Positions 1 through 64,000 of a DNA stretch of 64,000 nucleotides are shown piece by piece. The notes beneath the pieces are model-generated. The model was not told the origin of the DNA. It made no database searches and saw only the letters and a list, made by a program, of their open reading frames with translations. Made by a program: the position numbers and the translations under genes. Position 1 is the first letter of the stretch. Every line of letters begins with the position of its first letter. The stretch comes from a bacterium (lineage in GTDB: Bacteria > Patescibacteriota > Minisyncoccia > Phycocordibacterales > Phycocordibacteraceae). Where the stretch lies: positions 84,379 through 148,378 of the forward strand of contig JAJZRL010000001.1 of the NCBI GenBank assembly GCA_021802705.1, written 5' to 3'.

Positions 1-1621
1 CGCCCCGCTTCTGGCTCTTGTATTCCGAGGGGTTCGTGCGCTTCACGTATCCCCCCTGGGTGATGACGAGCACGGAATCCTCGTCCGGAACGAGGTCTTC
101 CGTGGAAATGTTCCGTGCCCCGCTCTTCACGATCCTCGTACGACGATCATCGCCGTATTTCTCGCCGAGTTCTTGAAGTTCGGATTTGACCACGGCGAGG
201 ATCTTTTTAGGTGAAGAAAGGATGTCCTGGAGCTTCTTGATGAGCGTCTGCACCTCGGCGAGCTCGGCTTCGATCTTCTTGCGCTCGAGGCCGGCGAGCT
301 TCGAGAGGCGCATCTCGAGGATAGCTGCGGTTTGGAGCGCCGAAAAACCGAACTTTTTCTGAAGCGCGGCGCTCGCCGAAGGGACATCCGGCGATTTCTT
401 TATGAGCGCGATGACTTCATCTATATGATCGAGAGCTTTCGAGAGTCCGAGCAGGATGTGCTCGCGTTCCTGCGCCTTCCGAAGATCAAACTCGGTACGA
501 CGCTTCACCACCTCCTGCCGATGGACGATGAAATGCCCGAGCATCCCCGAGAGCGAGAGCATTTCCGGCACGCCGTCCACAAGCGCGAGCATGTTGTAGT
601 GAAAGGTGCTTTCAAGCTCGGTGTGCTTATAAAGAGCGTTGAGGACCGCCTGCGGGTGCGCCGTATTCTTGAGCTCGACGACGATACGGATGTCGCTCGT
701 CGATTCGTCGCGCAAGTCGCGGATGCCCTCGATCCTCTTTTCCGAAACCAGCTCGGCTATATGCGCGATGAGCTCGCTCTTGTTCACGCGGAATGGTATC
801 GAGGTGATGAGGATGCGCGCGTCCTTCTTCCCGTCATCGACTATTTCCGCTTCGCCACGCACGACAACCGGCCCCTTGCCCGTACCATACGCATGCTTGA
901 TGTCGGCGTGATTGAACGCTATGCCGCCAAGCGGAAAATCCGGACCCTGCACGAACGAGAGGAGATCATCCGTCGTCGCATCCGGATGGTCGATGAGGTG
1001 TATCGTCGCCGTGACGATTTCCCGGAGGTTGTGCGGCGGGATGTTGGTCGCCATACCGACGGCGATACCGAGCGTCCCGTTCAGGAGCAGGTTCGGCAGG
1101 GCGGCGGGGAGTACGTTCGGCTCTTTGCGCGTCGCGTCGTAATTGGGACTCCAGGAGACCGTCTCCTTTTCGAGGTCCTGGAGCAGCGCCTCGGCGATAC
1201 GCGACATCTTCGCCTCGGTGTAGCGCATCGCGGCCGGGGAATCTCCGTCGACGGAACCGAAATTCCCCTGCCCTAAGACGAGCGGATAGCGGTGTGAGAA
1301 ATCCTGCGCCATCTTCGTCATCGAGTCGTAAACGGCGATATCGCCGTGCGGATGATATTTACCGAGCACGTCGCCGACGACGGCAGAGCTCTTCCTGAAC
1401 TTCGCTCCCGGCACGAGCCCCATCTCTTTCATCGCATAAAGCGTGCGACGATGGACCGGCTTGAGGCCGTCGCGCACGTCCGGAAGCGCCCGGCCCGTGA
1501 TGACCGACATCGCGTAATCGAGGTACGACGTCCGCATCTCCGAAACGATCGGCTGGTCAATGACGGTATCGGCAGCGGGCGGCTCTCCGCCCTTTATTTT
1601 TTCTTCTTTTTCGCGCGCCAT
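1..1621 (-). CDS. gyrA: DNA gyrase subunit A, N-terminal ~540 aa (gene runs off the window start)
   Basis: Minus-strand translation from the ATG (plus-strand 'cat' at 1619-1621) reads [40 protein letters not shown]...[13 protein letters not shown]..., a canonical GyrA N-terminus, and continues in frame to position 1. It is absent from the ORF track because there is no in-window stop. The listed + ORF 332..1276 is its antisense shadow. Confidence 0.9.
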
Positions 1622-1673
1622 GGTGATTCTAAAATGGTATACGTTCCGTATCGCTCGTTACTTAACTGCTTTA

Positions 1674-2042
1674 TCAAAACGGTATGATCGTTCTGTCGGA
1701 TTCGGACGGAGCGCCTGATGCCGAAGATGTCGAGTTCACGATCTCGATACGCGCCGGTCCCGAATTGTTCCCCGAACTCTGCCCGTCCTGCGGGAGAGCC
1801 GCGGCGGCGCCGGCAAGGCTCTGTCCTTGCTCGCTCGTGCCGGCGACGATCGTAGGCTCTTGACCGGTACTCTCGGCAAACGAGGTTCCATGTATAGCGA
1901 AAGCTCCTGTCGAAAGCTCGCCCGCAAACCACACAAGAGCAATGAACGCGGTACCGAACGAAGCAGCCCCAAACGCGACCTTTTTGCGGATATGATGGGG
2001 TTTCCCTTTCACGTGTTCGATGTGTTCAAGAATAGTTTTCAT
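1674..2042 (-). CDS. hypothetical small protein with one predicted TM helix
   Basis: The ORF sits immediately upstream of and co-directional with gyrA. It has a hydrophobic stretch (FGAASFGTAFIALVWFAG) and no recognisable family. Confidence 0.35.
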   Translation of the reverse strand: MKTILEHIEHVKGKPHHIRKKVAFGAASFGTAFIALVWFAGELSTGAFAIHGTSFAESTGQEPTIVAGTSEQGQSLAGAAAALPQDGQSSGNNSGPARIEIVNSTSSASGAPSESDRTIIPF

Positions 2043-2051
2043 ACGCCTGGT

Positions 2052-2693
2052 CTAGGGGGTTATGACCAGTATACTCCCATCGCGGCCCGCAAGATCCTTT
2101 TTCTTCAAGGTAAGCTTATCAACCCTCTCGCCATCGGTCCCCGCGCCCTTCAGATAAGACTCAAGCGCCGCAGGGTCACCCATGCCGTTCCAGTGCATCG
2201 GGATTATGATCTTCGGCTCAAGAGAGACCGCAAGTTCATGCGCGGCGGAGGGCGAAAGAACGCCGGATCCGCCGACCGGAACGAAGAGAACGTCTATCTC
2301 GTCGATGCCTTCACGCGCCTCCCTCGAGAGCTCGTGATCGGAAAGGGCACCGAGATGGACGAGCGTCATGTCTTCGAGATGGACGGCAAACACCGTGTTG
2401 GCCGCCTCTGTACGGCCTTTTGCAAGCCCGTAAGCGCTGTGTGAGAAAAAACCCTGGGCGACAACACCCTGCCTCTCATACTCTCCGGGTCCGGAGATTA
2501 CGAAAGGAGTCTTCTCTCCATAAGTCATCTCTTCAACGCCATTCATGTCCGGATGGTGGCGTGATACGAACACGATATCGGCGCCAAAACGCGAAGAAGG
2601 CAGGGTCGCCCCCTTGGCGACAGGGTCAAAGGCAAGTGTGAGATCTCCGAATGTTACCTTGAAGCACTGCCCGCCGTGGTGCGTGATAACCAT
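2052..2693 (-). CDS. metal-dependent hydrolase, MBL fold (UPF0173-like)
   Basis: MVITHHGGQCFKV...DPV...H..HPDM... matches the UPF0173/YtkL-type beta-lactamase-fold pattern, and the length (213 aa) fits. Confidence 0.75.
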   Translation of the reverse strand: MVITHHGGQCFKVTFGDLTLAFDPVAKGATLPSSRFGADIVFVSRHHPDMNGVEEMTYGEKTPFVISGPGEYERQGVVAQGFFSHSAYGLAKGRTEAANTVFAVHLEDMTLVHLGALSDHELSREAREGIDEIDVLFVPVGGSGVLSPSAAHELAVSLEPKIIIPMHWNGMGDPAALESYLKGAGTDGERVDKLTLKKKDLAGRDGSILVITP

Positions 2694-2784
2694 ACCTCAA
2701 TGATAGCATTTTCCGCCGATGCGTGCTATGGTGTCGCATATACGCGTGCTAAAGAAGTAGAGACCGGCTAACCCTGACTGCCTC

Positions 2785-3948
2785 GTGGAGTCAGTACCTG
2801 TCCTGAAAATCGCACCGTTCATATTTTTAATGCCTGAAGAGAAGAAAAGACCGGTTCCGGCAGTAACGATCCGCCTCGATAGCAGCCATCCCATGGCTGC
2901 CCTCGTTGACGCCATCGCGACCCCGCCCTCATCCGGAGACCTTGTCGAAGGAGCGATTATCGCCATTGACCGCGGGCGCGTCTATGTCGATCTCCCGCCG
3001 TTTGGTACCGGTATCATCTATGGACGCGAGTACCTGAACGCGGCGGATGTCCTGCGTAAAGCGAATCAGGGGGATACCATCACCGCAAAGGTCGTCGATG
3101 CGGCCGGACGCGATGGTTACATCGAGCTTTCCCTCAAAGAAGCCCGCCAGGCGGCCATTTGGGGCGAAGCCGAACAAGCCATCGTCGCGCAGACGCCGTA
3201 TACGCTCACCGTCGAAGAGGCGAACAAAGGCGGGCTCATCCTTTCCTGGCAAGGCATTCAGGGATTCCTTCCCGCTTCGCAGCTTTCAAAAGAACACTAT
3301 CCTCGGGTACCGGAGGGAGACAAGGAGAAGATCCTCGGCGAGCTCATGCGATTCGTCGGACATCCTCTTTCGGTGCGTATCATTGCCGCCGATGCGAAAG
3401 AGGGCAAGCTTATATTCTCGGAACGCACTGAAAATGAGGAGGAGGAAAAGGCATCTCTTATCGACAAGTACCAGGTGGGCGACACGGTTTCAGGCGAAGT
3501 GACCGGCATCGTCGATTTCGGCGTCTTCGTGAAGCTTGAACCGGGGCTTGAAGGTCTCGTCCATATAAGCGAGCTCGACTGGGGCCTCGTCGAAGACCCC
3601 CGCTCGCTCTTTAACGTAGGCGACAACGTTACGGTCAAGGTGATCGAAATAAAGGACGGGAAAATATCGCTCTCGATAAAGGCGCTCAAAGAAAATCCGT
3701 GGCACACCGCCGCCGAGCGTTACAAGAAAGGCATGGAGGTCCCGGGCGTCATCATCAAATACAACAAACATGGCGCGCTCGCTTCCATCGAGGAAGGCGT
3801 CGCAGGACTCGTCCATGTTTCCGAGTTCGAGACGCCCGCCGAGCTTCGCGAGACGCTTGAGCTCGGAAAGACGTACTCCTTCCTCATCTCGCTCTTCGAA
3901 CCGAAAGACCAGCGCATGACGCTGACCTACGTAGGCAAAAAGAAATAA
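2785..3948 (+). CDS. rpsA: S1 RNA-binding-domain protein (short ribosomal protein S1-like, about four S1 repeats)
   Basis: Repeated S1 motifs are present (GDLVEGAII..., GDTVSGEVTGIVDFGVFVKLEPGLEGLVHISE..., GMEVPGVIIKYNKHGALASIEEGVAGLVHVSE). The true start is uncertain (possibly Met at ~2830 or ~2890), and no clear Shine-Dalgarno sequence is visible. Confidence 0.75.
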   Translation: MESVPVLKIAPFIFLMPEEKKRPVPAVTIRLDSSHPMAALVDAIATPPSSGDLVEGAIIAIDRGRVYVDLPPFGTGIIYGREYLNAADVLRKANQGDTITAKVVDAAGRDGYIELSLKEARQAAIWGEAEQAIVAQTPYTLTVEEANKGGLILSWQGIQGFLPASQLSKEHYPRVPEGDKEKILGELMRFVGHPLSVRIIAADAKEGKLIFSERTENEEEEKASLIDKYQVGDTVSGEVTGIVDFGVFVKLEPGLEGLVHISELDWGLVEDPRSLFNVGDNVTVKVIEIKDGKISLSIKALKENPWHTAAERYKKGMEVPGVIIKYNKHGALASIEEGVAGLVHVSEFETPAELRETLELGKTYSFLISLFEPKDQRMTLTYVGKKK

Positions 3949-3977
3949 TCGAGTTTCTCGCCCGCTTACCTTTATCT

Positions 3978-4574
3978 TTATCGCGTGTTCGCGAACATCG
4001 TCGCGGCGGAAACGCCGTCGGCTATGAAGAGACGCGCCGCTTCGGCCGCTTTCTCGAGCGCCTTTTTGAGCGCCGCCGCTTCGGACGGCTTCCACTTGCC
4101 GATCACGTGCTTGATAACCTTCTCCTCGCCGGAGATCTTCTTCGCCTGATTCTTTTTCCCCGCTGCGCTGATGCCGATACGGATGCGCGCGAAGTTCTTC
4201 GTCTTAAGCGCACGCATGATGCTTTCGACGCCTTTGTGCCCGCCGCTGCCGCGGCCGAAGACCATCTTTATGGTACCCAGAGGCAAATCGAGGTCGTCAT
4301 GGACAACGAGGAGTTTTTCTGCCGCTCTTGAACCTTTTACGAACAAGGCGACCGATTTCCCCGAGAGGTTCATCATCGTTTCCGGCAGTACGAGGGTCGC
4401 GTTCTCGCCCGCTATCGCACCTTTGCTTACGAGCGCGTTGCCCGTCTTGTTGAAGACGAGTTCTCCGAAATCTTCCTGTTTCGCAAGGAGCTTGACTGCC
4501 ATGCGGCCAGCGTTGTGCCGCGTCTCTTCGTACTCTCTGCCGGGGTTTCCGAGGCCTGCGATGACGAACGCCAT
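3978..4574 (-). CDS. pth: peptidyl-tRNA hydrolase
   Basis: Starting from the internal Met (plus-strand 'cat' at 4572-4574) gives MAFVIAGLGNPGREYEETRHNAGRMAV..., a canonical Pth N-terminus. The longer ORF (to 4721) adds a non-homologous 49-aa extension. Confidence 0.9.
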   Translation of the reverse strand: MAFVIAGLGNPGREYEETRHNAGRMAVKLLAKQEDFGELVFNKTGNALVSKGAIAGENATLVLPETMMNLSGKSVALFVKGSRAAEKLLVVHDDLDLPLGTIKMVFGRGSGGHKGVESIMRALKTKNFARIRIGISAAGKKNQAKKISGEEKVIKHVIGKWKPSEAAALKKALEKAAEAARLFIADGVSAATMFANTR

Positions 4575-4650
4575 GAAGGGATCGTAGCACACGCATTCGC
4601 CGGCAGCGGAAAATACTTGCGCATACGCGCGCGATGCGTACAATACGTTC

Positions 4651-5244
4651 ATGAAAGATACCGGAAAAGGTCTTCTGAAGGATCTTTTCGTTCTCACGCT
4701 CCTTATCGTGGTCGTTGTCATTCCGATTCGCGCTTTCGTGGTGTCCCCGTTTGTCGTCGACGGCGAATCGATGCATCCGACGTTCGAAAATCTCGACTAT
4801 CTCATCGTCGATGAGCTCGTCTATGATTTCGAGGCGCCGGCGCGCGGCGACGTCATCGTCTTCCGCTACCCGGGCGATCCGTCCATCTTTTACATCAAGC
4901 GCATCATCGGGCTTCCGGGCGAGACCGTCTCCATCAATCGCGGCGTCGTTACCATCACGACTCCCGCCGGAAAGACCTTTACGCTCTCCGAACCGTACGT
5001 GGTGAGCGAAGACGCGACGTACACGAAGAGCGTCACGCTCAGTTCCGATGAATACTTCGTCATGGGCGATAATCGCCCGAACAGTTCGGACAGCCGCGTC
5101 TGGGGCCCCCTGCCGAGAAAAGACATCATCGGACGGGTCGACTTACGGCTCCTTCCCCTTTCGGAAATCGGGTTCTTCCCCGGTAAAGCGGCATACGCGA
5201 CCGACACGGTTGCAAGCACGACGGCATCTTTGCCGAAATCATGA
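4651..5244 (+). CDS. lepB: signal peptidase I
   Basis: An N-terminal TM helix is followed by the S26 boxes ...VVDGESMHPTF..., GDVIVFRYP, YIKRIIGLPGETV and YFVMGDNRPNSSDSR. Confidence 0.85.
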   Translation: MKDTGKGLLKDLFVLTLLIVVVVIPIRAFVVSPFVVDGESMHPTFENLDYLIVDELVYDFEAPARGDVIVFRYPGDPSIFYIKRIIGLPGETVSINRGVVTITTPAGKTFTLSEPYVVSEDATYTKSVTLSSDEYFVMGDNRPNSSDSRVWGPLPRKDIIGRVDLRLLPLSEIGFFPGKAAYATDTVASTTASLPKS

Positions 5245-6386
5245 TACGCGACGTCATACCGGCAGAAGAGCTTTTAAAAAAAGCGCGGGCAGTCGGCCAA
5301 TACTACGGTTTCACTCCCCTTGAAACCCTTACGGCAAAAACGCGCGGCAGTCGCAAAGCGACGAGCTATCCCGAAACGCTCGCAAATCTGAAGCTCGATC
5401 CGGTCGCCGATATCGTGGCAAGCTTCTTGCATCAGTTTCAAAACGCCGATGCTGCGCCGTCGGTGCGACAGCCGCTCTTCGTCTGGCATACGAACATCGC
5501 TCCGGGACGCGCCGTTCAGAAAAAGAAAGCGGTCATCCAGTTCCACGCGCTCGGCACGGACCGAGCGCTCGCCGATGCTGTCGTCATCCGTGCGCTCCTT
5601 GCGCTTTCAAGAGACCTTTTCCGCGAGGAGCCTGTCATCCGTATCAATTCGATGGGCGACAAAGAAACCCGCGCGCGCTACGCGCGCGAGCTCGGTGTTT
5701 TTTTCAAAAAACGCGCGCATCTGCTTCCTGAGGACTGCGTGAGCTGCGCGAAACGCGACCCTCTCGAAGCGGCGGAGCTTGTCGTGGCACGTTCCGGCGC
5801 GGACGATCTCCCGACGCCGACCGAACACCTCTCGGACATGAGCCGCAAGCGTTTCGAGGATCTGCTCGAATATCTCGAAACGACCGAGACGCCCTACGAG
5901 CTTTCGCGCGATCTCCTCAGTCGCGGCAACGTATGGAACGACGCCTGTTTCGAGCTTGTTGTCGACGAGCAGCGTGTGGCATGGGGTTCGCACTACAGCG
6001 ACCTCGCGCGCCATTTCTTCCCTCGCGCGCCTTTCAGCGCGGTCGGTGCCATACTGCAAGTAGCGAGCGAAGGCGCGGTGAGCGCGAAACCGGCTCAGGC
6101 GCGCGCCCGTTTTTCATTCGTCCACATAGGAGACGAGGCAAAGCGGCTTTCGATCCGTCTTGCCGAAGATTTCCGGCGGGCGCATATCCCTCTCGCTCAA
6201 GATATCGGCGTCGAATCGCTCAATGAGCAGCTCTATCTCGCAGAACGGCGCAACAGCCCCTACTTGCTCATCATGGGGCGCAAAGAAGCGCTTGAAGGAT
6301 CCGCCATCCTGCGCAATCGGCAAACGCAGGAGAACACCGTCCTTCCTCTTATGGGTATCACCGAACGCCTCAAGGCCATATCGTAG
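5241..6386 (+). CDS. histidyl-tRNA-synthetase-like protein (HisS/HisZ family, divergent)
   Basis: RINSMGD and CVSCAKRDPLEAAE resemble the HisRS INSLGD and CxxC...NPLRxLD insertion. The C-terminus (LLIMGRKEALEGSAILRNRQTQENTV) resembles the HisRS anticodon-binding domain. The class II catalytic motifs are degenerate and the protein is short (381 aa). The start overlaps the lepB stop. Confidence 0.55.
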   Translation: MIRDVIPAEELLKKARAVGQYYGFTPLETLTAKTRGSRKATSYPETLANLKLDPVADIVASFLHQFQNADAAPSVRQPLFVWHTNIAPGRAVQKKKAVIQFHALGTDRALADAVVIRALLALSRDLFREEPVIRINSMGDKETRARYARELGVFFKKRAHLLPEDCVSCAKRDPLEAAELVVARSGADDLPTPTEHLSDMSRKRFEDLLEYLETTETPYELSRDLLSRGNVWNDACFELVVDEQRVAWGSHYSDLARHFFPRAPFSAVGAILQVASEGAVSAKPAQARARFSFVHIGDEAKRLSIRLAEDFRRAHIPLAQDIGVESLNEQLYLAERRNSPYLLIMGRKEALEGSAILRNRQTQENTVLPLMGITERLKAIS

Positions 6387-6421
6387 ACAAACGTCGCGGT
6401 GATATGGTAGAGTCACTAGCA

Positions 6422-6697
6422 ATGGTAACGGCCGGTACCCGAGTCGAAGTCCGTCGCGGAAAAAGCGAGAGCTCTTCCGCGCTTATTCGTCGTTTTACGC
6501 GCCGAGCGCAAGGACTCGGTCTCGTCCACGAAGTTCGCGACAGGCGGTACTGGCAGCGCACGAAATCAAAAAACGTCAATCACAAACGGGCGCTTATCTC
6601 GAAAACGCGGCGCGAAAAATATGAGGAGCTCGTCAAGCTCGGAAAGATCGATCCGGCGGCGCGGAAAGGCGGACGAGGGAGGAGCGACAAGCGCTAG
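6422..6697 (+). CDS. rpsU: 30S ribosomal protein S21
   Basis: TRVEVRRGKSESSSALIRRFTRRAQGLGLVHEVRDRRYWQRTKSKNVNHKRA matches the S21 pattern (VxVRxxExxxxALRRFxR....EVRxRR.Y.kP). The start may be the upstream Met at 6404. Confidence 0.8.
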   Translation: MVTAGTRVEVRRGKSESSSALIRRFTRRAQGLGLVHEVRDRRYWQRTKSKNVNHKRALISKTRREKYEELVKLGKIDPAARKGGRGRSDKR

Positions 6698-6702
6698 ACG
6701 GA

Positions 6703-7155
6703 ATGGGGGGCGTTTCGGTCAAAAATCTTACGCGGCGCGTTTCGGTGCCGCGTTTCGCATACGGAACGATACTCGATGAGACGCTTCCCCGCTGGGACGT
6801 CTCGCTCGTTTTCGTCGGACCGGCAAAAGCGAAGCTATTGAACAAGCAGTTGCGGGGAAAACTGTACACGCCGAACGTCCTCTCATACGCTCTTGGAGAA
6901 AGGAGCGGCGAGATCATCATCTGCCTGCAGGAGGCGGAAAAACAAGCGCCGGCTTATGGCATGACGAAACGCGATTTCGTCCTCTATTTGTTTATCCACG
7001 GATTGCTGCATTTGAAAGGCATGGCACATGGCGCTACGATGGATACATGCGAACAAGAACTCTTGGCACGGTTTGCCAAGAGTGGCGTGCGCACCACCCT
7101 CTCTACATGTCTCGGAACATCGTCACCGGAATCGATATCGGAACGTACCAGGTAA
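6703..7155 (+). CDS. ybeY: endoribonuclease YbeY (rRNA maturation factor)
   Basis: The HGLLHLKGMAHG metal-binding motif (H..LHL.G.DH type) is present. The length is ~150 aa. The 3' end overlaps ftsA by ~48 nt. Confidence 0.75.
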   Translation: MGGVSVKNLTRRVSVPRFAYGTILDETLPRWDVSLVFVGPAKAKLLNKQLRGKLYTPNVLSYALGERSGEIIICLQEAEKQAPAYGMTKRDFVLYLFIHGLLHLKGMAHGATMDTCEQELLARFAKSGVRTTLSTCLGTSSPESISERTR

Positions 7156-8264
7156 AACTGGTCGTCATCGAGGAACTCGCGGATAAGCGAGGCGGGCGGC
7201 AACGGCATGTTATCGGGACGGGACTCGCCGAGTCGAAAGGGCTACGGCACGGGTACGTCGTCAACAAGGACGAGGTCGTCGCGAGCATTCTCGAAGCGAA
7301 ACGGCAGGCCGAAGCCATCGCGCGGATACCTATCCGGTCCGGCTTCCTTTCTATCGGCGGGATCTCGCTCGACGAAGCTCACGCGACCGGCAGCACGATC
7401 ATTTCGCGCGCGGATCAGGAGATAACCGCGCTCGATATAGAAAAAGCGGGGAAAGCCGCCCGCGAAGCCGCGACGCCCGCTTTCCTCAACCGTTACGTCC
7501 TCCATAGCATCCCGCTTGAATACCGCATCGATGACGTCAAGGTTCTCGGCGACCCTCTCGGCATGAAAGGCGTGCGGCTCGAGGTCGACTATCTTTTCGT
7601 CACGTGCCTCGCGCAGCACAAGGACGCTCTCTCACAGGCGGTCGAAGATGCGGATATCGAGGTTATCGACCAGATGGCCTCCCCGCTTGCGGGCTCATAC
7701 GTACTCCTCGACGGGGATCAGAAGATGAAGGGCTGCGTGCTCGCGAATATCGGCGCCGAAACCGTCTCGATCGTCGTGTACGACGAGAACATACCCATTT
7801 CCGTAAAAGTGTTCCCGATGGGCTCAAGCCACATCACGGATGACATAGCGCTCGGTTTCCGCATCTCGCTCGAGGAAGCCGAACGGGTAAAGATGGGACG
7901 GCTCGCCGGGCAGATGTACTCGCGCAAGAAGATAGAAGACCTCGTCGCGAACCGTCTCGAGACGATGTTCACGCTCATCGACAAGCATTTGAAATCGCTC
8001 GGGCGGCGCGGACCGCTTCCGGCAGGCATCATCATATCGGGCGGCGGAGCCGGTATCGGCTCCATAAGCGATATCGCGAAAGATTCGCTTAAGCTCCCTG
8101 CCCGGCTTGCCGAATTTCGCCTCTCTTCCGACGCTAAGATCCAGGATGCGACGTGGGCCGTGGCCTACGGCCTCGCGCGCTGGGGACTCACGGGCGATAC
8201 GGGCGTGCCAAAAAAGAGTATGGGCATCAACGTCGGGAAATTCTTGCGGCAATTCTTGCCGTAG
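7107..8264 (+). CDS. ftsA: cell division protein FtsA
   Basis: MSRNIVTGIDIGTYQVKLVVIEE... shows the actin-like ATPase fold and ...IISGGGAGIGSI.... The gene is directly upstream of ftsZ. The start is taken at the internal Met because the longer ORF overlaps ybeY. Confidence 0.9.
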   Translation: MSRNIVTGIDIGTYQVKLVVIEELADKRGGRQRHVIGTGLAESKGLRHGYVVNKDEVVASILEAKRQAEAIARIPIRSGFLSIGGISLDEAHATGSTIISRADQEITALDIEKAGKAAREAATPAFLNRYVLHSIPLEYRIDDVKVLGDPLGMKGVRLEVDYLFVTCLAQHKDALSQAVEDADIEVIDQMASPLAGSYVLLDGDQKMKGCVLANIGAETVSIVVYDENIPISVKVFPMGSSHITDDIALGFRISLEEAERVKMGRLAGQMYSRKKIEDLVANRLETMFTLIDKHLKSLGRRGPLPAGIIISGGGAGIGSISDIAKDSLKLPARLAEFRLSSDAKIQDATWAVAYGLARWGLTGDTGVPKKSMGINVGKFLRQFLP

Positions 8265-8310
8265 ATGAGGATTTCCCGAAGACCACGAAGTAAATAACGA
8301 GTCACATCTT

Positions 8311-8316
8311 TATAAT
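8311..8316 (+). promoter_or_regulatory. candidate sigma70 -10 box (TATAAT) upstream of ftsZ
   Basis: A perfect TATAAT lies in the AT-rich ftsA-ftsZ spacer ~58 nt before the ftsZ ATG. The -35 is weak. Confidence 0.3.
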
Positions 8317-8373
8317 GTCAATATTTGCATATCGTCCGGTTCTGCTATGATAGCCACACGAATCTAACTATCC

Positions 8374-9636
8374 ATGTCCAAACGCGTAGAGCCAGAAATT
8401 GAGACTTTTGCACGGATTCGCGTCGTCGGTGTCGGCGGTTCGGGGAAAAACGCGATCAATCACATGATCGAATCCAAGGTTCGCGGTGTTGAATTCATCG
8501 CGGTTAACTCCGACGCTCAAGATCTCCACCGCTCGCTCGCGAAGCGAAAGATCCACATCGGCAAGAATCTCACGCGCGGGCTCGGTACCGGCATGAATCC
8601 GGAACTCGGCAGGCGCGCAGCCGAAGAGACGCGGCAGGAAATCCAGGAAGCGCTCTCCGGAAGCGACATGGTCTTCATCACCTGCGGCATGGGTGGAGGC
8701 ACCGGCACCGGCGCTTCCGCTGTCGTCGCGAAGATAGCGAAAGAAGTCGGCGCGCTCGTCATCGCGGTCGTCACCAAGCCGTTCTCTTTCGAGGGTGCGC
8801 AGCGTAAAGATATCGCCGAACGCGGCCTTGCCGACCTTAAGAAAGAGGTCGACGCTTTTATAGTCATCCCGAACGACAAGCTGCTCTCTATCGTCGATAT
8901 GCAGACCTCCGCGAAAAACGCTTTCGCGATGTGCGACGAGATACTGCGCCAGGCCGTCGAAGGGGTCTCCGACATCATCACGACCCCGGGCGATATCAAC
9001 ACCGACTTCAACGATATCAAAGCCATCATGGAGGGAGCCGGGCCTGCGCTCATGGGCATCGGCATAGCCGAGGGAGACGGGCGCGCGAAGGAGGCGGCGC
9101 AACAGGCGGTCAATTCCCCGCTCCTTGACGTGTCCATCAGCGGCGCGAAAGGCATCCTCTTCGTCGTTGCCGGCTCCGATGATCTCGGCATCATGGAAGT
9201 GCAGGAAGCCGCGAAAATCATAAACGAGTCCGTTGATAAGAATGCGAAGGTCATCTTCGGCATGATGAACGACGATAAGCTCAAGAAAGGACAGCTCCGT
9301 ATCATCGTCATCGCGACAGGATTCCCTGAAAGTGCCGCGCATGCATCGCACGGCGGGCTTGAACGTTCCCTTTTCTCGCTGCCTACGGAAGGGCGCGCCG
9401 AGGAACGCGGACGCATCTACCATGAGATCCTGAAGCGCGAAGAAAAACAGGAGGCTGAAGAAAAGAGCAGCGAGACGAAGCGCGACTCGAAAAAAGAAGA
9501 ATCTTTCACGGCCCTGGAAAAAGAAGAGCCCGTCGTAACGGCGACGCCTCATAAACGCGAAGAGATTCCAGCGATTCCTGAGGACGATGAAGCATGGGGC
9601 GCTATCCCCGCTTTCCTGCGCAGACACAAGAAATAA
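8374..9636 (+). CDS. ftsZ: cell division protein FtsZ
   Basis: The tubulin signature GGGTGTG is present, together with NTD...FEG..R and an acidic/basic C-terminal tail. Confidence 0.95.
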   Translation: MSKRVEPEIETFARIRVVGVGGSGKNAINHMIESKVRGVEFIAVNSDAQDLHRSLAKRKIHIGKNLTRGLGTGMNPELGRRAAEETRQEIQEALSGSDMVFITCGMGGGTGTGASAVVAKIAKEVGALVIAVVTKPFSFEGAQRKDIAERGLADLKKEVDAFIVIPNDKLLSIVDMQTSAKNAFAMCDEILRQAVEGVSDIITTPGDINTDFNDIKAIMEGAGPALMGIGIAEGDGRAKEAAQQAVNSPLLDVSISGAKGILFVVAGSDDLGIMEVQEAAKIINESVDKNAKVIFGMMNDDKLKKGQLRIIVIATGFPESAAHASHGGLERSLFSLPTEGRAEERGRIYHEILKREEKQEAEEKSSETKRDSKKEESFTALEKEEPVVTATPHKREEIPAIPEDDEAWGAIPAFLRRHKK

Positions 9637-9707
9637 TCTTTTCAATAAAAGAATCCGGCGGCCGCTGAATAGTCTTCCGGCCGTTTTTCGTCTGGTATAC
9701 TTCGATT

Positions 9708-10631
9708 ATGCATGACCTCATCATTATTGGCGGCGGCCCTGCGGGGATCGCAGCGGGCGTTTACGCGGCGCGCAAGCGCTTGAAAGCTGTTCTCATCACG
9801 GAAGAAATCGGCGGGCAATCGACCGTCTCGGACGGTATTGAAAACTGGATCGGCACGACAAAGATAAGCGGCACAGATCTCGCGAAATCGTTCGCGGACC
9901 ACCTCGATGCCGTGAGGGACGATGTTATAACGCTTGTCGCGGGCGAACGGATCACCTCGCTTGAGAAAAGCAAAGACGGCTTCCTGGCAAGGACGAAGAC
10001 CGGCAAAGAATTCTCCGCGAGAGCCGCGCTCATCGCCTCAGGAGCGAGCAGGCGGAAACTGGACATTCCCGGAGCGGAAAGATTCGAGCACAAGGGCGTC
10101 ACGTACTGCGCGTCCTGCGACGGCCCTCTTTTCGCCGATCAGGATGTCGCGGTCGTCGGCGGCGGTAATGCCGGCTTTGAAACGGCGCTGCAGCTCCTTG
10201 CGTATGCGAAATCCGTAACGCTCTTCCACCGGCATAAGGAGTTCAAGGCTGATCCGGTAACGATCGAGAAGGCATGCGCGCATCAGAACATGCATGTCGT
10301 AAGGCACGCCGAACCGCTCGAAGTCAAAGGAGACCAGTTCGTAACCGGCCTCACGTACAAAGACAAGGATTCAGGCGAAACGAAGAGCCTCGCCGTCTCC
10401 GGCATATTCGTCGAAGCCGGCGTCATCCCGAATACGGAATTCGCCTCCGGACTCGTCGAACTCGATGCGGTGGGACGCATCAAGACCGATCCCCGAAACC
10501 AGCGCACGAACACCGAGGGCGTTTGGGCGGCTGGCGACTGCACTGACGAGCTTTATCACCAAAATAACATCGCCGCCGGCGATGGCGTGAAGGCGCTCGA
10601 GGATATCTACCTCTGGGTCAAGAAGCGTTAG
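9708..10631 (+). CDS. trxB: thioredoxin-disulfide reductase
   Basis: An FAD-binding GGGPAG motif, the redox-active CASCDG motif and the NADPH-binding GGGNAG motif are all present. Confidence 0.9.
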   Translation: MHDLIIIGGGPAGIAAGVYAARKRLKAVLITEEIGGQSTVSDGIENWIGTTKISGTDLAKSFADHLDAVRDDVITLVAGERITSLEKSKDGFLARTKTGKEFSARAALIASGASRRKLDIPGAERFEHKGVTYCASCDGPLFADQDVAVVGGGNAGFETALQLLAYAKSVTLFHRHKEFKADPVTIEKACAHQNMHVVRHAEPLEVKGDQFVTGLTYKDKDSGETKSLAVSGIFVEAGVIPNTEFASGLVELDAVGRIKTDPRNQRTNTEGVWAAGDCTDELYHQNNIAAGDGVKALEDIYLWVKKR

Positions 10632-10655
10632 TCTCCACGGGTCTGCCCGCCTGTT

Positions 10656-11519
10656 TTAAGGCTGTTGCGCGGGTCCGACGATAAAACGCACGGAATAATC
10701 CGGCTCGACGGTTAAGTCGATTTCTCCATGGCCGTCAAATTCATAGTAATACGACCAGCAGCCCGGGTTTTCGTGCGCCGGAAACGCTTCGCCATAAGGT
10801 CCGGCGTTTGAAACCCAGCCGGCCGTCGCATTGCCGTTGATGGTTTTGAACCGGAGATTGTGCTCTTTGTCCGGGTAGACATCCTTAGGGAGGTTGATAA
10901 AGAGCCGGGTCGTTTCGGGCACCTCCTGCGTCGAACCGTTCGGGATGCCGCCGCAAAGAAGGATTTTCCCGTTATCGGACATGGCGGTCATAAGCGGAAG
11001 GGGCTCCAAAGGGCGGCCTTGCAAAATAGCATCGACTTCCTCGTAACCGGATGGGAAAGCGTAATTGTAACGCGCAGGGAGCGCAAAGACGTACTGAGCA
11101 TTGTAGCCGAGCCGGGTAGGGTTTATGGGTGCCGCACCGATGTGGAATTCGCCGCGCAAAAGCGCATCCCACTGCGTCAGCGTGAAAACCATGATCGGAA
11201 TATCTTGAGAGGGCTTTTGGGCGGTCCATTTTGGGTTTCTGATCGAAATCAGGGGTCCGTGCTCCGTGGGCACGTCGCCCCGGGCGGCAATCGAGTACCC
11301 GTCCCACGTACTCATGATGATGGAGTAACCGCTCCAATCCTGCGGCAGAGAGAATTTGAATCCATACTGGCTATTCACATATTCGACAGAAGTTTGAACA
11401 GGAGGAGGTTGTGCGCTTCCTGTCGCGTGTTCATTCTTATTTAAAAACCACGCATATCCGATGGCGGCTATTGCCAACAGTACGACTGAAAAAATTAAGA
11501 GTTTTCTGTTCATGATCAA
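10656..11519 (-). CDS. hypothetical secreted or membrane-anchored protein
   Basis: An N-terminal signal-anchor (MIMNRKLLIFSVVLLAIAAIGYAWF) is present. No family was recognised. Confidence 0.55.
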   Translation of the reverse strand: MIMNRKLLIFSVVLLAIAAIGYAWFLNKNEHATGSAQPPPVQTSVEYVNSQYGFKFSLPQDWSGYSIIMSTWDGYSIAARGDVPTEHGPLISIRNPKWTAQKPSQDIPIMVFTLTQWDALLRGEFHIGAAPINPTRLGYNAQYVFALPARYNYAFPSGYEEVDAILQGRPLEPLPLMTAMSDNGKILLCGGIPNGSTQEVPETTRLFINLPKDVYPDKEHNLRFKTINGNATAGWVSNAGPYGEAFPAHENPGCWSYYYEFDGHGEIDLTVEPDYSVRFIVGPAQQP

Positions 11520-11630
11520 AAGTTTGTCTTGTCTTTACCAGCGCATGCATGAATGGTACCAGATTGAAGAAATGATAGTTTTCGCCGATTGATAGATGAG
11601 TTAGAATAACCAGAATCTTCGGAGTTTCAA

Positions 11631-12005
11631 ATGAAAATGGATACAAAAAGAAAAAAAGAAATCGAAGAAATTGAGCAATCCTACAAGACTCCCATGGACA
11701 ACACCTTGCGCGGGTTTCTGGATTTCATCCGTGAACAGGGCGTCGTCGGGCTCGCGATCGGATTCCTCTTTGGCGGCGCGGTGTCCAAGGTCGTCGCAGC
11801 TCTGGTGACGGACATCATTAACCCGCTTCTCTCCTTTGCGATGGGATCGGCAAACGGGCTCAAACAGGCATACATCCCGCTTGGCGGCGCGAAAATCATG
11901 TGGGGAGATTTCCTCTCGGTCCTTATCGACTTTCTCATCATCGCGATCATCATCTACTTCGGCTTCAAGGGGCTCGGCCTCGACCGGCTAGAAAAGAAGG
12001 AGTGA
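11631..12005 (+). CDS. mscL: large-conductance mechanosensitive channel
   Basis: ...FLDFIREQGVVGLAIGFLFGGAVSKVVAALVTDIINPLL... followed by a second TM helix and a charged tail is a clear MscL architecture. Confidence 0.9.
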   Translation: MKMDTKRKKEIEEIEQSYKTPMDNTLRGFLDFIREQGVVGLAIGFLFGGAVSKVVAALVTDIINPLLSFAMGSANGLKQAYIPLGGAKIMWGDFLSVLIDFLIIAIIIYFGFKGLGLDRLEKKE

Positions 12006-12252
12006 AAGATGTTCCTGGGGTCTTAAAGGAGCGTTTTCTATTCCTCCGCAAACCAATACTCAAACTCGTACTGATGCTCTTTGCCGATGACGGTGATTTT
12101 CATTTCGCCCTCCGTCGTCACGAAAGGGGCCCCGAGTCTGCCCGATACTTTCTTCTAAGGGCGGGAGTCCCCAGACTCGAGCTATTCGGGCCTGCCGATA
12201 AAACCGCCTCACCGTGTCGATATAACGACACATTCGATAAAAAAGTCTAGCT

Positions 12253-12339
12253 GCGGAGAGGGTGGGATTCGAACCCACGGTCCAGTTACCCGGACGCCGC
12301 ATTTCGAGTGCGGTGCCTTCGACCACTCAGCCACCTCTC
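12253..12339 (-). tRNA. tRNA-Ser (anticodon CGA), long variable arm
   Basis: The reverse complement GGAGAGGTGGCTGAGTGGTCGAAGGCACCGCACTCGAAATGCGGCGTCCGGGTAACTGGACCGTGGGTTCGAATCCCACCCTCTCCG folds as a cloverleaf with a long variable arm. The anticodon loop is CTCGAAA. No CCA is encoded. Confidence 0.85.
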
Positions 12340-12398
12340 CTGACTCCGAAACCTTACCATTTTTGAAATCGTCGCGGAAGGTGATAGATTTCATAGAC

Positions 12399-12470
12399 GG
12401 CCCTATCGTCTAACGGTTAGGACAGCGCCCTTTCACGGCGTAAATCGGGGTTCGATTCCCCGTAGGGTCA
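12399..12470 (+). tRNA. tRNA-Glu (anticodon TTC)
   Basis: GGCCCTATCGTCTAACGGTTAGGACAGCGCCCTTTCACGGCGTAAATCGGGGTTCGATTCCCCGTAGGGTCA has acceptor GGCCCTA/TAGGGTC and an anticodon stem GCGCC/GGCGT with loop CTTTCAC. Confidence 0.85.
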
Positions 12471-12559
12471 CAAATTGAAACTTATGCCGGATTGAGTGCG
12501 GCGGAGCCGCGCCGAGCGCGTGGTGGCTTGAACCCGAAGCGTACGCCCCGACCTCCCAA

Positions 12560-12649
12560 ACGCGCCTCGGCCGCGCTCGCTCCGCTCGCGCGGCAAACCC
12601 AAAAATTTCCTTGCCATTTTGTGCGGCTCCTCCCCCGACCCCTCCGCCG
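12560..12649. repeat. left arm of a ~90-bp imperfect inverted repeat (IR-L)
   Basis: acgcgcctcggccgcgctcgctccgctcgcgcggcaaacccaaaaatttccttgccattttgtgcggctcctcccccgacccctccgccg matches the reverse complement of 14646-14733 at roughly 90% identity. The alignment was done by hand. Confidence 0.8.
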
Positions 12650-12753
12650 AAAGGCAAAAAGAAGGAAAGGAAATTTTTTGGTTTGCTCCGCCGCTTCGAA
12701 TGTTCATTGAATATTAAGAATCGTTACGATAGTTTCGATGTTGTAAGTCTGTT

Positions 12754-13383
12754 ATGATGATACATATGCAACAGAAGACAATTCTCGGAGCAGTAATTGT
12801 TGTCGTGCTCGTCGCGGGCGGTGTTGTGGCGTGGAATTTTACCGCTACGTCTGGAGTACCTACAACAACCGAATCTCCAACTAGCTCGACCACGGCGTCA
12901 AATAATGTGACTCAGCCTGAATGGAAATCATATACTGACTCCACTACCGGATTCACGTTCAAATATCCAGCACAGTATGTAGTGGAAGCATCACCACTTC
13001 CGCCAGGTGACTGGGGATCACGAAGACTGCTCATGGTAGATGACAATCCAGATTCTACATCGACCAAAGCACGTGCACTTCCCATGACCGTTGACTTGCA
13101 AAAGCAACCTGTAACTGCGGACGGAAAGATATATCACACTATCGCCGAATATCAACAGAGCGGTGCTGCGGCGGAAATGATGCAGGGAGTGACGAATCCA
13201 AACGGCAACATCGTATCAGTCAATGGTACACAAACGCTCCTCTATCATATTCCGCCGGCAGACTCGACTGGGATTGGAGGTGATTCGTATCTCTTTATTC
13301 ACAATGATCTTATTTACCAAGTGGGTATCAATCCGGACAATCCGTTAGCGATTCAGATGCTGAACAGCATCAACTGGCAGTAA
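12754..13383 (+). CDS. hypothetical secreted protein (signal-anchor plus Thr/Ser-rich linker)
   Basis: MMIHMQQKTILGAVIVVVLVAGGVVAWNF is followed by TTTESPTSSTTASNN. G+C is lower than the backbone. No family was recognised. Confidence 0.6.
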   Translation: MMIHMQQKTILGAVIVVVLVAGGVVAWNFTATSGVPTTTESPTSSTTASNNVTQPEWKSYTDSTTGFTFKYPAQYVVEASPLPPGDWGSRRLLMVDDNPDSTSTKARALPMTVDLQKQPVTADGKIYHTIAEYQQSGAAAEMMQGVTNPNGNIVSVNGTQTLLYHIPPADSTGIGGDSYLFIHNDLIYQVGINPDNPLAIQMLNSINWQ

Positions 13384-13420
13384 ATAAAAAAACCCCACGC
13401 CGATAGACGTGGGGTTGCTC
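13384..13420. terminator. bidirectional intrinsic terminator between convergent genes
   Basis: The sequence aaaaaaaCCCCACGccgatagaCGTGGGGtt has a 7-bp GC stem, an A-run upstream on the plus strand, and a T-run on the minus strand downstream of the M23 gene. Confidence 0.6.
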
Positions 13421-13448
13421 AAACAGAGCGGTTAGGAAAAGTGCCTTG

Positions 13449-14306
13449 TTATTTCCAGAGGTTTGCAGGAGTGACGACTGACGCGCTGTAGAGCGGATCG
13501 GTGCCACCACCGACCCAGCCATACGGATCGACGATCGGGTAGGCTTCCGGCCCAATGGATGTTGGGATATAGCGCACCTCGAAGTGCAGATGTGCGGGGA
13601 GTGAGCAGCCAGTTCCGCAACGACCACCGACCGTTCCGATGTACTGGCCAGCAGTGATGCTTTGACCAGGCGTGACGGAAATCATCGTATCCAGGTGCAG
13701 ATACTGGTAGAAGTAGTTATGACCACCAGTAGCGACCGTGGGCCGGATGGCGAGCGCACCCCAACTTGCGCAGCTTCCGCTTCCGGTATTGCCGAGATAG
13801 CAGATTGTGCTGATCACGGTTCCGTCGGCGGCGGCATACACCGGAGTCCCGAGCGACGCTTTGTAGTCATAGCCCGGATGTTCGTCGTAAGACGAATAGC
13901 CCGAGCCGCAGCCGTTGTCGTTCGTCATCCGTTTCGATGGGTCCCAATCGGGGTGAAGATAAATCGTGCCGCCGATGCAGGTGTTATCACTGCTTTTCGG
14001 TGTGCCGCTGACGCTCTCTCCATTGAACGCGATGATTTTTCCGTCTCCACCACCGCTGCTCAGTGTCCCGTAGGGATAGTAGCTGTTCGCGGGGTTGATT
14101 TTCATCGAGTGATCGAGCACCGAATTCATTGCGTTGGCGCTGTATGCGCCTTCCACCGTGTAGTCGATACTCCCTGAAGGACACACCCCGCCCACAAGAG
14201 GGTCTGAGCACTTGAGTGGAAACTGGAGAAATCCGGCAAATGCTGGAGTTGACCCCAGACCGAAAACAAGCAGCATTGCTGCCAAGACATTACGTAACAA
14301 GTTCAC
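13449..14306 (-). CDS. secreted M23-family metallopeptidase (LytM/lysostaphin-type peptidoglycan hydrolase)
   Basis: A signal peptide (MNLLRNVLAAMLLVFGLGSTPAFA) is present, and the M23 catalytic motifs HPGYDY (HxxxD) and HLHFEV (HxH) are in the expected order. Confidence 0.85.
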   Translation of the reverse strand: MNLLRNVLAAMLLVFGLGSTPAFAGFLQFPLKCSDPLVGGVCPSGSIDYTVEGAYSANAMNSVLDHSMKINPANSYYPYGTLSSGGGDGKIIAFNGESVSGTPKSSDNTCIGGTIYLHPDWDPSKRMTNDNGCGSGYSSYDEHPGYDYKASLGTPVYAAADGTVISTICYLGNTGSGSCASWGALAIRPTVATGGHNYFYQYLHLDTMISVTPGQSITAGQYIGTVGGRCGTGCSLPAHLHFEVRYIPTSIGPEAYPIVDPYGWVGGGTDPLYSASVVTPANLWK

Positions 14307-14645
14307 TTCTGTCTCCTTTTGCTAGAAAGAACAAATCGCACGCAGTAGTGCGATATCGGCAATCCCGCCGATATTTTCACCCCACCACATGAATCCTATA
14401 TGCCTCGCGTGGATAAGCATTTAATCAACTCGACCGAAGCCGCCAAGCGAGCGCGGCACGCACCGAGCAGGCCGCGCGAACGGATGTGAGCGGCCAGTGC
14501 GAGGTGCGGAACGATGCGAGCGGACGCTACCTTACCACGCGACCCCGAAGCAGGAGCGCCCCGGCCGCCGCGAAGCCGGAAAAGCGAAGGGGTTTGAGAG
14601 CATGTGAACACTTGCGACCTTAACCCGAGCTTTGAGAGGCTGAAG

Positions 14646-14733
14646 CGGCGGAGGGGTCGGGGGAGGAGCCGCACAAGATGCAAGGAAATTTTTGGGTTTG
14701 CGGCGCGAGCGGCGCGAGCGCGCCGGGGCGCGT
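14646..14733. repeat. right arm of the inverted repeat (IR-R)
   Basis: cggcggaggggtcgggggaggagccgcacaagatgcaaggaaatttttgggtttgcggcgcgagcggcgcgagcgcgccggggcgcgt is the reverse complement of IR-L with a few mismatches. Confidence 0.8.
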
Positions 14734-14824
14734 GTTAGTCCGATCGGCTGAAGTAGGTTCGCGCGAAGTTGGCTATTTCATCACACTTCAGATTACGGTC
14801 GCATCGTGGTAAGATGCCGGCACT

Positions 14825-14897
14825 GCGCGGTTAGCTCAGTTGGTAGAGCACTTCCTTGACGTGGATGGGGTCAGGGGTTCGAGTCCCTTACCGCGCA
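14825..14897 (+). tRNA. tRNA-Val (anticodon GAC)
   Basis: GCGCGGTTAGCTCAGTTGGTAGAGCACTTCCTTGACGTGGATGGGGTCAGGGGTTCGAGTCCCTTACCGCGCA has acceptor GCGCGGT/ACCGCGC, anticodon loop TTGACGT and a TTCGAGT T-loop. There is one T:T mismatch in the anticodon stem. Confidence 0.8.
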
Positions 14898-14899
14898 CA

Positions 14900-15718
14900 A
14901 TGCAGGAACGATACGGCACGCATATCCGAAAAAAGCGGATCGGGAGGAAACCTTCTTCTTCGAAGGTATACGTTTACGGCCGGCACGCTCTCATGGAAGC
15001 GCTCCGAAGCGATACGCTGAGCGAAAGCGCGCGAGCAAAACTTATCCGCAAGGTCTTTCTCGCGCCGGAAGCACGGGACAAAGAGCTGCAGACGCTCCTC
15101 GAAAAGAACGCGATACCGACCGCCGCGCTCGCGGGCGGAAAAGGAAAAGAGCTCGCGGGAAGAGACGCGGTGCATCAGGGCGTCATCGCTTCCATAGATC
15201 CGTCGGCGCTCTTCCTACCGCTCGATGACTTCTTGTCATCGCTCGACATGAAGAGAAATCCCGCGATAGCGGTTCTTGGCGAGCTGCAGGACCCCCACAA
15301 CGTGGGCGCCGTTATCCGTTCGGCTGCCGCCTTCGGCCTCGCCGGCGTCCTGATTCCCGAACACAATCAGGCCCCTATCACGGGAGCGGTGGTAAAAAGC
15401 TCTTCCGGCATGACATTCCGGATCCCGCTGGTCTCGATACGCAACGTCAACCATGCGCTCAAGGTGCTCAAGACGAAGGGTTTCTGGACGTACGGCCTCT
15501 CGATGCAGGGGAAGACCGCGCTTGGCGCGGAGACGTTCGATACGCCAAGCGCGTTCGTGATCGGTAACGAAGGTTCCGGGATCCGGGAAAAGACGCTCGA
15601 AGCCTGCGACATCACGCTTTCCATTCCTATGCATCCGCGAACGGAATCCCTCAACGCTGCCGTGTCAGCGGCGATCGTCTTTTATGAGTGGTCGCGCAAG
15701 CATCCGGACGCGCTATGA
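14900..15718 (+). CDS. rlmB: 23S rRNA (guanosine-2'-O)-methyltransferase, SpoU/TrmH family (RlmB-like)
   Basis: The SpoU motifs ...LGELQDPHNVGAVIRSAAAFG..., ...FVIGNEGSGI... and ...SLNAAVSAAIVFYE are present. The ORF-track start at 14840 overlaps tRNA-Val, so the first ATG after the tRNA (14900) was used. Confidence 0.8.
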   Translation: MQERYGTHIRKKRIGRKPSSSKVYVYGRHALMEALRSDTLSESARAKLIRKVFLAPEARDKELQTLLEKNAIPTAALAGGKGKELAGRDAVHQGVIASIDPSALFLPLDDFLSSLDMKRNPAIAVLGELQDPHNVGAVIRSAAAFGLAGVLIPEHNQAPITGAVVKSSSGMTFRIPLVSIRNVNHALKVLKTKGFWTYGLSMQGKTALGAETFDTPSAFVIGNEGSGIREKTLEACDITLSIPMHPRTESLNAAVSAAIVFYEWSRKHPDAL

Positions 15719-16581
15719 GACACGACCGGCACCTCGTATCCTCATCGTGGGATAGCTACGAGCTTCTCGACTCGGGAGATTCCTTGAAGCTCGAACGCTT
15801 CGGCGAAATCATCGTGGCGCGACCGGAAACCCAGGCGCTCTGGGAAAAACGGCAGTCGCACGCATGGGAAAAAGCAAACGCGACGTTTTCGTTCATCGAT
15901 AAGAAAGGTTCATGGGAAAAGAGGAGTGTGCTACCCGAGTCATGGGAGCTCTCGTGGGGCGCCGCGCGCTTCCTCGCGCGCCTCGCCGGATTCAAGCATA
16001 CCGGCGTATTCCCGGAACAGGCGCCGAACTGGGAATGGATAAGAACCGCTGTCGGAAAGAAAAAGGAACCGGACATCCTCAATCTCTTCGGGTATACCGG
16101 AATCGCTTCCGTCGTTGCGGCGCTTGCCGGCGGATTCGTCACGCATGTCGACGCCTCCAAGCAATCGCTCGACTGGGCGCGCGAGAACGCCCGGCTTTCG
16201 AATGTTCCGGAAAATGCGATCCGCTGGATGCACGACGATGCTATCGCTTTCGTGAAGCGGGAGGCTCGCCGTAAGGCGCGGTATGACGGCGTCATTCTCG
16301 ATCCGCCCGCTTTCGGCCGCGGAGCAAAGGGCGAGGTGTGGAAGATCGAGAAAGGGCTCCCAACGCTCCTCGAAGCATTGGCGCCGCTCCTCAAGGAAGA
16401 ACGGGGTTCGTTCTTCCTTATGAGCGGTTATGCCGCAGGCTATGCGCCCCGCTCGTTCGCGCAGGCGGTCGAGGATATCTTCGGGGATGTCGAGAGCGGC
16501 GAGAGCGGCGAGCTCCACATAAAAGAGGCGCGTTCCGAGCGCGTCATTCCTGCCGGAATCTACGTGCGATTCATGCGGTAG
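15715..16581 (+). CDS. class I SAM-dependent rRNA methyltransferase (RlmI/RlmK-like catalytic domain)
   Basis: ...ILNLFGYTGIASVVAALAGGFVTHVDASKQSLDWARENARLSN...VILDPPAFGRG.... The ATGA overlap with the rlmB stop suggests translational coupling. Confidence 0.7.
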   Translation: MRHDRHLVSSSWDSYELLDSGDSLKLERFGEIIVARPETQALWEKRQSHAWEKANATFSFIDKKGSWEKRSVLPESWELSWGAARFLARLAGFKHTGVFPEQAPNWEWIRTAVGKKKEPDILNLFGYTGIASVVAALAGGFVTHVDASKQSLDWARENARLSNVPENAIRWMHDDAIAFVKREARRKARYDGVILDPPAFGRGAKGEVWKIEKGLPTLLEALAPLLKEERGSFFLMSGYAAGYAPRSFAQAVEDIFGDVESGESGELHIKEARSERVIPAGIYVRFMR

Positions 16582-16590
16582 ACTAGAAGC

Positions 16591-17445
16591 ATGCACGAAC
16601 GCCACATAGCGGTGCTCTATCACAGCAAATGCCCCGACGGCTTCGGCGGCGCGTATGCCGCATGGAAAAAGTTCGGCGATGCTGCCGAATATATCCCGGT
16701 CGACCACGGCGATCCGCCGCCCGAAGGGCTTGATGGCCGCGAGGTATACCTTGTCGATTTCTGCTATGCAACCGCCGAACAGATGAAAGCGCTCGTAAAA
16801 ATGACGGGACGTCTTGTCGTGCTCGATCATCATCAAGGCAGCAAAGAACTCGTCGAGAGCGTACCGGAGCATATTTACGATGCGAGCCGTTCCGGCGCGA
16901 CCATCGCATGGGTCTATTTCCATCCTGACGCGCCCACCCCCCGCCTCTTGCAGTACATCGAAGATGGCGATCTCTACCGCTTCGCGCTCGCAGAAACCCG
17001 CGACATATTCTCGTACCTGCTTGTCCTCCCATTCGATTTCGCGGCATGGGACGGTCTTGCAAGCAAGCTCGATAGCGACGCGGAACGGAACGGCGTCTTG
17101 CAAAAAGCAGGGGCGTACACCGAATATTTCGAAGCGCTCGCGAACCTGTCGATCAAGCAGGCGAAGAAAGTCCGTTTCGAGGGTTATGAGGTTCTTTTTA
17201 CTGCGACGCATCCGAACATCACGATGCGCTCTTACGTCGGGCACGAGTTGTACGTAAAATTGCCGCCGTTTTCGATGGTCGTGACCGCGCATCCGAACGG
17301 GTACGGCGTCTCGCTCCGAGGAGACAGCACGGTAATAAACGTAGCTGAAATCGCACAAAGATACGGCGGCGGCGGACATCCCGGCTCCGCAGGATTCTTC
17401 CTCCCGAACGGTTCCGCGATACCGTGGGTAGAGATCGATGATTGA
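16591..17445 (+). CDS. nrnA: DHH-family phosphoesterase (NrnA-like nanoRNase / pAp phosphatase)
   Basis: The DHH motif (VVLDHHQGS) and the DHHA1 GGGH motif (RYGGGGHPGSAGF) are present. Confidence 0.75.
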   Translation: MHERHIAVLYHSKCPDGFGGAYAAWKKFGDAAEYIPVDHGDPPPEGLDGREVYLVDFCYATAEQMKALVKMTGRLVVLDHHQGSKELVESVPEHIYDASRSGATIAWVYFHPDAPTPRLLQYIEDGDLYRFALAETRDIFSYLLVLPFDFAAWDGLASKLDSDAERNGVLQKAGAYTEYFEALANLSIKQAKKVRFEGYEVLFTATHPNITMRSYVGHELYVKLPPFSMVVTAHPNGYGVSLRGDSTVINVAEIAQRYGGGGHPGSAGFFLPNGSAIPWVEIDD

Positions 17446-17451
17446 CGCGCC

Positions 17452-18639
17452 ATGAAGATACTCGCTATCGAAACCTCTTGCGACGAGACGGGGATCGCGG
17501 TCGTCGAAGCCGCAGGCGACGAGCGTGCCGCGAATTTCGCCGTCCTCGGAAACGCCCTCCTCTCGCAGATAGATATCCACAAGGAATACGGCGGCGTCTT
17601 CCCCGCTCTTGCGAAACGCGAACACGCGAAAAACCTCGTCCCTATCCTCGAAGCGGCTCTTGAGGAAGCTGAACTCCTCCGCGAGGACACGCAAGCGCTA
17701 TCCGAAGAGACGCGCGCCGCAATCGGCTCGATCCTTGCGCGCGAACCCGGCCTGACCGAAGCATTTTTCGAATTCGTTTCCGAATGCGAACCGCCCGCGA
17801 TTGATACGATCGCCGTCACGGCAGGCCCGGGACTCGAGCCGGCGCTATGGGTCGGTATCAATTTCGCGCGGGCGCTCGCGCGGGCGTGGAACAAGCCGAT
17901 CATCGCGGTAAACCACATGGAGGGCCATATCATGGCCGCTCTCGCGCAAGGGGAGGATAGCCGTCGCATCGCCATTGACGATGTCGAATTCCCCGTGCTT
18001 GCCCTCCTTATCTCGGGAGGACACACCGAACTCGTCCTCATGAAAGAGTGGCTCGTTTACGAACGGATCGGGCAAACCCGCGACGACGCCGTCGGAGAAG
18101 CGTTCGATAAGGTCGCCCGCATGCTCGACCTCCCCTACCCCGGAGGGCCGGAAATATCGCGCCTCGCCGAATCCCTCCGTTCCTCGTCACTTGGCGGTGA
18201 AACCGCCAAGTACACGTTGCCGCGGCCGATGATCGACTCCGACACGTGCGACTTCTCGTTTGCCGGACTCAAGACGGCCGTGCTCTATCTCCTGAAAAAC
18301 AATCCCGGGATGAGCGAAGACCAGAAGAAACATGTCGCACACGAGTTTGAAAACGCCGTCGCCGACGTGCTGTGGAAGAAGACATCCCGCGCGCTCCTTG
18401 AAACCGGCGCGCGAACGCTCGTGATCGGCGGCGGTGTCTCGGCGAACACGCACATACGACGGACCTTCACGGAAGCGGTTGCAAAGGAATGTCCGCACGT
18501 ACGTCTTCGGATCCCCTCCGCTGCGCTCACGACCGATAATGCCATCATGATCGCGCTTGCCGGCTTCTACCGCGCTTGCCGCGACGATTTCACCGAATCA
18601 GCCGCGCTTGCCGCGAGCGGGACCCGCTCGCTCGCATAA
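17452..18639 (+). CDS. tsaD: tRNA N6-adenosine threonylcarbamoyltransferase
   Basis: MKILAIETSCDETGIAVV...GGVFPALAKREHAKN... is a Kae1/TsaD hallmark. Confidence 0.9.
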   Translation: MKILAIETSCDETGIAVVEAAGDERAANFAVLGNALLSQIDIHKEYGGVFPALAKREHAKNLVPILEAALEEAELLREDTQALSEETRAAIGSILAREPGLTEAFFEFVSECEPPAIDTIAVTAGPGLEPALWVGINFARALARAWNKPIIAVNHMEGHIMAALAQGEDSRRIAIDDVEFPVLALLISGGHTELVLMKEWLVYERIGQTRDDAVGEAFDKVARMLDLPYPGGPEISRLAESLRSSSLGGETAKYTLPRPMIDSDTCDFSFAGLKTAVLYLLKNNPGMSEDQKKHVAHEFENAVADVLWKKTSRALLETGARTLVIGGGVSANTHIRRTFTEAVAKECPHVRLRIPSAALTTDNAIMIALAGFYRACRDDFTESAALAASGTRSLA

Positions 18640-18668
18640 GCGCGCTTATTTGCTATATTTCATAAACA

Positions 18669-20786
18669 ATGCCCGATAAGTTCCTCAAACCTTACAATCC
18701 GGCAGAAACCGAAACGCGGGTATACGAAGCATGGGAGGCGAGCGGGTTCTTTAATCCTGACAACCTTCCCGAAAACGGGGAGCCTTTCACCATAGTGATG
18801 CCGCCTCCAAACGCGAACGGTTCCCTCCACGCCGGCCACGCGCTCTTTATCACGCTCGAAGATATCCTGATCCGCTTCAAACGCATGCAAGGGTACAAGG
18901 CTCTCTGGCTCCCCGGCGCGGATCATGCAGGCTTTGAAACGCAGGTGGTATACGAGAAGAAGCTTGAGAAAGAAGGGCGGTCGCGGTTCCAGATGGATCC
19001 GAAAGATCTCTACGATGAGATCTACGCATTCACGATGCTCAATAAGACGGGGATGGAAGACCAGATACGGCAGATAGGCGCCTCGTGCGACTGGTCGCGC
19101 GAAAAATTCACGCTCGATCCGGCGGTCGTGCTCGACGTGCAGAAAACGTTCGTAAAGATGTTTGCGGACGGCCTCGTCTATCGCGGTAATCGGACGGTAA
19201 ACTGGTGCCCCAAGCATCAGACATCGCTCTCGGACGTCGAAACGACAAACGGAGAAGAGACCGCTCCGCTCTACTATTTCACGTACGGGCCGTTCACCAT
19301 CGCGACGGCGCGTCCCGAAACGAAATTCGGCGATAAGTATGTCGTCATGCATCCGGACGACGAGCGCTATGCGAAGTGGAAAGAGGGCGACTCGTTCGAA
19401 GCCGAATGGATAAACGGACCCATCACCGCGACGGTCATCAAAGACGAAGCGATCGACAAGGAATTCGGCACCGGCGTCATGACTATCACGCCCTGGCACG
19501 ATGCGACCGACTTTGAAATAGCAAAACGGCACCATCTCCCCTACGAACAGGTCATCGACTGGCGCGGCAGGCTCCTTCCCATCGCCGGAGAGTTCGCCGG
19601 AATGAAGATACTTGATGCCCGTCCGAAGATCGTCGAGAAGCTCGCTCTAAAGGGTCTCGTTTCGAAGATAGACGATACGTACCGGCACGTCGCGAAACGC
19701 TGCTACAAATGCAACACGTTCATCGAGCCGCAGGTAAAGGACCAATGGTTCGTGAAGATGGCTCCGCTTGCGCAGAAAGCGATGGAGGCCGTGAACGACG
19801 GCGCCGTGAGATTCATTCCCGAGAATTATGAAAAGATCTTCCGTTACTGGATGGAGAACACGCTCGACTGGAACATCTCGCGTCAGATCGTCTGGGGAAT
19901 CCCTATTCCGGCATGGTTCCGTAACCGCGGCACTGATGCCGAAGAATCCGTCGCTTCTCTCGAGAGGCCCGACGGAGACGGCTGGGAGGCGGACACGGAT
20001 ACCTTCGACACATGGTTCTCTTCAGGCCAATGGCCCCTCATCATGACAGGATTCCCCGAAGGGAAAGATTACGCGACATTCTACCCCACGGACGTCATGG
20101 AGACCGGGCATGACCTCATCTTCAAGTGGGTCCCGCGGATGATCATCTTCGGGCTCTATCTCGGAAAGAAAGTCCCTTTCCATACCGTATACCTTCACGG
20201 ACTCGTGAATGACGCTCAGGGCAAGAAAATGAGCAAATCGAAAGGCAATGTCGTGAACCCTCTCGACCTCACAAGCAAGTACGGAACCGACGCGCTTCGC
20301 ATGGCGCTCGTCGTCGGCAACACTCCCGGAACCGATCTCGCGCTGTCTGAGGAGCGGGTGAAGGGCTATAAGCATTTCGCGAACAAGCTCTGGAATATCG
20401 CGCGCTTCGTACTCGAGCATACCGGTGAAGCGGATATGAAAACGCCGCTTGTGGCACACGACGCGGCGCTGCGCAAAGAAGCGGAAGACCTCCTTGCGGA
20501 AGTAACGAAGGACATCGAGGAGTATCGCATTTACCTGGCGGCTGAAAAACTCTATCATTACGTTTGGCATGAGTTCGCCGACAAGATACTCGAGGAATCC
20601 AAAGAGATCCTCCGAAGCTCCGATGACGAGGCGAAAGCGTCGCGACGAGCGTTCCTTGTCCATACGCTTGACGCGTTCCTGCGCGCGCTCCACCCTTTCA
20701 TGCCTTTCGTAACGGAAGAGATCTGGCAGTCGTTGCAGAGCAAGGATGCCGCGTTCCTCATGATCGCGCGGTGGCCTTCGTCCTAG
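18669..20786 (+). CDS. valS: valine--tRNA ligase (short form, 705 aa)
   Basis: The class I HIGH motif (PPPNANGSLHAGHA), KMSKS and a ValRS-like editing/CP1 region are present. There is no C-terminal coiled-coil extension. Confidence 0.8.
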   Translation: MPDKFLKPYNPAETETRVYEAWEASGFFNPDNLPENGEPFTIVMPPPNANGSLHAGHALFITLEDILIRFKRMQGYKALWLPGADHAGFETQVVYEKKLEKEGRSRFQMDPKDLYDEIYAFTMLNKTGMEDQIRQIGASCDWSREKFTLDPAVVLDVQKTFVKMFADGLVYRGNRTVNWCPKHQTSLSDVETTNGEETAPLYYFTYGPFTIATARPETKFGDKYVVMHPDDERYAKWKEGDSFEAEWINGPITATVIKDEAIDKEFGTGVMTITPWHDATDFEIAKRHHLPYEQVIDWRGRLLPIAGEFAGMKILDARPKIVEKLALKGLVSKIDDTYRHVAKRCYKCNTFIEPQVKDQWFVKMAPLAQKAMEAVNDGAVRFIPENYEKIFRYWMENTLDWNISRQIVWGIPIPAWFRNRGTDAEESVASLERPDGDGWEADTDTFDTWFSSGQWPLIMTGFPEGKDYATFYPTDVMETGHDLIFKWVPRMIIFGLYLGKKVPFHTVYLHGLVNDAQGKKMSKSKGNVVNPLDLTSKYGTDALRMALVVGNTPGTDLALSEERVKGYKHFANKLWNIARFVLEHTGEADMKTPLVAHDAALRKEAEDLLAEVTKDIEEYRIYLAAEKLYHYVWHEFADKILEESKEILRSSDDEAKASRRAFLVHTLDAFLRALHPFMPFVTEEIWQSLQSKDAAFLMIARWPSS

Positions 20787-20811
20787 CGGATATCTGATAC
20801 AATAAGCTTCT

Positions 20812-21501
20812 GTGACTCTCTCTTCGTTTGGATACGCGTTTCTGGGCGGGCTTTTACCGTCGTTTATCTGGCTCTATTTCCTCCTGAAGGAAGATGCGCG
20901 TTGCCCTGAGCCGCGCACCTTGATCGCGCTCGCCTTCGTCGCAGGTATGCTGGCGGTGCCGCTGGCTCTTCCTTTTGAGCGCTATGCCGAAGGACATCTG
21001 CATGACAGCCTGTCCATTCTCATAGCATGGGCGACTGTCGAAGAGACCCTCAAGTATGTTATGGCCGCCCTGTTCATACTTTGGCGCCGTGCGGTGGATG
21101 AAGCGCCGGATTATGTCATATACATGATAACGGTCGCACTCGGGTTCGCCGCGGCTGAGAACATGCTTTTCCTGCTTGCCCCCCTTTCAAACGGCCACAT
21201 CGCGGCGGGAATCTCGACCGGCGACCTGCGCTTCCTCGGATCCACGCTGCTTCACGTCATCGCATCCGCCACGGTCGGCTTCGCGCTCGCCTTCTCCGAA
21301 AAGAGTTCCCCGACAAAACGGGTCTTTGCGGCGGCAGCCGGACTTATCCTCGCGATCGTGTTGCATACCGCCTTTAACGCGCTTATCATCAATCAAGGCG
21401 CCTCGACCGCGCTTGCCGCGTTCTCCCTCGTCTGGATTGCCGCGGTTATATTCTTAGCGACATTCGAAGTGCTCAAATACTTCCAGTATCGCAACCTTTA
21501 A
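20812..21501 (+). CDS. PrsW-family intramembrane metalloprotease
   Basis: Multi-TM protein with an EExxK-like motif (VEETLKY), FAAAENMLF and conserved His residues (STLLHVIAS, LHTAFNA). Confidence 0.7.
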   Translation: MTLSSFGYAFLGGLLPSFIWLYFLLKEDARCPEPRTLIALAFVAGMLAVPLALPFERYAEGHLHDSLSILIAWATVEETLKYVMAALFILWRRAVDEAPDYVIYMITVALGFAAAENMLFLLAPLSNGHIAAGISTGDLRFLGSTLLHVIASATVGFALAFSEKSSPTKRVFAAAAGLILAIVLHTAFNALIINQGASTALAAFSLVWIAAVIFLATFEVLKYFQYRNL

Positions 21502-21516
21502 TATCACTCGTTACGT

Positions 21517-22023
21517 ATGATCACGAAGCGCTCATTCTTCAATCGCCTCTACGGCAATTCATCGGTTGGCGATACGTTCGATTCTTTTGATGACGAGTTA
21601 CCGGATACGACTCTCATCCGGAAAGAGCCGCGCGAAAACGCGACCGAGGCAACGAAACGTTCTCTGCCGCTCGATGACGCTCCTTCAAGCGGTGAAGGCC
21701 AGCTTCCTGTCGACGTGCATCAGACCGCAAACGATATCGTCATACAAGCGTTCGTCGCGGGCGTGCGTCCCGACGAACTCAGTATTTCCATAAGCCGCGA
21801 TATGGTCGAGATATCCGGTGCGCGCATGGAACGCGAACAGATCGCGGGGCCGGACTATTTCACCCGCGAGCTTTTCTGGGGCTCCTTCTCGCGCACGATC
21901 CTCCTCCCGCAAGAGGTTGATGTCGATGCTTCTTCAGCAAGCGCCAAAGACGGCCTTCTCACGATCATCCTTCCGAAGCTCGACAAGGCACGGCAAACGA
22001 AATTGCGCGTCAAAGCGGGATAA
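21517..22023 (+). CDS. Hsp20/alpha-crystallin small heat-shock protein
   Basis: The ACD core PVDVHQTANDIVIQAFVAGVRPDELSISISRDMVEISGAR...GSFSRTILLPQEVDVDASSASAKDGLLTIILPK is present. Confidence 0.85.
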   Translation: MITKRSFFNRLYGNSSVGDTFDSFDDELPDTTLIRKEPRENATEATKRSLPLDDAPSSGEGQLPVDVHQTANDIVIQAFVAGVRPDELSISISRDMVEISGARMEREQIAGPDYFTRELFWGSFSRTILLPQEVDVDASSASAKDGLLTIILPKLDKARQTKLRVKAG

Positions 22024-22035
22024 CCGCAAAACGGA

Positions 22036-23124
22036 TCACTGCAGCGTGATTGTCTGCTCCTCCGGCGGAGAAGCGACTTCCTCGACGGAAAAGGGGAGAT
22101 AGGCGATGCGGCGTCCGTCCGATGTTTCTATGCTTACGCGCCACTCCCCTGCCTTGTCGATACGCACCGTCGAGTAGCCGCGGTAGCCTCCGTCGCGACC
22201 GCCGACAATCGGGTACGGAACAACCGCCTGCGTCACCCACTGTTTTTCTGCCGGGTCATACCATTGCCAGCGATGCACGATAGTCGTCATAAGCGTCGTC
22301 GGCGCAAAGACGGCGCTGTAGGCGGAGAGCGATTCGCCGGGGACGACATGCATGACCGGCGAAAACCCGAGATAACGGACGGCCCACGGCTCCGCCTCGC
22401 TCTTCGCGAGATACGCTCCCGGGACGCGCCACACGTCGTGATACACGCCGACGGCTTCTGCCGAGAGCGGCAGGGGCGGAAGGATGTTCGTAAAGTAGAA
22501 CGCATTCATGAGGATGAGTATGGCAAACGCGCCGATACCTATGCGAGAAAGGTCGGCACGGAATCGCGTGCGTGCGAAAACGTGTAGGAGCGCGATGAAT
22601 ACGGCGAAGATGCCGATTGCGAGCGCGCCGCTTTCAAGGAAAGAGAGCGTCCCGAGCGAGCCGGTATATATCGGCACGGCGAAAATGGCGTACGAGTAAA
22701 GCGCGAAGAAAAAGAGCAGGCTCGTGAAGACGAGCCGGTCATGGTAGCGGCGGAAATATTCATTGCCGAGCAGGATGAGGAAAAGAAAGGCCGGGAAAAT
22801 CCATGATCCGCCGAAAATGGCAGAACGGCCATAGAAGATGACGAGACCGCTCCAGAATCCGCCGAGCGCGAATTGCGTAACGATAGGGAGAACCCCTCTC
22901 CATCGCGGACGAGCGATGCCGGCGGCAGCACGCGACTCGATCCGGTGCAGGAGCGGGATAGTCAGGAAACAGATGAGAGTGTAAGAAGCGAAAACCGCAT
23001 GGGTTTTCCAAAGGTCAATGCGGCCGAAAAAGACATTGTCGGCAATGAATCCGGCAACCATCGCGAGTGCCGAGAGATGGCGCTCGTATCTTTGCACCCA
23101 AGCAAGAAACCTCCGGAAGAACAT
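22036..23124 (-). CDS. polytopic membrane protein with C-terminal DUF2914-like domain
   Basis: Eight or more hydrophobic helices are followed by a soluble C-terminal domain (…VRIDKAGEWRVSIETSDGRRIAYLPFSVEE). Confidence 0.6.
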   Translation of the reverse strand: MFFRRFLAWVQRYERHLSALAMVAGFIADNVFFGRIDLWKTHAVFASYTLICFLTIPLLHRIESRAAAGIARPRWRGVLPIVTQFALGGFWSGLVIFYGRSAIFGGSWIFPAFLFLILLGNEYFRRYHDRLVFTSLLFFFALYSYAIFAVPIYTGSLGTLSFLESGALAIGIFAVFIALLHVFARTRFRADLSRIGIGAFAILILMNAFYFTNILPPLPLSAEAVGVYHDVWRVPGAYLAKSEAEPWAVRYLGFSPVMHVVPGESLSAYSAVFAPTTLMTTIVHRWQWYDPAEKQWVTQAVVPYPIVGGRDGGYRGYSTVRIDKAGEWRVSIETSDGRRIAYLPFSVEEVASPPEEQTITLQ

Positions 23125-23128
23125 ACGG

Positions 23129-23201
23129 TGCTTGGAGTCGGGCTCGAACCGACGACCCCTTCCTCTTCAGGGAAGTGCTCTACCAACTGAGCTATCCAAG
23201 C
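23129..23201 (-). tRNA. tRNA-Phe (anticodon GAA)
   Basis: The reverse complement GCTTGGATAGCTCAGTTGGTAGAGCACTTCCCTGAAGAGGAAGGGGTCGTCGGTTCGAGCCCGACTCCAAGCA has perfect stems and anticodon loop CTGAAGA. Confidence 0.9.
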
Positions 23202-23212
23202 GAATACGGGCC

Positions 23213-23509
23213 TTACTGCCCCGCTTTGTACGAGTTTAGCAGCTTTTGGAGTTCGACGGAAGATGGCGTCCAAAACGGGCTTGTACTCGTCGGGCTCTGT
23301 GTTGCGTTGAATCTCTCTATGAAAGGCGTTATGTATTGCTGATAGAGATAGAGCGGGAGGGCAAGGACGATAATCCAGAAAACGACTTTGGCGATGAAAC
23401 CGATCCACTGGTCACGCCGGATGGCGCGTAACATGCGGTGGTTGTCTTTCGCGAGCGCATTGGTCTCTTCGAGAAGCCGTTTCAGCTCGGGATCCATGTT
23501 GCTCCACAT
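23213..23509 (-). CDS. hypothetical small membrane protein
   Basis: One TM helix (FIAKVVFWIIVLALPLYLY) is present, G+C is lower than the backbone, and no family was recognised. Confidence 0.4.
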   Translation of the reverse strand: MWSNMDPELKRLLEETNALAKDNHRMLRAIRRDQWIGFIAKVVFWIIVLALPLYLYQQYITPFIERFNATQSPTSTSPFWTPSSVELQKLLNSYKAGQ

Positions 23510-23801
23510 CTTATCATGAAATCCTGACGCGAAGCATGGATAACCCGTCGTCGTGCCTGCCGATAATCATGGCCTGGAGCGGAGAGCTTGACAATACTGG
23601 TAATATGCGTTTTACTTTTATCGGGATTCTATCTATCCGGAGACATTGCTGCCCCGTAAGCAGCGCGATACATGCCTTGAATTCATCAAGGTACGTATCG
23701 CGCTGCTCATGCTGAGTGGCAAACCTGTCGCGGTGTTGCGGCATCAAGCCACGGGATGCCAAAAGCTACCCGAATACGGCTACGGACTGGAGAGGAAGAA
23801 T

Positions 23802-24245
23802 ATGTACGTCGAATGGTCAGACGGTATCGGACCGCGAGAAAGGAGTCCTTTTCTTTTGTTTATCAGAGGAGACGAGATCCTTTCTTTCTATGGAGAGAAT
23901 ATCTCCGGTGTGGTTGCTATACGAGGTTTCGATCGTATCAAAAACGGAAAGTGGTCGTACACGGTGTATCGTCTGCAGGTTGCCGATGGCATCCGCTACA
24001 TCAAAGGACGCGACGGCTGGGAAACCGGCCGGTTCATCGAGGGACTCGGCGCCGCCGTCGGCTGCCCGACGCCTGATACATGGGCGGACACGGCCAAGGC
24101 ACTCGGGGTTTCGGTTTCAAGCGCCAAGGAGTTCCTACGGCGTCGGCGGCCGAAAGCTGCAGCCGAGCTCGACGAAGTCGATCGAGCGCTTGCGAACCTT
24201 GTCGTGGTGCCCCCTCCAGGAGTCGAACCTGAATCAGCTCGTTAG
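23802..24245 (+). CDS. hypothetical protein (147 aa); 3' end overlaps tRNA-Arg on the opposite strand
   Basis: A good Shine-Dalgarno sequence GGAGAGGAAG lies 5 nt before the ATG at 23802. The frame is open to 24245. The last ~13 codons (…VVPPPGVEPESAR) are read from the antisense of tRNA-Arg. Confidence 0.5.
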   Translation: MYVEWSDGIGPRERSPFLLFIRGDEILSFYGENISGVVAIRGFDRIKNGKWSYTVYRLQVADGIRYIKGRDGWETGRFIEGLGAAVGCPTPDTWADTAKALGVSVSSAKEFLRRRRPKAAAELDEVDRALANLVVVPPPGVEPESAR

Positions 24246-24279
24246 GAGTGAGCCGTTCTATCCATTGAACTAAGGGGGC
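24205..24279 (-). tRNA. tRNA-Arg (anticodon CCT), CCA encoded
   Basis: The reverse complement GCCCCCTTAGTTCAATGGATAGAACGGCTCACTCCTAACGAGCTGATTCAGGTTCGACTCCTGGAGGGGGCACCA has anticodon loop CTCCTAA and one A:C mismatch at the base of the anticodon stem. Confidence 0.8.
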
Positions 24280-24300
24280 TCTAGAGAAAGCCTAGCACAA

Positions 24301-24335
24301 AACGCGTACGCCGCTTGCGTACGCGTTTTTTCTTT
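24301..24335. terminator. strong bidirectional intrinsic terminator
   Basis: AACGCGTACGC-cgctt-GCGTACGCGTT is an 11-bp stem followed by TTTTTTC on the plus strand. It terminates the 23802..24245 gene and, in reverse, the glutaredoxin gene. Confidence 0.7.
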
Positions 24336-24360
24336 CGGAGCCGCAGGAAAACCTTTGAAA

Positions 24361-24603
24361 CTAAATGGAAACGCCGAGCGTCGAGGCGATGCGTTCTTTA
24401 TCGAAGCCGATGATCATCTCATCGTCGATAAAGATGACCGGGACGCCCATCTGGCCTGACTTCTGAATCATCTCCTGTCGCTTTTCAAGGTCATGAGCGA
24501 CATCGAAATCAGTATAGGCTATGCCCTTTTCCGTGAGGAAATCTTTTGTCATTTGGCAGAAATGGCAGGTCGGCGTGCTATAAATAGTGATTTTTTTATC
24601 CAT
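24361..24603 (-). CDS. glutaredoxin-like protein (Grx/NrdH family)
   Basis: MDKKITIYSTPTCHFCQMTKDFL... is 80 aa with a thioredoxin fold and a CxxC motif (CHFC). Confidence 0.8.
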   Translation of the reverse strand: MDKKITIYSTPTCHFCQMTKDFLTEKGIAYTDFDVAHDLEKRQEMIQKSGQMGVPVIFIDDEMIIGFDKERIASTLGVSI

Positions 24604-24688
24604 GATTATTGGCTTGTTATGCGGTAACCGCAGTATAGCATATCAGACTATCCACAGGAGCAATCTCGGCGGGAGAGCGGCCGCCGGC

Positions 24689-25090
24689 TTACACAGCATC
24701 AACCGCCGCCTTCAGCTTAGCTTCGACTTCTTTGGCGATATTCGCGAGCGCGGCGTTCTCGACGATAGACATGGCGACCGTCGGTAAGATCGTCGCGACA
24801 GAGACCTTCTTGCGAGCCTCGTACACGATGACATTGCACGGCAAAAGCAGGCCGATATCCTTTTCACTCTGTAATGCCTCATAGGCGAAAGACGGATTGC
24901 ATACGCCGAGAATGACGTAGCGGTCAAGCTCGACACCGAGCTTTCGCTTGAACGTCTCCTGTATATCAATCTCAAGCAAGGTACCGAAGCCCTGATTGGC
25001 AAAAGAGAGCTTCGTGCGTTCCACGACTTCGGGAAACGCGCCCTCGACTTCTCGTTTATATCCGTATTGCATACTGGAGAAGAATACCAC
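24689..25090 (-). CDS. DUF302 domain protein
   Basis: ...YVILGVCNPSFAYEAL...DIGLLLPCNVIVYE... matches the DUF302 core. Confidence 0.75.
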   Translation of the reverse strand: MVFFSSMQYGYKREVEGAFPEVVERTKLSFANQGFGTLLEIDIQETFKRKLGVELDRYVILGVCNPSFAYEALQSEKDIGLLLPCNVIVYEARKKVSVATILPTVAMSIVENAALANIAKEVEAKLKAAVDAV

Positions 25091-25125
25091 ACGAGAACCC
25101 TTGGAAAGCCCGAGTCGTTCCGAAC

Positions 25126-25199
25126 TGGTGCGGGTACCGGGAATCGAACCCGGGTCTCAACCTTGGGAAGGTCGCATTCTGCCACTAAACCATACCCGC
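25126..25199 (-). tRNA. tRNA-Gly (anticodon CCC), CCA encoded
   Basis: The reverse complement GCGGGTATGGTTTAGTGGCAGAATGCGACCTTCCCAAGGTTGAGACCCGGGTTCGATTCCCGGTACCCGCACCA parallels E. coli tRNA-Gly(CCC) and has anticodon loop TTCCCAA. Confidence 0.85.
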
Positions 25200-25212
25200 T
25201 CGTGTGAGCTAC

Positions 25213-25551
25213 CTAAAACCACTGAAGTATCCTTTGCCACCACGAGGTCGTCGTCGTCGGCGCCTGATTGGCGGGCGGTACCACCACGATAACTTCTTCC
25301 CCCGGTCTTGCAACCCCGAATGCGGTTCGGATAGCGGCATCTTGCCCGCGAGGCGTATTGAGCGCCGCCAGGTTCGCTTCGAGGGTCGTCTTGCGCTTCT
25401 CAAGCGATTGGTATTGCCGCTGCGTATCATGCGCCTGCGATATCGCTACCTGCGCTTTCCCGACAAGCCCCCAAATGAGCACGAGAAGCCATGACGCGAT
25501 AAGAAGGAGGAACCCTATGATAATTCCCTGCCGCAATTGCGTCCCGCGCAT
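25213..25551 (-). CDS. septum formation initiator family protein (FtsB/DivIC-like)
   Basis: An N-terminal TM helix is followed by a coiled coil (YQSLEKRKTTLEANLAAL) and the conserved ...IRTAFGVARPGEEVIVV segment. Confidence 0.7.
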   Translation of the reverse strand: MRGTQLRQGIIIGFLLLIASWLLVLIWGLVGKAQVAISQAHDTQRQYQSLEKRKTTLEANLAALNTPRGQDAAIRTAFGVARPGEEVIVVVPPANQAPTTTTSWWQRILQWF

Positions 25552-25574
25552 GAATCCCAGTATAGCGCGTCTTC

Positions 25575-27368
25575 CTAACGATCGCTTTCCTGCACCATCT
25601 TCATGAAGACTTCCTCGGGAATCTCGACTTTCCCGCGGGAAAGCAGCTTTTTCTTGCCGCGCTTCTGTTTCTCGAGGAGCTTCTTCTTGCGCGATACGTC
25701 GCCGCCATAGAGATAACCGGTAACATCTTTCCTCATCGCCGAAAGCGTCCGCGACGCGACGATGCGCCCGAGAGCTTGCGCCTGGATCTTTGTCACGAAG
25801 AGCTGCTTCGGCAGGATGGCGTGGAGCTTTTCCGCCATCCTCTCGCCCTCTTCTTGAACCCTGTGCCGCGCGACAACGCGCGCGAATGCCGGAACAGGCT
25901 CCTCGGCGACAAGGATATCGAGCCGCACGACGTCCGCGACGCGCTCGCCTATGAGCTCATACGAGAGTGATGCATAGCCGGAAGAGACGTTCTTGAGCTT
26001 ATCGAAAAATCCGCGCATAAGCTCCCGGAGCGGCATTTCCACCATGAGCTCGATGCGGCCGCCTTCGTACGTTTCCGTCGCCACGATGTGCGCCTCGTGT
26101 TCGTGGAGCATCTGCATGAGAGCGCTCATCGAATCCGGAGGCGTGATGATGGTGACTTTCGTCCAGGGTTCCTCTATCCGTACGATCTCGCCATGCTCGG
26201 GGAACTTCGCCGGCGTATAAACGATCTCCTCCTTGCCATGCCTGTCGGTAACACGGTAAGAAATGGTCGGCATGGTGACGATAAGCGAAAGGCTGAATTC
26301 GCGCTTCAGACGTTCGGTTATTATCTCGAGGTGCAGAAGCCCGAGAAACCCGCAGCGGAATCCCCTCCCCAGCACCCCTGAAGACTCCTCCTCGAAAGAG
26401 ATCGAAGAATCAGAAAGCCTCAGCCGCTCGAGCGACTGGCGTAAAAGGGGAAGGTCATCCTGACTCTCCGGATATACCGACGCCCACACGACCGGCCGCG
26501 GCCGCGAAAAACCGGGGAGCGCCGATAGCGAACCTCTCACGAGTCCGACGGTATCGCCGACAGCGACGATACCGGCTTCTTTCACACCCGTAACGACATA
26601 GCCTATCTCGCCGGCCGAAATGGAGTCGACAGGCGTCTCTTCGGGGCTGAAGACCCCGACTTCAAGCGCGGCGAATTCCCTTCCGGCAGCATGAAATCGA
26701 AGCGTCTGCCCTTTCCTGAAGGTTCCGTCGAAAACGCGGAGATACACCGTGATGCCGCGGTGAGTAGAATATGAGAAGTCGAAGATGAGTCCGCGCGGTT
26801 CCTCGCCGGATTCCGGCGAGGAACCGCGCGGGCTTGGAATACGTTCCGCTATCGCGTCAAGAAGTTCATCAACGCCGGCGCCGGTCTTCCCCGATACCGC
26901 GAGCACCTCGCTCGGCGGTATCTGCACGAGCCTGGAAAGCTCCTCGACGACCTCTCCGACCCGCGCCGCAGGAGCGTCGATCTTCGAAACGACGGGGATG
27001 ATGGCGCAGTGCTCCGCGCGGGCCGCTGCGAGCGTCGTCAACGTTTGTGCCTGCACGCCCTGCGTCGAATCGACAAGAAGAAGCACTCCCTCGACCGCCT
27101 TGAGCGCCCGCGAGACTTCGTACGAGAAATCGATATGTCCGGGCGTATCGATGAGGTTCAATATGAAGTCGCCATGCCGCATCCGTACCGGCTGCATTTT
27201 GATAGTGATGCCGCGTTCACGCTCGAGATCCATCCGATCAAGCACCTGATCGCGCATCAGGCGTTCTGGGATCGTGCCGGTGCGCTCAAGCAGACGGTCG
27301 GCAAGCGTCGACTTCCCGTGATCGACGTGCGCGATGATGGAAAAATTACGGATAAGTTTCTGATTCAC
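25575..27368 (-). CDS. lepA: elongation factor 4 (LepA)
   Basis: IRNFSIIAHVDHGKSTLADRLLE...DTPGHIDFSYEV... is a translational GTPase with the LepA-specific C-terminal domain. Confidence 0.95.
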   Translation of the reverse strand: MNQKLIRNFSIIAHVDHGKSTLADRLLERTGTIPERLMRDQVLDRMDLERERGITIKMQPVRMRHGDFILNLIDTPGHIDFSYEVSRALKAVEGVLLLVDSTQGVQAQTLTTLAAARAEHCAIIPVVSKIDAPAARVGEVVEELSRLVQIPPSEVLAVSGKTGAGVDELLDAIAERIPSPRGSSPESGEEPRGLIFDFSYSTHRGITVYLRVFDGTFRKGQTLRFHAAGREFAALEVGVFSPEETPVDSISAGEIGYVVTGVKEAGIVAVGDTVGLVRGSLSALPGFSRPRPVVWASVYPESQDDLPLLRQSLERLRLSDSSISFEEESSGVLGRGFRCGFLGLLHLEIITERLKREFSLSLIVTMPTISYRVTDRHGKEEIVYTPAKFPEHGEIVRIEEPWTKVTIITPPDSMSALMQMLHEHEAHIVATETYEGGRIELMVEMPLRELMRGFFDKLKNVSSGYASLSYELIGERVADVVRLDILVAEEPVPAFARVVARHRVQEEGERMAEKLHAILPKQLFVTKIQAQALGRIVASRTLSAMRKDVTGYLYGGDVSRKKKLLEKQKRGKKKLLSRGKVEIPEEVFMKMVQESDR

Positions 27369-29044
27369 GGTTGGACCGGCTCGTCGGCGGAAGGCGGAAG
27401 GACGGCGACCCGTCCCTTATGCTTACGTGCGAGCTTATGAAGAGCATGTACGATTGCGCCGAACTCCTCGTTTTTCATGAGGAAAAGCGCGACCGCTGCC
27501 GCAACAAGCCCCACGATACCAGCAACGAGCCCTTGTGTGAAGACGGCGAAAAGCGTCGTGAGCGGCGCGATATTCCCCTCGAACGAAAGGGTCATGTACG
27601 CGGCCGCGGCGCCAACGCACGAGGCGACGGAGCCGTCCACGAACGGCCGTACGAGCAGCCGCGCAAGGCCGGGGGCTGCGCCGCGAAGAGCGAAGAGCGA
27701 AAGGATGGCAAGAAAGATCTGCCCGAGCGTCGACGAAAGCGCGATGAGAAGGACGGCGGTTTCCGGAACGCCTCCCACGCGCAAGAAGGAAGAGAGGGGC
27801 TGGACGAGTCCCAGACTCGGCATTTCAAACAGCACGGCGAAAAGTACCGTGAGCGCGCCGCCCATAAGCTGGTAAAGAAGCGGCCTCCACGACTGCTTCA
27901 CGGCATAGAGCGCACGCGAGAAAAGGAGCACGAGCCCTTGTGCGACAAGACCGACCGCAAGAATGGCAAGAAGAGCGGCCGTAAGGCGTGTCGCATTCCA
28001 GTCGAACGCGCCGGTGCCGAGAATGACGCGCACGATATGCGCTCGCAAAACGATAATGAGACCGAGAAACACGATCGACCAAAGGATGATGTGTCTTGCG
28101 CTTGCCGAGAGGATGCGGACGAACTCGCTGCGTTTTTCAAGGGCTGATGCTTCAGAAAGGGCGGGAAATGCCGCGACCGCATATGACGCGCCGATAAGAG
28201 CGAGCGGGACCGCCTCGAGGTTCCCCGCAAGCGTAAAGACGGAGACGGCGCCGGTCCCGATCCTCGAGGCGAGCGCAGTGAGAGCGAGCGCGGTAAACGA
28301 ACCCATTCCAAGCGCGAGCGAGCGCGGTATGGAGTCGCGTATGATAGGCAGCATGCGGGCGAGCGTCGGGAATCGGAAAGTCGGCACGACATCCGAAAGG
28401 ACGACGACCGGAACATTCACCATGAGATACGCGAAAGAACCGGCAACGACGCCGATGCCGATGCCGACGAGGCCGAAACGCGGATAAAGGAAAACCGTGC
28501 CGAAAATGATGCCGAGGTTATAGAGGACCGGAGAAAGAGCAAATAAGAGGAAGCGCCGGTATACCTGGGTAACGCTCGCGAGCACGCCCGAAAGACCGAG
28601 CAGGATGGGTTGAAGGAGGAGGAGGCGCGTCAGCAGGATGAACTCTCCTTGACGCGTCGAGGCTGCGAAATCAGGATACAGGAACGCGAGAAGCTGCGGG
28701 ACGAGAAAAGAGAGCACGAGACAGATGAGTCCCCCGACGCCAAGCAGGAAAGTCGCTGACTCGGAAAGGATCGTCCGGATCGTTTCCTTATCAGCCCCCG
28801 TGATGCGGGGAATGATGACATACGCGCTCACGAGCGAAGAGACGAGAGCGAAGACGAGATCCGGGACGCGGAACGCGGCGTAGTAGAGGTCAAGCACCGG
28901 ACCGGCGCCGAACGTATGCGCGAACGTCCGGTCGCGCAGGAGAGCGAGCGCCTGAGACGCGAGAGTAAGCGCCGCGAGCAGGTAGGCCGCCTGGTGCAAG
29001 CCGCGCACCGGCGCCGTGATGCGTTCAAGAATCTTCCGAACCAT
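27365..29044 (-). CDS. murJ: lipid II flippase MurJ (MviN)
   Basis: A 14-TM MOP-superfamily protein with the MurJ N-terminal signature (…ASQALALLRDRTFAHTFGAGPVLDLYYAAFRVP…). Confidence 0.85.
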   Translation of the reverse strand: MVRKILERITAPVRGLHQAAYLLAALTLASQALALLRDRTFAHTFGAGPVLDLYYAAFRVPDLVFALVSSLVSAYVIIPRITGADKETIRTILSESATFLLGVGGLICLVLSFLVPQLLAFLYPDFAASTRQGEFILLTRLLLLQPILLGLSGVLASVTQVYRRFLLFALSPVLYNLGIIFGTVFLYPRFGLVGIGIGVVAGSFAYLMVNVPVVVLSDVVPTFRFPTLARMLPIIRDSIPRSLALGMGSFTALALTALASRIGTGAVSVFTLAGNLEAVPLALIGASYAVAAFPALSEASALEKRSEFVRILSASARHIILWSIVFLGLIIVLRAHIVRVILGTGAFDWNATRLTAALLAILAVGLVAQGLVLLFSRALYAVKQSWRPLLYQLMGGALTVLFAVLFEMPSLGLVQPLSSFLRVGGVPETAVLLIALSSTLGQIFLAILSLFALRGAAPGLARLLVRPFVDGSVASCVGAAAAYMTLSFEGNIAPLTTLFAVFTQGLVAGIVGLVAAAVALFLMKNEEFGAIVHALHKLARKHKGRVAVLPPSADEPVQP

Positions 29045-29068
29045 TCTTCTATGGTACGATACTTTCCG

Positions 29069-31438
29069 CTATTTCACCGGCGTCGATGAGGCCGAGAGGA
29101 GATCTGCCGGAAACGGGTTCTTCCCCGCTTCAAGCATCGTTATCTGCGGAGCGACTATCTTCGCGTTATCGCTCGAGAGCGCCGCGATCGATTGCATCTG
29201 CGCAAGGGCGTCCTTGTAATCGCCCTGCTTTGCGTATACGGCCGCGAGAAAGTACCGCGCGTTCGCGAACTGCGGGTTCGCGGTAACCGCCGAGGAGAGC
29301 GCTTCGATCGCGCCGGAGAGATCGTTTTCCGCCGCGCTTAAGACGCCGACCTGGAAAAGAATGTTCGGATTATTGGGGATGAAGTACGCGGCGGCGAGCG
29401 CGGCGGCGAGCGCACCCTTCACGTTTCCGTCTTGCACCTCGAGCTGCGAAAGGAGGAAGATGGCAGACGTATAGTCCTGCTTGAGCGCTATGGCAGCCTT
29501 AAGGTCGCTTTCGGCGGACCTCGTGTCGCCGTTCGCGATATCGAGCTGCGCAAGGATGTAGAGGATTTGAGGATTCGTCGGATTAAGCTTCATCGCCTTT
29601 TCGTATGCGGTCTTTGCGCTTTCGTAAGCGCCCGAAACCTTCAACGGCACCGCCTGGGCGTAGAGATTCCCGAGAACGAGCCAGTTCCGATAGTCAGAAG
29701 GGTCAAGACGCGTAGCGGTGAGCGCCGCGTTGATACCCGAAGAAAGCGTCGCTTGAAACGCCTGTTGCGTAGCGGCTTTCGTCATGGTCGAAGAAGCCAC
29801 GATCTGCCCGAGACGCGCCACGGCGATGCCGGCGTCGATCTGGTATGCGGTGGCGCTCGGTGCGAATGACAGTGCGCTCTGTACGGCTCCGTCTGCCGCA
29901 TCGAGATTGCCCGCGGAGAAAGCGGCTGCCGCGCTTGCGAGATCCGCTTCGGCGACGTATCGCTCGACAAGCGTATAGGTAGCGACGACCGATGCGAGCA
30001 AGAGAAGCGTAAGCGCGAACACGATGATGAAGCCGAAACGAGGCGAGCGCGAGAAAACGATGGTCCGTTGCCCGCCATTAAGCGCAAAACGCATCGAAGA
30101 CGCGAATATTCCCGCAAAAACGAAAGCGAGCCCAAGGATGACGGCATTCGGCAGATCGAAGACAGCGGTCGTGAAGAGATAGAGCGTCGCGACAAACGAA
30201 AGTATCGCGACGGAGCGAGTGAAGACGTCCTGCGGCGCGTAGAGGATGAGTGTCCGAAGACCAAAAATGAGAAAGAGCGCGAAGAATATGATCCACGAGA
30301 GAGCGCCGATAAGACCGGTGGTCACGAATGACGTCGGGATGAAACCGATGCCGGACGAAAAATCGACATTCCAAAAAACGGTCGAATTGAGCGCCGCGTC
30401 ACGATACTTGAGCCACTCGACGCCGAAAGTCCCCGGGCCCGTCCCGAAAACCGGAGCGGTGGCGTACACCTTGTGCGCGACTGAAAATGTCGACTGCCAC
30501 GAGGGACGGACGGAGAGCGTGTTCATATGGAGCGCGTTCGCTAAGGCATTGCCGAGGTTCCCGCCAAGAAGGAAAAAGAGCGAGATCGCAAGTACCGAAA
30601 GCGGCAGAACGAGCGAATGCCCGTTCGCACCCGTCTCAAGAGGATTACCGCTTACAACGGCATCACTAAGATCGGCCTGCTCGGCTTCCGGCCCGCGATG
30701 CATCACTGCCTCGACAAAAAGACCGAGGGAAACGAGAGCGATCAATATCCACACGAGCATGGCATTCGTTATGGCGAGCAGGACAAGCATACCAGCGCCA
30801 AGCGCGACAAGCGTCCAGTATGTGCGCCGCGAAAGCTCGAGAGTCCGAAGCGTGATGAGAACGCTGATAATGCCCAATCCGAGCAAAAGCGCGAGGTCCT
30901 CGAGAGAACCAATGATAACGAACATCGGGGAGACAAGGTTCGGCGAGAACTGCCCGATCGTTATGGCAAGAGCTTCGATGACGACAACCGCAAGCGCAGT
31001 CCAAAAGCCGACATTGAGGAAAGAGCGGTATTGTTCCGGACCCCGCAGAATGAGCGCTGCGAGCGTCCCGAGGATAGTCGCGACCAGCATGAAACCGAGC
31101 GTATCCGGCTCAAGCGCATTTCCCCAGAGCGCACTCATAAACGGGATGCTTGAAAACGCCGCCGAAAGCATGTAGGCGCCGACAGGGAGCCAGAGCGCGC
31201 CGACAAGAAGAAGAGGAGGAAAAGAGACAGAATCTCGGGAAAGCCGTGCCAGGATGAAGAGTATCAGCGTGAGAAACGTACCCGCAGCAAGCAAGAAAAC
31301 CTTGGTCGCGACAAACGGAACCGACGCCGAAGGTACAAAGACGAAGAGAGCTGCGACGATAGTCGCGATAAAGAACCATGTACTTGCTTTTTCAAACGGT
31401 CGAGGATGGCGAGCGGCTGCGAGATGTTGTGGCGGCAT
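29069..31438 (-). CDS. O-antigen-ligase-like polytopic membrane protein with C-terminal TPR repeats
   Basis: An N-terminal ~450 aa with more than 10 TM helices (Wzy_C-like) is followed by a ~300-aa soluble region with repeated TPR-like motifs (AYEKAMKLNPTNPQILYILAQL..., AIALKQDYTSAIFLLSQL...). This architecture is common in CPR-like genomes. Confidence 0.7.
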   Translation of the reverse strand: MPPQHLAAARHPRPFEKASTWFFIATIVAALFVFVPSASVPFVATKVFLLAAGTFLTLILFILARLSRDSVSFPPLLLVGALWLPVGAYMLSAAFSSIPFMSALWGNALEPDTLGFMLVATILGTLAALILRGPEQYRSFLNVGFWTALAVVVIEALAITIGQFSPNLVSPMFVIIGSLEDLALLLGLGIISVLITLRTLELSRRTYWTLVALGAGMLVLLAITNAMLVWILIALVSLGLFVEAVMHRGPEAEQADLSDAVVSGNPLETGANGHSLVLPLSVLAISLFFLLGGNLGNALANALHMNTLSVRPSWQSTFSVAHKVYATAPVFGTGPGTFGVEWLKYRDAALNSTVFWNVDFSSGIGFIPTSFVTTGLIGALSWIIFFALFLIFGLRTLILYAPQDVFTRSVAILSFVATLYLFTTAVFDLPNAVILGLAFVFAGIFASSMRFALNGGQRTIVFSRSPRFGFIIVFALTLLLLASVVATYTLVERYVAEADLASAAAAFSAGNLDAADGAVQSALSFAPSATAYQIDAGIAVARLGQIVASSTMTKAATQQAFQATLSSGINAALTATRLDPSDYRNWLVLGNLYAQAVPLKVSGAYESAKTAYEKAMKLNPTNPQILYILAQLDIANGDTRSAESDLKAAIALKQDYTSAIFLLSQLEVQDGNVKGALAAALAAAYFIPNNPNILFQVGVLSAAENDLSGAIEALSSAVTANPQFANARYFLAAVYAKQGDYKDALAQMQSIAALSSDNAKIVAPQITMLEAGKNPFPADLLSASSTPVK

Positions 31439-31531
31439 GAGATAATCCTAAATTCTGAAGTGATAATGATTCAGTATACCCCATCCCTTCCCTGTCGAGA
31501 TGTCTCCATCAACAAGAATTCAGATTCGTGC

Positions 31532-31537
31532 TATAAT
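31532..31537 (+). promoter_or_regulatory. candidate -10 box (TATAAT) for rnpB
   Basis: A perfect TATAAT lies ~15 nt upstream of the predicted 5' end of the RNase P RNA. Confidence 0.4.
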
Positions 31538-31552
31538 AAAAAAACCGGGCTA

Positions 31553-31886
31553 GGCGATCGCTCCTTGAGAAATCAGGGGGAGGAAAGTCCGAACACGGCT
31601 CCGCGTAAAACGGAGAGAACGGTAGCGGGTAACGCCCGCACGCCGTGAGGCGCGAGGTGCGAACAGTGACGCCCGGAACGAAAGCGAAGGGCATCTCCGT
31701 CGACGAAAGAAGCCGGAGATGAATTCCCGAGGCGACTCGGGAGATGAAACGGCTAAATCCTTACCACCGTGCAAGGCCGTGTCCTGCTCGAACGGGCAGG
31801 AAGAGCCGCTCGAGGTCTTGAGCAATCAGGATCCCAGACACATGATCGTCCACGACAGAATTCGGCTTATCGGCCCGGTCGCTCAT
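31553..31886 (+). ncRNA. rnpB: RNase P RNA (bacterial type A-like)
   Basis: The P4 strands GGGAGGAAAGTCCGaaCacggCTCC and ACAGAAtTCGGCTTAT are present, together with GGGTAACGCC and a P1 pairing GCGATCG/CGGTCGC. The region has no credible protein-coding ORF. Confidence 0.85.
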
Positions 31887-31892
31887 ATACGA

Positions 31893-31918
31893 AAACCCGC
31901 GCAAAACGCGGGTTTTCG
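31893..31918. terminator. bidirectional intrinsic terminator between convergent rnpB and nrdJ
   Basis: aaaACCCGCGcaaaaCGCGGGTtttcg is a 7-bp GC stem with flanking A- and T-runs. Confidence 0.6.
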
Positions 31919-31955
31919 TTATCCGGACGATCTTCCAGGAAATCCGAAGGCTATC

Positions 31956-34343
31956 TCACATGATTTCGCACGTGCCGCCGGCGCAAGCGAGCTCTTTCTT
32001 CATCTCCGTCTCGTCCTGTCGTTCGTATGCGATAAGTTTCGCATAGTCTACCTTGGGAAAGCGGGCGATGAGTTTTTCATACTCTTCTTTCGTGATGGTC
32101 TCGTACGGAGCGAGGCGGTAAATATGATTTGTGCGCGGCAGGAAAGAGAGGCCGCCGATGATGTCCCAGTTCCTCTGAATCCAGTCAACGACGCCGATCC
32201 ACTCGTCCTCGCCGACCGAGATGGTCGCGGAAGGATTGTGCTCGGTGTAATTCAATTTCACCCGCTTCCAATATTCAAGTTGCTCGATCGCCGAAAGCGT
32301 ATCTTTGAACCGCGCTTCTCTCGAGTGATCGGGCGCTTTGACGGGAAATTCGAGCACATAGGTATTCGCCTCTTCCATCGATTGACCGACTTCCGGATGG
32401 AACGGAACGCCCTGGTCGCGCATCATCTTGAAAAGCGAGTCGGTCGCACTGATACGCACGCGACGGATATAGTACGGCGCGTGGCGCGGATGGATGCCCG
32501 AAGCGCAATCGAAGGTCTGTGAGACGGTACCCGAGGGCTTTACCGCGGTTATCGCCATCGACCGCTCGACGCCAAAACGTTTCGCATAGGCGATGTTCGT
32601 CTTTATCGCCACATCGCGCACCTTGCGCATGACCTCGGGCTTGCGGACCACAGGCGAATCCCACTGGCCGGTTATCGAGACGCCGAGAAGCCGTTCCGCA
32701 CGGTTGTGGTCGGACCAGTCCTGCGAGATGTAATTGAACTTCGTCAGCGTCGACTGGTAGGTTCCGATGATCGATGCGAGACGGGCCTTGCGCAGGAGCG
32801 ACGCCTCCGTGTCGTGCGACCGCGCGATGACCTCGGAAAGATTGCAGAACTGTTTGGACTGCAGGATAATCTCCGCGCAAGGGTTCGTACCGATAGGTCC
32901 GCGAACGACGCCATCTTCTCCTATGAATCCGACTTTCTTGAAATAGTCGATGCGGCGCTTCGGCAATGTTTCAGCGAGCGAGCCGCGGTTGAAGAGACCG
33001 CGTTCACCGGCGCCGCTCTTCATGAGCGCGACCCATTCATCCATCAGTTCCGTATTCGTCGGCCGCGTTTCGTAGACTGCGGAATTATTCGCTATCGAGC
33101 GGTGCGGATCGGTCATATAGAACTGCCCCTTCTTCGCATCGCGCATCTCGGCATCATCGAGATCGGAAAGCGATATCATCGCGGTGCGACGCACGCCCCC
33201 TGCGACGACGCACTCGCCTATCTTGCAGATGATGTCGTGCGCATCGATATTGCGGAGGCGGCGCCCTTGACGCGAAAGGACGCGTTCGCGCGTAAACGCG
33301 AGCAGGCTCTTAAGCGGCTCCGGCCCCGAAGCCTTGCCGCCCATCGTCTTAAGGCGCGCTCCCGCCGGACGTATCCTCGAGAAATCGAAGTCGATATCCT
33401 TCCCGGCGTACCAGGTCGTAAGACCGAGCGTAAGCGCGTCGCACCACCCTTCTTTCGAGTCGTCGATGATGTGGACCGGGAGCTTCTCTCTCGCTTGCTT
33501 CATGATCTGCGGGAGCTGTTCGATATTCTGGCTTTCCACTGAAAATCCGACGCCGCAACCCTGCATCGAGAGGTACATGATTTCGGCGAAATCTTCGAGT
33601 TTTGTCGGGGCGGTAAACGTGCAGTTGTAGGCGCAGGTATTGCATCGGCGCGCCGCTTCGCCGGAAAACTGCATGAGGCGCATCGAAGGCATGACTTCCT
33701 GCTTCAGGATACCCGTCCGAACCTCGGCGTACTCTTTCTCGGTGAGCTTCTTGCCGAGATTTTCGCGCATAAAGCCCATGTAGCGGTCGACGGTCTCTAC
33801 CCAGGTCTCCCGTCGGCCTTCTTCGGGTATCCATCGCGCATACGTGCGCAAGTAAACGAATTCCCCGAGAGCATTGCCTTCGAAATATCTCTTACTCTCT
33901 TCCGCGAGCTTGCGCACGTGCTCCGGTATCTCTACCTTTTGCGCGCGCAACTGAGCGCGCTTGTCGCGATAAAGGATGTACGCTTTCGCCGCCTTCACAT
34001 AATCGTTCAGGATGAGATACTTCTCCACCGAATCCTGTACGCCTTCGACAGTCGGAAGAAAACCCTTGTATTTCTTTGAAAAGCGCGCCAGCTCCCCGGC
34101 GACCTGATGCGCGACGAGCGCCGCATCGTCCTGTGTCCCCTCTTCCGCTGCGGCCATCGCTTTCCAGATGGCCGCGGAAATCTTATCGAAATCAAAGGAA
34201 ACCATCCGGCCGTCTCGTTTCTCTATCTGCGGGACCGTCTCGCGATACCGGAGCGTCTCTTTCGAAACAGGCTGTTTTGCCACTGCCGCTGTTTTTGGCT
34301 TCGATGTTTTCGTGCGAACGTGAACCTTTGCAGCTTTAGACAT
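31956..34343 (-). CDS. nrdJ: adenosylcobalamin-dependent ribonucleotide reductase (class II) with N-terminal ATP-cone
   Basis: An ATP-cone (RMVSFDFDKISAAIWKA) is followed by the class II core with an active-site loop ...GTNPCAEI... and a C-terminal redox Cys pair ...CAGGTCEIM. Confidence 0.9.
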   Translation of the reverse strand: MSKAAKVHVRTKTSKPKTAAVAKQPVSKETLRYRETVPQIEKRDGRMVSFDFDKISAAIWKAMAAAEEGTQDDAALVAHQVAGELARFSKKYKGFLPTVEGVQDSVEKYLILNDYVKAAKAYILYRDKRAQLRAQKVEIPEHVRKLAEESKRYFEGNALGEFVYLRTYARWIPEEGRRETWVETVDRYMGFMRENLGKKLTEKEYAEVRTGILKQEVMPSMRLMQFSGEAARRCNTCAYNCTFTAPTKLEDFAEIMYLSMQGCGVGFSVESQNIEQLPQIMKQAREKLPVHIIDDSKEGWCDALTLGLTTWYAGKDIDFDFSRIRPAGARLKTMGGKASGPEPLKSLLAFTRERVLSRQGRRLRNIDAHDIICKIGECVVAGGVRRTAMISLSDLDDAEMRDAKKGQFYMTDPHRSIANNSAVYETRPTNTELMDEWVALMKSGAGERGLFNRGSLAETLPKRRIDYFKKVGFIGEDGVVRGPIGTNPCAEIILQSKQFCNLSEVIARSHDTEASLLRKARLASIIGTYQSTLTKFNYISQDWSDHNRAERLLGVSITGQWDSPVVRKPEVMRKVRDVAIKTNIAYAKRFGVERSMAITAVKPSGTVSQTFDCASGIHPRHAPYYIRRVRISATDSLFKMMRDQGVPFHPEVGQSMEEANTYVLEFPVKAPDHSREARFKDTLSAIEQLEYWKRVKLNYTEHNPSATISVGEDEWIGVVDWIQRNWDIIGGLSFLPRTNHIYRLAPYETITKEEYEKLIARFPKVDYAKLIAYERQDETEMKKELACAGGTCEIM

Positions 34344-34464
34344 ACAAGATCAATTAACGGGTTGCTAATAATCAGGTACGCCTGACCTTTGCGAAAGAGA
34401 GGACGGGACGCATCATTGCCATTATCTTAACGCTCGTCTTCGGGAAAAGCCCTGTGGATAGAGT

Positions 34465-34938
34465 TCATTCGGAAACGCTCGGCCAATTTTGCAATATAAG
34501 CGGCGTGCCGGTCGCGATACCATGCCTCCGCGCAAATCCGGCGACGGTCTCAAGGACATAACGGGCCGGAGCCAACGGATAAAAGACATTCGGATACGTC
34601 GAGGGCTCGACATCCTCGGCGACCGAGATAACATGTCCTTTATCGTCGAGCCAGAACATGTCGAGAGGAACAAGGGTGTCTTTCATCCAGAAGCCATAAT
34701 AATCGTCTTTCGGAAAGACAAAGAGCATACCGTAGTTATCCGGAATACTCTTCCGGCCGCCAAGACCCTTTTCTCTTGCTATGGTTGTGGTCGCAAATTC
34801 TACCTTCAAGGACACTCCGCCAAAATTTCCGGTAACAAACGATGAGGAGGGTACAGGTGATATTGTCCGATAACTGAAAAGGACCGCCAAGAACGCCAAG
34901 ACGACTATGGCGGCAGGAAAGAGATACCGACGATACAT
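34465..34938 (-). CDS. DUF192 domain protein
   Basis: ...REKGLGGRKSIPDNYGMLFVFPKDDYYGFWMKDTLVPLDMFWLDDKGHV... matches the DUF192 core. An N-terminal signal-anchor is present. Confidence 0.75.
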   Translation of the reverse strand: MYRRYLFPAAIVVLAFLAVLFSYRTISPVPSSSFVTGNFGGVSLKVEFATTTIAREKGLGGRKSIPDNYGMLFVFPKDDYYGFWMKDTLVPLDMFWLDDKGHVISVAEDVEPSTYPNVFYPLAPARYVLETVAGFARRHGIATGTPLILQNWPSVSE

Positions 34939-35011
34939 TACGGATAACTATACAACAAGCGAAACGCCCCCTTGAGGGGGCGTTTCGCTAAAGACTGACG
35001 AGCCGGTAATC

Positions 35012-35731
35012 TTACCGTCGTGGAACCGACAAGTCGCGGAATACCGACGCCGAAATGGTCGAGCTTGCTACCGGACCCCAGACACGAACCTTATCGCCGT
35101 TCTGTGCCGTGCTGAAGTCAAGCGACAGCCAGTTCCTCTGGAGCGTCTTTGCGCCCGAGGCGAGCGAAACAGAGTAACTCGCGCCCTTCTCCGTCGTGAG
35201 CGTAAACGTGTTTGACGCGGTATCAAGGCCGCTTACCGTACCCTGGATAACCCTCGATGTTCCCGCTCCCGCTCGGACATCTCCGCGCACTGACTGGATA
35301 TTCTGCTTCGCTTCCTGATGCGCCGCTTTCCGTTCCGTCCAGTCCCGGACGAGTTCCGCGCTGACGGTCCAGCTTGAGCTCTGGTCTACCGTTCCCTCGA
35401 TCCCGACGAAATCGCCTTGCTGGAAATTCGAGAGCGAGACCCCGTTCGGAAGTATCTTCGAAGTTGTAGGGACATTTACCGTCCAGATCCCGCCCCAACC
35501 TTTGACCGTGAGCGAATCAGCCGAGACCGACTCTATCGTGCCGCGCAAAAGAACCTTTCCGCGCGGACCGATCTCAAGCACCATCGGCTGCGCGTGCGGC
35601 GTACTCGATGCTGTCGTGAGCGGCACCGGATCGTGGGTGATGATCATCTGTTGAGGTGCTTGCGCGAACGCGACTCCCGCCGTACCGAGGAATCCGGCGA
35701 TTCCTGCTGTTGCCAATGCTTTTTTTATCAT
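35012..35731 (-). CDS. hypothetical secreted protein
   Basis: A signal peptide (MIKKALATAGIAGFLGTAGVAFA) starts at the internal Met; the ORF track extends to 35779. The mature part is Thr/Ser-rich and looks beta-rich. Confidence 0.55.
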   Translation of the reverse strand: MIKKALATAGIAGFLGTAGVAFAQAPQQMIITHDPVPLTTASSTPHAQPMVLEIGPRGKVLLRGTIESVSADSLTVKGWGGIWTVNVPTTSKILPNGVSLSNFQQGDFVGIEGTVDQSSSWTVSAELVRDWTERKAAHQEAKQNIQSVRGDVRAGAGTSRVIQGTVSGLDTASNTFTLTTEKGASYSVSLASGAKTLQRNWLSLDFSTAQNGDKVRVWGPVASSTISASVFRDLSVPRR

Positions 35732-35862
35732 GATATTAAAGATTAAAGATAATAAATCGCTTACATCTGCCGGCGTCATGCGCCACAGAGACGCTACGCA
35801 TAGTATATACGTACGCCATCGGATTTGTTTTCAAATGCCGGATGCGCCTCACGAAGCAAGAA

Positions 35863-36744
35863 TCAGGGAAACCTGCTCTCGAATGAGGCAGTTGTCGTCG
35901 GCGCGTTTATGGCGCTGAGCGCATACAACTTATCCGCTGTCTGGCGATTGCCGCTCCAATAGTCTCCTCTGGCGCTCAAATAGCCCGCCTTCTTCACGAG
36001 AGCCACTATCGCGGGATCATACATCCCGAATGGGTACGCGATTTCGTTGACCGGAACCCCGAGACGTTTCTCGAGTGTCTGCTTGCTGCCGTATATCTCA
36101 TCCCACAAAACAGCCTGATCGGTAATATGGGTGAGATACGGATGCGAACGCGTATGGTCGCCAACCGTCATCCCGGCCGCAAGCATCCGGTGCAAGTCGC
36201 TCCATGAAAGGAACCCTCGCCGGCCGATTGCGTTTGTAAAGACGAAGAACGTCGCCGGATAATGGTATTTTTCGAGAATAGGAAATGCATAAACGAACTG
36301 GTCGCCCCACCCGTCATCAAACGACAGTATGATCGGCTTTGACGGAAGTGCTGTCCCGTCCTTAAAATACGCCTCGAGGTCGCTAAAACGAACGACGTGA
36401 TACCCGCCGGCTTTCAGGTGCTGCATTTCAGCGGCGAACGTCTCCGGAGTAAGCGCTATGGCTCGCACCGCCGCGCTATCGCTCGGATAGCTCGGGCGGA
36501 CAATGTGATAAACCACGATCGGCAGGTCAATCGATTTTCCAGTGCTGGTAGCTGCGATGGTGTCAGTGGCTTGCGTCGAAGTCGCCGGTAGCTCGGCGTA
36601 AAACGCCTGATCCGGACTGGGATTTTGCGGTGATAATCCGCTAAAAACCTGGTGCTCATGGTCCCAGACGAAAAAGAAAGCGGTTCCGCCAATGAAAGCG
36701 GATCCGAGAATAACGAGCATACCGACCGTGCCGCGGGATAACAT
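35863..36744 (-). CDS. polysaccharide deacetylase (NodB-homology, CE4) with N-terminal TM anchor
   Basis: The NodB motifs ILSFDDGW, ...HTRSHP... and ...YPFG... are present. Confidence 0.8.
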   Translation of the reverse strand: MLSRGTVGMLVILGSAFIGGTAFFFVWDHEHQVFSGLSPQNPSPDQAFYAELPATSTQATDTIAATSTGKSIDLPIVVYHIVRPSYPSDSAAVRAIALTPETFAAEMQHLKAGGYHVVRFSDLEAYFKDGTALPSKPIILSFDDGWGDQFVYAFPILEKYHYPATFFVFTNAIGRRGFLSWSDLHRMLAAGMTVGDHTRSHPYLTHITDQAVLWDEIYGSKQTLEKRLGVPVNEIAYPFGMYDPAIVALVKKAGYLSARGDYWSGNRQTADKLYALSAINAPTTTASFESRFP

Positions 36745-36888
36745 GGGAGTTTTGGGCGTTAGATCATGAGTATACGGTGAAGCGTACTATGCCCTGTGTT
36801 AAGGAACAAACTCCGGCGCCCAAGCGTATATAAGAGAAAAGCCACCTATCGGTTACCCTACTTTCCTACCCATCCTATCGGCGCCACC

Positions 36889-38691
36889 ATGAAAACCACG
36901 CATATTCCCGGGCACTTCGGCGGGGCTTTCCGCAGCACCATGGCCTTTTTCCGGAATCACCGCACCGTAAGCATCGTCGCTGCGGGACTCCTCCTTTACG
37001 GCCTCTGGCAGGCGTACGCAGCCATTGCTACTCCTTCGACAGCGACACGGTATGTCACGACAACGGTCGCCACCGGAACCGTAGTCGCGACCATGACCGA
37101 AAGCGGACAGGTATCGGCGAGCGCAAACGTGAACATACCGTCCCAGTCCTCCGGCGAAGTCCTCTCGGTTCCGGTCGTCGCTGGAGAGCATGTCGCATCC
37201 GGAGCCGTTCTCGCCTACCTCGATCCGACGAACGCCGAGCAAAGCGTGGCGGACGCTAAGCTGGCGCTCCAGTCGGCGCAATTAGCGCTTGATCAGCTTC
37301 TCGAACCTGCGGCGACTTCGACAATCACAAACGCGCAGAACGCGGTCGCGACCGCACAAGCGAATCTTGCCGATACGCACACGAGCGGATATAACGATGT
37401 CGCTTCCGCCTTCCTCGATCTTCCGAATATCGTGAACGGTATCGATACCATCCTCCACGGATATGCGGTTCCGGGACGCACGAGCCAGCAAAACGAAAAC
37501 GCTTATAGCGACATGGTCCAATCCTACGATCCCGCGATCGTTCAATATAGAGTCGCCGCGGAAAACTCTTTTTCCGCGGCGCAAACGGCGTACACGGCCG
37601 CGCTTGCCGCATATAATGCCACACCGCGGAATACGTCTGATGCACAGATCGAAGCACTCGTGAAGCAGGCCTACGCCGCTGCCGCCGATACGTCAGACGC
37701 CCTCAAGGCCGCAACGAACTTCCTGAATACCGCGGATACGGCGCTTACGAACGCAAACCTCACCATCCCAACCATTCTTTCAAACCAGATCTCTCTCCTT
37801 ACGGCTTATACCGGAACGACAAACAGCCATGTCTCCTCCCTTTCAGGGGATGTGTTCGGCGTTGCGAATGATGAACGGGCGCTCGCGGCGGCTCAAGCGT
37901 CGCTCGCTGAGCTGCAGGCGGGCGCCGATCCGCTTGCCATCCAGTCTTCAGAGCTCTCCGTACAGGAAAAGCAGGATGCGCTTACGCAGGCTGAACAGAC
38001 GCTTGCCGATACGGTCGTACGGGCGCCTTTCTCCGGCACCGTCGCCGCGGTCAATATCGAGCAATACCAGACCATCGGCAATGGCGTTCCGGTCGCAACG
38101 ATGGTAAGCGATAACCAGAGCGTTGACATGTCCGTCAACGAAGTTGATGCTGCGAAGCTTAAGGTCGGACAAAAAGCGACGCTCACGTTTGACGCGCTCC
38201 CGAACGTTTCCGTCGCCGGAACGGTCTCTTCGGTCAATACGATCGGGTCTGTCTCATCCGGCGTCGTATCATACGACGCTGTCGTGACGTTCGATACGCC
38301 CAATAACAAGGTGCTTCCCGGCATGAGCGCGACGGTTACCATCATCACCGGATCGCAAACCGGACTTGTCGTTCCGGCGAGCGCTATAAAAACCGCCGGG
38401 ACAACGCAGTACGTCGAAGTCTTCGACCCGCCGCTCTCTCTGAGCGAGAACCCGTCCGGCGTACCGGCTCCGATGCCTCCGAAAAACGTGACCGTGACGA
38501 CCGGAATTTCCGATGACACGAATGTCATCATAGAAAGCGGCCTTCAAGCAGGGACTCAGGTAGTGGCACAGACAATCGCGGGTGCGGGTGCCGCTCTTCC
38601 GACGAGCGCCGCACAGAGCACATCGGCTTTCAAGAACGGCGCGAAACCGGGTATCGGCCAGGGAGCTCTTATGAGAACGTTCGGGCGCTGA
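36889..38691 (+). CDS. efflux ABC-transporter periplasmic adaptor (HlyD/MacA-type membrane fusion protein)
   Basis: A signal-anchor is followed by a long coiled-coil hairpin (…AKLALQSAQLALDQ…AQASLAELQAG…), then lipoyl-like and beta-barrel domains (…ADTVVRAPFSGTVAAVN…GMSATVTII…). The start is taken at MKTTH (36889) and is uncertain. Confidence 0.7.
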   Translation: MKTTHIPGHFGGAFRSTMAFFRNHRTVSIVAAGLLLYGLWQAYAAIATPSTATRYVTTTVATGTVVATMTESGQVSASANVNIPSQSSGEVLSVPVVAGEHVASGAVLAYLDPTNAEQSVADAKLALQSAQLALDQLLEPAATSTITNAQNAVATAQANLADTHTSGYNDVASAFLDLPNIVNGIDTILHGYAVPGRTSQQNENAYSDMVQSYDPAIVQYRVAAENSFSAAQTAYTAALAAYNATPRNTSDAQIEALVKQAYAAAADTSDALKAATNFLNTADTALTNANLTIPTILSNQISLLTAYTGTTNSHVSSLSGDVFGVANDERALAAAQASLAELQAGADPLAIQSSELSVQEKQDALTQAEQTLADTVVRAPFSGTVAAVNIEQYQTIGNGVPVATMVSDNQSVDMSVNEVDAAKLKVGQKATLTFDALPNVSVAGTVSSVNTIGSVSSGVVSYDAVVTFDTPNNKVLPGMSATVTIITGSQTGLVVPASAIKTAGTTQYVEVFDPPLSLSENPSGVPAPMPPKNVTVTTGISDDTNVIIESGLQAGTQVVAQTIAGAGAALPTSAAQSTSAFKNGAKPGIGQGALMRTFGR

Positions 38692-38698
38692 TATCTCA

Positions 38699-39421
38699 AT
38701 GATCGAATTAAGAGATATCGTCAAGACATACGGTTTCGGCAGCGAAACCTACACGGCGCTGCGCGGCATCACGTTCTCCATCAACAAAGGAGAGTTCGTC
38801 GCCATCATGGGCCCTTCCGGTTCGGGAAAATCGACCCTCATGCATATCCTCGGCTGTCTCGATACCCCGACGTCGGGCTCTTATGTGCTCGAGAAGAACG
38901 ATGTATCCGCCATGACCGACGACGAGCTTGCGGAAATCCGCAGGGAAAAAATTGGCTTCGTGTTTCAATCGTTCAACCTGCTTCCCCGCACGAGCGTCTT
39001 GCGCAACGTCATCCTTCCGCTCGTATACGCGGAAGTCGAGCCGAGTGAACGTGAGGAACGCGCGAAGAAGGCACTGTATGCCGCCGGGCTCGACGAAGAG
39101 CATTTCGGACACCTTTCAAATCAGATTTCAGGCGGCCAGGTGCAGCGCGTCGCCATCGCCCGCGCGCTCGTGAACGATCCTTCGCTCATCCTTGCCGATG
39201 AGCCGACCGGCAATCTCGACAGCAGGACAAGCCTTGTCGTGCTCGGTACGCTGCAGGAGCTCAACCGGACGCACAACCGCACGATCGTCCTCATCACTCA
39301 CGAACCCGACATCGCCGAACACGCAAGACGCATCATCCGCCTCAAGGACGGTCTTGTCGTTTCCGACGAGAAGAATACGGCGGTACGGGACGCGACGAAC
39401 GAAAGCAGCATCTACCCATGA
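38699..39421 (+). CDS. ABC transporter ATP-binding protein (MacB/LolD-type)
   Basis: Walker [10 protein letters not shown], the ABC signature [15 protein letters not shown], Walker [13 protein letters not shown] and an H-loop are present. Confidence 0.9.
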
Positions 39422-40653
39422 CGACGAGCGACATCATAGAGGAAACCCGCATCGCGCTCTCGGCAAACAAGGTGCGCTCCGGTCTCACGGTACTCGGCAT
39501 CGTTATCGGCATAGCTTCGGTCATCGCGCTTGTCGCCGTCGGCCAAGGCGCGCAGAACTCCGTGCAGGCGTCCATAGAATCTATCGGATCGAACCTGATC
39601 GTCGTCATGCCGGGAGCTGCGCGGCAGTTCGGCTTCGGCGCTTCTGAGGGCCGCGGGACCGCGCGCTCGCTCACAAACGGGGACGTTGCGGCCATTTCCG
39701 GCGTAGCGAATGTCGCCGCGGTGTCCGGAGAATATGACAGGAATTACCAGGTCTCGGTAGCCGGAGCGAATACGAACACGTCGGTTGACGGCGTAAGCGC
39801 GAGCTACCAATCGATCCGCAACATCCAGATGGATGCAGGCTCGTTCATTACCGACACCCAGTCCCGATCGCTCGCGAGAGTCGCCGTCATAGGCCCGACA
39901 GTCGTTACCGACCTTTTCGGCGATACCGCGACCGCACAAAACGCGATAGGACAACGCGTCCGTATCGGCGACCTGCTCTTCACGGTTATCGGCGTAACGG
40001 AACCCAAGGGAGGCTCCGGATTCGGCAACCAGGATGACACGGTTTATGTCCCGCTCGGAACCGCCCTCCAGTATTTCGCCGGAAACGGCAATCAGTACCT
40101 TTCGGTAATCGACATACAAGCGGCAAGCCAGGCGGCGATGACGCAGGTGCAGAATGACGTGACCGCCCTCCTGCTCGCGCGGCATGGCATCAGCGACCCC
40201 GCGAAAGCGGATTTCAGCATCCTCAATCAAGCGGACATCGTCTCGGCAGCATCGAGCGTTACCTCCACGTTCACGATCTTGCTGGCCGCCATCGCAGGCA
40301 TCTCGCTTGTCGTCGGCGGGATCGGGATCATGAACATGATGCTCACGACCGTTACCGAACGTATGCGTGAGATCGGATTACGGAAAGCGATCGGCGCGAC
40401 CCGTAAAGACATCAACGTGCAATTCATCAGCGAGGCTATCGCTCTGACCTTTCTCGGAGGCGGCGCCGGCATCGTGCTCGGATGGATGATATCCTACGTC
40501 GTCACGCTGACCGGCCTCGTAAAGGCTCAGGTAACGATTTCCTCGGTATTGCTCGCCTTCGGAGTCTCGACCGCTATCGGCGTCGTATTCGGGTGGTACC
40601 CGGCACGCCGCGCGGCAAACCTAAACCCCATAGACGCGCTCCGCTATGAATGA
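39418..40653 (+). CDS. ABC transporter permease (MacB/FtsX-type) with large extracytoplasmic domain
   Basis: N-terminal TM helix, a ~220-aa extracytoplasmic domain, then three C-terminal TM helices of the FtsX fold (…SLVVGGIGIMNMMLTTVTERMREIGLRKAIGA…). The start overlaps the ATPase stop. Confidence 0.85.
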   Translation: MTTSDIIEETRIALSANKVRSGLTVLGIVIGIASVIALVAVGQGAQNSVQASIESIGSNLIVVMPGAARQFGFGASEGRGTARSLTNGDVAAISGVANVAAVSGEYDRNYQVSVAGANTNTSVDGVSASYQSIRNIQMDAGSFITDTQSRSLARVAVIGPTVVTDLFGDTATAQNAIGQRVRIGDLLFTVIGVTEPKGGSGFGNQDDTVYVPLGTALQYFAGNGNQYLSVIDIQAASQAAMTQVQNDVTALLLARHGISDPAKADFSILNQADIVSAASSVTSTFTILLAAIAGISLVVGGIGIMNMMLTTVTERMREIGLRKAIGATRKDINVQFISEAIALTFLGGGAGIVLGWMISYVVTLTGLVKAQVTISSVLLAFGVSTAIGVVFGWYPARRAANLNPIDALRYE

Positions 40654-40707
40654 CGCGGGTGGCGAAACGCGTATTACTTACCAAAACCACCAATACACCT
40701 ATCGCCT

Positions 40708-41124
40708 ATGCGAAATATCACGGCTCCCGGGATTATTGCGATTATCGCGGCGCTCATCATCGGCTTCGGCGCCGGCTACTATATCCCGCACGGAACACAT
40801 GCCGCGAAGAGTCAGACGCGCAAGGACATGCGGCTCGCGCAGGGGACGAACCAGGCATCGAAGGAATTTCTCTCCGGTACCGTCGCGAAAGAAGACAGCG
40901 AAAGCATAACGGTGGATACCCGGGACGGGAACTCTCACGTGGTGCTCATAACGCCGGCTACCGTCGTCGATAAAAGCGTTACCGGAACGACGAGCGACAT
41001 ATCGCTCGGTTCCGACGTTCTCGTTTCCGGCGCAACCAACGGCGACGGGTCTGTTTCCGCTTCGCTCATCCAGCTTCGGCCGGCGGGTGTCCGAGGTATT
41101 CCAAACGGAACCAACCACCGGTAG
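40708..41124 (+). CDS. membrane-anchored DUF5666-like beta-rich protein
   Basis: An N-terminal TM helix is followed by an alternating pattern (…ITVDTRDGNSHVVLITPATVVDKS…GSDVLVSGATNGDGSVSASLIQL) reminiscent of DUF5666 domains. Confidence 0.5.
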   Translation: MRNITAPGIIAIIAALIIGFGAGYYIPHGTHAAKSQTRKDMRLAQGTNQASKEFLSGTVAKEDSESITVDTRDGNSHVVLITPATVVDKSVTGTTSDISLGSDVLVSGATNGDGSVSASLIQLRPAGVRGIPNGTNHR

Positions 41125-41131
41125 GAGAACG

Positions 41132-42655
41132 ATGTGGCTTCCGCTGCACACGCGCCGATACGTGCGCTATAGTGAAGCCATGGACGAAAATCAGGGTTCT
41201 CCCAAAGAAGAACGCGCGAATGCGTTCAAAACGCTCATAGGCAAAGTATATTTCCACCGCGTTCCTTCATACGGCAATACGATATTTTACTCGCTCGGTT
41301 TCCTGGCGCTCACTTGTCTCACGGTGCTTGTCGTGACCGGTATCACGCTCGCGTTCATGGGACAAACGTGGTGGCTGACGAACCCGTGGGGCATCTATGT
41401 CCGGAGCGTCCACTTGTGGACCGTCCAGGCTTTCATCATCGTTCTTCTTGCGCATATCCTCGTCGGATTCATGACGAGCGGCTTCCGGCCGCCGCGCAGG
41501 ATGGTGTGGGTCTTCGGCGCGACGATCTTCTGCCTGGTGCTCATTCAGACAGAGTTCGGCTATGGTTTGCGCGGCGACTTCTCTTCGCAGTACCGCGCGG
41601 TCTCCGGCGCGGATTTCTGGAATGGCGCGCATCTCGGGTACTGGCTCAATCCGCTCAATTACACGCAGGCCTTCGCGCTCCATGTCGCCATCATCCCCTT
41701 CGCGATATTCGCCTTGTTTATCGCGCACTACCTGCTCGAACACACCTACGGCATCGCGCGGCCGTACCGTAAGGATGTCCCGTATACGATGGTCGCCGCG
41801 AACCATCGTATCCTTTTCCTTCGCGGCGGAGTCCTTGTCGCGCTCATTCTGGCGCTTGCCGCGCTCTTCCACTCCCCCTATGTCGCGCCGGTGCGTATCG
41901 CGGACGTCGCACGGAAAGACCCGGGCCTCATGATGACGACGCTCCTCGCAGAATTCGACCGGACATCGGACACGGCAACCTATTTCGACTCTATCGACCC
42001 ATACACGTTCGATACGCGGCAGGTCTATATAACCGCGCCGTACGAACAATACATCCTGGACAACGGGAATCAGGATGCGTGGGCGGCATTCGAAAACGAG
42101 CCGGCTGATCTGCAGCAGGCTGACTTGCAGCAGGCCGAAGCGTACGCCAACGCGACCGACACGAGCGCTTTTGCAAGCAGCACGAACCCCGTCATCGTGA
42201 TGCTGAACACGCTTGTGCCGATGGCTCAAGGCGGATTGTATGAGTCGCTCCTGAACCAGGAAAACCCGACCGCAAACAACACCTACGTGCTGCGTTTCCT
42301 TGACGATACGGGCGCGCTCCATGCGAAAGCGGCCTCGCTCGACATGAGCACCGCCGAATGGGGTATGGCCAAAGACGAGACGGGGAGCGTCTTTAAGCTC
42401 CCGCCGGGGTCGTGGTGGCTCCTCCCTCTCGGTATGATCAACAGCGCGTTCGGTCTCCTGAGCAATCCGTACGGCGACCGCGATGCGGCGGTCATACTCG
42501 GGCTTATCATGCTCCTGTTTGTCGCCTTCCCTTACATACCGTATGTAAACCGCCTGCCGAAGCTCTTGCATCTCGCGCCATTCATCTGGGGACGCACGCA
42601 AGGGAAGCGTCCGCGCCAAGCCGAGCCTGAAAACGAACGAGCTGATACCGCCTAG
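41132..42655 (+). CDS. cytochrome b / b6-like di-haem membrane protein with long C-terminal extension
   Basis: The SD sequence AGGAGA lies 4 nt before the ATG at 41132, overlapping the upstream stop. The N-terminal half aligns to the cyt b N-terminal domain pattern (…NIFYSLGFLALTCLTVLVVTGITLAF…). Two His pairs are spaced ~14 apart in helices (VHLWTVQAFIIVLLAH and LHVAIIPFAIFALFIAH). The large antisense ORF 41267..42619 is an R/E/D-rich shadow. Confidence 0.6.
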   Translation: MWLPLHTRRYVRYSEAMDENQGSPKEERANAFKTLIGKVYFHRVPSYGNTIFYSLGFLALTCLTVLVVTGITLAFMGQTWWLTNPWGIYVRSVHLWTVQAFIIVLLAHILVGFMTSGFRPPRRMVWVFGATIFCLVLIQTEFGYGLRGDFSSQYRAVSGADFWNGAHLGYWLNPLNYTQAFALHVAIIPFAIFALFIAHYLLEHTYGIARPYRKDVPYTMVAANHRILFLRGGVLVALILALAALFHSPYVAPVRIADVARKDPGLMMTTLLAEFDRTSDTATYFDSIDPYTFDTRQVYITAPYEQYILDNGNQDAWAAFENEPADLQQADLQQAEAYANATDTSAFASSTNPVIVMLNTLVPMAQGGLYESLLNQENPTANNTYVLRFLDDTGALHAKAASLDMSTAEWGMAKDETGSVFKLPPGSWWLLPLGMINSAFGLLSNPYGDRDAAVILGLIMLLFVAFPYIPYVNRLPKLLHLAPFIWGRTQGKRPRQAEPENERADTA

Positions 42656-43821
42656 CTTTCGCGAAGCGAGGGAGCCGAAACCGATACGGCGCGATTGCCG
42701 AGCTGTATGGAGCTGTTCTCCCGCAAGAAAGCGACGACGGTCATGAGGTTCGCGCGCTCGCTCGGATTCTGTACCGCCTCGGTCCGGTCGGTCCCGTCCG
42801 GATACAGCCGCTCGATCTCGTCACGCACCCACACGCTCGTGATGCCCGTGTCGACGATGCCGCGCGCGGCATGATGGATAAGCGTCACCATCGCCTCGAG
42901 GGCGGTCGCGGACGGCTTGTATCCGCGCGCGGCCCTCATCGCCTGCTCCACGTCGGCGAGGTGGAGTATCTCTGCGACATCGATGCTCACGCCAAGACCT
43001 CCTACGGTAACGGGAGTCTCGACAGGAAGGTTTTGGTAATTGTGATGGCGCGCGGCGAGCTTGCTCTCTTCCGGAAAACCGAGCGACGCCAATATGGATG
43101 CGGAATATGCCTCATGCGGCCGGATGAGTTCCGCAAGCGTCTGGTTTACATCTATGCCCTGCCCGCTCAAGGCACGGACCGATTCCTGCGAAAGGAGGAG
43201 CGCTGCCGGCGCCACATCCTTGGGACGGTACCCTGTAGCGGCGAGCTCCTCGATAAGCGTTTCCGGATCGGATGCCGGAGAGGCGCTGCTTCGCGTAAGG
43301 GCCGCGTGGACGAACGGATCGTCCCGATGCAAATTCAAAAGATACGCGCACTCGCGGTCGTCCACCGTATTCGCTATAAGCTCGTACGGGACATCCACTT
43401 TCCCGATGTCGTGCAGCAGGCAAGCGCGATAAAAGATAGGGAGCGTGATGTGTTCCTCGCCGAAGAGCTCCGCGAAACGCACGTCGCTGCCGAGAAGCGG
43501 GCGCTCGACCTTTCCGCGCGCGATGCGGTATGTTTCGGCGCAGTGGTCGGCAGTTTCCGGATGGAAAAGCTCGATAACGGTAAAGGCTTCCCACACTTCC
43601 TCCGTCATGAACGGACCCGCATCAAAAAGCTGTTTTTCATACGCCGCTTTTACCCGGGCGACCTCCCTTTCGAGCAGGTGCTGCTCGCGCAAGGCGCGGA
43701 GCGCATATCCAAAACCCGCCTGTCTTGCGATTTCCCGCGCCCGGAGAGTAGGGTCTTCCTCGCGCGCAACCTCGCTCTCTAAGTGCCTCCCTTCGCCTAT
43801 CGTATGACTAAAATGGCGCAT
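42652..43821 (-). CDS. HD-domain phosphohydrolase
   Basis: An HD motif (…CLLHDIGKVDVP…) is present with additional His/Asp residues. No GYP motif was seen. Confidence 0.65.
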   Translation of the reverse strand: MRHFSHTIGEGRHLESEVAREEDPTLRAREIARQAGFGYALRALREQHLLEREVARVKAAYEKQLFDAGPFMTEEVWEAFTVIELFHPETADHCAETYRIARGKVERPLLGSDVRFAELFGEEHITLPIFYRACLLHDIGKVDVPYELIANTVDDRECAYLLNLHRDDPFVHAALTRSSASPASDPETLIEELAATGYRPKDVAPAALLLSQESVRALSGQGIDVNQTLAELIRPHEAYSASILASLGFPEESKLAARHHNYQNLPVETPVTVGGLGVSIDVAEILHLADVEQAMRAARGYKPSATALEAMVTLIHHAARGIVDTGITSVWVRDEIERLYPDGTDRTEAVQNPSERANLMTVVAFLRENSSIQLGNRAVSVSAPSLRES

Positions 43822-43892
43822 GAATGGTGCTGTTCACTATACCACAAAACGAAAAGAAGTTAATCGGCTCGTAGCGGTAAAGCTTCCGACAC

Positions 43893-44243
43893 TCATGCGC
43901 CTGAAAGTACCACTTTTAGGATTCGCGCGTGATTGTGCTGCTCATCTTTTGCGCCATATACGAGCGTTACCGTATGCCCTTCGGCAAGACGTCTGAGATA
44001 CTCCAGCTCGTGGGGATGGCCATTGAGTTCATCTTTGTATTTCTTACCGAACGCTTCCCATCGTTTGGCATCATGCCCGAACCACGTCCGTAACTGCGTG
44101 CTCGGCGCCACATCTTTCATCCACAGGTGGAGTTTCATTTCTTCCTTTTTCAGTCCGCGCGGCCACAACCGGTCAATGAGAATTCGCAACCCGTCGCCAC
44201 GAGCAGCAGGCTCATACGCCCTCTTTATCTTGAACATACGCAA
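43893..44243 (-). CDS. DUF488 family protein
   Basis: MRMFKIKRAYEPAARGDGLRILIDRLWPRGLKKEE... is the typical DUF488 N-terminus. Confidence 0.75.
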   Translation of the reverse strand: MRMFKIKRAYEPAARGDGLRILIDRLWPRGLKKEEMKLHLWMKDVAPSTQLRTWFGHDAKRWEAFGKKYKDELNGHPHELEYLRRLAEGHTVTLVYGAKDEQHNHARILKVVLSGA

Positions 44244-44417
44244 GTATCATACAGGATATGTAAGCCGTCTCTGTTCAGCGAGTTTGCTGCTGAGCAGATT
44301 CAGGGAGAACGGCCGGAGTCCGGGTTCCTGCTTGTGCGACATTTAATACCCGCTGTCGCTCCCACAGTCTTTTGACGAGCGCTTCGATCTTCTTTCCCTG
44401 CGCTATACTATAGCAAC

Positions 44418-45212
44418 ATGGAACCTACCCCGCTTACAGAGGCGCTTGATCTCTCATCGAAAACGGCCATAGTCACGGGCGCAGCTATGGGTATCGGCCT
44501 CGGCATCGCCTGGCGGTTTGCGGAAGCAGGCGCGCGCATCATCATTGCCGACACGAACCAGGCGGCTGCCGATGAAGCGGCCGCCCGGATCGTTGCGAAG
44601 GGGTGGCAAGCCGCAGCCATCAAGACGGACGTCTCCGACCAGGCACAGGTGATGATGATGGTCGAGGAAACATCGAGACGCTATGGCGGCATCGATATCC
44701 TCGTCAATAATGCCGGCATTTACCCTATAACGCCGGTCATGGAGATGACGCCGGATACGTTCGATCATATATTTGCAATCAACCTCAAGGGGGTGTTTCT
44801 CTGCAGCAAGGCTGCGGCCGCTCAAATGATACGTCAAGGAAGAGGAGGCAAGATAATCAATATCAGTTCTATCGACGCGCTCCATCCCTCAATCGTCGGG
44901 TTCGCCGCCTACGACGCTTCCAAGCATGGCGTATGGGGATTCACCAAGAATCTCGCGCTCGAGCTCGCCCCGCATCATATCTGGGTCAACGCTATCGCTC
45001 CCGGTGGCATCAGCACGCCCGGTACCGGCGCCGGCAAGCCGGTGAGCAAAGAAAGGGAGGAGACGATCAGGTCGTTTCTTGCGAAGATTCCTATGCGCCG
45101 CATGGGCGAGCCGGACGATATCGGCAAAGTGGCGCTGTTCCTGGCGTCAAAACTCTCTGACTACATGACCGGTTCTCAGGTCGTAGTTGACGGCGGTGTG
45201 CTGCTCGCATAG
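44418..45212 (+). CDS. SDR-family oxidoreductase (FabG-like)
   Basis: An NAD(P)-binding TGAAMGIG(L) motif, NNAG and the catalytic YDASK tetrad are present. Confidence 0.85.
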   Translation: MEPTPLTEALDLSSKTAIVTGAAMGIGLGIAWRFAEAGARIIIADTNQAAADEAAARIVAKGWQAAAIKTDVSDQAQVMMMVEETSRRYGGIDILVNNAGIYPITPVMEMTPDTFDHIFAINLKGVFLCSKAAAAQMIRQGRGGKIINISSIDALHPSIVGFAAYDASKHGVWGFTKNLALELAPHHIWVNAIAPGGISTPGTGAGKPVSKEREETIRSFLAKIPMRRMGEPDDIGKVALFLASKLSDYMTGSQVVVDGGVLLA

Positions 45213-45278
45213 CCGCTAGGCGAGCCGGATTCCATAAAGCCGCAGCAAACTTGGACTAGGTTTATCCGGTACTGGTGG

Positions 45279-45310
45279 CTTAGGGGCGAAGGGATTCGAA
45301 CCGAAAATAC
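45279..45310. repeat. degenerate tRNA 3'-end-like fragment (putative distal att-repeat remnant)
   Basis: ggcgaagggattcgaaccg matches ggcggagagattcgaactc (the T-arm and acceptor of tRNA-Ser at 62242-62265) at about 15 of 17 positions, in the same orientation. Confidence 0.4.
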
Positions 45311-45531
45311 GTTGCAAAATATAGGTTTCGGCATACTGCCGATAAAAAGTCCTAAGGGCGGTGAGGGTCGGTTGCGAACTTTACCCTTTCAAGCAGTGTA
45401 AGGCTTTTTGAGCGACTTTGGAACTAGCCAAAACTAGGGGGAACGGTCGGAGTCTGATTTTCACAAATGAGACTAATGAGACGTTTTAAGGCGTTTTCTG
45501 GTGTCTCATTCTCAAGAGTCCCCTTAGACTA

Positions 45532-46032
45532 TTACACTAAGGACTGCTTACGACTTCGTAGGTACCTGTACTCATGCCAGGTAAGCCATATCACCGCTAT
45601 GTCTAGGATGGTTATCAGTAATAGCCAAGGAGAATGCGTAAAACTGAATCGATAGAGCTGATATGCAATGAACAACCCGAAGACCACTATGGCTGTGGGA
45701 TAGTACCAGAGTTTCTTTCGAAGAAGGCCAACAATGAGGAACATTTTTATAACCCCATGACTCAACAGGAAAAGCGCAGCAAAGTGTTGCGAACTTATCG
45801 AGAAATTCTGTGCCGAGTGAAGCAAGTAATTAGCGATAAAGTCTCTGGGGTCTTGCAGGAGCTCGTGCTGGGTCAGAGCAAGTACGAGGTTTAATAGAAA
45901 TTGCTGGCTGATGAAATATATCAAGACACCGCCGATAATTTCAAACAGCGCAATAACGGCTTTGGCAATGAGACTCAGCTCAAATACCAAGTGGATGTTT
46001 TTCTCTTCAAATAGTTTCTTTAGGCCAGACAT
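45532..46032 (-). CDS. DUF2127-like polytopic membrane protein
   Basis: Four hydrophobic helices are present and the coding sequence is low in G+C. Confidence 0.5.
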   Translation of the reverse strand: MSGLKKLFEEKNIHLVFELSLIAKAVIALFEIIGGVLIYFISQQFLLNLVLALTQHELLQDPRDFIANYLLHSAQNFSISSQHFAALFLLSHGVIKMFLIVGLLRKKLWYYPTAIVVFGLFIAYQLYRFSFTHSPWLLLITILDIAVIWLTWHEYRYLRSRKQSLV

Positions 46033-46474
46033 TTTTTATTAAAAAGTAGATGACCGAAGTTGCCAGAATTGAGATAGCCATACTCCCCGCGACGTCGATG
46101 GGATGGTGGAGCCCAACGTACACCCGAGCCGCTGCGACAGTGAGTGCTAACACCCATAATACTATTCCCAACTTGCGGTTTAGATAGATTCCAATTGCTG
46201 CAACTGCTGATACAAGGAGTGCGTGGTCAGATGGAAAACCGTTATCGGGAGTATGCGGTATGAGCGGAGTAAAATTGCCGACTACAAACGGTCGCGTATC
46301 AAAATAGATATAACCACCAAGTAACGCAAGCAGGTAGATGAACGCCAGAGATGGCAGCGCAAAGACCAGTATCCTCTTTTGCACTGATCGCGGTTGGGAC
46401 AGAAAGTAGACACCCAGAACAAGGATAGGTATGACGAAAAGATATTTTGCAGAAAGGATAAAGAAAAGATCCAT
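46007..46474 (-). CDS. PAP2-family phosphatase (membrane-bound)
   Basis: The PAP2 motifs ...GFPSDHA... and ...RVYVGLHHPIDV... are embedded in TM helices. Confidence 0.8.
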   Translation of the reverse strand: MDLFFILSAKYLFVIPILVLGVYFLSQPRSVQKRILVFALPSLAFIYLLALLGGYIYFDTRPFVVGNFTPLIPHTPDNGFPSDHALLVSAVAAIGIYLNRKLGIVLWVLALTVAAARVYVGLHHPIDVAGSMAISILATSVIYFLIKNVWPKETI

Positions 46475-46922
46475 TCAGATCATTTTAGCAAAAAAGTGAC
46501 TTTATTTCAGAGAGGTTGGCCAAAGAGCAGGCCCCAAAGATTGATAAGAAATAACAAGCATTGACAAGAGGACGGACGTATTGGGTTATCCACAGCCCCT
46601 CAGACCGGGCCAGTGACAAATAATTGCGGATCCGGGATAATTACTGGCAAGTAAGCAACAGGTACCTGTCCTCCGGTTCGGAGCCGTGAGCAAGGGTGGG
46701 AAGCGCGATCGCGTTGCTGAACGCAAGAGAAAAAACAAACCAAGGTAGCCATCACACGCTCTGTGACCTACCACATTACTGGCTAATTTTCTCGTTGGCG
46801 ATCTCTACACGCTCCACCCTAGGAGCACCCTAAATTATTCGTCCTCTAATAAGGTGCGTTTAGCGTTACTTGCAGCAAGCAAGTGTGCAAAACGTACCTA
46901 CCCACAAAAGTGGTTCTTAACC

Positions 46923-48278
46923 ATGAAAAAAGAAAAAATTACAGATCTAGAAGTAGACTACGTTCCCATTACTAATCTCAAGCCCTGCGAGTACAACCCA
47001 CGCAAGTGGAGCAGTGAATCACGCAAGGGATTAACAGAAAGCATCGACGAGTTCGGCTTCGTGCAGCCGCTCGTTGTTAATGCCGCCCCAAAGCGCAAAG
47101 GCGTTGTAATTGGCGGAAACTTCAAGCTTGACATCGCCAAGAAGAAAGGCATGGCAACCGTGCCGGTCGTGTGGGTCAACATCCCCGATCTCGAGCGCGA
47201 AAAATCCTTGAATCTCAGATTAAATAAGGCGCAGGGAGAATTTGACTTCGAACTACTGGCCACCTTCGATGAGAATTTCCTCAAAGACGTAGGATTCTCT
47301 TCCGAGGAGCTCGACAATATCTTCGAGGCCGACGAGACGCCCGAGCAATTCGATCTCGTCAAAGAACTCGCCAAGCTTGATATCACCAACGTCGAGATCA
47401 AAAAGGGCGACGTGTATGAATGGCCCGACGGCTCGCGATTGGCCTGCGGCGATAGTACGGTCGCTGAAGACATGAAGTCACTCATGGGCGACGCGAAAGC
47501 AGACATGTGCTTCACGGACCCACCTTACCGACTGGATTACTTGAAAGGCAAAAAGAAAAACGGCAAACCGGTTGAGGGTTTCGGTGCCAAGCGCGACCGC
47601 AAGTACCTTGAGACCGACGTGCTACCGGAGAATTTCACTGAGCTCTGGATGGGCACTGTTGCCGCAGCCGCTAAAGATGACTTCCACATCATCGTGTACG
47701 AGAACTGGAAGAACCTTCGCGAGATTTGGGGCGAGATGGAGAAGCACTGGAAGGTCAAAAACATGCTGGTGTGGCACCTCCCGAACCGTACGCAAGGCTT
47801 TTCCGCCAAGTACAAGTTTTTCTCCAAGCATGACATCGCGATGGTAGGTTCTTCTCCTAAAGCGCGCGGTATGAATCTCAAGTCGGAAGCAGAGTTGCTC
47901 CAAAACGAATATGAAACTGCGCTGTATGCCATCCAAGGCAAACCGCACTGGGAGGGATACAAGAAGGGTCGCAAGTACCAGCCGACCGATTTCATCGAGT
48001 ATGTTGCGTCCGATGCAAAATCATCCGGGCAGGGCGTAGTGTTTGGTACTAAGCCGATCGAGATACTGATCCCGTACGTGAAAGTCCTCACCAAGCGCGG
48101 CGACCTCATCCTTGAGCCCTTCGGGGGCAGCGGCTCGAGCGGCGCTGCTGCGATCACCATGAAGCGCCGCTGCTACACCATGGAGAAGGTGCCTACGTAT
48201 GCGGAGATCATCCGTCGCCGCTGGTCGAGGTTACTGGGACAGAAGCCGAAGAAAATACATGAAAGAAAATCAGCGTAA
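46923..48278 (+). CDS. ParB-like nuclease domain fused to a DNA N6-adenine/N4-cytosine methyltransferase
   Basis: An N-terminal ParB/Srx-like domain (…PITNLKPCEYNPRKWS…FGFVQPLVVN…) is fused to a methyltransferase with a DPPY motif (CFTDPPYRLDY) and a C-terminal AdoMet motif (EPFGGSGSSGAAA). The start was moved to MKKEK at 46923. Confidence 0.8.
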   Translation: MKKEKITDLEVDYVPITNLKPCEYNPRKWSSESRKGLTESIDEFGFVQPLVVNAAPKRKGVVIGGNFKLDIAKKKGMATVPVVWVNIPDLEREKSLNLRLNKAQGEFDFELLATFDENFLKDVGFSSEELDNIFEADETPEQFDLVKELAKLDITNVEIKKGDVYEWPDGSRLACGDSTVAEDMKSLMGDAKADMCFTDPPYRLDYLKGKKKNGKPVEGFGAKRDRKYLETDVLPENFTELWMGTVAAAAKDDFHIIVYENWKNLREIWGEMEKHWKVKNMLVWHLPNRTQGFSAKYKFFSKHDIAMVGSSPKARGMNLKSEAELLQNEYETALYAIQGKPHWEGYKKGRKYQPTDFIEYVASDAKSSGQGVVFGTKPIEILIPYVKVLTKRGDLILEPFGGSGSSGAAAITMKRRCYTMEKVPTYAEIIRRRWSRLLGQKPKKIHERKSA

Positions 48279-48690
48279 AACGGTGGACGCGCGGATCGCC
48301 AAGGGCAAGCAGAAATTCTTAGAGATTCTCGAGAAAAATCCGGTGATCCATGTGGCCATCGAACGCTCCGGTATCAGCAAAGCCACCTTCTACCGCTGGC
48401 GCGATACCGATACGGAATTTGCTGAGAAAGTAGAAGCTGCCATGCGCGAGGGCAAAGGACTCGTCAGCGACATTGCCATAGCGCAGCTCGTCACCGCTAT
48501 CAAGGAGAAGAATCTCGGCGCGATTAAGTTCTGGCTCATCAATCACCACCCTGATTACGCCAACAAACTGCACGTCACGGCGGAAGTAGAAGAAAAGTTC
48601 GTATGGACGCCAGAGGACGAGGAGCGTGTGCGTAAATCGCTGGAGACCGTCGCATTAAAAGCTAAGCAAAAATTCTTCCATGGAATCTAA
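48259..48690 (+). CDS. phage terminase small subunit-like HTH protein
   Basis: An HTH segment (…GISKATFYRWRDTD…) sits immediately upstream of and overlapping the terminase large subunit. The start is taken at the internal Met, which overlaps the upstream gene by ~20 nt. Confidence 0.55.
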   Translation: MKENQRKTVDARIAKGKQKFLEILEKNPVIHVAIERSGISKATFYRWRDTDTEFAEKVEAAMREGKGLVSDIAIAQLVTAIKEKNLGAIKFWLINHHPDYANKLHVTAEVEEKFVWTPEDEERVRKSLETVALKAKQKFFHGI

Positions 48691-50206
48691 CCCTGAAATA
48701 CAAGCGATCATCGACATGATGATCAAAGATCAACCGTTCCGCAGAGCGATGGTGACGAGAGAGCCACGTCTCTTCTTCGGCACCTACCTCAGCCACTACA
48801 TCACCTGCCCCCTCGCATACTTCCACTTCGAGATGTTTGAACTGCAAAAAGACTCGCGCAACAAGACTATCGTCATCATGGGGGCGCGCAACAGCGCCAA
48901 GTCGACCATCATGAATACGAATCTTGCACTGTGGTCAATCCTCGGGGAGCCCCAAAAGAAAATGGTCGTGATACTTGGCTCCACCCAGATCAACGCAAAG
49001 AAACACTACCTGGACTTGCGTTCCGAGCTCGAACAGAACGAGCTACTGCGCTCCGACCTCGGACCTTTCAAAGAAAAGGATTCTGCCTGGGGGCCGACCC
49101 TACACTTGCCGAAGTACGGCGCTGACATCACCTTTGCATCGACCGAACAGAGCATACGCGGTTTCAAAGTGGGACCTCACCGCCCTGACCTCTTCATTGC
49201 CGACGACCTCGAAGACGATGAGTCGGTAAAGACGCTGGAAGGACGCAACAAGCTCTACGACTGGTTGACGAGGGTGGTGTTGCCCGCTGGAGACGAAAAA
49301 ACAACGCGCCTCATCGTGCTCGGGACTCTGCTACACGAAGACTCGCTCATGATGCGGTTGAAAAAAGATATTCTGAGTGGTGACAGAGAGGGTTCGTACC
49401 GCGAGTACCCGCTTCTCGACGAGTTCGGTGGCGCGATGTGGAAAGGAAAATATCCTGACGCCGCGGCTATAGAGGCACTGCGTAAGTACGTCGGCAACGA
49501 AAAAGCATTCACCCAAGAGTACCTCTTGAAGGCCGTCTCAAATAACGAGCGCGTCATCTATCCGGAATGGATTCACCGCTATACGACCTTGCCGCCGATG
49601 AATACTGACAACCGCTATCGCGGCGCGTTCATTGGGATGGATTTAGCGATAGCGCAGAACCAGCAGGCCGACAATACTGCCATGGTGGTAGGTAGAGTGT
49701 ATGGCTGGGGTGACAACATGCGCATATATATCCTACCCAATCCCGTCAACGAGCAGATGGACTTTCCGACAGCTCGCGAACGAGCGAAAGCGCTGTCTTC
49801 ATCTCTTGATGTAGGGAGGAAAGCAATGATGTTCATCGAAGGCAACGGATATCAACGTGCACTCGCTCAAGACCTTCCCGGTTATCCGGCAACTGCAATC
49901 ATCGTCCACGGTGACAAACGCGCGCGCTTAGCGCTTGAAAGCCACCGAGTGAAAGATGGCATCGTGCTGTTTCCCGACAAGGGCTGTGAGACATTGATCG
50001 CGCAACTTACCGGCTTCGGCAGCGAGCGCCATGACGATTTGGCGGACGCGTTCGGGCTCCTGGTATCAGAGGTCGCAAAGTCGAACAGTGGATACCATCC
50101 GTTTTCACCATCGCTCAACAGGCTTCCAAGACCAGAAAAGGGAGAGGACGATCCGTTTGAGAACTTAAGACCTTTCACCAGAGGATTCTTAAAAATGAAA
50201 TTCTAA
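48680..50206 (+). CDS. phage terminase large subunit
   Basis: Walker A (IMGARNSAKST) and Walker B (DLFIADDLED) are followed by an RNaseH-like nuclease domain with conserved acidic residues (…FIGMDLAIAQ…, …RHDDLADAFG…). Confidence 0.8.
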   Translation: MESNPEIQAIIDMMIKDQPFRRAMVTREPRLFFGTYLSHYITCPLAYFHFEMFELQKDSRNKTIVIMGARNSAKSTIMNTNLALWSILGEPQKKMVVILGSTQINAKKHYLDLRSELEQNELLRSDLGPFKEKDSAWGPTLHLPKYGADITFASTEQSIRGFKVGPHRPDLFIADDLEDDESVKTLEGRNKLYDWLTRVVLPAGDEKTTRLIVLGTLLHEDSLMMRLKKDILSGDREGSYREYPLLDEFGGAMWKGKYPDAAAIEALRKYVGNEKAFTQEYLLKAVSNNERVIYPEWIHRYTTLPPMNTDNRYRGAFIGMDLAIAQNQQADNTAMVVGRVYGWGDNMRIYILPNPVNEQMDFPTARERAKALSSSLDVGRKAMMFIEGNGYQRALAQDLPGYPATAIIVHGDKRARLALESHRVKDGIVLFPDKGCETLIAQLTGFGSERHDDLADAFGLLVSEVAKSNSGYHPFSPSLNRLPRPEKGEDDPFENLRPFTRGFLKMKF

Positions 50207-50415
50207 CGACGCTTCTTGCGAGGTTTGGCGAATAGACTAAGTTGATCGGGAACGAGAGGCGGCTTCTGCCGCCTCTCGACGTTCCATAGTAGCTGCAAGA
50301 GCTTTATGAGGTAGTGCCAAATCGCGTAGGCCTCTCCGAGAGAAATATTACGGCCGGTCGATTCCTTAATGATTCGCCGAAGCTCGATAGCACTCTGTTT
50401 GGAGAGAATGGCCAT
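50203..50415 (-). CDS. hypothetical small protein
   Basis: A 70-aa ORF with a basic C-terminus. No family was recognised. Confidence 0.35.
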   Translation of the reverse strand: MAILSKQSAIELRRIIKESTGRNISLGEAYAIWHYLIKLLQLLWNVERRQKPPLVPDQLSLFAKPRKKRR

Positions 50416-50466
50416 GAGGCCATTCCAGCTTAGATCTGGAGGTTTGCGAAGCGAGTTGTCTACTGG

Positions 50467-51060
50467 CTATTTGGCGAGTGCTTGAATATCAGCACGAGCC
50501 TTTGCAAAGTCGTCGGATACCTTCTGTTCGTCAGCACGTAGCTTGGTAGTGGAGATTTCTTTTATCTGCCAACTAACTGCATCGCCAGCCCAGAGGCAGA
50601 TATCACTTGCTGCATCATTAATGTCCGCATTCCAGTTGCCGAGGGCATCGGGCGAGGTGTCAGGGTATAAACTATCAGCTTGTTGGTAAGCGCTGATTGC
50701 GTTAGCTCCCGGATCATTCTTGAGGCACGTATTTGTGCGAAACGAACCAAACTGGCTTGCAGCTGAATTTGGATCGTTGAACGCCTTGAGGCCTGCGTTT
50801 GCATCTGCATACTGCATTGTGCCAAGAGCAGTCTTCCCGGCACCTAATAGCGATACGTAGTGATCAATACTTGCTGAAAGAATCGCGACAATCTTTTGCG
50901 TATCTGGAGCAGATGATGTTGCCACTGCTACAGGATTTTGTGTTGGTGCACTTTCCTGTGCCTGCTTAGTAGGCTGTGGCGTGTTGAGACCAATGATAAG
51001 CAGTAAAACAAAACCGAGAACAACTACCCCGATAATGGAGTAGAGAACTTTTTTGAACAT
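50467..51060 (-). CDS. hypothetical secreted or anchored protein
   Basis: A signal-anchor (MFKKVLYSIIGVVVLGFVLLLIIGL) is followed by a low-complexity linker. No family was recognised. Confidence 0.5.
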   Translation of the reverse strand: MFKKVLYSIIGVVVLGFVLLLIIGLNTPQPTKQAQESAPTQNPVAVATSSAPDTQKIVAILSASIDHYVSLLGAGKTALGTMQYADANAGLKAFNDPNSAASQFGSFRTNTCLKNDPGANAISAYQQADSLYPDTSPDALGNWNADINDAASDICLWAGDAVSWQIKEISTTKLRADEQKVSDDFAKARADIQALAK

Positions 51061-51379
51061 AAAATCTACTAGGATTTATGTGGCAGAACCTCCTGAGAAA
51101 ATCAAAAGGCTCCCAGCCATCGCGATAGCGCCTTTCGGCAACTACCCATACCCGTTTCCAGATATGACCTAGTAGAGTGACTCTGACTGGGAGTCCTTTG
51201 ATCTCTACTAGGTTTTGCGGCCATACCTTAGGAATTTGACTTCCTAAGGGTTAGGTCGGCTTATATTAGGTTGTGCAAGTACATGATAGCAGAAAACGCT
51301 ATCATCTGACCACCTTAGCTTAGCTTTGGGGGCTTGCGAAGCGGTTACCAACAGGTTGGGCAAATACAATTACTATCAT

Positions 51380-52783
51380 TTATACACAGCAGCTGAGCTT
51401 AGAAATATCTTTAGTAAACGAAAGTGCGGCGATCTTAATAGCTTCCGACAGCGACGGGAATATAGGGAGCGAGCTGGTGACATCGTCAATTGTATTTTTA
51501 TTTCGTATCAATATCGCGGCCTGAGCGATCAGTTCGACAGCATTCGGCGCGAGAATGTGCACGCCCATGATCTGTTTGGTTTTCGGATGAATGGCCATTT
51601 TGATGAGTCCGTCAGTCTGGCGCAGGATGATTGCTTTTGGCACATCAGCTAATGAGACGGTGCGACACGCGCAGACGCCCATCGCTTTCATCTGCCCCTC
51701 TTCGGTATAGCCAACGCTTGCGAGCTGTGGATCAGTGAAGATCGCGTACGGCACAGTGTTGTAATCGATAGAAAGCTGCGTGCCTTTGAGAGCATTTTCC
51801 GCTGCGAGCGTGCCTTCGTGTCCGGCAGTCGGCTCTAACCGCAGTGGTGCGCTCGTGATATCTCCCACCGCAAAGATATGGGACTGCGATGTGGCAAAAA
51901 ATTGATCAACAACGATTGCTTTCTTGCCATCTATCTCCACCCCCACTTTCTCAAGCCCTAATCCTTGTGTGTTTGGCGTTTTGCCAGTCGCCAGCAGTAT
52001 TTCATCGCCTGAGACTTCTTCCTGTTTGCCGCCTGAAGTGTACGTGACGTATTTCTTGTCTGCGTCTTTTCGAGCAGCGAGAACATCTACATCGGTCTTA
52101 ATGATAATTCCTTGCTTCTCGAGAATCTGGCGCAGGCGGTCGGTCAGTTCTTTCTCCGCAGGTGGAAAGATAGACGAGCCGCGCTGGAGTATTGTCACCT
52201 TCGTGCCAAATCGGGAAAATAGCTGCGCGAATTCAAGACCAAGAGGTCCTGCGCCCACAACAATCAACTCTTTCGGTTGGCGTTCCAACTTCAGCGCCTC
52301 TATGTGGGTGATAAACCCGACTTCGCGGATATTTTCAATGGGAGGGACAGTCGTGGTTGAACCTGCCGCGATAATAAATTTCTTCGCGGTGAGTCGCTTT
52401 CCGTTAACCTCTACCTCATTGGAGGATACAAACGCCGCCTTGCCGTCGATGAGAGACACATGCTCAAGACCTGTGAGAACCTTCTCGTACTTCTCATTGC
52501 GGAGCCTCTCAACGAGAGCGAGCTCGTCTTGCACGACTTTCGTAAAATTGAAGTTTTTTACTTCCAACTCAATACCGGGGATGCCGTGATGCTTTGAATA
52601 ATGCAAGATTTCACCCGCATGGATGAGCGTCTTTGAAGGAACACACCCGACGTTTACGCAGGTACCACCAAGAGGAAGTCCGCTATTTATCATCGCAGTC
52701 TTCGCACCTAGCTCGTCGGCACGAATCGCCGCCGCAAACGCTCCTGCACCACCACCAATAACAATTAGATCGTATGTTTCCAT
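51380..52783 (-). CDS. merA: mercuric reductase (no N-terminal HMA domain)
   Basis: FAD-binding GGGAGAFA, the redox-active disulfide GGTCVNVGCVPSK, a dimerisation domain and the MerA-diagnostic C-terminal vicinal Cys pair (…KLSCCV) are present. Confidence 0.8.
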   Translation of the reverse strand: METYDLIVIGGGAGAFAAAIRADELGAKTAMINSGLPLGGTCVNVGCVPSKTLIHAGEILHYSKHHGIPGIELEVKNFNFTKVVQDELALVERLRNEKYEKVLTGLEHVSLIDGKAAFVSSNEVEVNGKRLTAKKFIIAAGSTTTVPPIENIREVGFITHIEALKLERQPKELIVVGAGPLGLEFAQLFSRFGTKVTILQRGSSIFPPAEKELTDRLRQILEKQGIIIKTDVDVLAARKDADKKYVTYTSGGKQEEVSGDEILLATGKTPNTQGLGLEKVGVEIDGKKAIVVDQFFATSQSHIFAVGDITSAPLRLEPTAGHEGTLAAENALKGTQLSIDYNTVPYAIFTDPQLASVGYTEEGQMKAMGVCACRTVSLADVPKAIILRQTDGLIKMAIHPKTKQIMGVHILAPNAVELIAQAAILIRNKNTIDDVTSSLPIFPSLSEAIKIAALSFTKDISKLSCCV

Positions 52784-52788
52784 GTAGG

Positions 52789-53193
52789 TTATTTTATATC
52801 TTCAGACTTCACTGCACAGTCTTCGCAGTATTTTTGATAGCGCCGTCTAATCAGGTAGTCGGCTCCGACTGCAATTATCAGCAGTGCTGCGCCTGCATAG
52901 CCGATATTCTGGCTATGTGCTACGTAGCTGCCGTAGTAGAGAACGATCCCCGCGAGCACGGCAAGCACAAGTGCAACGGGGTTCTTATGCGCTCTGAATG
53001 AGAGAACAAATCCAATGAGGCTAATGACAACGAGCACGAGTAAGAAAGGGGTGAGCCATGTGCCCAAGAACACCAAGATGGAGCTCAAGCCGACCGTGAT
53101 GAGTAGTGGTGCGAGGATGCACGGCAGACAGACTAGCGCGAGAAATCCCGCTAAGAGACCAGTGGATTGTAATTTATTTGCATGCTTGTTCAT
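52789..53193 (-). CDS. putative mercuric/heavy-metal ion transporter (MerT/MerF-like, 3 TM)
   Basis: The first TM helix carries a Cys pair (LALVCLPCILAPL). The C-terminal cytoplasmic tail carries CEDC. The gene is adjacent to merA. Confidence 0.45.
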   Translation of the reverse strand: MNKHANKLQSTGLLAGFLALVCLPCILAPLLITVGLSSILVFLGTWLTPFLLVLVVISLIGFVLSFRAHKNPVALVLAVLAGIVLYYGSYVAHSQNIGYAGAALLIIAVGADYLIRRRYQKYCEDCAVKSEDIK

Positions 53194-53726
53194 ATGATTT
53201 CATCCAGTTCGTCCTTGTATTGCTGGTAATTGAGTGCTCCTTGATTGATGTCCGCGATGTTTCCGTTTTTATCTATGATATACGTGATTTCCGGAGCTGT
53301 GAGATTGTATGCTTGCACCACCGATTGATCGTAGCTCACGAGCGGAAAATCGGCTTTGATATAGTCGCGATACTGCTGCAACGTGCTTACCGGCTCGCCG
53401 TTGAGTATGTCAATCGCCACGACGCTAACACCTTTTGCCGCATAGTCCTTTTGGATCTGATTGAGCGCCTGACCGACTGGTATGCACTCGCCACATCCAC
53501 CGAACATTGCGAACAAAATGATAGGTTTGCCTTTATGATTGGCGAGGGAGAATTGTTTACCGTCTATGGTTTGGACACTAAAATCCGGTGCTTGTTCACC
53601 AACGGCGAGAAAAGTTGTTGAGGCGGAACCACCAGCCGAAGTCTTCGGTGTTTGCGAGATTACATAGATCCCAAATGCGATAACGACAGCGGCTCCTATG
53701 ATGATGTATGGTGTCGATGCTTTCAT
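53190..53726 (-). CDS. TlpA/redoxin-family thiol:disulfide oxidoreductase (membrane-anchored)
   Basis: A signal-anchor is followed by a thioredoxin fold with a CxxC motif (FGGCGECIPV). Confidence 0.65.
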   Translation of the reverse strand: MKASTPYIIIGAAVVIAFGIYVISQTPKTSAGGSASTTFLAVGEQAPDFSVQTIDGKQFSLANHKGKPIILFAMFGGCGECIPVGQALNQIQKDYAAKGVSVVAIDILNGEPVSTLQQYRDYIKADFPLVSYDQSVVQAYNLTAPEITYIIDKNGNIADINQGALNYQQYKDELDEII

Positions 53727-54040
53727 AACGCGAATAGTCCTCCCAACTCTTTACTGAACCCCTTTTTATTAAGTGAGTAGAAAACAGTTTGTGCTTCCTT
53801 TCTCGTTTTGACCAAATTAACTGCGCGGAGCTTGCTGAGACTGTGGGACACGTTTGATATCGTTGTTCCCACCAACTCGGCAATATCGGACACGCTTAAC
53901 TCCGAATGGTGGCGGAGAAGATAGCAGATCTTGAGCTTCGTGATATCGCCCATAACGCCGCACTGTCGAGCACATAGTTCAATGGCCTCATTGTCCCGCA
54001 GCTCCTTCTTTATTTGTTGCTTACTTGAACGCATATTCAA
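53723..54040 (-). CDS. ArsR/SmtB-family metalloregulatory transcription factor
   Basis: A wHTH domain (…LKICYLLRHHSELSVSDIAELVGTTISNVSHSLSKLRAVNLV…) is present. The gene is placed between the cop and mer genes. Confidence 0.75.
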   Translation of the reverse strand: MNMRSSKQQIKKELRDNEAIELCARQCGVMGDITKLKICYLLRHHSELSVSDIAELVGTTISNVSHSLSKLRAVNLVKTRKEAQTVFYSLNKKGFSKELGGLFAL

Positions 54041-54128
54041 ATATTACTCTTGGTGAGTGGTTATTGCAAATGAAATTATCAACACCAAGAGGTTGGGATA
54101 AGTGCCAAGGGATCTCGACGAATGACCC

Positions 54129-56351
54129 TTACCTTCTCTTCAAGAGTAAAGAGTTAGTGACCACGGAAATTGAACTAGTCGCCATCGCAACCGACGCGAA
54201 GATCGGATTTAACAGAATATGGAAGAATGGATACAAAGCGCCCATCGCAACAGGAATTAGGATGATGTTATAACCGAATGCCCAGACTAGGTTCATTTTG
54301 ATCGTGCGCATTGTTTTCTTGGAAAGTGCGATAGCTGTGGCAACGGATTTCAAGTCCTTATTTATAAGCGTGATGTCAGCTGCCTCGATAGCTACGTCGG
54401 TACCGGTTCCCATGGCAATGCCGACGTCTGAAGCGGCGAGTGCGGGCGCGTCGTTGATACCATCACCGACCATCGCAACTTTTTTACCTTCCGCCTGAAT
54501 TTTACGCACCTCTGCTTCCTTTTGATCTGGTAAGACTTCAGCAAACACGCGGCTGATGCCTAACTGCTTGGCAATGGCATTTGCAGTTCGTTCGTTGTCT
54601 CCAGTGATCATAGCCACTTCGATACCGAGCTTTTGTAGTTCGGCAAGGCCTGCTTTCGCACTTTCTTTGATGGTATCTGCAACGGCGATAAGTCCGATGA
54701 GTTGTTTTGAAGTGCCGAGCATCATCACCGTCTTGCCCTCGCTTTCCATTGTTGCAATCTGATTCCCGACTGCCTTAATGTCTACACCTTCACGATCCAT
54801 CAGACGTCTGTTACCAAAGATTATTTTCTGCCCGTCGACAACACCCTCGACACCATGCCCAACTATAGCTTGAAACTTCTCAATCCTTGATAGGCTGAGA
54901 TTCTTTACTTCAGAAGCCTTCACGATTGCTTCGGCGAGTGAATGTTCTGAGCCCTTTTCTATCGAGGCCGCGATTTTGAGTACCTCATCCTTTGAGTAAC
55001 TGCCGAAAGGAATAATGTCTGTGACCTCGGGTTTTCCATTCGTGAGCGTGCCTGTCTTATCAAAGATAATCGTGTTGATTTTGTGTGCTGTTTCCAAACT
55101 TTCTGCGTCCTTGATAAGTATGCCGTGCTCCGCTCCTTTCCCTGTGCCAACCATTATTGCGGTCGGTGTCGCAAGTCCCATTGCGCAGGGGCACGCAATT
55201 ATGAGAACGGCGACGGTATTCAAGAGTGCAAACGTGAGTACCGGAGTTGGGCCGAAAACATACCAAACAACGAACGTGCCTACGGCAAGCATTATCACTA
55301 TCGGTACAAAATATGACGACACTAAGTCTGCTAATCGTTGTATCGGTGCTTTGCTGCCTTGCGCCTCCTGCACGAGCTTGATGATTTGTGCGAGCATTGT
55401 TTCTTGTCCTACCTTTGTCGCCTTGAAAGTAAACGAACCGGTTTTGTTCATCGTCGCGCCAACAACGGTATCTCCCTTTGTTTTATCGGCAGGGATGCTT
55501 TCGCCAGTAACCATTGATTCGTCAATTGAAGATTCACCTTCGACAATAACTCCGTCTACTGGAATTTTCTCACCTGGTCGTACTCTGATGACGTCGCCTA
55601 TCACGACCTCGCTGATTGATATATCTGTCTCTTTGCCGCCGCGAATGACGCATGCGGTTTTCGCTTGCATCCCGATGAGTTTCTTAATAGCTTCCGATGT
55701 ACCCGCCTTTGCTCTCGCCTCAAAATAACGACCTAAAAGAATGAGACCAATGATGATCGCTGATGTATCGAAGTATGGCATCGGACTGATGCCGATACTC
55801 GCTACCAATTGTGGAAACAAGGTCACGAATGTCGAATATCCGTATGCAACTGACGTACCCAAGGCAACAAGCGTGTCCATATTTGCAGTGCGGTGCCGAA
55901 GTGCAGAAATAGCCGCGCGGTAAAATCCATATCCTGCCCAGAACTGTACCGGAGTCGCGAGCAACAACTGCAACCAGAAATTTTGCAAGCTCGTTGGAGC
56001 CGTTTGCATGAGCACCGGAAAACTGCCCCATAGAATCAGGCCACCCAAAACAAGACTGAGAATGACTTTAATTTTTAAGTCTTTAAGTTCCTTTTGTTTT
56101 TCAGCTTGCTCGTCTGCTTCATGTATCATTTCGTCACTGATCGAGGCTTCGTAACCGACATTAGAAACTGCCGATGAGAGGTGCTGATGGGTGACTTTCT
56201 GAGGGTCGTAAGTAACGGTAGCTTTTTCAGTAGCCAGGTTTACGGTAGCTTGTGCAACTCCATCAACTTTTTTAAGCGACCGCTCCAAAATTGTCACACA
56301 TGAGGCGCAGTGCATTCCCTTGATTGAGAAACTCTTTTTGATTTGCGGCAT
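54129..56351 (-). CDS. copA: copper-translocating P1B-type ATPase
   Basis: N-terminal HMA (GMHCASCV), a TM CPC motif ([13 protein letters not shown]), DKTGTLT, the HP motif and GDGINDAP are all present. Confidence 0.9.
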
Positions 56352-56378
56352 AATTTTTTCTTAAAATTATCTATTTGC

Positions 56379-58274
56379 CTAATATTTTCTTGCAACCCGC
56401 AAACCATTCCCGACCGCGATAAGCTCCGCGACTTCGTGAACGGTCACCGCTATGGCAACTGTCAGGAAGCCGATGAGTGCAGAGGGAATAAGGACGGCGA
56501 GGAGGAGTATTGAAAACACAATGTTCTGCAAGCTGATCCCACGAGCTTTTTTCCCCAATCCAATTGCATACGGAATCTTCGTAAGGTCGTCGGCCATAAG
56601 CGCGACATCGGCCGCTTCGATGGCCGCATCGGTGCCAGCTGTGCCCATAACCATGCCGACGGAACTTTCCGCCAGAGCTGGAGCGTCGTTAATTCCGTCG
56701 CCGACCATTGCCACCACTCCGTATTCTTTTTTAAGTTCTTTTATTGCCGCTACTTTTTCGTCTGGTTTGAGATCAGCCTTGATTTGATCAATGCCGAGTT
56801 CTTTTGCGATAGCTTGGGCAGTGACCAAGTTGTCCCCAGTTAACATAACAACGATCATGCCCATGTGTCGGAGCTGGGTGATTACCTGCTTGGCGACAGG
56901 TCTAATTTCATCTCGGACAGCAATCATTCCAAACAATGCTTTATCCGACCCGACGAGCATAATGGTCTTTCCTTCTTTTCTAAGCTTTTCCATCTTAGAG
57001 TCGAAAGGGGTTACATCAAGCTTTGAAAATAAATCTTTTTTGCCCACATAAATTGTCTGGCCATCTATGACTGCTTTTGTACCGAAGCCGGACATCGCTA
57101 TGAAGTCAGAAGACGGCAAATTTTCTATAGCAAGCGATTCCGCATATCTCACGATAGCTTGGGCGAGCGGATGGCCATTAAACTTCTCCACGCTATAGGC
57201 CAATGTGAGGACATTTTTCTCGTCGCTGTTGATGGGAATAATGTCGGTGACTATCGGCTCTCCGCGAGTCAGCGTCCCAGTTTTATCAAACGCAACAGCT
57301 CTGATTTTCCCCAAGTTCTCCAAATAGACACCGCCTTTGATGAGCACGCCTTCGCGTCCGGCTCGGCCGATTCCGGCGGCCACGGCTACCGGCGTAGACA
57401 TGACCAGCGCACACGGAGCGGCGGCGACCAAGAGGACAACTGCACGAACGCCCCACGCTGAAAGTGAAGGATCTATCAGAGAAAACAGTGCAAGACCTAT
57501 TGCGCTAAAGAGTACAACCGGCGAGTAGTATTTACCGAACTTTTCAATAAACTGCTGGGCTTTGCCTTTCTTTTCCTGCGCCTCCTCGACCAAATGCACG
57601 ATTTTGGAGAGCGTATTGTTCTCAAAGGTTGCCGTAACTTGAATCTCCAGCGCGCCTTCTTGATTGATGGTGGCGGCGAACACATGCATCCCTTGGCCTT
57701 TTTCCACAGGGATTGATTCGCCGGTGACCGGGGCTTCGTTCAGACTAGACTTGCCTTTGATGATTGTGCCATCGGTTGCGATGGATTCACCAGGGCGCAC
57801 CAAAAATATATCGCCGACTTTCAGTTCGCTAGCAGGAATCATTGTCTGTTTTCCATCTCGCATAATTCTGGCTTCCTTTGGTGCGAGATCGAGGAGTTTG
57901 CGGATCGAGGCTCGCGCTCGTGCATAGGCGTATTCCTCTAGTCCTTCGGCAACGCCATAGATAAATACCAAAAAGGCTGCCTCGTCCCACATGCCGAGGA
58001 TTATGGAGCCAATAGTCGCTCCGAGCATCAGAAGCTCTATGCCGATCTCTTTGCATTCGACCAGCTCCTCAATGCCTTCACGCGTCCAGTGGTAGCCTCC
58101 GATGACAATCGCAAAAATATAAATACCGATTTCAAATCCGGAAGGGATAATGCCGAGGTGTCTCAAACCAAATGCCAACAAGGTTAGGCCCCCAGCGATG
58201 AGAGCGTTTCGCATCGGCGGATGCGCGTAGAGCTTGCCATCAAATCCATCATGATCTTTTTCTTTGTGTGCCAT
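56379..58274 (-). CDS. heavy-metal P1B-type ATPase lacking an N-terminal metal-binding domain (APC motif; Zn/Cd/Co-type?)
   Basis: [17 protein letters not shown] and a TM motif AAAPCALVMSTP (APC in place of CPC/SPC) are present. There is no HMA domain. The start is taken at MAHKEK; the ORF track extends two codons upstream to a TTG. Confidence 0.8.
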   Translation of the reverse strand: MAHKEKDHDGFDGKLYAHPPMRNALIAGGLTLLAFGLRHLGIIPSGFEIGIYIFAIVIGGYHWTREGIEELVECKEIGIELLMLGATIGSIILGMWDEAAFLVFIYGVAEGLEEYAYARARASIRKLLDLAPKEARIMRDGKQTMIPASELKVGDIFLVRPGESIATDGTIIKGKSSLNEAPVTGESIPVEKGQGMHVFAATINQEGALEIQVTATFENNTLSKIVHLVEEAQEKKGKAQQFIEKFGKYYSPVVLFSAIGLALFSLIDPSLSAWGVRAVVLLVAAAPCALVMSTPVAVAAGIGRAGREGVLIKGGVYLENLGKIRAVAFDKTGTLTRGEPIVTDIIPINSDEKNVLTLAYSVEKFNGHPLAQAIVRYAESLAIENLPSSDFIAMSGFGTKAVIDGQTIYVGKKDLFSKLDVTPFDSKMEKLRKEGKTIMLVGSDKALFGMIAVRDEIRPVAKQVITQLRHMGMIVVMLTGDNLVTAQAIAKELGIDQIKADLKPDEKVAAIKELKKEYGVVAMVGDGINDAPALAESSVGMVMGTAGTDAAIEAADVALMADDLTKIPYAIGLGKKARGISLQNIVFSILLLAVLIPSALIGFLTVAIAVTVHEVAELIAVGNGLRVARKY

Positions 58275-58278
58275 AGGA

Positions 58279-58641
58279 TTATTTAACAATGATTTTGCCG
58301 TGATACATGTTCATGCCGCAGGAATAGGTAAATTCGCCGGTTTGTTGAGGTGTCAATTCTACGGTTACTTTTTGATTAAGCGGCAGATATTTGCGTATTT
58401 TGAAATCTCCTAGCACTACTTCTTCAAGGCAGCTCGTTGGGTCTTTACGGATAAAATTTACCTTTGTTGTCTTTTCTTTGGGAATCGAGATAGTTTCGGG
58501 TGAGTAACCGCCCTCTACAATGATGTCTACAGATGAATCAGAAACAGCAACTTCTTTTTCGCGTTTGCCCAAGAAAAACCAATAGGTAAAGGCAATTCCT
58601 GCAAGGCCGACTATAGTGACGATGATTTTATCTGGTGTCAT
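58279..58641 (-). CDS. cupredoxin-like copper-binding protein (membrane-anchored)
   Basis: An N-terminal TM helix is followed by a beta-sandwich domain ending ...TYSCGMNMYHGKIIVK (type-1 Cu-like C..H..M ligands). Confidence 0.6.
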   Translation of the reverse strand: MTPDKIIVTIVGLAGIAFTYWFFLGKREKEVAVSDSSVDIIVEGGYSPETISIPKEKTTKVNFIRKDPTSCLEEVVLGDFKIRKYLPLNQKVTVELTPQQTGEFTYSCGMNMYHGKIIVK

Positions 58642-58649
58642 ATTTCTAT

Positions 58650-58988
58650 TTAGCGTAACGCGTGTTCTGTGATTTCAAGATTACAGCTATGATGCTGTTT
58701 GCACCACACCTCGCATTTCTCTGCCCACTCTTTCTCCGCGTACCTGAAGCCACATTCAGGACAAACATGGGCTCCTGATTCTTCTTTCTCGATCTTGTAG
58801 TCTCCAAGATTCTCGATTTCTTTTTTCAGAGTCTCAAGGTCAAGAGCTTCGTTATGCTCTATTTCTGTTTTTCCGGTCGTAAAATCTACAGTGCAACTCA
58901 AGACCTCCTTGTGATCTTTACAGACATCTTCAATGAGCATCTTGCATGCGTTGCAATGAGTGCCTTTGATGGTGAGATTGGTTTTCAT
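58650..58988 (-). CDS. HMA-like metal-binding domain fused to a C-terminal Cys/His zinc-ribbon-like cluster
   Basis: GTHCNACKMLIE is an HMA variant with THCxxC. It is followed by …CPECGF…CEVWCKQHHSCN…. Confidence 0.55.
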   Translation of the reverse strand: MKTNLTIKGTHCNACKMLIEDVCKDHKEVLSCTVDFTTGKTEIEHNEALDLETLKKEIENLGDYKIEKEESGAHVCPECGFRYAEKEWAEKCEVWCKQHHSCNLEITEHALR

Positions 58989-59209
58989 GTATTTTTTGTA
59001 TCGTCTTTCTTTGTCGTTTCTTCTTTTTTATGACCTCGATTCATCATCGCCATCATGAGCACCATTGAGAGCGGACAGATGAACGCGACGAGCAACCCCG
59101 AATACTTGAGCATCTGTGGTGCAAAGAAGTAGAACAGAATGATCACAGCAAGTACGCCAATAATAACCTTCGGATTCAAGCAACACTTGATCATTTCCCA
59201 GATGCTCAT
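58985..59209 (-). CDS. hypothetical small membrane protein with N-terminal CC pair
   Basis: A 74-aa protein (MSIWEMIKCCLNP…) with two TM helices and a basic tail. Confidence 0.35.
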   Translation of the reverse strand: MSIWEMIKCCLNPKVIIGVLAVIILFYFFAPQMLKYSGLLVAFICPLSMVLMMAMMNRGHKKEETTKKDDTKNT

Positions 59210-59213
59210 ATGT

Positions 59214-60953
59214 TTATGAATCTATGACGTTAAAGCTGGTTTGTAATGCGCCCATGGGACAGACCACCCGCACGATGCCAGTGTGAGTCGGTGTAAATTT
59301 AAGGACGTTTTTCCCGCCAACCGCAAGAAGCTGTGATACTCCGTAGTCGGGAATTGTCATCACTCCCATACAGCCACCCACGTTGACCTTGTCGTCAACA
59401 GTAAGTTCAACCGGGACGTTATTTTTTACCGTAATCATCTGCGGATAAAATCCACGCTCTCGCGAGACCTCCATCGAGACTTGCTGTGCTTGTACGCATG
59501 TTGCTTTCGTAGGATCACACACTGACGAGTCTGTAGATGCCTGCGCGTCGGCCGAGACAACTGTACCGCTCGTATTCGGTATGACCGTAAACGACGCACC
59601 GCGCGTCATCATACCCATAGGACAGTTGAAAGGAATTGTTCCAGTTTCTGTCGGTGTGAACGTAACGGTGGTAATGCCCTGCGAAGAGAAGGATTTTGTG
59701 ATGCCAAGTGTCGGCATCACGAGTACCTGTCCGCAGCCTGCAGCTTGGCCTCCGTCGATTCTCCACTCAACCGGAATACCGGCTTGCACGGTAAAGTGCG
59801 AAGGACTGTAACTGTAGCCACTCACTTTCATCTCGACGATCTGTTTTCCATCTTCGATCGGTGCTGTCGCGGCTTGCGCGACGACTCCGCCGCTGGACGG
59901 AAAAGAGAGATTCACTCCCGTCAGCGTCAAAGCGTTGCCGATGTTCCAGAAGCCAAGCAGTACCACGAGGACGGCAGAGAATCGCAAGAAATGCTTTTGA
60001 AATGCACCTTTGGCAAAGCTCGACAAAGCGCTAAGAGAAAGCAGCATCGGCAAAGTACCGAGCGAGAATGCAAGCATAGTGAGCGCTCCTCCGGTGAAGT
60101 TGCCGAGGGTGAGTACGTAGAGTTGCAGCGCCAAGGTAAAGCCGCACGGCAGGAAGAAAGTAAGCGCACCTAAGACGAATGCGCCGCCTTTGGTATCTTT
60201 CCCGCTCAAGTCATGGATTTTGTGTGCGATGAACTTCGGCATACTTGGTTGAAGCCGTCGCATCCATGGGAATAGATTCAAGAGCTGAAACCCAAGAATA
60301 ATCATCACGAGACTTGCAATGATTGAGAGGAATCCTGTGCCTCGTGCCGAGAGGCTAATTACAGAGCCAAGCGCACCGATAAGACCTCCAAAGAACGTGT
60401 AGGAGACAATACGACCGGCGTTGAAGTAGAGTGTTGGTTTGAATTTTTGGTAGCCCGTGAGGTTTGGATATAGCTCGTTGTATTTTGCAGCTGCTGCTAG
60501 CAAGAGTCCTCCCGCCACCGCAAGACAGCTTGATGTACCGGCCACAAGCCCGATCAAGAAGATAAAGCCGTAGCTCATGTTGTTTGTAATACCGAGGCCT
60601 TCAGGGATGATGTGGAATTGTTTGAGAATCAGATACGCAGCGAGAATAAACAAGAACACTGCTCCAATCTCAGCGTAGTCGCGAGCGGTGTTCTTGTGTT
60701 TGGTGGCTTCGGGCGAAGTGTGGCGATCTTCCCACTTGGAAACAGAGTAGCCGTCTTCTTTGATTGCACTTTCAAATGCATGAAGCGGAACATGCTCCCG
60801 CGAGAAGACTTCAGCCTTGCCACTAACAAAGCTGACATTTACCTTTTCGACGCCGGGAAGCTTTTTGAATTTACGTTCAACTAGGACTTCACAACTTGCA
60901 CAGTGAGTGCCGTGAATCTTAAGTTTTGTTTTTTGTAATTGAGACATAAGCAT
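59214..60953 (-). CDS. HMA domain + DsbD_2-like (CcdA-type) transmembrane domain + two C-terminal cupredoxin-like repeats
   Basis: An N-terminal HGTHCASCEVLVE HMA domain is followed by a 6-TM core with SSC and FLPCG motifs. The C-terminal 200 aa contain duplicated …GCGQVLVMP…FNCPMGMM… and …GGCMGVMTIP…VVCPMGAL… motifs. Confidence 0.6.
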   Translation of the reverse strand: MLMSQLQKTKLKIHGTHCASCEVLVERKFKKLPGVEKVNVSFVSGKAEVFSREHVPLHAFESAIKEDGYSVSKWEDRHTSPEATKHKNTARDYAEIGAVFLFILAAYLILKQFHIIPEGLGITNNMSYGFIFLIGLVAGTSSCLAVAGGLLLAAAAKYNELYPNLTGYQKFKPTLYFNAGRIVSYTFFGGLIGALGSVISLSARGTGFLSIIASLVMIILGFQLLNLFPWMRRLQPSMPKFIAHKIHDLSGKDTKGGAFVLGALTFFLPCGFTLALQLYVLTLGNFTGGALTMLAFSLGTLPMLLSLSALSSFAKGAFQKHFLRFSAVLVVLLGFWNIGNALTLTGVNLSFPSSGGVVAQAATAPIEDGKQIVEMKVSGYSYSPSHFTVQAGIPVEWRIDGGQAAGCGQVLVMPTLGITKSFSSQGITTVTFTPTETGTIPFNCPMGMMTRGASFTVIPNTSGTVVSADAQASTDSSVCDPTKATCVQAQQVSMEVSRERGFYPQMITVKNNVPVELTVDDKVNVGGCMGVMTIPDYGVSQLLAVGGKNVLKFTPTHTGIVRVVCPMGALQTSFNVIDS

Positions 60954-60958
60954 TTTAA

Positions 60959-61576
60959 TTATTCACCTGCTGGAAATGCGTAGGACGCAGGAATAGCCTG
61001 CGGAGCTTCCGCGCCCGTACCATAGACGATTACTATTTCTTGATGTGCTTGCAGTTGCAACTCTCGCGGATCGCCTTGATAAAGCGTACCATTCGAGTAC
61101 ACCTTGAGCGTTTTATCTCCCGATGCGACATAGGCACCGATTGTGTCCTTCGTGAATTTCACTCCCCAGATGTCGAAGAATTGTCCGAGCGTGAATGTTT
61201 GTATTTTCGGCGACTCGACATGAATGACGCCAGTACCGTCATGCACATGGATGTCGGAAATGAATCCCGCAACCTGATTGATACCGATATTTGCAGGCAC
61301 TGGTGTCGGCTTGCCGTCAATGACGATGTCGAGATGTTGATGGATGTGTAGCGCCGTTCCTTCCGAAGAGAGCGCAGGAAGTCCTATTGCTTTTAGACGC
61401 GCAGGAAGATTTGGAATCTCGGCTCCCCACGGGGCATTAGTTGTTTGAATGCCTGGAAGCTCTCCTGATTCTGCAACAGGTGCCGGACTTTTACTTGGGA
61501 ATATATGGCTCCAAGAAAATAGGACGCCGAGCACGACTACAAATCCAACTATGCACAGTATTGTTTTTGTCTTCAT
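60959..61576 (-). CDS. hypothetical secreted protein
   Basis: A signal-anchor (MKTKTILCIVGFVVVLGVLF) is followed by a His-rich segment (LHIHQHLD…ISDIHVHDGTGVIHVE), which may bind metal. Confidence 0.5.
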   Translation of the reverse strand: MKTKTILCIVGFVVVLGVLFSWSHIFPSKSPAPVAESGELPGIQTTNAPWGAEIPNLPARLKAIGLPALSSEGTALHIHQHLDIVIDGKPTPVPANIGINQVAGFISDIHVHDGTGVIHVESPKIQTFTLGQFFDIWGVKFTKDTIGAYVASGDKTLKVYSNGTLYQGDPRELQLQAHQEIVIVYGTGAEAPQAIPASYAFPAGE

Positions 61577-61580
61577 AGTT

Positions 61581-62240
61581 TTATTTCTTTAGTGCAGCAT
61601 CTATTGCCTGCTTGAATGCTGCGTATGGCTGTGCGCCGGAAATCAATTGTTTGCCGATGATCGTTCCGGGAGTGCCATTAATTCCCATTGCGCTTCCTTC
61701 TGCCTTATCAGCATCCATTTCTTTTTGATATGTATCGGCATTCTTCACTGCAAGTTGCATGGCTTTTTGAGCGTCGGTTGCACCGAGTACGCCAGTCGTA
61801 ATCGAGAGAATCTTCGCGTCCGTTGCCCAGCCGGTATTTTCGGTTCCTTGATTGTCGTAGACGGCTTTGTGCCACTGGTAGAATTTAGTTGGCGCAATAT
61901 CCCACACGGCACGCGCTACTTTCCCAAGTCGTTGTGAATCTTCACTCAAGAATTGAAAATCTTTGAATACGATTTTTACCTTGCCGGTATCGACATAATC
62001 TTTGACGATTTGCGGCATTACCGTCTCTTCGTTTTGTTTGCAGAATGGGCACTGGTAGTCATACCAGTACGCAATAGTGACAGGAGCATCCACTTTCCCG
62101 ACGTATGGTTCTCCGTCAGTTTTGACATTGCTAATGTCAACGGCTATTTGTGGAGCGGCTTGCGCTTGAGCCTGTTGCTGTGGAACTGCAGCAGCACTTC
62201 CCTGATAGGGGACGGTCGCGGAACACGCTATCAGGTTCGT
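61581..62240 (-). CDS. DsbA-family thiol:disulfide oxidoreductase (start undetermined; ORF-track N-terminus reads through tRNA-Ser)
   Basis: A thioredoxin fold with CPFC is present (…WYDYQCPFCKQNEE…). The first 22 codons of the 61581..62306 ORF are antisense tRNA. There is no in-frame ATG after the tRNA (possible GTG at ~62093), and no signal peptide is evident, so the gene may be 5'-truncated. Confidence 0.55.
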   Translation of the reverse strand, partial: TNLIACSATVPYQGSAAAVPQQQAQAQAAPQIAVDISNVKTDGEPYVGKVDAPVTIAYWYDYQCPFCKQNEETVMPQIVKDYVDTGKVKIVFKDFQFLSEDSQRLGKVARAVWDIAPTKFYQWHKAVYDNQGTENTGWATDAKILSITTGVLGATDAQKAMQLAVKNADTYQKEMDADKAEGSAMGINGTPGTIIGKQLISGAQPYAAFKQAIDAALKK

Positions 62241-62241
62241 G

Positions 62242-62328
62242 CGGAGGCGGAGAGATTCGAACTCTCGAGACCCTTTCGAGCCTGCCGCCTTTCCAAGGCG
62301 GTGCACTAGACCGCTATGCGACGCCTCC
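62242..62328 (-). tRNA. tRNA-Ser (anticodon GGA), long variable arm
   Basis: The reverse complement GGAGGCGTCGCATAGCGGTCTAGTGCACCGCCTTGGAAAGGCGGCAGGCTCGAAAGGGTCTCGAGAGTTCGAATCTCTCCGCCTCCG has acceptor GGAGGCG/CGCCTCC, anticodon stem CCGCC/GGCGG with loop TTGGAAA, and a 5-bp variable-arm stem. Confidence 0.85.
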
Positions 62329-62365
62329 CGTTATGGTTAGGTTATAGCAGAAAAATCCGTTTTCA

Positions 62366-63268
62366 TCACGCTTTCGGACCGAGGAGCGCTTTGATGCGGT
62401 CGGGAATGGGGGGATGGGTGGAAAAGAGCCGTTCGATCCAGCCGGAGCTACCGCCGGATTTCGCTCCGAAAGGATCGCCGATGAAAAGATGCGCGGTCGC
62501 AAGGCTGGTGTGCTGCATCGGCGTCGTGTAGCTGCCGATCTTTTGAAGCGCGGAGGCGAGACCTTCAGGATACCGCGTGAGCAATACTCCCGAAGCGTCC
62601 GCAAGATATTCGCGCCGGCGAGAAACCGCGAGCTCTATGAGCTTTGCCGCGAGTGGAGCGAGTATGATGCCGACGACGGCGAGCACGAGAAGGAGCGCGT
62701 TCCCGTTGCCGTTATCATCGCGGCGGCCGCCGCCCCAGAAAGAGAGCCTCAAGAAAATGTCCGCGACGATAGCGACAAAGCCCGCGAGCACGACCGCGAC
62801 GGTCATGAGGAGCATGTCGCGGTTCTTGATGTGAGAGAGCTCATGCGCGATAACGCCCTCGAGTTCCGGGCGCGTCATCATGGAAAGAAGCCCTGTCGTC
62901 GCGCACACGACCGCATGCGCTTCGTCGCGGCCGGTTGCGAAAGCGTTCGGTGCCGGATCATCGATCACGTAGAGCTTCGGTTTCGGCAGCCCGGCTGCCA
63001 TCGAGAGGTTTTCCGCGACCGTATAGAAATCGAAGAATTCCTCGCGGGTCGCGGGTCGCGCGCGGTTTAAAGAAAGCACGAGCGTATCCGAAGCCCAGTA
63101 CGCATAGAAATTCGTCACGACAGCGATGACAACCGCGATGTAGAGGATCGCGGGGTTGCCGTAGTACCAGGAGATCCCGTACCCGACGGCTATGACGACG
63201 ATGAGGAAACCGAACACGAGTACCCACGTCCGGCGGATATTCGAAGCGCGTTCGGCATAGATATCCAT
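62366..63268 (-). CDS. htpX: protease HtpX (M48 family zinc metalloprotease)
   Basis: TM helices plus HELSHIKNRD (HExxH) and a downstream Glu are present. The start is taken at MDIYAE (63268); the longer ORF to 63397 overlaps the GGDEF gene. Confidence 0.85.
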   Translation of the reverse strand: MDIYAERASNIRRTWVLVFGFLIVVIAVGYGISWYYGNPAILYIAVVIAVVTNFYAYWASDTLVLSLNRARPATREEFFDFYTVAENLSMAAGLPKPKLYVIDDPAPNAFATGRDEAHAVVCATTGLLSMMTRPELEGVIAHELSHIKNRDMLLMTVAVVLAGFVAIVADIFLRLSFWGGGRRDDNGNGNALLLVLAVVGIILAPLAAKLIELAVSRRREYLADASGVLLTRYPEGLASALQKIGSYTTPMQHTSLATAHLFIGDPFGAKSGGSSGWIERLFSTHPPIPDRIKALLGPKA

Positions 63269-63275
63269 ACGGAAG

Positions 63276-63953
63276 TCACTGCTGGTCCGGTTTTCCGGAA
63301 GCCAGGGAGCTATAGGCGACGACCTGATTGCGCCCGACCTTTGCCGCGTAGAGAGCCTCGTCGGCTCCTTTATAGAGCGTCTTCGCCTCCTGTGCATCTT
63401 TCGATGAGATGACGCCGAAACTTGCCGTTATCGTCAGGTTCGGATGCTTGTCGAACGTCATCTGCGCGACCTTTTCGCGGAAAATCTCCGCATCGCGCAT
63501 CGCGATCGACTCTCCGGCGCCTCGCAAGAGCACGACGAACTCTTCTCCGCCGACGCGCGCCACGATATCCGTATCGCGCACCGAGTCTATGAGGAGCGCC
63601 GAGACCCTCTGGAGCACTTCGTCGCCGACCGGATGGCCGTAGGTGTCATTGATCTGCTTGAAATGGTCGAGGTCGACGAATATGAGGGAAACTTCCTTGA
63701 GCGGCTCGCCATGCGTCCGGTGTTCCGCCATCTCTCCGCGTATCAGTTTCAAGGATTGATCGAGCTCGTGCTCGAAAACCTTGCGGTTTTTCGTTCCAGT
63801 AAGGGCATCGATGCCGTGCTGCTCTTCCAGGTACTCGATGTGCCAGGCAAGCAGCGCCTTTTCGTTCTCGAGGTCCTTTATCTTTTCTTTCAAAGCCTCG
63901 TTCTTTTCGCCTTCCGGAGAAAGGGCTTTCGGTCTCGATCCGAAAAATTCCAT
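63276..63953 (-). CDS. GGDEF-domain diguanylate cyclase with N-terminal coiled coil
   Basis: The active-site motif RVGGEEFVVLL (GGEEF) is present, with the upstream DxLTG…NR and …FKQINDTYGHPVGD segments. Confidence 0.8.
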   Translation of the reverse strand: MEFFGSRPKALSPEGEKNEALKEKIKDLENEKALLAWHIEYLEEQHGIDALTGTKNRKVFEHELDQSLKLIRGEMAEHRTHGEPLKEVSLIFVDLDHFKQINDTYGHPVGDEVLQRVSALLIDSVRDTDIVARVGGEEFVVLLRGAGESIAMRDAEIFREKVAQMTFDKHPNLTITASFGVISSKDAQEAKTLYKGADEALYAAKVGRNQVVAYSSLASGKPDQQ

Positions 63954-64000
63954 ACGGACATCCGTCAGAACTGCACCTTTACCGGTTCGGCAGCGGCAGC

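Follow-up and report, generated by a model that had tools for sequence, protein, structure and literature searches.

We propose that the interval 12472-14784 of the window (the whole stretch of 64,000 nucleotides that was analysed) represents the cargo module of an integrative element, now degenerate, that was inserted at the 3' end of a tRNA-Glu gene, a reading to which the sequence comparisons lead us to give a probability of about 80%. The module consists of two convergent genes bracketed by inverted copies of a conserved boundary element of about 230 nt, for which the name E1 was coined in this analysis. In relatives, E1 cassettes usually stand beside a small unit encoding a large serine recombinase (LSR) of the phage-integrase type, and both kinds of segment occur in either orientation. 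The window copy belongs to this family and has lost the LSR unit, and it is probably frozen in place. The features of the locus are the following.

12253..12340 (-): tRNA-Ser(cga) (ARAGORN, Rfam)
12399..12471 (+): tRNA-Glu(ttc) (ARAGORN, Rfam), whose 3' end would be the insertion point
12472..12514 (+): A-arm remnant, outer end, AAATTGAAACTTATGCCGGATTGAGTGCGGCGGAGCCGCGCCG (similarity to JAKAJJ010000026)
12515..12700 (+): left E1 arm, complete from the GC hairpin to the 3' end, without the 5' adaptor; contains 12560-12649
12694..12839 (+): inner flank, upstream region and first 28 codons of gene 1 (similarity to L092)
12754..13383 (+): cargo gene 1, 209 aa, membrane-anchored or secreted, weakly PsbP_2-like (ORF, Pfam)
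13391..13416 (no strand): terminator-like hairpin between the convergent genes, 11-bp stem, T-run on the minus strand
13449..14306 (-): cargo gene 2, secreted M23 metallopeptidase (PF01551, signal peptide)
14307..14433 (-): upstream region of the M23 gene itself (nucleotide similarity to L133/L134)
14400..14650 (-): M2 module, GC-rich conserved block found in many cassettes just inside one E1 arm, with a hairpin of about 80 nt
14645..14784 (-): right E1 arm, degenerate, 5' adaptor present, two internal deletions
14825..14898 (+): tRNA-Val(gac), conserved right border of the variable interval, with rlmB next

Unequal E1 arms at a tRNA hotspot

The inverted repeat that an earlier note had put at about 90 nt and about 90% identity is real: 12560-12649 and 14646-14733 are 93.3% identical over 90 nt with 2 gaps (BLAST E 2.6e-32), and both core strings of the repeat occur at a single location pair within the 64 kb, where 0 would be expected by chance. 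The idea of two symmetric arms of this length, on the other hand, has to be abandoned, each of them being part of a longer E1 element of about 230 nt. The 90-nt repeat is the best-kept portion of these two copies, which are unequally preserved. The nhmmer match of the left copy, which was aligned against 24 others, begins 4 nt past tRNA-Glu and spans 12476-12693 (+) (score 192, model positions 7-227), so that at about 220 nt it is nearly complete. The match of the right copy spans 14771-14645 (-) (score 66, model positions 14-184), its adaptor ending in TTTCATCAC at 14780-14784; according to the alignments, about 45 nt are missing from its 5' part, and a second deletion, between two CCGCCG repeats, has taken away the big hairpin's 3' half. 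The structure is therefore asymmetric, with one nearly complete arm and one arm reduced by two internal deletions. These are the only two E1 copies within the 64 kb, and they have the layout of an E1 cassette: they are convergent, with their 5' ends outward and an inner gap of 1951 nt. The left arm contains an internal hairpin (12593-12614 / 12665-12686) forming a foldback of about 95 nt. The search of Rfam at gathering scores and up to E = 5 returned no family on either arm, a match to MIR949 being dismissed as chance-level (E 3.8, 18.8 bits against a gathering score of 100).

The outer frame of the element is conserved. The divergent pair of tRNA-Ser and tRNA-Glu is kept in seven relatives (L043, L047, L127, L128, L130, L131 and L132) and marks a hotspot: the frame from tRNA-Ser / tRNA-Glu to tRNA-Val-RlmB is constant while the gene content between differs, and some relatives have the LSR or LSR remnants immediately 3' of tRNA-Glu. 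This synteny comparison bears out the earlier suggestion of an islet acquired at a tRNA hotspot. No clean empty site was found among the relatives compared; L131 and L132 are devoid of E1 and of the A arm but contain a beta-lactamase-like gene in the interval. One end of the window element lies at a tRNA 3' end, and the core of its E1 adaptor matches the last nucleotides of that tRNA. Indeed, tRNA-Glu terminates in GGTCAC at 12471 and the TCAC core is found at both ends of the element, which suggests that the last 4 nt of tRNA-Glu would constitute the recombination core.

The earlier observation that no recombinase lies inside or next to the cassette is correct for the whole 64 kb: a tblastn search that used the family LSR as query produced no gene, only a pseudo-hit of 28 aa over the A remnant and the antisense of the tRNA. 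It overlooked a remnant of the recombinase unit, since the 43 nt at 12472-12514 agree at 41 of 43 positions with the A arm located after tRNA-Glu in JAKAJJ010000026. The intact LSR unit, in which two A arms enclose the LSR gene, is thus absent between the tRNA and E1 in the window. In L043 (JAKAJJ010000026), which is syntenic with the window (TrxB, tRNA-Ser, tRNA-Glu), the LSR (6174-7763, minus strand) occupies the very place that is taken in the window by the fusion of the 43-nt A remnant with E1, and in both L043 and L047 the LSR unit begins directly after the same tRNA-Glu. An A/E1 fusion of the same kind is found in L127, at tRNA-Ser, and four further loci without LSR have a 5'-truncated E1 near a tRNA 3' end. 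As the analysis covered 64 kb, an LSR acting in trans may exist elsewhere in the genome.

Cargo genes and their flanks

The two genes are convergent, as previously described (12754-13383 on the plus strand against 13449-14306 on the minus strand). The product of gene 1 has an N-terminal membrane anchor and a Pfam match to PF18933 (PsbP_2) with an E of 7e-5, under the cut-off of that family. The identification of gene 2 as a secreted M23 peptidase is corroborated by PF01551 (Peptidase_M23; E 7e-17, 61.8 bits against a cut-off of 28.7), by a signal peptide and by the zinc-ligand motifs HxxxD (HPGYD) and HxH (HLH) visible in its translation. The databases hold a form of 275 aa starting at 14276 (exact match with protein P0121), which explains why the exact database look-up of the 285-aa form gave no match. 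The low G+C content attributed to the whole cassette applies to gene 1 (GC 47.6%, GC3 45.7%) and not to the M23 gene (GC 56.4%, GC3 63.6%), the mean GC of the window being 54.9% and the GC3 of the backbone about 70%. The bidirectional terminator that the two genes were said to share (13391-13416) is strong for the minus-strand gene and has a weak tail for the plus-strand gene. Scanning of 12200-15000 for promoter-like matches found none within the arms and none facing into the segment.

The segment 12563-12839 is 93.9% identical over 278 nt to the metagenome contig L092, in which E1 and the 12694-12839 block are joined to a different protein body, the proteins diverging beyond this block. At the other end, the nucleotide similarity with the M23 loci L133 and L134, which are without E1, reaches position 14433 of the window; as judged from these alignments, the upstream region 14307-14433 moves with the M23 gene. 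The M23 module was sought inside other E1 cassettes and found in none; elsewhere it occurs without E1, once beside a different LSR. Relatives of the M23 gene were also seen on contigs labelled Alphaproteobacteria. The M2 block, 70-83% identical to 15 other E1 loci, contains a hairpin predicted by RNAalifold with 5 compensatory pairs.

The E1 family and its recombinase units

A 20-mer from the repeat matches 47 genome stretches and 78 metagenome stretches, and the nhmmer profile of E1 detects the element in 105 fetched loci, mostly from Patescibacteria. E1 is present at about two copies per genome (1-3 per genome bin), in pairs; among adjacent copies, 31 of 34 pairs are convergent, with inner gaps of 1.35-5.0 kb and variable cargo between them. 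In the common layout, an XRE repressor gene and its conserved upstream region are found at one arm, followed by the variable cargo and by M2 at the other arm, some cassettes being without one or more of these parts. The cargo differs among cassettes and includes surface proteins, for example a pilin-like protein, and several units are arranged in arrays in L020 and L025. E1 itself stays at about 59% G+C while the genomes that carry it range from 33 to 66%, and it is also present on contigs of 59-66% G+C labelled Acidobacteria/Xanthobacteraceae. A scan of viral contigs with the 20-mer yielded 0 matches, so that a phage origin is unsupported.

The intact order in relatives is the tRNA 3' end, an LSR unit of about 1.65 kb, then the E1-bracketed cassette. 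The LSR unit consists of one phage-integrase-type LSR gene between inverted A arms of 120-150 nt, and its product of about 500 aa combines the Resolvase, Recombinase and Zn_ribbon_recom domains. This protein gives a match to phrog_95 (integrase), and its best solved relative is SPbeta YokA. The LSR lies within 450 nt outside the 5' end of E1 in 16 of 57 cases, and in 8 loci, at 8 different tRNAs, E1 is 1660-1705 nt from the tRNA 3' end. The outer 35 nt or so of E1 form an adaptor that begins with 4-8 nt mirroring the end of the adjacent tRNA, a correspondence explained by the arms of the LSR unit, which run 4-8 nt into the tRNA end in 11 of 11 units. This is what a shared crossover core would produce, and the junction between adaptor and tRNA would accordingly be the crossover site of the LSR. 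The possibility that the adaptor is a true tRNA 3' half was considered and rejected: the GGTTCGA motif and the terminal 4-8 nt are common to both, the complementary T-stem is absent, and the adaptor is thus a tRNA mimic only. L012, a candidate for an unoccupied docking site, was likewise discarded, 13-14 nt separating the tRNA end from the adaptor.

Both orientations are observed in independent assemblies for the LSR unit and for two different E1 cassettes. L043 and L047 share a 100% identical flank and have the LSR unit reversed (99.8% identity), and the orientation of the cargo is the only difference between L037 and L096 on one side and L056 on the other, as between L116 and the pair L082 and L111. 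Flipped contigs may in principle arise from misassembly at long inverted repeats, which is improbable in those cases where the identical stretch measures 75-122 nt. The crossover between L037 and L056 falls in the inner 75 nt or so of E1, unless the arms have been homogenised; for the other flipped cases, the arms are identical across the informative region. Given this inner position, the E1 inversion may not be catalysed by the LSR at the outer core proposed above, and the agent may be either the LSR or RecA working through the long repeats.

Alternatives, known systems and a model

The inversions in relatives raise the question of an active phase-variation switch in the window, in which flipping of the 2-kb segment would change the secreted gene facing read-through from the side of the strongly transcribed tRNA-Ser/Glu. 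We consider this unlikely. Cassettes of the same family do occur in both orientations, and the window arms retain stretches of 22 and 31 nt without a mismatch, a length close to the lower limit for recombination by RecA; but the 64 kb encode no LSR, the identity of the arms is 93% over 90 nt where intact pairs reach 89-100% over 200-250 nt, and the right arm is without the inner 45 nt where the crossover was mapped. Furthermore, the M23 gene travels with its upstream region and that of gene 1 lies inside the segment, and a single orientation is found in two independent assemblies, the ENA contig L001 being 100% identical to the window locus. The invertible segment envisaged in the earlier note thus exists in the family, and the window copy, having lost the recombinase and the inner crossover part of one arm, and with two genes that appear to carry their own upstream regions, is probably no longer invertible.

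The second alternative, a non-autonomous MITE-like or composite transposon whose arms would be the terminal inverted repeats for an enzyme encoded elsewhere, the whole unit hopping, appears quite improbable. It would accommodate the conservation of an arm of about 59% G+C across genomes of 33-66% G+C, the variation of the cargo and the existence of several cassettes without an adjacent LSR. As in MITEs and composite transposons, there are terminal inverted repeats, no transposase of its own and, in the left arm, the foldback of about 95 nt. The many dispersed copies and the target-site duplication of MITEs are however not found: the convergent E1 pairs are few, no duplication was seen beyond the 4-nt core matching the tRNA, and the cassettes that could be scored have an LSR unit or a tRNA 3' end next to one of their ends. 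Neither an identical cassette at two different sites nor a match on viral contigs was found. The proposed cassette mobilised in trans is therefore right in that the arms spread over many genomes, and parts from MITE behaviour in their pairing, their number and their position, usually beside an LSR or a tRNA gene.

It is very improbable that the arms are cis-regulatory leaders or small RNAs of the inward-facing genes, their inversion then following from the convergence of these genes. Either arm does point at a gene, the left region gives a better fold than its shuffled versions (z = -4.8) and the adjoining M2 hairpin shows compensatory changes. Against this, no Rfam family matches, RNAalifold on 25 E1 copies gave 0 compensatory changes among 35 predicted pairs, the cargo of other cassettes is unrelated, the arm on the M2 side is downstream of the operon and not upstream, and the arms are associated with tRNA ends and LSR units. 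As the E1 sequence is too conserved for its structure to be tested, we make no RNA claim for it. Finally, a chance GC-rich palindrome or a lineage-private duplication, which would fit the presence of only two copies in the window, has a negligible likelihood in view of the BLAST E value and of the more than 100 related loci with the same paired architecture, which also dispose of the notion that the repeat might occur only here.

The degenerate element that we favour shares traits with several known systems and coincides with none. The DNA inversion systems (Hin/hix, Gin/gix, Cin, Pin/PinQ, the gut invertons and, as a multi-site analogue, the R64 shufflon) resemble the E1 family in the segment bracketed by inverted repeats beside a serine recombinase gene, the coexistence of both orientations and the surface-protein cargo. 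They differ by an invertase of about 190 aa instead of a phage-integrase-type LSR of about 500 aa, and by repeats of about 26 nt instead of arms of 120-250 nt; moreover, in the E1 family the recombinase gene is itself within a unit bracketed by inverted repeats and the sites abut tRNA 3' ends. Many of the E1 cassettes examined carry XRE at one arm and M2 at the other and are thus without obvious ON/OFF logic, and in the window no cognate recombinase lies next to the segment. The LSR elements (phiC31, Bxb1, SPbeta SprA/YokA, TnpX of Tn4451, Ccr of SCCmec) have the same enzyme with Resolvase, Recombinase and zinc-ribbon domains, which is present in the relatives and absent from the window, and like the E1 family they insert at specific sites with a very short common core. 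To our knowledge, however, these elements are found between attL and attR in direct orientation and are without long inverted arms, whereas the LSR of the E1 family is a unit of about 1.65 kb with near-palindromic ends in either orientation. Furthermore, it is tyrosine integrases, and not serine ones, that typically target tRNA 3' ends. Integrons also combine a recombinase gene with exchangeable cassettes, structured conserved boundaries, variable cargo and arrays, but they rely on a tyrosine integrase and on direct attC sites recombined as folded single strands; the recombinase of our relatives is of the serine type, and each cassette has two inverted boundaries.

The LSR-linked family of invertible cassettes is apparently undescribed: a full-text literature search on CPR/Patescibacteria, LSR, inverted repeats and tRNA found no description, the only relevant work being that of Furuta 2010. 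The units of Furuta 2010 have, like the element of the window, imperfect long inverted repeats around their cargo and no transposase inside; these repeats are absent elsewhere in the genome and an action in trans was suggested. In contrast with E1, the repeats measure 26-65 nt with target duplications of 8 bp, and they have neither a cross-phyla arm family nor a link to an LSR or to tRNA ends.

In the model we propose, the LSR would catalyse the crossover at the core matching the tRNA. In the lineage of the window, the GC hairpin of the A arm and that of E1 would have delimited a deletion that took away the LSR gene together with the second A arm and the E1 adaptor, and the right E1 would afterwards have lost its two internal pieces. 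The remaining fixed islet would express the PsbP-like protein and the M23 peptidase, probably from separate upstream regions. On a broader scale, and much more tentatively, E1 cassettes, LSR units and the related arm families E2 and E3 might together amount to a platform for cassettes, built on the LSR and sited at tRNA genes. In it, a minimal LSR element whose ends are near-palindromic would dock between the tRNA 3' end and the tRNA-mimicking adaptor, and the arms would allow surface, cell-wall-lytic and defence modules to flip, to be swapped and to cross genomes. The partner genomes may span ultra-small episymbionts and larger bacteria, the latter being hinted at by E1 on the Acidobacteria/Xanthobacteraceae contigs and by the M23 relatives on the Alphaproteobacteria contigs.

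In conclusion, the message for the window itself is the more modest one: its M23 and PsbP-like genes are probably acquired cargo in an element that has decayed, rather than parts of an active switch. The genomes of CPR/Patescibacteria are tiny and these bacteria rely on host cells; the variation and exchange of their surface, cell-wall-attacking and defence genes are, as far as we know, poorly understood. The window exposes a widespread architecture of more than 100 loci that links tRNA genes, an LSR gene within an invertible unit of its own, and cassettes of variable cargo with strongly conserved 230-nt boundaries. Could the junction of the adaptor and the tRNA be the site that the LSR recognises? 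If so, it would provide serine integrases of a new clade, enzymes useful in genome engineering, with a recognition code that can be tested, it would account for the assemblies that break at such loci, and it would supply a marker for accessory cassettes in CPR genome bins.

The inverted repeat and the family to which it belongs

The inverted-repeat structure of the window is real and non-random, and it is best explained as a degenerate member, devoid of its large serine recombinase (LSR), of a tRNA-linked, LSR-associated family of cassettes bracketed by inverted repeats. As the earlier note had proposed, the segments 12560-12649 and 14646-14733 are inverted copies of each other (93.3% identity over 90 nt, E 2.6e-32), and a local hairpin (12593-12614 / 12665-12686) is found inside the left copy. 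Two genes separated by a hairpin with a T-run lie within the tRNA-Glu to tRNA-Val interval.

Features of the window (coordinates, strand, identity)
12253-12340, minus, tRNA-Ser(cga)
12399-12471, plus, tRNA-Glu(ttc)
12754-13383, plus, gene 1, 209-aa ORF, weak PsbP_2 match only
13449-14306, minus, gene 2, 285-aa ORF, clear Peptidase_M23
14400-14650, minus, M2, conserved GC-rich block just inside the right arm
14825-14898, plus, tRNA-Val(gac)
31542-31885, plus, bacterial RNase P class A RNA (112 bits)
51124-51257, minus, LOOT RNA (77 bits)

The low G+C content attributed to both genes holds for gene 1 (47.6%, GC3 45.7%) and fails for the M23 gene (56.4%, GC3 63.6%), the window mean being 54.9% and the backbone GC3 near 70%.

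The core strings of the repeat do not recur within the 64-kb window. Further copies do exist elsewhere: the 20-mer GCAAACCMAAAAATTTCCTT matched 47 species-representative genome stretches, mostly from Patescibacteria bins, and 78 metagenome stretches, and gave no match among viral contigs. Alignment delineated a conserved element of ~230 nt, E1, whose two window copies form the left arm (after tRNA-Glu) and the right arm (before tRNA-Val), and which an nhmmer profile detects in 105 loci. Of 34 pairs of neighbouring copies, 31 converge, with the 5' ends on the outside and a spacing of 1.35-5.0 kb. Identity between the two copies of one genome is usually 89-100% over 200-250 nt. The G+C content of E1 is ~59% regardless of that of the host (33 to 66%). 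No Rfam family matches E1, apart from a single hit at chance level that overlaps the left arm. Compensatory base changes are absent too; the sequence varies too little for such a test. The presence of E1 on contigs of 59-66% G+C labelled Acidobacteria or Xanthobacteraceae (L005, L018 and L028, the first also carrying an aromatic-acid-type MFS transporter) means either that the family extends beyond Patescibacteria or that these contigs are mis-binned or chimeric. Many short contigs start or stop inside E1, and many metagenome contigs are exactly one cassette, often with both ends in the ~100-nt foldback of E1 (L053, L057, L071, L105, L109 and others); because these single-cassette contigs begin and end inside E1, the element is a systematic assembly break point in the bins of ultra-small bacteria (CPR).

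The recombinase unit and the cassette interior

Many loci carry an LSR gene immediately outside one E1 copy, and 16 of the 57 scorable E1 5' ends have one within 450 nt. The protein combines Resolvase, Recombinase and Zn_ribbon_recom domains and matches phrog_95 (integrase), its nearest solved relative being SPbeta YokA. The gene is flanked by inverted arms of 120-150 nt (A), the entire unit measuring 1627-1703 nt, and the distance from the E1 5' end to the tRNA 3' end is 1660-1705 nt in eight loci with eight different tRNAs. In all 11 units (9 tRNA species), the A arms overlap the 3' end of the tRNA by exactly 4-8 nt, and therefore the start of E1 is the reverse complement of the last nucleotides of the tRNA (tcac, ccgc, gcac, ccacca and caccgcca, among others). 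Such a match to whichever tRNA adjoins would be expected from a shared crossover core, at which we infer that the LSR acts. In L020, the unit lies between two cassettes without a tRNA and is flanked by two facing adaptors (in E1, the adaptor is the outer ~35 nt). Two other arm families, E3 (L020 3278-6348) and E2 (L025 2290-3966), have similar adaptors and different bodies and enclose other genes, which encode a 312-aa protein and a transporter.

Many of the examined cassettes share one layout: the first E1 is followed by an upstream region, conserved and palindromic, and a small XRE/HTH_3 gene (often present beside one arm), then by inward-transcribed cargo, a hairpin, M2 and the second E1. 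The cargo varies from cassette to cassette: examples are DUF6671, a pilin-like protein bearing a methylation motif at its N terminus, an MA-type peptidase, an AbiEii toxin and an S51 peptidase, and several of the proteins have no family match. M2 contains a ~80-nt hairpin with five compensatory pairs, and the window copy is 70-83% identical to that of at least 15 other cassettes. Full-text literature searches yielded no description of this tRNA/LSR/E1-cassette architecture, the nearest analogue being restriction-modification units flanked by inverted repeats (PMC2853133).

Hotspot, inversion and decay

The proposal of an islet acquired at a tRNA hotspot is partly right. The relatives found through RlmB (identity no more than 75%, annotated Kaiserbacteria/Paceibacteria) retain the frame tRNA-Ser, tRNA-Glu ... 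tRNA-Val-rlmB, and the content of the interval differs among them.

Content of the tRNA-Glu to tRNA-Val interval in relatives
L131/L132: beta-lactamase-like gene; no E1 or A sequence
L127: PQQ-repeat protein
L128/L130: diverged A start, LSR remnants, cation ATPase, PQQ protein

Just upstream of the hotspot, window 10656-11519 (minus) encodes a 287-aa secreted-looking protein with a weak PsbP_2-like N-terminus, beside a sharp G+C dip to 38.7% (11400-11700); both may be further acquired material.

The suggestion of an invertible segment also survives in part, through the relatives. The LSR unit of L043 (JAKAJJ010000026) is reversed in L047 at 99.8% identity, next to a common flank of 1891 nt that is 100% identical. 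L056 shares its flank and cargo with L037 and L096, in which the cargo is flipped, and the same holds for L116 compared with L082 and L111. Because the two arms of L037 differ from each other, the crossover between L037 and L056 maps to the inner ~75 nt of E1, provided that the arms have not been homogenised. Misassembly at the inverted repeats is a caveat for these inversions, and an unlikely one for identical stretches of no more than 75-122 nt. The window itself matches an independent ENA contig (100% identity over 12253-14883) in one, unchanged orientation. The idea of a MITE-like cassette mobilised in trans is not supported.

The degenerate state of the window copy emerges from the comparison with L043, which is syntenic with it (TrxB ... 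tRNA-Ser(-), tRNA-Glu(+)) and in which tRNA-Glu is immediately followed by the LSR unit and then by E1. The window keeps the first 43 nt of an L043-type A arm (41/43 identical), joined to E1 at its first GC hairpin, and therefore the LSR gene, the second A arm and the E1 adaptor are missing; no LSR gene is encoded within the 64-kb window. The same kind of fusion occurs at tRNA-Ser in L127, and in four more LSR-less loci a tRNA 3' end lies no more than 153 nt from a 5'-truncated E1. The right arm retains its adaptor, ending TCAC at 14781-14784. Its 5' part lacks ~45 nt, and a deletion between two CCGCCG repeats has removed the 3' half of its big hairpin; the usual M2 block follows. Downstream of the 3' end of tRNA-Ser(cga), window 12130-12252 (AGCTAGACTTTTTTATCG...CGGTGAGGCGG) is similar to the motifs of the arm start and the adaptor, and may be a second, more decayed element, since an E1 cassette is found at the same tRNA-Ser in L043 and L127.

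The cargo in other contexts

The M23 gene is found in other CPR contexts without E1, together with the ~130 nt that precede it and a PsbP-like partner gene in convergent orientation. In L135-L137 (4488-6858), an M23 gene of 81% identity and its convergent partner lie directly beside a different LSR of 443 aa, with ThsB_TIR (Thoeris-like) genes on the other side, downstream of a tRNA. In L092 (OFGV01006690.1, 542-817), the 3' part of E1, the upstream region and the first 28 codons of gene 1 are conserved (94% over 278 nt), the gene start being joined to a different protein body and the outer flank being very different and GC-rich. Relatives of the M23 protein (P0130, P0135, P0186) are 45-72% identical to it, those at 66-72% being on contigs labelled Alphaproteobacteria; the label is Rhizomicrobium for P0130 and Hyphomicrobiales for P0186, whereas P0135 is on a 2.2-Mb contig. 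These labels and contigs hint at an exchange between CPR and larger bacteria.

Follow-up and report, generated by a model that had tools for sequence, protein, structure and literature searches.

Organization of the locus

Five open reading frames follow one another on the + strand of the window, the whole 64,000-nt stretch of bacterial DNA that was analysed (GCA_021802705.1, JAJZRL010000001.1:84379-148378), and encode, in this order, a membrane-fusion adaptor, an ABC ATPase, a MacB-type permease, a DUF5666-like anchored protein and a cytochrome b-family protein (Table 1). An initial annotation of this DNA had described them as co-directional and tightly spaced or overlapping, and both its coordinates and its spacing were reproduced from the sequence, with intergenic gaps of 7, -4, 54 and 7 bp in gene order from adaptor to cytochrome. 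The Shine-Dalgarno (SD)-like hexamer AGGAGA that it had placed within the stop codon preceding the cytochrome gene was also found, overlapping the TAG (41122-24) of the DUF5666-like gene. Upstream, the adaptor gene is bordered by a divergently oriented polysaccharide deacetylase gene, and on the other side the stop codons of the cytochrome gene and of a gene for an HD-domain protein overlap by 4 bp.

Table 1. Features of the locus, in positions of the window
Feature	Position	Strand	Remarks
Adaptor (MFP) gene	36889..38691	+	600 aa
ABC ATPase gene	38699..39421	+	
MacB-type permease gene	39418..40653	+	start overlaps ATPase stop by 4 bp
DUF5666-like anchored protein gene	40708..41124	+	
AGGAGA Shine-Dalgarno-like hexamer	41123..41128	+	read directly from sequence; 3 nt before ATG 41132
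Cytochrome b-family gene	41132..42655	+	507 aa; 491 aa if the start is ATG 41180
Tandem ADLQQ-ADLQQ-A coding repeat	42104..42136	+	residues 325-335, within variable ectodomain insert
HD-domain protein gene	42652..43821	-	convergent with cytochrome b gene; HD match weak

A four-gene exporter module

The adaptor matched the RND_mfp family (TIGR01730) with 128 bits against a cutoff of 94.9, gave further matches to HlyD_3, HlyD_D23 and Biotin_lipoyl_2, and among PDB entries matched MacA (E=2e-11) and also EmrA. It is anchored by a transmembrane (TM) segment at the N terminus and contains lipoyl and beta-barrel domains as well as a long coiled-coil hairpin, and its orthologs in related loci contain the Pfam domains BSH_YknX, Beta-barrel_YknX and YknX_C. 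It is a YknX/MacA-like membrane-fusion protein of the periplasmic-adaptor type. The ATPase, which scored 115 bits against ABC_tran and 241 bits against the N-terminal half of NF007826 (MacB), retains intact Walker A (GPSGSGKS), signature (ISGGQ), Walker B (LILADEP) and H-loop (ITHE) motifs and is an ABC subunit resembling the MacB nucleotide-binding domain, LolD and YknY. In the permease, residues 21-250 matched MacB_PCD (151 bits) and residues 291-404 matched FtsX (79 bits), and residues 13-409 aligned to MacB in the PDB with E=2.4e-58; other PDB matches were Spr0695 of S. pneumoniae (5xu1, 5e-36) and the YknZ ectodomain (2e-6). This makes it a MacB-type permease (type VII ABC), in which a large extracytoplasmic core domain is set between TM1 and TM2 and FtsX forms the C-terminal domain. 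With nucleotide-binding motifs, a MacB_PCD plus FtsX permease and an adjacent adaptor gene all present, these domain and PDB matches uphold the earlier assignment of a MacAB-type exporter, that is, a tripartite-style ABC pump.

The product of the fourth gene scored 22.6 bits (E=1.4e-4) against Pfam DUF5666 (PF18914), below the gathering threshold of 27 bits, and a paralog encoded upstream, at 35012-35779, scored 24.9 bits. Among the matches listed, about 40% of the homologs of the window protein carry a precomputed PF18914 match. In this protein a low-complexity linker connects a TM helix at the N terminus with one DUF5666 beta-barrel domain; the structure model, in which residues 6-22 are helical and six strands are present, matched OB folds weakly. 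An alignment of the family (A2, 36 sequences) has 21 invariant columns.

Neighbourhoods, both here and for the cytochrome gene below, were sampled from MAGs and metagenome contigs, of which many are short; module loci were collected with a DUF5666 profile. Among the 64 loci with enough upstream DNA, at least 60 had a co-directional MacB permease gene immediately upstream of the DUF5666 gene, and most also had the ATPase and the adaptor, which bears out the proposed association of the DUF5666-like protein with the pump. It is encoded by the conserved fourth gene of the module, so that conservation extends over four genes, a YknXYZ/MacAB-like pump together with the DUF5666 anchor protein. A homolog of ECF sigma factors was encoded co-directionally upstream of the module in 19 of 30 evaluable loci; no sigma gene adjoins the module in the window. 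In 14 of 30 loci there was a further upstream gene, of 154 aa, whose product resembles DUF5666 only in part (hhalign E=7.7e-5, probability 62%, 35 columns).

The closest described parallel in composition is YknWXYZ of Bacillus subtilis and B. amyloliquefaciens, a four-component MacB-type efflux system that belongs to the sigma-W regulon and handles the SDP toxin (PMC4887032, PMC3498285). Both systems are found in monoderm-type organisms, share the gene order adaptor (YknX), ATPase (YknY), permease (YknZ), include a fourth, small membrane protein, and are linked to ECF sigma factors, by regulation in Bacillus and by upstream gene position in the related loci mentioned above. They differ in the fourth component, which in the window is a TM-anchored, single-pass DUF5666/OB-like beta-barrel protein encoded after the permease, whereas YknW is a polytopic membrane protein of the Yip1 family encoded before the adaptor; upstream of the window adaptor, the place of a YknW-type gene is taken by the polysaccharide deacetylase gene. 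The permease is of the same fold class as those of Spr0693-0694-0695 of S. pneumoniae and MacAB-TolC of E. coli (PMC5768738, PMC5985334). By contrast to the fused ATPase-permease of E. coli MacB, these two functions are encoded by separate genes in the window; in addition, the adaptor is roughly 230 residues longer than MacA, and the conserved DUF5666 gene is an addition relative to both systems. Gram-positive MacAB-like relatives function without a TolC-type outer-membrane duct (PMC5768738).

By homology, the mechanism of the four-gene unit (36889-41124) would be that of YknXYZ and Spr0693-0695, MacAB-like pumps of Gram-positive bacteria: the ATPase would hydrolyse ATP on the cytoplasmic side, and mechanotransmission through the extracytoplasmic domain of the permease would drive the expulsion of substrates from the outer face of the membrane via a channel made by the adaptor. 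CPR bacteria are regarded as having no outer membrane, and a TolC-type duct is not expected. By inference, the pump probably exports antimicrobial peptides, amphiphilic toxins or molecules of a lipid-like kind, and the DUF5666 protein may be a module-specific accessory tethered on the outer face. The position of the module behind an ECF sigma factor in many relatives points to a role in envelope stress.

A cytochrome b-family protein with an acidic ectodomain

The product of the fifth gene matched the Pfam families Cytochrom_B_N_2 (PF13631, 44.7 bits) and Cytochrome_B (PF00033, 37 bits), both above cutoff, and cytochrome b6 in the PDB with E=1.2e-10 as a single sequence and 1.5e-21 as a profile. 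The predicted haem ligands H94, H108, H184 and H199 align to those of b6 and are invariant in 47 homologs of 50-79% identity, in which many core residues are likewise invariant. In the structure model (pLDDT 80.6) the two His pairs fall in helices 85-114 and 177-206, and the best Foldseek matches are cytochromes b of bc1 and bcc complexes (E=7e-8). The proposal that the last gene encodes a relative of di-haem b-type cytochromes is thus sustained by the conservation of the four ligands, by their b6-type spacing and by their placement in the model.

Comparison with cytochrome b6 and cytochrome b revealed both shared and divergent traits. Shared are the H-x13-H pair in helix B and the H-x14-H pair in helix D, the RS.H, PR and GI..P motifs, and helix E; the best sequence matches are to b6 and the best fold matches to bc1/bcc cytochrome b. 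The Cys ligating haem cn in the CxGG motif is absent, FYCLGG of b6 being replaced by FYSLGF, in which G56 and F57 are invariant. The cd-loop motif PW(G/D)Q of the Qo site is also absent, LPWDQ of b6 aligning with an invariant LRGDF, and there is no PEWY motif. A conserved PG.WW segment of the family resembles PEWY by eye only. Five C-terminal halves of family members gave no match to Pfam Cytochrom_B_C at E<=10, a PDB profile search with the C-terminal module found neither cytochrome b nor PetD, and in an hhalign comparison with bovine cytochrome b (an approximate sequence) only the N-terminal part aligned. After helix E, where cytochrome b has three TM helices (F-H) and subunit IV two (F-G), the window protein has an ectodomain of about 180 residues and a single TM helix.

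The complete layout, which draws also on hydropathy and loop charges, is not that of a cytochrome with an appended tail: a b6-like four-helix di-haem core and helix E are followed by the acidic ectodomain and then, after an interfacial helix, by a sixth TM helix that leads into a basic tail. The ectodomain (residues ~246-427) is helical, contains 25 D/E versus 9 K/R, has no Pfam family, is specific to this cytochrome family and bears the signatures TS(D/E)TATY and PG.WW. What had been described as a long acidic C-terminal extension is indeed acidic, but it is a conserved ectodomain closed by the sixth TM helix and a basic cytoplasmic tail. The QQADLQQA repeat reported in it is also present, as ADLQQADLQQA, but it falls within a variable insert missing from many homologs (alignment A1; e.g. 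P0043, P0056, P0060, P0074 and P0079).

The family is widespread in Paceibacteria (CPR); its full-length architecture is also kept in Ktedonobacteria, and other bacteria have a split, two-gene form. In the tree of Dibrova et al. 2017 (PMC5600118), the same two phyla figure in the heterogeneous 'Subfamily G' of cytochromes b, to which the present family may belong and for which sequences from the 'Patescibacteria group', Ca. Saccharibacteria and Ktedonobacteria are listed. That paper describes neither an ectodomain nor an orphan context or function for the subfamily.

Since CPR bacteria generally lack respiratory chains (PMC7507113, PMC11665869), the gene might be a decaying or non-haem relic without redox function, in a host without an electron transport chain. 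The missing Qo-site and haem-cn motifs would fit such a relic, as would the genomic surroundings: no oxidase was found near the gene in any locus examined, and neither a Rieske protein nor a cytochrome c was among the families listed for its neighbours. However, the reading frame is intact, and the sequence identity, the four invariant His and the architecture retained as far as Ktedonobacteria form a pattern of strong purifying selection, making a relic extremely improbable.

Gene neighbourhoods and origin of the five-gene order

The initial annotation had further proposed that pump and cytochrome form a functional pair, serving haem- or quinone-linked export, extracellular electron transfer or redox-gated secretion. 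Neighbourhoods of the cytochrome gene were analyzed in 29 species-representative genomes and three further loci (L030, L117 and L118), and an orthologous MacAB module was beside it in none of the 29 nor in the additional three. Conversely, no cytochrome b homolog followed the DUF5666 gene in any of the 57 module loci with at least 1 kb of downstream sequence. The five-gene order was seen only on contigs with a 100%-identical DUF5666 protein, taken to be of the same species. The initial annotation had itself named a lack of conservation of the cluster elsewhere as a ground for rejecting its idea; on those terms the proposed pairing, and with it the three functions derived from it, is refuted.

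No other partner was apparent. The most recurrent neighbour families occurred in no more than 6 of the 29 loci, and opposite-strand genes often adjoin the cytochrome gene. In a Pfam census of two genes on each side (85 flanking genes from 28 loci) no family appeared in more than two loci, and Rieske, cytochrome c, MacB and HlyD were not among the families listed. Rieske and cytochrome c families were also missing from L030, L117 and L118, a result that concerns the neighbourhoods and is compatible with partners encoded elsewhere in the genome. This sets the protein apart from the cytochromes b of bc1, bcc and b6f complexes, in that no Rieske or cytochrome c/f partner is encoded nearby. In one locus (L019) an ABC/MFP cluster does adjoin the cytochrome gene; it is convergent with it, has the order MFP-permease-ATPase, and its permease is not detectably related to that of the window. 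The cytochrome is a stand-alone orphan outside the pump module.

The closest relatives, L001 and L002, have cytochromes 76-78% identical to that of the window. The HD-domain gene, 74-75% identical, is in the same convergent position in both, is absent from the other loci, and is the only neighbour that the window cytochrome shares with them. Upstream of the cytochrome, L001 and L002 carry orthologs of genes found in the window at 3981-10628, about 30 kb away, so the adjacency of pump and cytochrome is a lineage-specific rearrangement. In line with this, DNA homology with L001 and L002 begins only near 41160-41170, about 20 nt upstream of ATG 41180, indicating that the junction between the DUF5666 and cytochrome genes is lineage-specific as well.

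These results are best explained by two functionally independent units, juxtaposed by genome rearrangement in one species of Paceibacteria, a reading that we consider probable. The first would be the pump described above, and the second (41132 or 41180 to 42655) a di-haem cytochrome b that stands alone and has the acidic ectodomain specific to its family; its b6-like core would be expected to transfer electrons across the membrane between two bis-His haems. That all five genes form one system, with the exporter coupled to the cytochrome for export or insertion of haem or quinone, extracellular electron transfer or redox-gated secretion, appears very unlikely. Co-directionality, tight spacing, the SD overlapping a stop codon and the lack of a terminator-like site between the genes would all suit a single system, and some MacB-type ABC systems of Gram-positive bacteria, such as HrtBA, handle haem. 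However, HrtBA has no adaptor protein, synteny indicates a recent juxtaposition, and the arrangement is missing from the 29 cytochrome genomes and the 57 module loci alike.

The junction itself was inspected for consequences of the rearrangement. Met17 (ATG 41180), which lies 55 bp beyond the stop of the preceding gene, marks the position where homologs of the cytochrome begin; existing gene calls place the start at 41132. Given these homolog starts and the point at which DNA homology begins, the start at 41132, with its SD in the stop codon, may be a lineage-specific extension of 16 residues. No terminator was predicted on the + strand between 40653 and 41132. The short gap (7 or 55 bp, depending on the start), the strong SD and the missing terminator would all allow a common transcript in this organism; the five genes may well share one, if only incidentally.

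A newly formed operon could have gained a function, a caveat to the two-unit view. Specifically, the cytochrome gene might have come under the pump promoter and be translationally coupled through the new ATG 41132 and its SD, tying its expression to envelope stress with no physical coupling of the products. The junction looks as such an operon would predict: exactly there lies a new in-frame start that has a strong SD and is the one chosen by gene callers, and an ancestral SD-like AAGGTGA, present in L001 and L002, is degraded to ATAGTGA in the window. Against it, a promoter-like TGCACA-17-TATAGT ending 6 nt before ATG 41180 would permit independent, possibly leaderless, expression, although promoter-like matches in the region are at chance level (2 found versus 2.5 expected). 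We regard this scenario as unlikely.

Implications for Paceibacteria

Had it held, the coupling of an ABC exporter to a b-type cytochrome would have defined a system of a new kind. On the evidence, the adjacency is an accident of gene order, and the coupling should be kept out of annotations and hypotheses. What is conserved in Paceibacteria is a MacAB/YknXYZ-like pump consistently accompanied by a tethered DUF5666 beta-barrel protein and often by an ECF sigma factor. DUF5666, a domain of unknown function, thereby gains a concrete context, the envelope defence of ultrasmall episymbionts.

As for the cytochrome, it is conceivable, if on balance doubtful, that it founds a class of transmembrane electron carriers, so far undescribed, that work independently of a Rieske protein and combine a b6-like di-haem core with the acidic TS(D/E)TATY/PG.WW ectodomain. 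Such carriers would use scavenged haem, and perhaps quinone, to pass electrons in CPR episymbionts between cytoplasm or membrane and an extracellular partner. Possible roles would then be the reoxidation of quinol from disulfide-forming enzymes of the VKOR/DsbA type or, alternatively, electron exchange with the surface of the host cell. An orphan cytochrome b raises the question of the source of its haem and electrons: the protein, with its two haems and its unique domain facing outward, is highly conserved in bacteria thought to have no respiratory chains.

The five-gene cluster and its surroundings

Five consecutive forward-strand ORFs, encoding an adaptor, an ATPase, a permease, a small anchored protein and a cytochrome b-like protein, were found as the initial annotation had described them in coordinates, strand and spacing, and the identities it gave the genes were good in the light of Pfam, TIGR01730 and PDB matches. 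The intergenic distances are, in order, 7, -4, 54 and 7 bp, and the TAG stop of the fourth gene (41122-41124) is overlapped by the sequence AGGAGA (41123-41128), 3 nt ahead of the ATG at 41132. No terminator-like site was predicted on the forward strand between the fourth and fifth genes. The stop of the cytochrome gene overlaps by 4 bp (42652-42655) that of a convergent gene for an HD-domain protein, leaving no space for a terminator between the two; this tail-to-tail order is kept in L001 and L002, the loci of the closest cytochrome relatives.

The genes of the window, including those for FtsA, FtsZ, thioredoxin reductase (TrxR), tRNA synthetases, TsaD, LepA, MurJ, a class II ribonucleotide reductase (RNR) and RNase P RNA, are typical of the Paceibacteria/Patescibacteria group (CPR), and the best homologs carry the labels Paceibacterota, Kaiserbacteria and Adlerbacteria. 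In one block the G+C content falls from about 0.58 to about 0.48. This block resembles a metal-resistance or mobile island that was acquired; a DUF2127 protein is among its products, together with a methylase fusion, a flavoprotein, two P-type ATPases and an unusual three-part fusion protein. An Rfam match to LOOT RNA (77 bits; gathering score 46) also falls inside it, flanked by the MerA-like gene and by a 197-aa ORF that has no annotation.

Features of the window discussed in the text
Feature	Position	Strand	Type
Orthologs of genes upstream of the L001/L002 cytochrome	3981-10628		
DUF192, TPR protein, MurJ, LepA block	25575-34938		
Second DUF5666-type protein, 255 aa	35012-35779	-	
Adaptor	36889-38691	+	ORF
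ATPase	38699-39421	+	ORF
Permease	39418-40653	+	ORF
Small anchored protein (DUF5666-like)	40708-41124	+	ORF
Cytochrome b-like protein	41132-42655	+	ORF
Low-GC block	45500-62300		
ParB_N-N6_N4 methylase fusion	46854-48278		
LOOT RNA match	51124-51257	-	
MerA/dihydrolipoamide-dehydrogenase-like flavoprotein	51380-52783		
P-type ATPase (HMA domain)	54129-56351		
P-type ATPase	56379-58289		
HMA-DsbD_2-cupredoxin fusion protein	59214-60953		

An exporter with a DUF5666 protein

Together, the first three genes specify a genuine MacB-type ABC exporter and its membrane-fusion adaptor. Against TIGR01730 the adaptor scored 128 bits (cutoff 95), and it matched MacA in the PDB (2e-11); the ATPase scored 115 bits with ABC_tran and has intact Walker A, signature, Walker B and H-loop motifs; and the permease, with 151 bits for MacB_PCD and 79 bits for FtsX, matched the structures of MacB (2.4e-58) and of Spr0695 from S. 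pneumoniae (5e-36). In the fourth protein an N-terminal TM helix is joined by a low-complexity linker to a single conserved beta-domain of about 70 residues, which scored 22.6 bits with Pfam DUF5666, slightly under the threshold of 27 bits. Its predicted fold is a six-stranded barrel, for which a fold search returned no more than weak and generic matches to OB-folds (E about 5e-3). A literature search on the function of DUF5666 yielded nothing.

A survey based on the DUF5666 protein gave 80 metagenome loci and two genome loci. A co-directional MacB-type permease gene was located directly upstream in 60 of the 64 loci having at least 600 bp of upstream sequence, usually preceded by genes for the ATPase and the adaptor. 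Of the exceptions, L072, L077 and L080 have the permease gene slightly past the 400-bp distance threshold, and in the fourth, L085, none was found upstream. The conserved unit is made up of adaptor, ATPase, permease and DUF5666 protein.

The nearest described systems are the MacAB-like pumps of monoderms, YknWXYZ (PMC4887032) and Spr0693-0695 (PMC5768738), and adaptor orthologs in related loci bear YknX-specific Pfam families. Moreover, 19 of the 30 related loci with enough upstream sequence have a co-directional gene for an ECF-type sigma factor upstream of the pump, which parallels the control of yknWXYZ by sigma-W in Bacillus (PMC3498285). This gene is often joined by those for an anti-sigma-like membrane protein and for a further protein of 154 aa that is partly DUF5666-like. 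Loci with such genes upstream of the orthologous module are L036 (1785-3276) and 19 other metagenome loci (e.g. L046, L060, L061, L064, L099 and L109): many relatives have the sigma factor and the anti-sigma-like protein, and many have in addition the 154-aa protein, which is anchored and would put DUF5666-type proteins on both flanks of the pump. None of these three genes is present in the window, where the region upstream of the pump holds instead a divergent polysaccharide deacetylase gene and, beyond it and also divergent from the pump, the gene for a larger DUF5666-type protein. The latter has an N-terminal hydrophobic segment, a Pfam DUF5666 score of 24.9 bits, under the cutoff, and, by eye, a second repeat near its C-terminus; its gene is not kept beside the module in other loci.

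By homology, the pump most likely operates by ATP-driven mechanotransmission. Its substrates would be peptides, amphiphiles or lipid-like molecules, expelled from the membrane's outer face, where the tethered DUF5666 barrel would serve as an accessory. The four-gene module is a MacAB/YknXYZ-like pump with a conserved DUF5666 accessory.

Separate histories of pump and cytochrome

The initial annotation had proposed that the MacAB-type pump is coupled to the cytochrome b. A cytochrome-based survey, for which one genome per species was scanned, gave 29 loci with 37-76% identity across the best aligned segment. Near the cytochrome gene, none of the 29 had an ortholog of the adaptor, the permease or the DUF5666 protein of the window, and no cytochrome b homolog was found downstream of the DUF5666 gene in any of the 57 module loci having at least 1 kb of downstream sequence. 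When neighbouring ORFs were clustered, the cytochrome was present in 29 of 29 loci and the next commonest family in 6; in many loci the genes on both flanks of the cytochrome are on the opposite strand. A Pfam census of two genes on each side (85 proteins) placed every family in at most two loci, and Rieske, cytochrome c, MacB_PCD, FtsX and HlyD were absent from the 25 families listed. In agreement with this, the cytochrome gene is without pump neighbours on a 577-kb contig and in two loci of Ktedonobacteria. The sole locus with an ABC/MFP cluster adjoining the cytochrome, L019, was discarded as a MacAB equivalent: the cluster is convergent and has the order MFP-permease-ATPase (DevBCA-like), and its permease went undetected with the window permease as query. 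The five-gene order is restricted to contigs bearing a 100%-identical DUF5666 protein, taken as the same species sampled by several metagenomes; SRR13189623, ERZ27237470 and ERZ27237541 are examples of samples in which the organism is present. Since the cluster is not conserved beyond these contigs, the proposed coupling is unsupported and fails on the initial annotation's own terms; the pump module adjoins an independently conserved orphan cytochrome b.

Other candidate partners were also rejected. The HD-domain gene is conserved beside the cytochrome in L001 and L002 only. VKOR (L025 5351-5899, L028 11429-12034), DoxX (L009 8850-9356, L013 2379-2861) and a 174-aa CxC membrane protein, considered as recurrent redox neighbours, occur in 2, 2 and 4 of the 29 loci, respectively, and none of them in the window. 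VKOR and DoxX are the sole recurrent quinone- or thiol-redox membrane proteins beside the orphan cytochrome, and are too rare for an association, though they serve as a lead.

Comparison with L001 and L002, whose cytochromes are 76-78% identical to that of the window, revealed how the adjacency arose. In these loci the cytochrome is preceded by genes, FtsZ and a thioredoxin-reductase-like flavoprotein among their products, whose window orthologs are located about 30 kb from the window cytochrome; beside the cytochrome, the downstream convergent HD-domain gene is all that is common. DNA homology starts about 20 nt upstream of an ATG at 41180, which corresponds to Met17 of the annotated protein and to the start position in most homologs, and the Shine-Dalgarno-like AAGGTGA of L001 and L002 has changed to ATAGTGA in the window. 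The start formed by AGGAGA and ATG 41132, on which the initial annotation had based co-translation, sits within the non-homologous junction and therefore results from the rearrangement. Translation may begin at either of the two candidate starts, 41132 or 41180. ATG 41180 is preceded, at a distance of 6 nt, by the end of a promoter-like TGCACA-17-TATAGT; in this region such matches are as frequent as expected by chance.

Both in the window and in L030 (13079-20619), the 577-kb contig, a few kb separate the cytochrome gene from the block of DUF192, TPR protein, MurJ and LepA genes. The L030 cytochrome is 64% identical and has the opposite relative orientation; the RNR gene and the pump module stand between block and cytochrome in the window only. 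It may thus be this block, and not the TrxR block of L001 and L002, to which an older synteny ties the cytochrome. A further MAG contig (L032, GCA_021840485.1 JAKBYM010000042.1, locus 3638-4583) is 100% identical to window 38104-41740 and then diverges wholly in the middle of the cytochrome gene, giving a truncated product of 217 aa followed by an EamA gene; either the assembly is chimeric or the gene has been rearranged internally at strain level.

The orphan cytochrome b

The fifth protein is a true relative of cytochrome b. Both PF13631 and PF00033 scored above their cutoffs, and in the PDB cytochrome b6 matched best, whether the query was the single sequence (1.2e-10) or the family profile (1.5e-21). 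The di-haem identity suggested at the outset is supported: H94, H108, H184 and H199 align with the haem ligands of b6 and have the b6 type of spacing, and none of the four varies among 47 homologs (50-79% identity). Hydropathy, an AlphaFold model (pLDDT 80.6) and loop charges agree on six TM helices with both termini inside, and the best Foldseek matches of the model were cytochrome b subunits of bc1/bcc complexes (E=7e-8). Helices A-E match those of cytochrome b; they are followed by an acidic, mostly helical ectodomain (residues ~246-427, 25 D/E versus 9 K/R), a short interfacial helix (428-439), a TM helix (447-473) and a basic tail. The ADLQQADLQQA repeat noticed earlier is present, but within a variable insert that many homologs are without.

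In contrast to Rieske/cytochrome b enzymes, the orphan cytochrome lacks the haem-cn cysteine, the aligned position being SLGF, has an invariant EFGYGLRGDFSSQ.RA..GADFWNG motif in place of the cd-loop PW(G/D)Q, and is without the PEWY motif. The C-terminal 290 residues matched no Pfam family. By eye, the segment PPGSWWLLP...GD...FPYIPY.NR resembles PEWY and helix F of cytochrome b/subunit IV; the likeness was kept as a lead only. Nothing supporting it came from Pfam searches with five C-terminal halves or from a PDB search with a profile of the C-terminal alignment, and hhalign comparison of this alignment and of the 47-sequence alignment with a bovine cytochrome b sequence aligned the N-terminal part alone.

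No more than 54 proteins were found when 1.84 billion representatives were searched with the C-terminal half. Among them are fused proteins from Ktedonobacteraceae, 550-640 aa long, and others of about 330 aa that stand alone; as the latter consist of helix E, the ectodomain and the final TM helix only, they seem to represent the gene in split form. Common to the family are the signatures TS(D/E)TATY and PG.WW...(N)GD...P(F/Y).P. In two Ktedonobacteraceae loci (L117 5783-6004, L118 5798-6004) the fused homolog is preceded by a conserved ORF of about 70 aa with one TM segment, the stop of the ORF overlapping the start of the homolog, and in the homologous protein P0270 a similar segment appears fused at the N-terminus; outside the CPR, the ORF may encode a small subunit that goes with the family. 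An equivalent partner upstream of the cytochrome in CPR was dismissed, the small ORFs there being unrelated or spurious.

A phylogeny of cytochrome b has placed sequences from Patescibacteria and Ktedonobacteria, perhaps of this family, in 'subfamily G', without functional comment (PMC5600118); our literature search on the orphan cytochrome in CPR found no functional study and nothing beyond this listing. The general view is that CPR bacteria are without electron transport chains (PMC7507113, PMC11665869), and it offers no reason for the strong conservation of a di-haem protein among them. As a working view, we infer that the orphan cytochrome would carry out Rieske-independent transmembrane electron transfer with scavenged haem, and it is the cytochrome family that is worth following up.

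Follow-up and report, generated by a model that had tools for sequence, protein, structure and literature searches.

A block of horizontally acquired, low-G+C DNA lies at 45.2 to 62.2 kb of a 64,000-nucleotide stretch (here called the window) of a Kaiserbacteria-like (CPR) genome. The reading that we consider probable places this block in an integration hotspot and takes its backbone to be a recurrent element of terminase genes and a large serine recombinase (LSR), loaded with metal-resistance cargo and now immobilised.

Composition and the tRNA-Ser(GGA) slot

G+C content was 57.1% at positions 1 to 45212, 48.9% at 45213 to 62240, and 58.3% at 62241 to 64000; the lowest value of any 17-kb backbone interval was 56.1%. 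In 300-nt intervals, it dropped from 0.60 (44950 to 45249) to 0.46 (45250 to 45549) at the left edge and rose from 0.47 (61900 to 62199) to 0.59 (62200 to 62499) at the right edge, and the tetranucleotide correlation of the block with the backbone was 0.34 to 0.64, versus >0.9 elsewhere. These checks found the composition not to be uniform and bear out the sharp break at both edges and the AT-richer block described in an initial annotation; its proposal of horizontal acquisition 3' of tRNA-Ser(GGA) is upheld by the foreign composition, the tRNA position, and empty sites in relatives. The low-G+C source that it suggested agrees with the nearest relatives of the cargo, which lie on contigs of 44 to 51% G+C (L172 and L176 to L178).

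Chimeras are frequent in metagenome-assembled CPR genomes, and the block might be an assembly or binning chimera, or else a vertically inherited AT-rich region, instead of a real island. This is very improbable: an independent Logan assembly (L001), corresponding to 39190 to 51173, shows 100% identity over the left junction; for both TerL and MerA, the longest recorded contig has 286,228 bases; the junction between the tRNA and dsbA falls within the window; empty sites occur in relatives; and relatives of the cargo in distant CPR classes are 74 to 92% identical.

An intact tRNA-Ser(GGA) (62241 to 62328, minus strand; ARAGORN and Rfam) turns its 3' end, the commonest variant among relatives, toward the block. 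Across 80 related Kaiserbacteria/Paceibacterota genomes, linkage of M48 with tRNA-Ser(GGA) was kept in ~70, and the distance from this tRNA to homologues of window genes at 35.0 to 25.5 kb ranged from 67 bp to >9.8 kb. A search for empty tRNA-Ser sites found them in L035, L066, L006, L030, L033, and L073, where homologues of the DUF5666/DUF192 genes (35012 to 35779 and 34465 to 34938 in the window) come directly after the tRNA, 67 to 176 bp past M48-tRNA-Ser(GGA), followed by an RNR-like gene; the arrangement is thus not one conserved vertically with no empty-site alleles. By synteny, the variable slot runs from ~35.8 kb to 62.24 kb (26.4 kb); the tRNA-proximal 17 kb was rightly set apart as foreign in composition, but the insertion slot does not end there. 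The other, or older, layer of the slot (35831 to 45212) has backbone G+C and a tetranucleotide correlation with the backbone of 0.92 to 0.94, and its genes (Pfam) encode a polysaccharide deacetylase, an HlyD/MacA-MacB-FtsX efflux set, DUF5666, a cytochrome b-like protein, an HD protein, DUF488, and an SDR.

In the corresponding slot of L015, a 548-aa LSR adjoins the tRNA, the defence island is 7.2 kb long and low in G+C, and 16 nt of the tRNA end are repeated; full LSR homologues sit beside tRNA-Ser in L069, L018, L014, L062, L022, L031, and L026, and LSR fragments in L063, L009, L024, and L021. A Pfam scan of 146 slot open reading frames (ORFs) returned HlyD, P-type ATPases, Resolvase/Recombinase, multicopper oxidases, and methylases. 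The gap between the tRNA-Ser(GGA) 3' end and the DUF5666/DUF192 genes is a lineage-wide hotspot for LSR islands in Kaiserbacteria-like Patescibacteria. The position had been called the classic signature of an integrative element; the recombinases at the site in relatives are LSRs, not the classic tyrosine integrases.

The methylase-TerS-TerL core and its relatives

The left part of the block encodes, on the minus strand, a DUF2127 membrane protein (45532 to 46032; PF09900, 1e-31), with a homologue immediately 5' of the methylase in L086, and a PAP2 phosphatase-family membrane protein (46007 to 46474; PF01569, 6e-16), with homologues near the core module in L086, L087, and L106. The core lies on the plus strand. 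Its first gene, for a ParB_N-domain DNA N6/N4 methyltransferase (46923 to 48278, with the start taken from the gene call in L001, in an ORF opening at 46854; Pfam and PHROG), is present and collinear in 73 of 88 TerL loci. The TerS-like small terminase subunit (48259 to 48690, in an ORF opening at 48199; phrog_4044 terminase small subunit, 7.5e-9) has homologues in 61 of the 88, in every case between the methylase and TerL. TerL (48680 to 50206; phrog_38, 5e-62) is apparently intact and has 1568 homologues at E ≤ 1e-10, several of them named Patescibacteria; in an alignment of 40 homologues, 49 columns were invariant, and among them are conserved acidic pairs and a P-loop-type motif, GSAKS(T), which we read as putative nuclease and ATPase motifs. 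Two minus-strand genes follow, one for a conserved 70-aa protein convergent with TerL (50203 to 50415), whose homologues in L085 and L086 (75% and 62% identity) occupy the equivalent place, and one for a 197-aa hypothetical protein (50467 to 51060); both had zero matches in Pfam, PHROG, and PADLOC.

In 42 of 53 nonredundant TerS-plus-TerL loci with at least 1.5 kb downstream, an LSR lies on the same strand as TerL, 81 bp to 9.3 kb downstream of it and often at only 81 to 375 bp; the count is 0 of 28 for more distant TerL loci without a TerS match. In seven loci, the LSR is closely followed by a convergent tRNA, and L142 has this arrangement in mirror image (tRNAs Ser, Glu, Asp, Gln, and Arg). 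The cargo that separates TerL from the LSR comprises type I, type III-like, and type IIG restriction-modification genes and a PIF1 helicase, and further defence genes around the trio include GmrSD, AbiEii-like, OLD-like, and DGR Avd. Of the Pfam/PHROG families that occur most often within 8 kb upstream of the methylase, none was structural, and the gene tables of five chromosomal contexts likewise showed no structural families; both core flanks (at least 17 loci) held defence cargo and further LSRs and no structural families. The recognisable module in L087 spans only ~6 kb between ordinary cellular genes, and the L086 neighbourhood holds PAP2, a P-type ATPase, CsoR, DUF2127, the methylase, TerS, TerL, and the 70-aa protein. 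Judged from sequence, the methylase, TerS, and TerL form the constant part of a recurrent CPR integrative element and are not random prophage scrap. The elements appear to be roughly 5 to 15 kb in size, and the family is apparently undescribed so far.

TerS and TerL are phage hallmark genes, and with the methylase they might be the remnant of a decayed tailed temperate prophage whose structural genes were replaced by a separate, later metal array. Distant TerL members on 30- to 50-kb viral contigs (L136, L137, L153, L159 to L162, and L166 to L171) lack the methylase-TerS-LSR pattern and may be true phages, the metal array occurs elsewhere without the terminase module, and core and cargo differ in G+C (52.5% versus 48.3%), all of which would suit such a remnant. 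It is nonetheless unlikely, given that the order of methylase, TerS, TerL, and LSR in those 42 loci is not expected from random decay, that TerL is full length and its alignment has those 49 invariant columns, that the core flanks in at least 17 loci show defence cargo and further LSRs but no structural families, and that the module in L087 takes up so little space between ordinary cellular genes.

The trio might instead be a domesticated, restriction-modification-like defence system that rides LSR islands, in which the methylase marks self, the TerS-like protein binds DNA, and TerL is an ATP-driven nuclease. Its embedding in defence islands, the frequency of the methylase among TerL loci, and the lack of virion genes seen nearby are consistent with this; PADLOC, however, recognises only a generic type II methylase and gives zero matches for TerS and TerL, some loci carry tandem TerL duplicates, and the trio keeps a fixed position relative to the LSR and tRNA while the cargo between varies, which resembles an element backbone and not cargo. 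We know of no experimental precedent for such a system and hold it to be quite unlikely.

Two features of the window copy count against reading it as the backbone of such an LSR element. The closest TerL relatives, L085 (80%) and L086 (55%), have no LSR within 10 kb, so this TerL sublineage may never have had an adjacent LSR, and the TerL-to-tRNA distance in the window (12.0 kb) is above every TerL-to-LSR gap seen (maximum, 9.3 kb).

A full-length LOOT RNA (Rfam RF03000, class sRNA; 51127 to 51257, minus strand; 77 bits versus a gathering score of 46.4), absent from the earlier gene listing, sits within the methylase-TerS-TerL element of the window. LOOT RNA was also found in 11 other distinct TerL-element loci, with 13 matches in 1.31 Mb of TerL loci versus 2 in 1.13 Mb of control loci; of these two, the first has an LSR-like match ~0.9 kb away and the second sits inside the tRNA-Ser slot; compensatory changes occur in 38 of 43 pairs of the structure. 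LOOT RNA is a recurrent component of methylase-TerS-TerL(-LSR) elements. We know of no function assigned to it, and found no literature stating its context in such elements.

Metal-resistance cargo

The initial annotation had combined a phage module with a metal array. Both are present. The phage-type module is the constant part of the recurrent element, and the metal array occupies its cargo slot, so both modules probably form one element and not a chance combination. The layout of the element family is ParB-domain methylase, TerS, TerL, often a LOOT RNA and a cargo slot of 0 to 9 kb, LSR, and a convergent tRNA 3' end. In relatives, the slot holds restriction-modification and other defence genes; in the window, it probably holds a 12-kb minus-strand Hg/Cu/Zn-Cd array from the Patescibacteria gene pool.

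The mercury block (51380 to 54040) comprises ArsR/SmtB (53723 to 54040), redoxin (53190 to 53726), MerC-like (52789 to 53193), and MerA (51380 to 52783) genes, all on the minus strand. MerA, a 467-aa core form, matched TIGR02053 at 526 bits (cutoff, 454), and other matches in the block were NF033788, PF03203 (MerC-like), and PF00578; the initial gene list was essentially right, with its MerT-like gene corrected to MerC by PF03203. The same four genes occur in L172 at 78 to 92% identity. Also on the minus strand are a CopA P1B-type ATPase (54129 to 56351; TIGR01511, 645 bits; cutoff, 397), a Cd/Zn-family P1B-type ATPase without an HMA domain (56379 to 58289; TIGR01512, 501 bits; cutoff, 313.5), and an envelope copper/thiol set (58279 to 61576; Pfam) of a cupredoxin, an HMA/Zn-ribbon protein, a 74-aa Cys peptide, an HMA-DsbD_2-cupredoxin fusion, and a His-rich protein that is DUF3105-like in relatives. 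The order of this set is kept in L176, L177, and L178 (64 to 88% identity). In function, the array would confer metal resistance under an ArsR-type repressor, with MerA reducing Hg(II), the P1B-ATPases acting in efflux, and cupredoxin and thiol-disulfide proteins working in the envelope.

Mercury and copper genes had been thought unusual in such a genome. They are not: a check of the nearest taxa for merA gave relatives across CPR classes, the homologues of 74 to 86% identity being assigned by name to Magasanik-, Vogel-, Nealson-, and Saccharibacteria, other CPR contigs share the gene order of the dsbA-to-copA array, and MerA in CPR phyla is already tabulated (PMC8261052). Hg/Cu/Zn-Cd resistance genes are common in CPR bacteria. 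In L173 to L175, merA lies beside an LSR. No TerL, LSR, or tRNA lies within 10 kb of the dsbA-to-copA array in L176 to L178, so the array could have reached the slot separately from the terminase genes.

Like the proteobacterial mer operons of Tn21/Tn501, the window has a bona fide MerA beside a mercury transporter-family gene and metal-binding HMA proteins. Unlike them, its regulator is of the ArsR/SmtB type and not MerR, its transporter is MerC-like with no MerT/MerP pair, its MerA has no N-terminal HMA domain, merB and merD are absent, and its mer genes are joined to others in a larger cluster for Cu/Zn-Cd and thiol-disulfide functions, of a kind typical of CPR contigs.

Edges of the block and likeness to known systems

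Both edges of the island look like truncation scars. At the right edge, a DsbA-like thioredoxin-fold gene (61581 to 62240, minus strand; PF13462, 4e-29) abuts the tRNA 3' end and lacks a start codon and N-terminal membrane anchor; relative to 240- to 242-aa homologues in L176 and L177, its first ~25 residues are missing, with tRNA-derived sequence instead. The stretch from the tRNA to the conserved region of dsbA contains no ATG, GTG, or TTG, and the ORF gains a start codon only by reading through the tRNA gene.

At the left edge lies a 3'-terminal LSR fragment (pseudogene; 45358 to 45468, plus strand; blastn), in which an in-frame stop interrupts the peptide similarity. Positions 45358 to 45514 match L089 (4294 to 4451) and L090 (2475 to 2632) at 77% over 158 nt (E, 1e-26), and in L089 the matching stretch comprises the last part of an intact gene for a 540-aa Resolvase+Recombinase+Zn_ribbon protein, together with its downstream junction. 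A conserved junction motif (45459 to 45515, plus strand) has direct and inverted GAGAC/GTCTC repeats and a 27-nt core, AATGAGACTAATGAGACGTTTTAAGGC (45466 to 45492), which in L089 and L090 follows the stop codon of the recombinase immediately and without a mismatch; in L043, it recurs with a single mismatch, toward the distal end of the island in the tRNA-Ser slot. The initial annotation was thus correct that there is no intact integrase, a profile from 48 LSRs giving zero matches anywhere in the window, but had passed over this fragment.

A tRNA 3'-end-like remnant, GGTTCGAATCCCTTCGCCCCTA (45281 to 45302, minus strand), at the compositional break is a candidate for what is left of the distal att. 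Of all non-tRNA sites in the window, it scores best against a PWM of 71 tRNA-Ser(GGA) 3' ends (12.7 bits), and it contains GGTTCGAATCC, of which the window has just two exact copies. Another tRNA-Ser-like 3' end (45359 to 45380) lies antisense within the LSR fragment. Neither alone exceeds shuffled-sequence maxima, both are undetected by the Rfam tRNA model, and the window holds no exact direct repeat of the tRNA end of ≥12 nt.

The edges fit tandem accretion at the tRNA, then deletions, and the window copy is immobilised and decayed. The element would have entered by LSR-mediated integration into the tRNA 3' end; the recombinase expected between cargo and tRNA is gone and would have been removed by a deletion. 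The first cargo gene, dsbA, is cut at its 5' end, and the last ~110 nt of an LSR gene at the far edge are probably left over from an older neighbouring island. Purely by inference, the terminase core might serve helper-phage-dependent, satellite-like packaging. We know of no helper phage for this family.

The block is probably an ordinary immobilised genomic island of an integrative, possibly satellite-like element. It resembles classical tRNA-associated islands in its insertion at a tRNA 3' end, deviant composition, resistance cargo, absence from relatives, and layered hotspot, and differs from them in the LSRs used at the site by relatives instead of tyrosine integrases, and in a window copy that has no recombinase or clean direct repeats and two truncated edges. 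Phage satellites (PICI, cf-PICI, and P4-like) are compact integrative elements with packaging genes but no full virion set, a fixed slot for defence or adaptive cargo, and a tyrosine recombinase. The element family is likewise compact, with packaging genes only and an exchangeable cargo slot; unlike satellites, it has a serine recombinase, combines TerS, TerL, and a ParB-methylase, shows no recognised capsid, portal, primase-replication, or master-repressor genes, contains the structured LOOT RNA, and has Patescibacteria as hosts. In LSR temperate phages of the phiC31, Bxb1, and TP901-1 type, the recombinase is at the element end beside the attachment site. Unlike these phages, the elements appear to be ~5 to 15 kb, with no structural, lysis, or replication genes within 8 to 10 kb in the loci examined; shared with them are this place of the recombinase, its Resolvase, Recombinase, and Zn_ribbon_recom architecture, and the phage-type terminase genes.

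Composition, content and setting of the island

The block at 45213-62240, between the SDR gene and the 3' end of tRNA-Ser(GGA), had a G+C content of 48.9%, against 57.1% at 1-45212 and 58.3% at 62241-64000; no 17-kb window of the backbone fell below 56.1%. Computed over 300-nt windows, G+C dropped from 0.60 to 0.46 at 45.2 kb and rose from 0.47 to 0.59 at 62.2 kb, and the tetranucleotide correlation with the backbone was 0.34 to 0.64 in the island versus >0.9 outside it, bearing out the sharp break that the initial annotation had claimed at both ends. Its placement of the island at the 3' end of tRNA-Ser(GGA) was likewise correct: the tRNA gene (62241-62328, minus strand; ARAGORN and Rfam) points its 3' end at the island, whose first base is 62240. 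An artefact is one alternative to an inserted island; however, an independent Logan assembly retrieved in the database searches (L001) matches window positions 39190-51173 at 100% identity, and the left junction that it spans is therefore not an assembly artefact. A second, smaller dip at about 10000-14000 (G+C, 0.505 to 0.536; tetranucleotide r, 0.80) surrounds a divergent tRNA-Ser(CGA)/tRNA-Glu pair at 12253-12471 and may be another small insertion site.

Searches against Pfam, PHROG and NCBIfam recovered the gene list of the initial annotation, except for one transporter call. The island carries a DUF2127 gene and a PAP2 gene; a ParB_N plus N6_N4 DNA methylase (ParB-methylase), a TerS-like protein and TerL (phrog_38, 5e-62), collinear on the plus strand at 46923-50206; two proteins without a family match (70 and 197 amino acids [aa]); a minus-strand LOOT RNA (RF03000; from 51124 or 51127 to 51257) that separates merA from the 197-aa gene; and a metal array of about 11 kb (51380-62240), its cargo. 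The array encodes MerA (TIGR02053 equivalog, 525.8 bits against a cutoff of 454.45), a membrane protein that is MerC-like (PF03203, 30.7 bits) and not MerT-like as first labelled, a redoxin, an ArsR/SmtB regulator (NF033788), CopA (TIGR01511), a Cd/Zn-family P1B ATPase (TIGR01512), a cupredoxin, an HMA/Zn-ribbon protein, a small Cys peptide, an HMA-DsbD_2-cupredoxin fusion, a His-rich protein and a DsbA-like protein. No island ORF had a Pfam or PHROG match to portal, capsid, tail or lysis genes, and a recombinase domain was absent from every island ORF in the same annotation. The 448-bp non-coding stretch upstream of the methylase gene (46475-46922), where Rfam gave nothing above noise, is a candidate for the element's regulatory region, pac site or origin.

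The M48 peptidase gene next to the tRNA was used as a query against species-representative genomes, yielding 80 loci of relatives. All came from Kaiserbacteria, Paceibacterota and Parcubacteria MAGs (63-87% identity), which confirms a Patescibacteria (CPR) host, and linkage of M48 to tRNA-Ser(GGA) was conserved in about 70 of the 80. No exact protein record matched the window M48 ORF, because its longest form begins too early. Downstream of the tRNA 3' end, relatives carry homologues of window genes 35012-35779 (DUF5666), 34465-34938 (DUF192) and 31956-34343 (ribonucleotide reductase-like) and then, collinearly, of 29072-31447, 27368-29068 and 25578-27416; window 1-35 kb is syntenic housekeeping DNA in these genomes, and the SDR side is not their conserved tRNA-downstream neighbourhood. 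From this synteny, the variable slot corresponds to window 35.8-62.24 kb (26.4 kb). The extent of about 17 kb given by the initial annotation thus describes the tRNA-proximal part, foreign by composition, but not the whole slot. The distal 9.4 kb have backbone-like tetranucleotide usage (r, 0.92 to 0.94), encode deacetylase, MacA/MacB/FtsX efflux, DUF5666, cytochrome b-like, HD, DUF488 and SDR proteins, and may be an older or a lineage-specific layer; the corresponding slots of L005, L019, L024 and L058 contain weak homologues of the efflux genes.

Empty tRNA-Ser sites, proposed as a check on the island, were found in six loci of other species (L035, L066, L006, L030, L033 and L073; M48 identity, 69-82%), where only 67-176 bp separate the tRNA from the first conserved gene; this spacer exceeds 9.8 kb in other relatives. 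The empty-site spacers are short and diverged, and comparing them with window 35.8 and 45.2 kb did not define the original flank. The tRNA-Ser(GGA)/DUF192 interval is a precise, lineage-wide integration hotspot of Kaiserbacteria-like CPR bacteria. Deviant composition, abutment on a tRNA 3' end and empty sites in relatives are shared with tRNA genomic islands, from which the window copy differs in lacking its own integrase; tRNA-associated islands that carry resistance genes are already a known kind.

Recombinases at the tRNA and the methylase-TerS-TerL elements

In 15 relatives the tRNA 3' end is repeated exactly, over 12-21 nt, downstream of the tRNA. The clearest of these slots, L015, holds a large serine recombinase (LSR) of 548 aa, with Resolvase, Recombinase and Zn_ribbon_recom domains, that adjoins the tRNA and reads toward it, followed by EcoRI-type methylase, GmrSD and AbiEii-like genes at 31-50% G+C (backbone, 58%); the island terminates 7.2 kb away at a 16-nt repeat. 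Full-length homologues of this LSR adjoin tRNA-Ser in L069, L018, L014, L062, L022, L031 and L026, and fragments remain in L063, L009, L024 and L021. Pfam annotation of 146 slot ORFs from relatives gave HlyD (6), P-type ATPases (4) and LSR domains (4), together with MFS transporters, multicopper oxidases, methylases and MacB/FtsX, and no tyrosine integrase among the recurrent families. LSRs appear to be the main integrases at this hotspot.

The L015 LSR ORF (10931-12577, minus strand) crosses the whole tRNA-Ser gene (10974-11061, plus strand) in antisense, as do ORFs of about 540 aa in L014, L018, L022, L026 and L062. This makes the final 30-50 codons of these ORFs tRNA-derived, and the LSR reading frame appears to contain the attachment site. 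Separately, exact 13-21-nt copies of the tRNA-Ser(GGA) 3' end occur 130-340 bp downstream of the tRNA in L011, L016, L062, L067, L080, L082 and L083 (two copies in the last) and may be traces left by earlier integration and excision.

Homologues of the island TerL numbered 1568 at an E value of ≤1e-10, many on contigs of 0.14-0.6 Mb, and several of the few with a named source were Patescibacteria; a single-protein TerL search gave one distant match among viral contigs and two short contigs among metagenome contigs. Five chromosomal TerL contexts and 80 IMG/VR loci fetched by TerL alignment were surveyed with the window proteins and the L015 LSR as probes. TerS and TerL occurred together in 58 non-redundant loci, which share the collinear, one-strand order methylase, TerS, TerL of the window core. 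Downstream sequence reached 1.5 kb or more in 53 of them, and in 42 of these TerL is followed by an LSR on the same strand (gap of 81-375 bp in 20 and of 6.8-9.3 kb in 7), against none of 28 more distant TerL loci without a TerS match. Contigs that include a tRNA have it just past the LSR in convergent orientation (L094, L107, L118, L129, L132, L140 and L165; mirror image in L142); the tRNAs beyond element LSRs are Ser, Glu, Asp, Gln and Arg. In the window, 12.0 kb separate TerL from the downstream, minus-strand tRNA-Ser(GGA), which has the same convergent geometry as in these relatives and L015. The initial annotation called these genes a phage packaging/methylase module: the methylase, TerS and TerL stand, but as the core of a recurrent element that has an LSR in 42 of 53 loci.

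A rival reading is a remnant prophage beside an independent resistance operon. TerL itself looks intact, and an alignment of 40 homologues has 49 invariant columns, among them a P-loop-type motif, GSAKS(T), and pairs of conserved acidic residues, the putative ATPase and nuclease motifs. The portal, capsid, tail and lysis genes of a tailed prophage are absent from the window island, and across 17 loci the most frequent Pfam and PHROG families within 8 kb upstream of the methylase comprise further defence genes and additional LSRs, with no capsid, portal or tail family. The recognisable module is about 6 kb in L087, with ordinary cellular genes on either side, and none of 88 TerL loci had the terminal repeats of a circular contig. 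Exact repeats of the adjacent tRNA end were found in none of nine TerL/LSR loci, so the family is not characterised by long direct repeats.

A terminase-derived defence system is a further alternative. The long TerL-LSR gaps contain type I, type III-like and type IIG restriction-modification genes and a PIF1 helicase (L103, L104, L108, L119 and L151), in the position taken by the metal array in the window; PADLOC, run on the core and the hypothetical proteins, returned generic methylase models only.

Six loci (L095, L096, L097, L098, L102 and L145) each have a tandem pair of TerL paralogues between TerS and the LSR, 44-49% identical to the window TerL, which is odd in a packaging module. Elsewhere, single "viral" IMG/VR contigs of 25-55 kb bear two separate methylase-TerS-TerL(-LSR) modules each (L101/L114, L106/L135 and L132/L133) and may be cellular island arrays, not phage genomes.

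The LOOT RNA, which Rfam classes as an sRNA, scored 77.2 bits in the window (gathering threshold, 46.4) over model positions 1-121 of 121. Rfam matches were also present in TerL loci L086 (13067-13184), L089 (10702-10820), L091 (12968-13090) and L093 (5516-5639), and the RNA lies also in L106, L110, L117, L121, L130, L141 and L142, giving 12 distinct TerL loci including the window. A covariance model of five copies had 13 matches in 1.31 Mb of TerL loci versus 2 in 1.13 Mb of control (M48) loci; of the latter, one, in L026, has an LSR-like match about 0.9 kb away and the other, weaker, lies within the tRNA-Ser slot of L044. In TerL loci the RNA is usually 0.5-2 kb from TerL or adjoins the LSR. 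Compensatory changes occur at 38 of 43 pairs among the 12 distinct copies, and pairing is 91%, versus 31-42% with partners slid. The LOOT RNA is a recurrent, facultative part of the methylase-TerS-TerL(-LSR) elements, which supply a testable genomic context for this orphan RNA; a search of Weinberg et al. (2017) gave no text on it. A 27-nt direct repeat (85% identical; window 50427-50453 and 51317-51343), read on the minus strand, sits directly upstream of the 70-aa gene and of the LOOT RNA and may be a shared promoter or operator.

Edges of the window copy and proposed reading

The window order of methylase, TerS, TerL, 70-aa protein (conserved after TerL in L085 and L086), LOOT RNA, 11 kb of cargo and tRNA-Ser fits the family without its LSR. 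The initial annotation had reported no integrase in the island or the window, and no LSR was found there, either by tblastn with the L015 LSR or with a profile of 48 LSRs on six frames; an LSR 3' fragment of about 110 nt remains at 45358-45468. It belongs to a left edge (45358-45514) that is 77% identical over 158 nt (E value, 1e-26) to L089 and L090, where the counterpart covers the final ~110 nt of an LSR gene that is intact there (540 aa), together with its downstream junction, followed, in the same arrangement as in the window, by a minus-strand gene and a methylase-TerS-TerL element. The window fragment keeps peptide similarity in frame and has an in-frame stop. A 27-nt motif, AATGAGACTAATGAGACGTTTTAAGGC (45466-45492), recurs unchanged in L089 and L090; in L043, where it lies distally in the slot island, it differs at one position. 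Two tRNA-Ser-like 3' ends, at 45359-45380 (antisense within the LSR fragment) and 45281-45302, were the top two non-tRNA matches window-wide to a position weight matrix built from tRNA-Ser(GGA) 3' ends; each is within shuffled maxima, and they are suggestive only. The window contained no exact direct repeat of the tRNA-Ser 3' end of at least 12 nt, a general repeat search gave chance-level families only, and an Rfam E-value scan for partial tRNAs at 45100-46900 gave nothing relevant.

At the right edge, the dsbA-like gene (61581-62240, minus strand) has neither a start codon nor the N-terminal membrane anchor present in homologues of 240-242 aa, and its ORF (to 62306) extends only through the tRNA gene; it is probably a 5'-truncated pseudogene or else unusually expressed. 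Judged from sequence, both island edges look like scars. They probably arose by tandem accretion at the tRNA, an older island with an L015/L089-type LSR entering first and the terminase element second; one later deletion would have removed most of the older LSR island, and another would have extended from the end of the tRNA, across the LSR of the element itself, into dsbA. The nearest relatives by TerL, L085 and L086, likewise have no LSR within 10 kb. We hold with fair confidence that LSR-mediated integration at the tRNA 3' end was followed by loss of the recombinase. Taken singly, the locus amounts to a decayed resistance island of ordinary type and modest interest; the element family to which it points is of greater interest.

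The layout of methylase-TerS-TerL, LOOT RNA, cargo, LSR and tRNA was seen on dozens of public contigs. It differs from classical tyrosine-integrase islands, serine-integrase temperate phages and PICI, cf-PICI and P4-like satellites in that a ParB-methylase and a structured RNA accompany an LSR and a complete terminase, while genes for virion, replication or regulation are not recognisable. The integrase and regulatory/replication module of such satellites (alpA/stl, pri-rep) were not recognised in the window island, and gene tables of the five chromosomal TerL contexts showed no primase-replication genes; relatives do have an LSR. Full-text literature searches found no description of serine recombinase plus terminase elements in Patescibacteria/CPR, or of a satellite with a ParB-methylase. 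A recent survey describes many genomic islands in Patescibacteria (PMC12455944), and a term search of it gave no mention of recombinase, terminase or tRNA.

Tentatively, and at rather less than even confidence, we propose that the core, LOOT RNA, cargo slot and tRNA-targeting LSR together constitute an undescribed class of capsid-less, terminase-encoding integrative elements, widespread in Patescibacteria, that would hijack helper-phage capsids as a new type of satellite and shuttle defence and metal-resistance cargo between ultra-small bacteria, with LOOT as a hallmark non-coding RNA, e.g., a packaging, replication or regulatory signal. Speculatively, the terminase core would let the element package into helper-phage capsids, and the ParB-methylase would act in packaging or in restriction protection. 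If satellite-like, the elements would be a gene-exchange vehicle for organisms whose routes of horizontal gene transfer are poorly known.

Origin and function of the metal cargo

Homologues of the 467-aa MerA at 74-86% identity occur in Magasanikbacteria, Vogelbacteria, Nealsonbacteria, Saccharibacteria and "Patescibacteria group" genomes, and MerA is tabulated in CPR phyla including Kaiserbacteria (PMC8261052). Mercury and copper genes are thus not exotic in CPR genomes, which corrects the initial annotation, where they were called unusual. The ArsR-redoxin-MerC-MerA block recurs in L172 at 78-92% identity. The dsbA, His-rich, HMA-DsbD_2-cupredoxin, Cys peptide, HMA, cupredoxin and ATPase gene(s) keep the same order in L176-L178 (64-89% identity), with no TerL, LSR or tRNA within 10 kb of the array. 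These three contigs have a G+C content of 44-51%, in agreement with the low-G+C donor first suggested. With cargo relatives in CPR and on such contigs, a different Patescibacterium, one with a lower G+C content, is the most likely donor.

By family knowledge, an ArsR-type repressor would control mercury reduction by MerA/MerC, export of Cu(I) and Zn/Cd by the two P1B ATPases, and the cupredoxin and thiol-disulfide proteins of the envelope. The MerA equivalog resembles that of a mer operon, whereas the regulator is of ArsR/SmtB type (NF033788), not MerR, and the transporter match is MerC; no MerT or MerP equivalog scored above cutoff in the island.

A 78%-identical MerA adjoins the 536-aa LSR of a prophage-like element in three Patescibacteria assemblies (L173-L175). 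In L173 (8009-12811), and also in L174 and L175, an identical MerA stands with ArsR, MerT and an HMA protein, and these mer genes are flanked by the LSR of the prophage-like element (S24 repressor, RecT and FtsK-like) and by a short comM-like Mg-chelatase gene.
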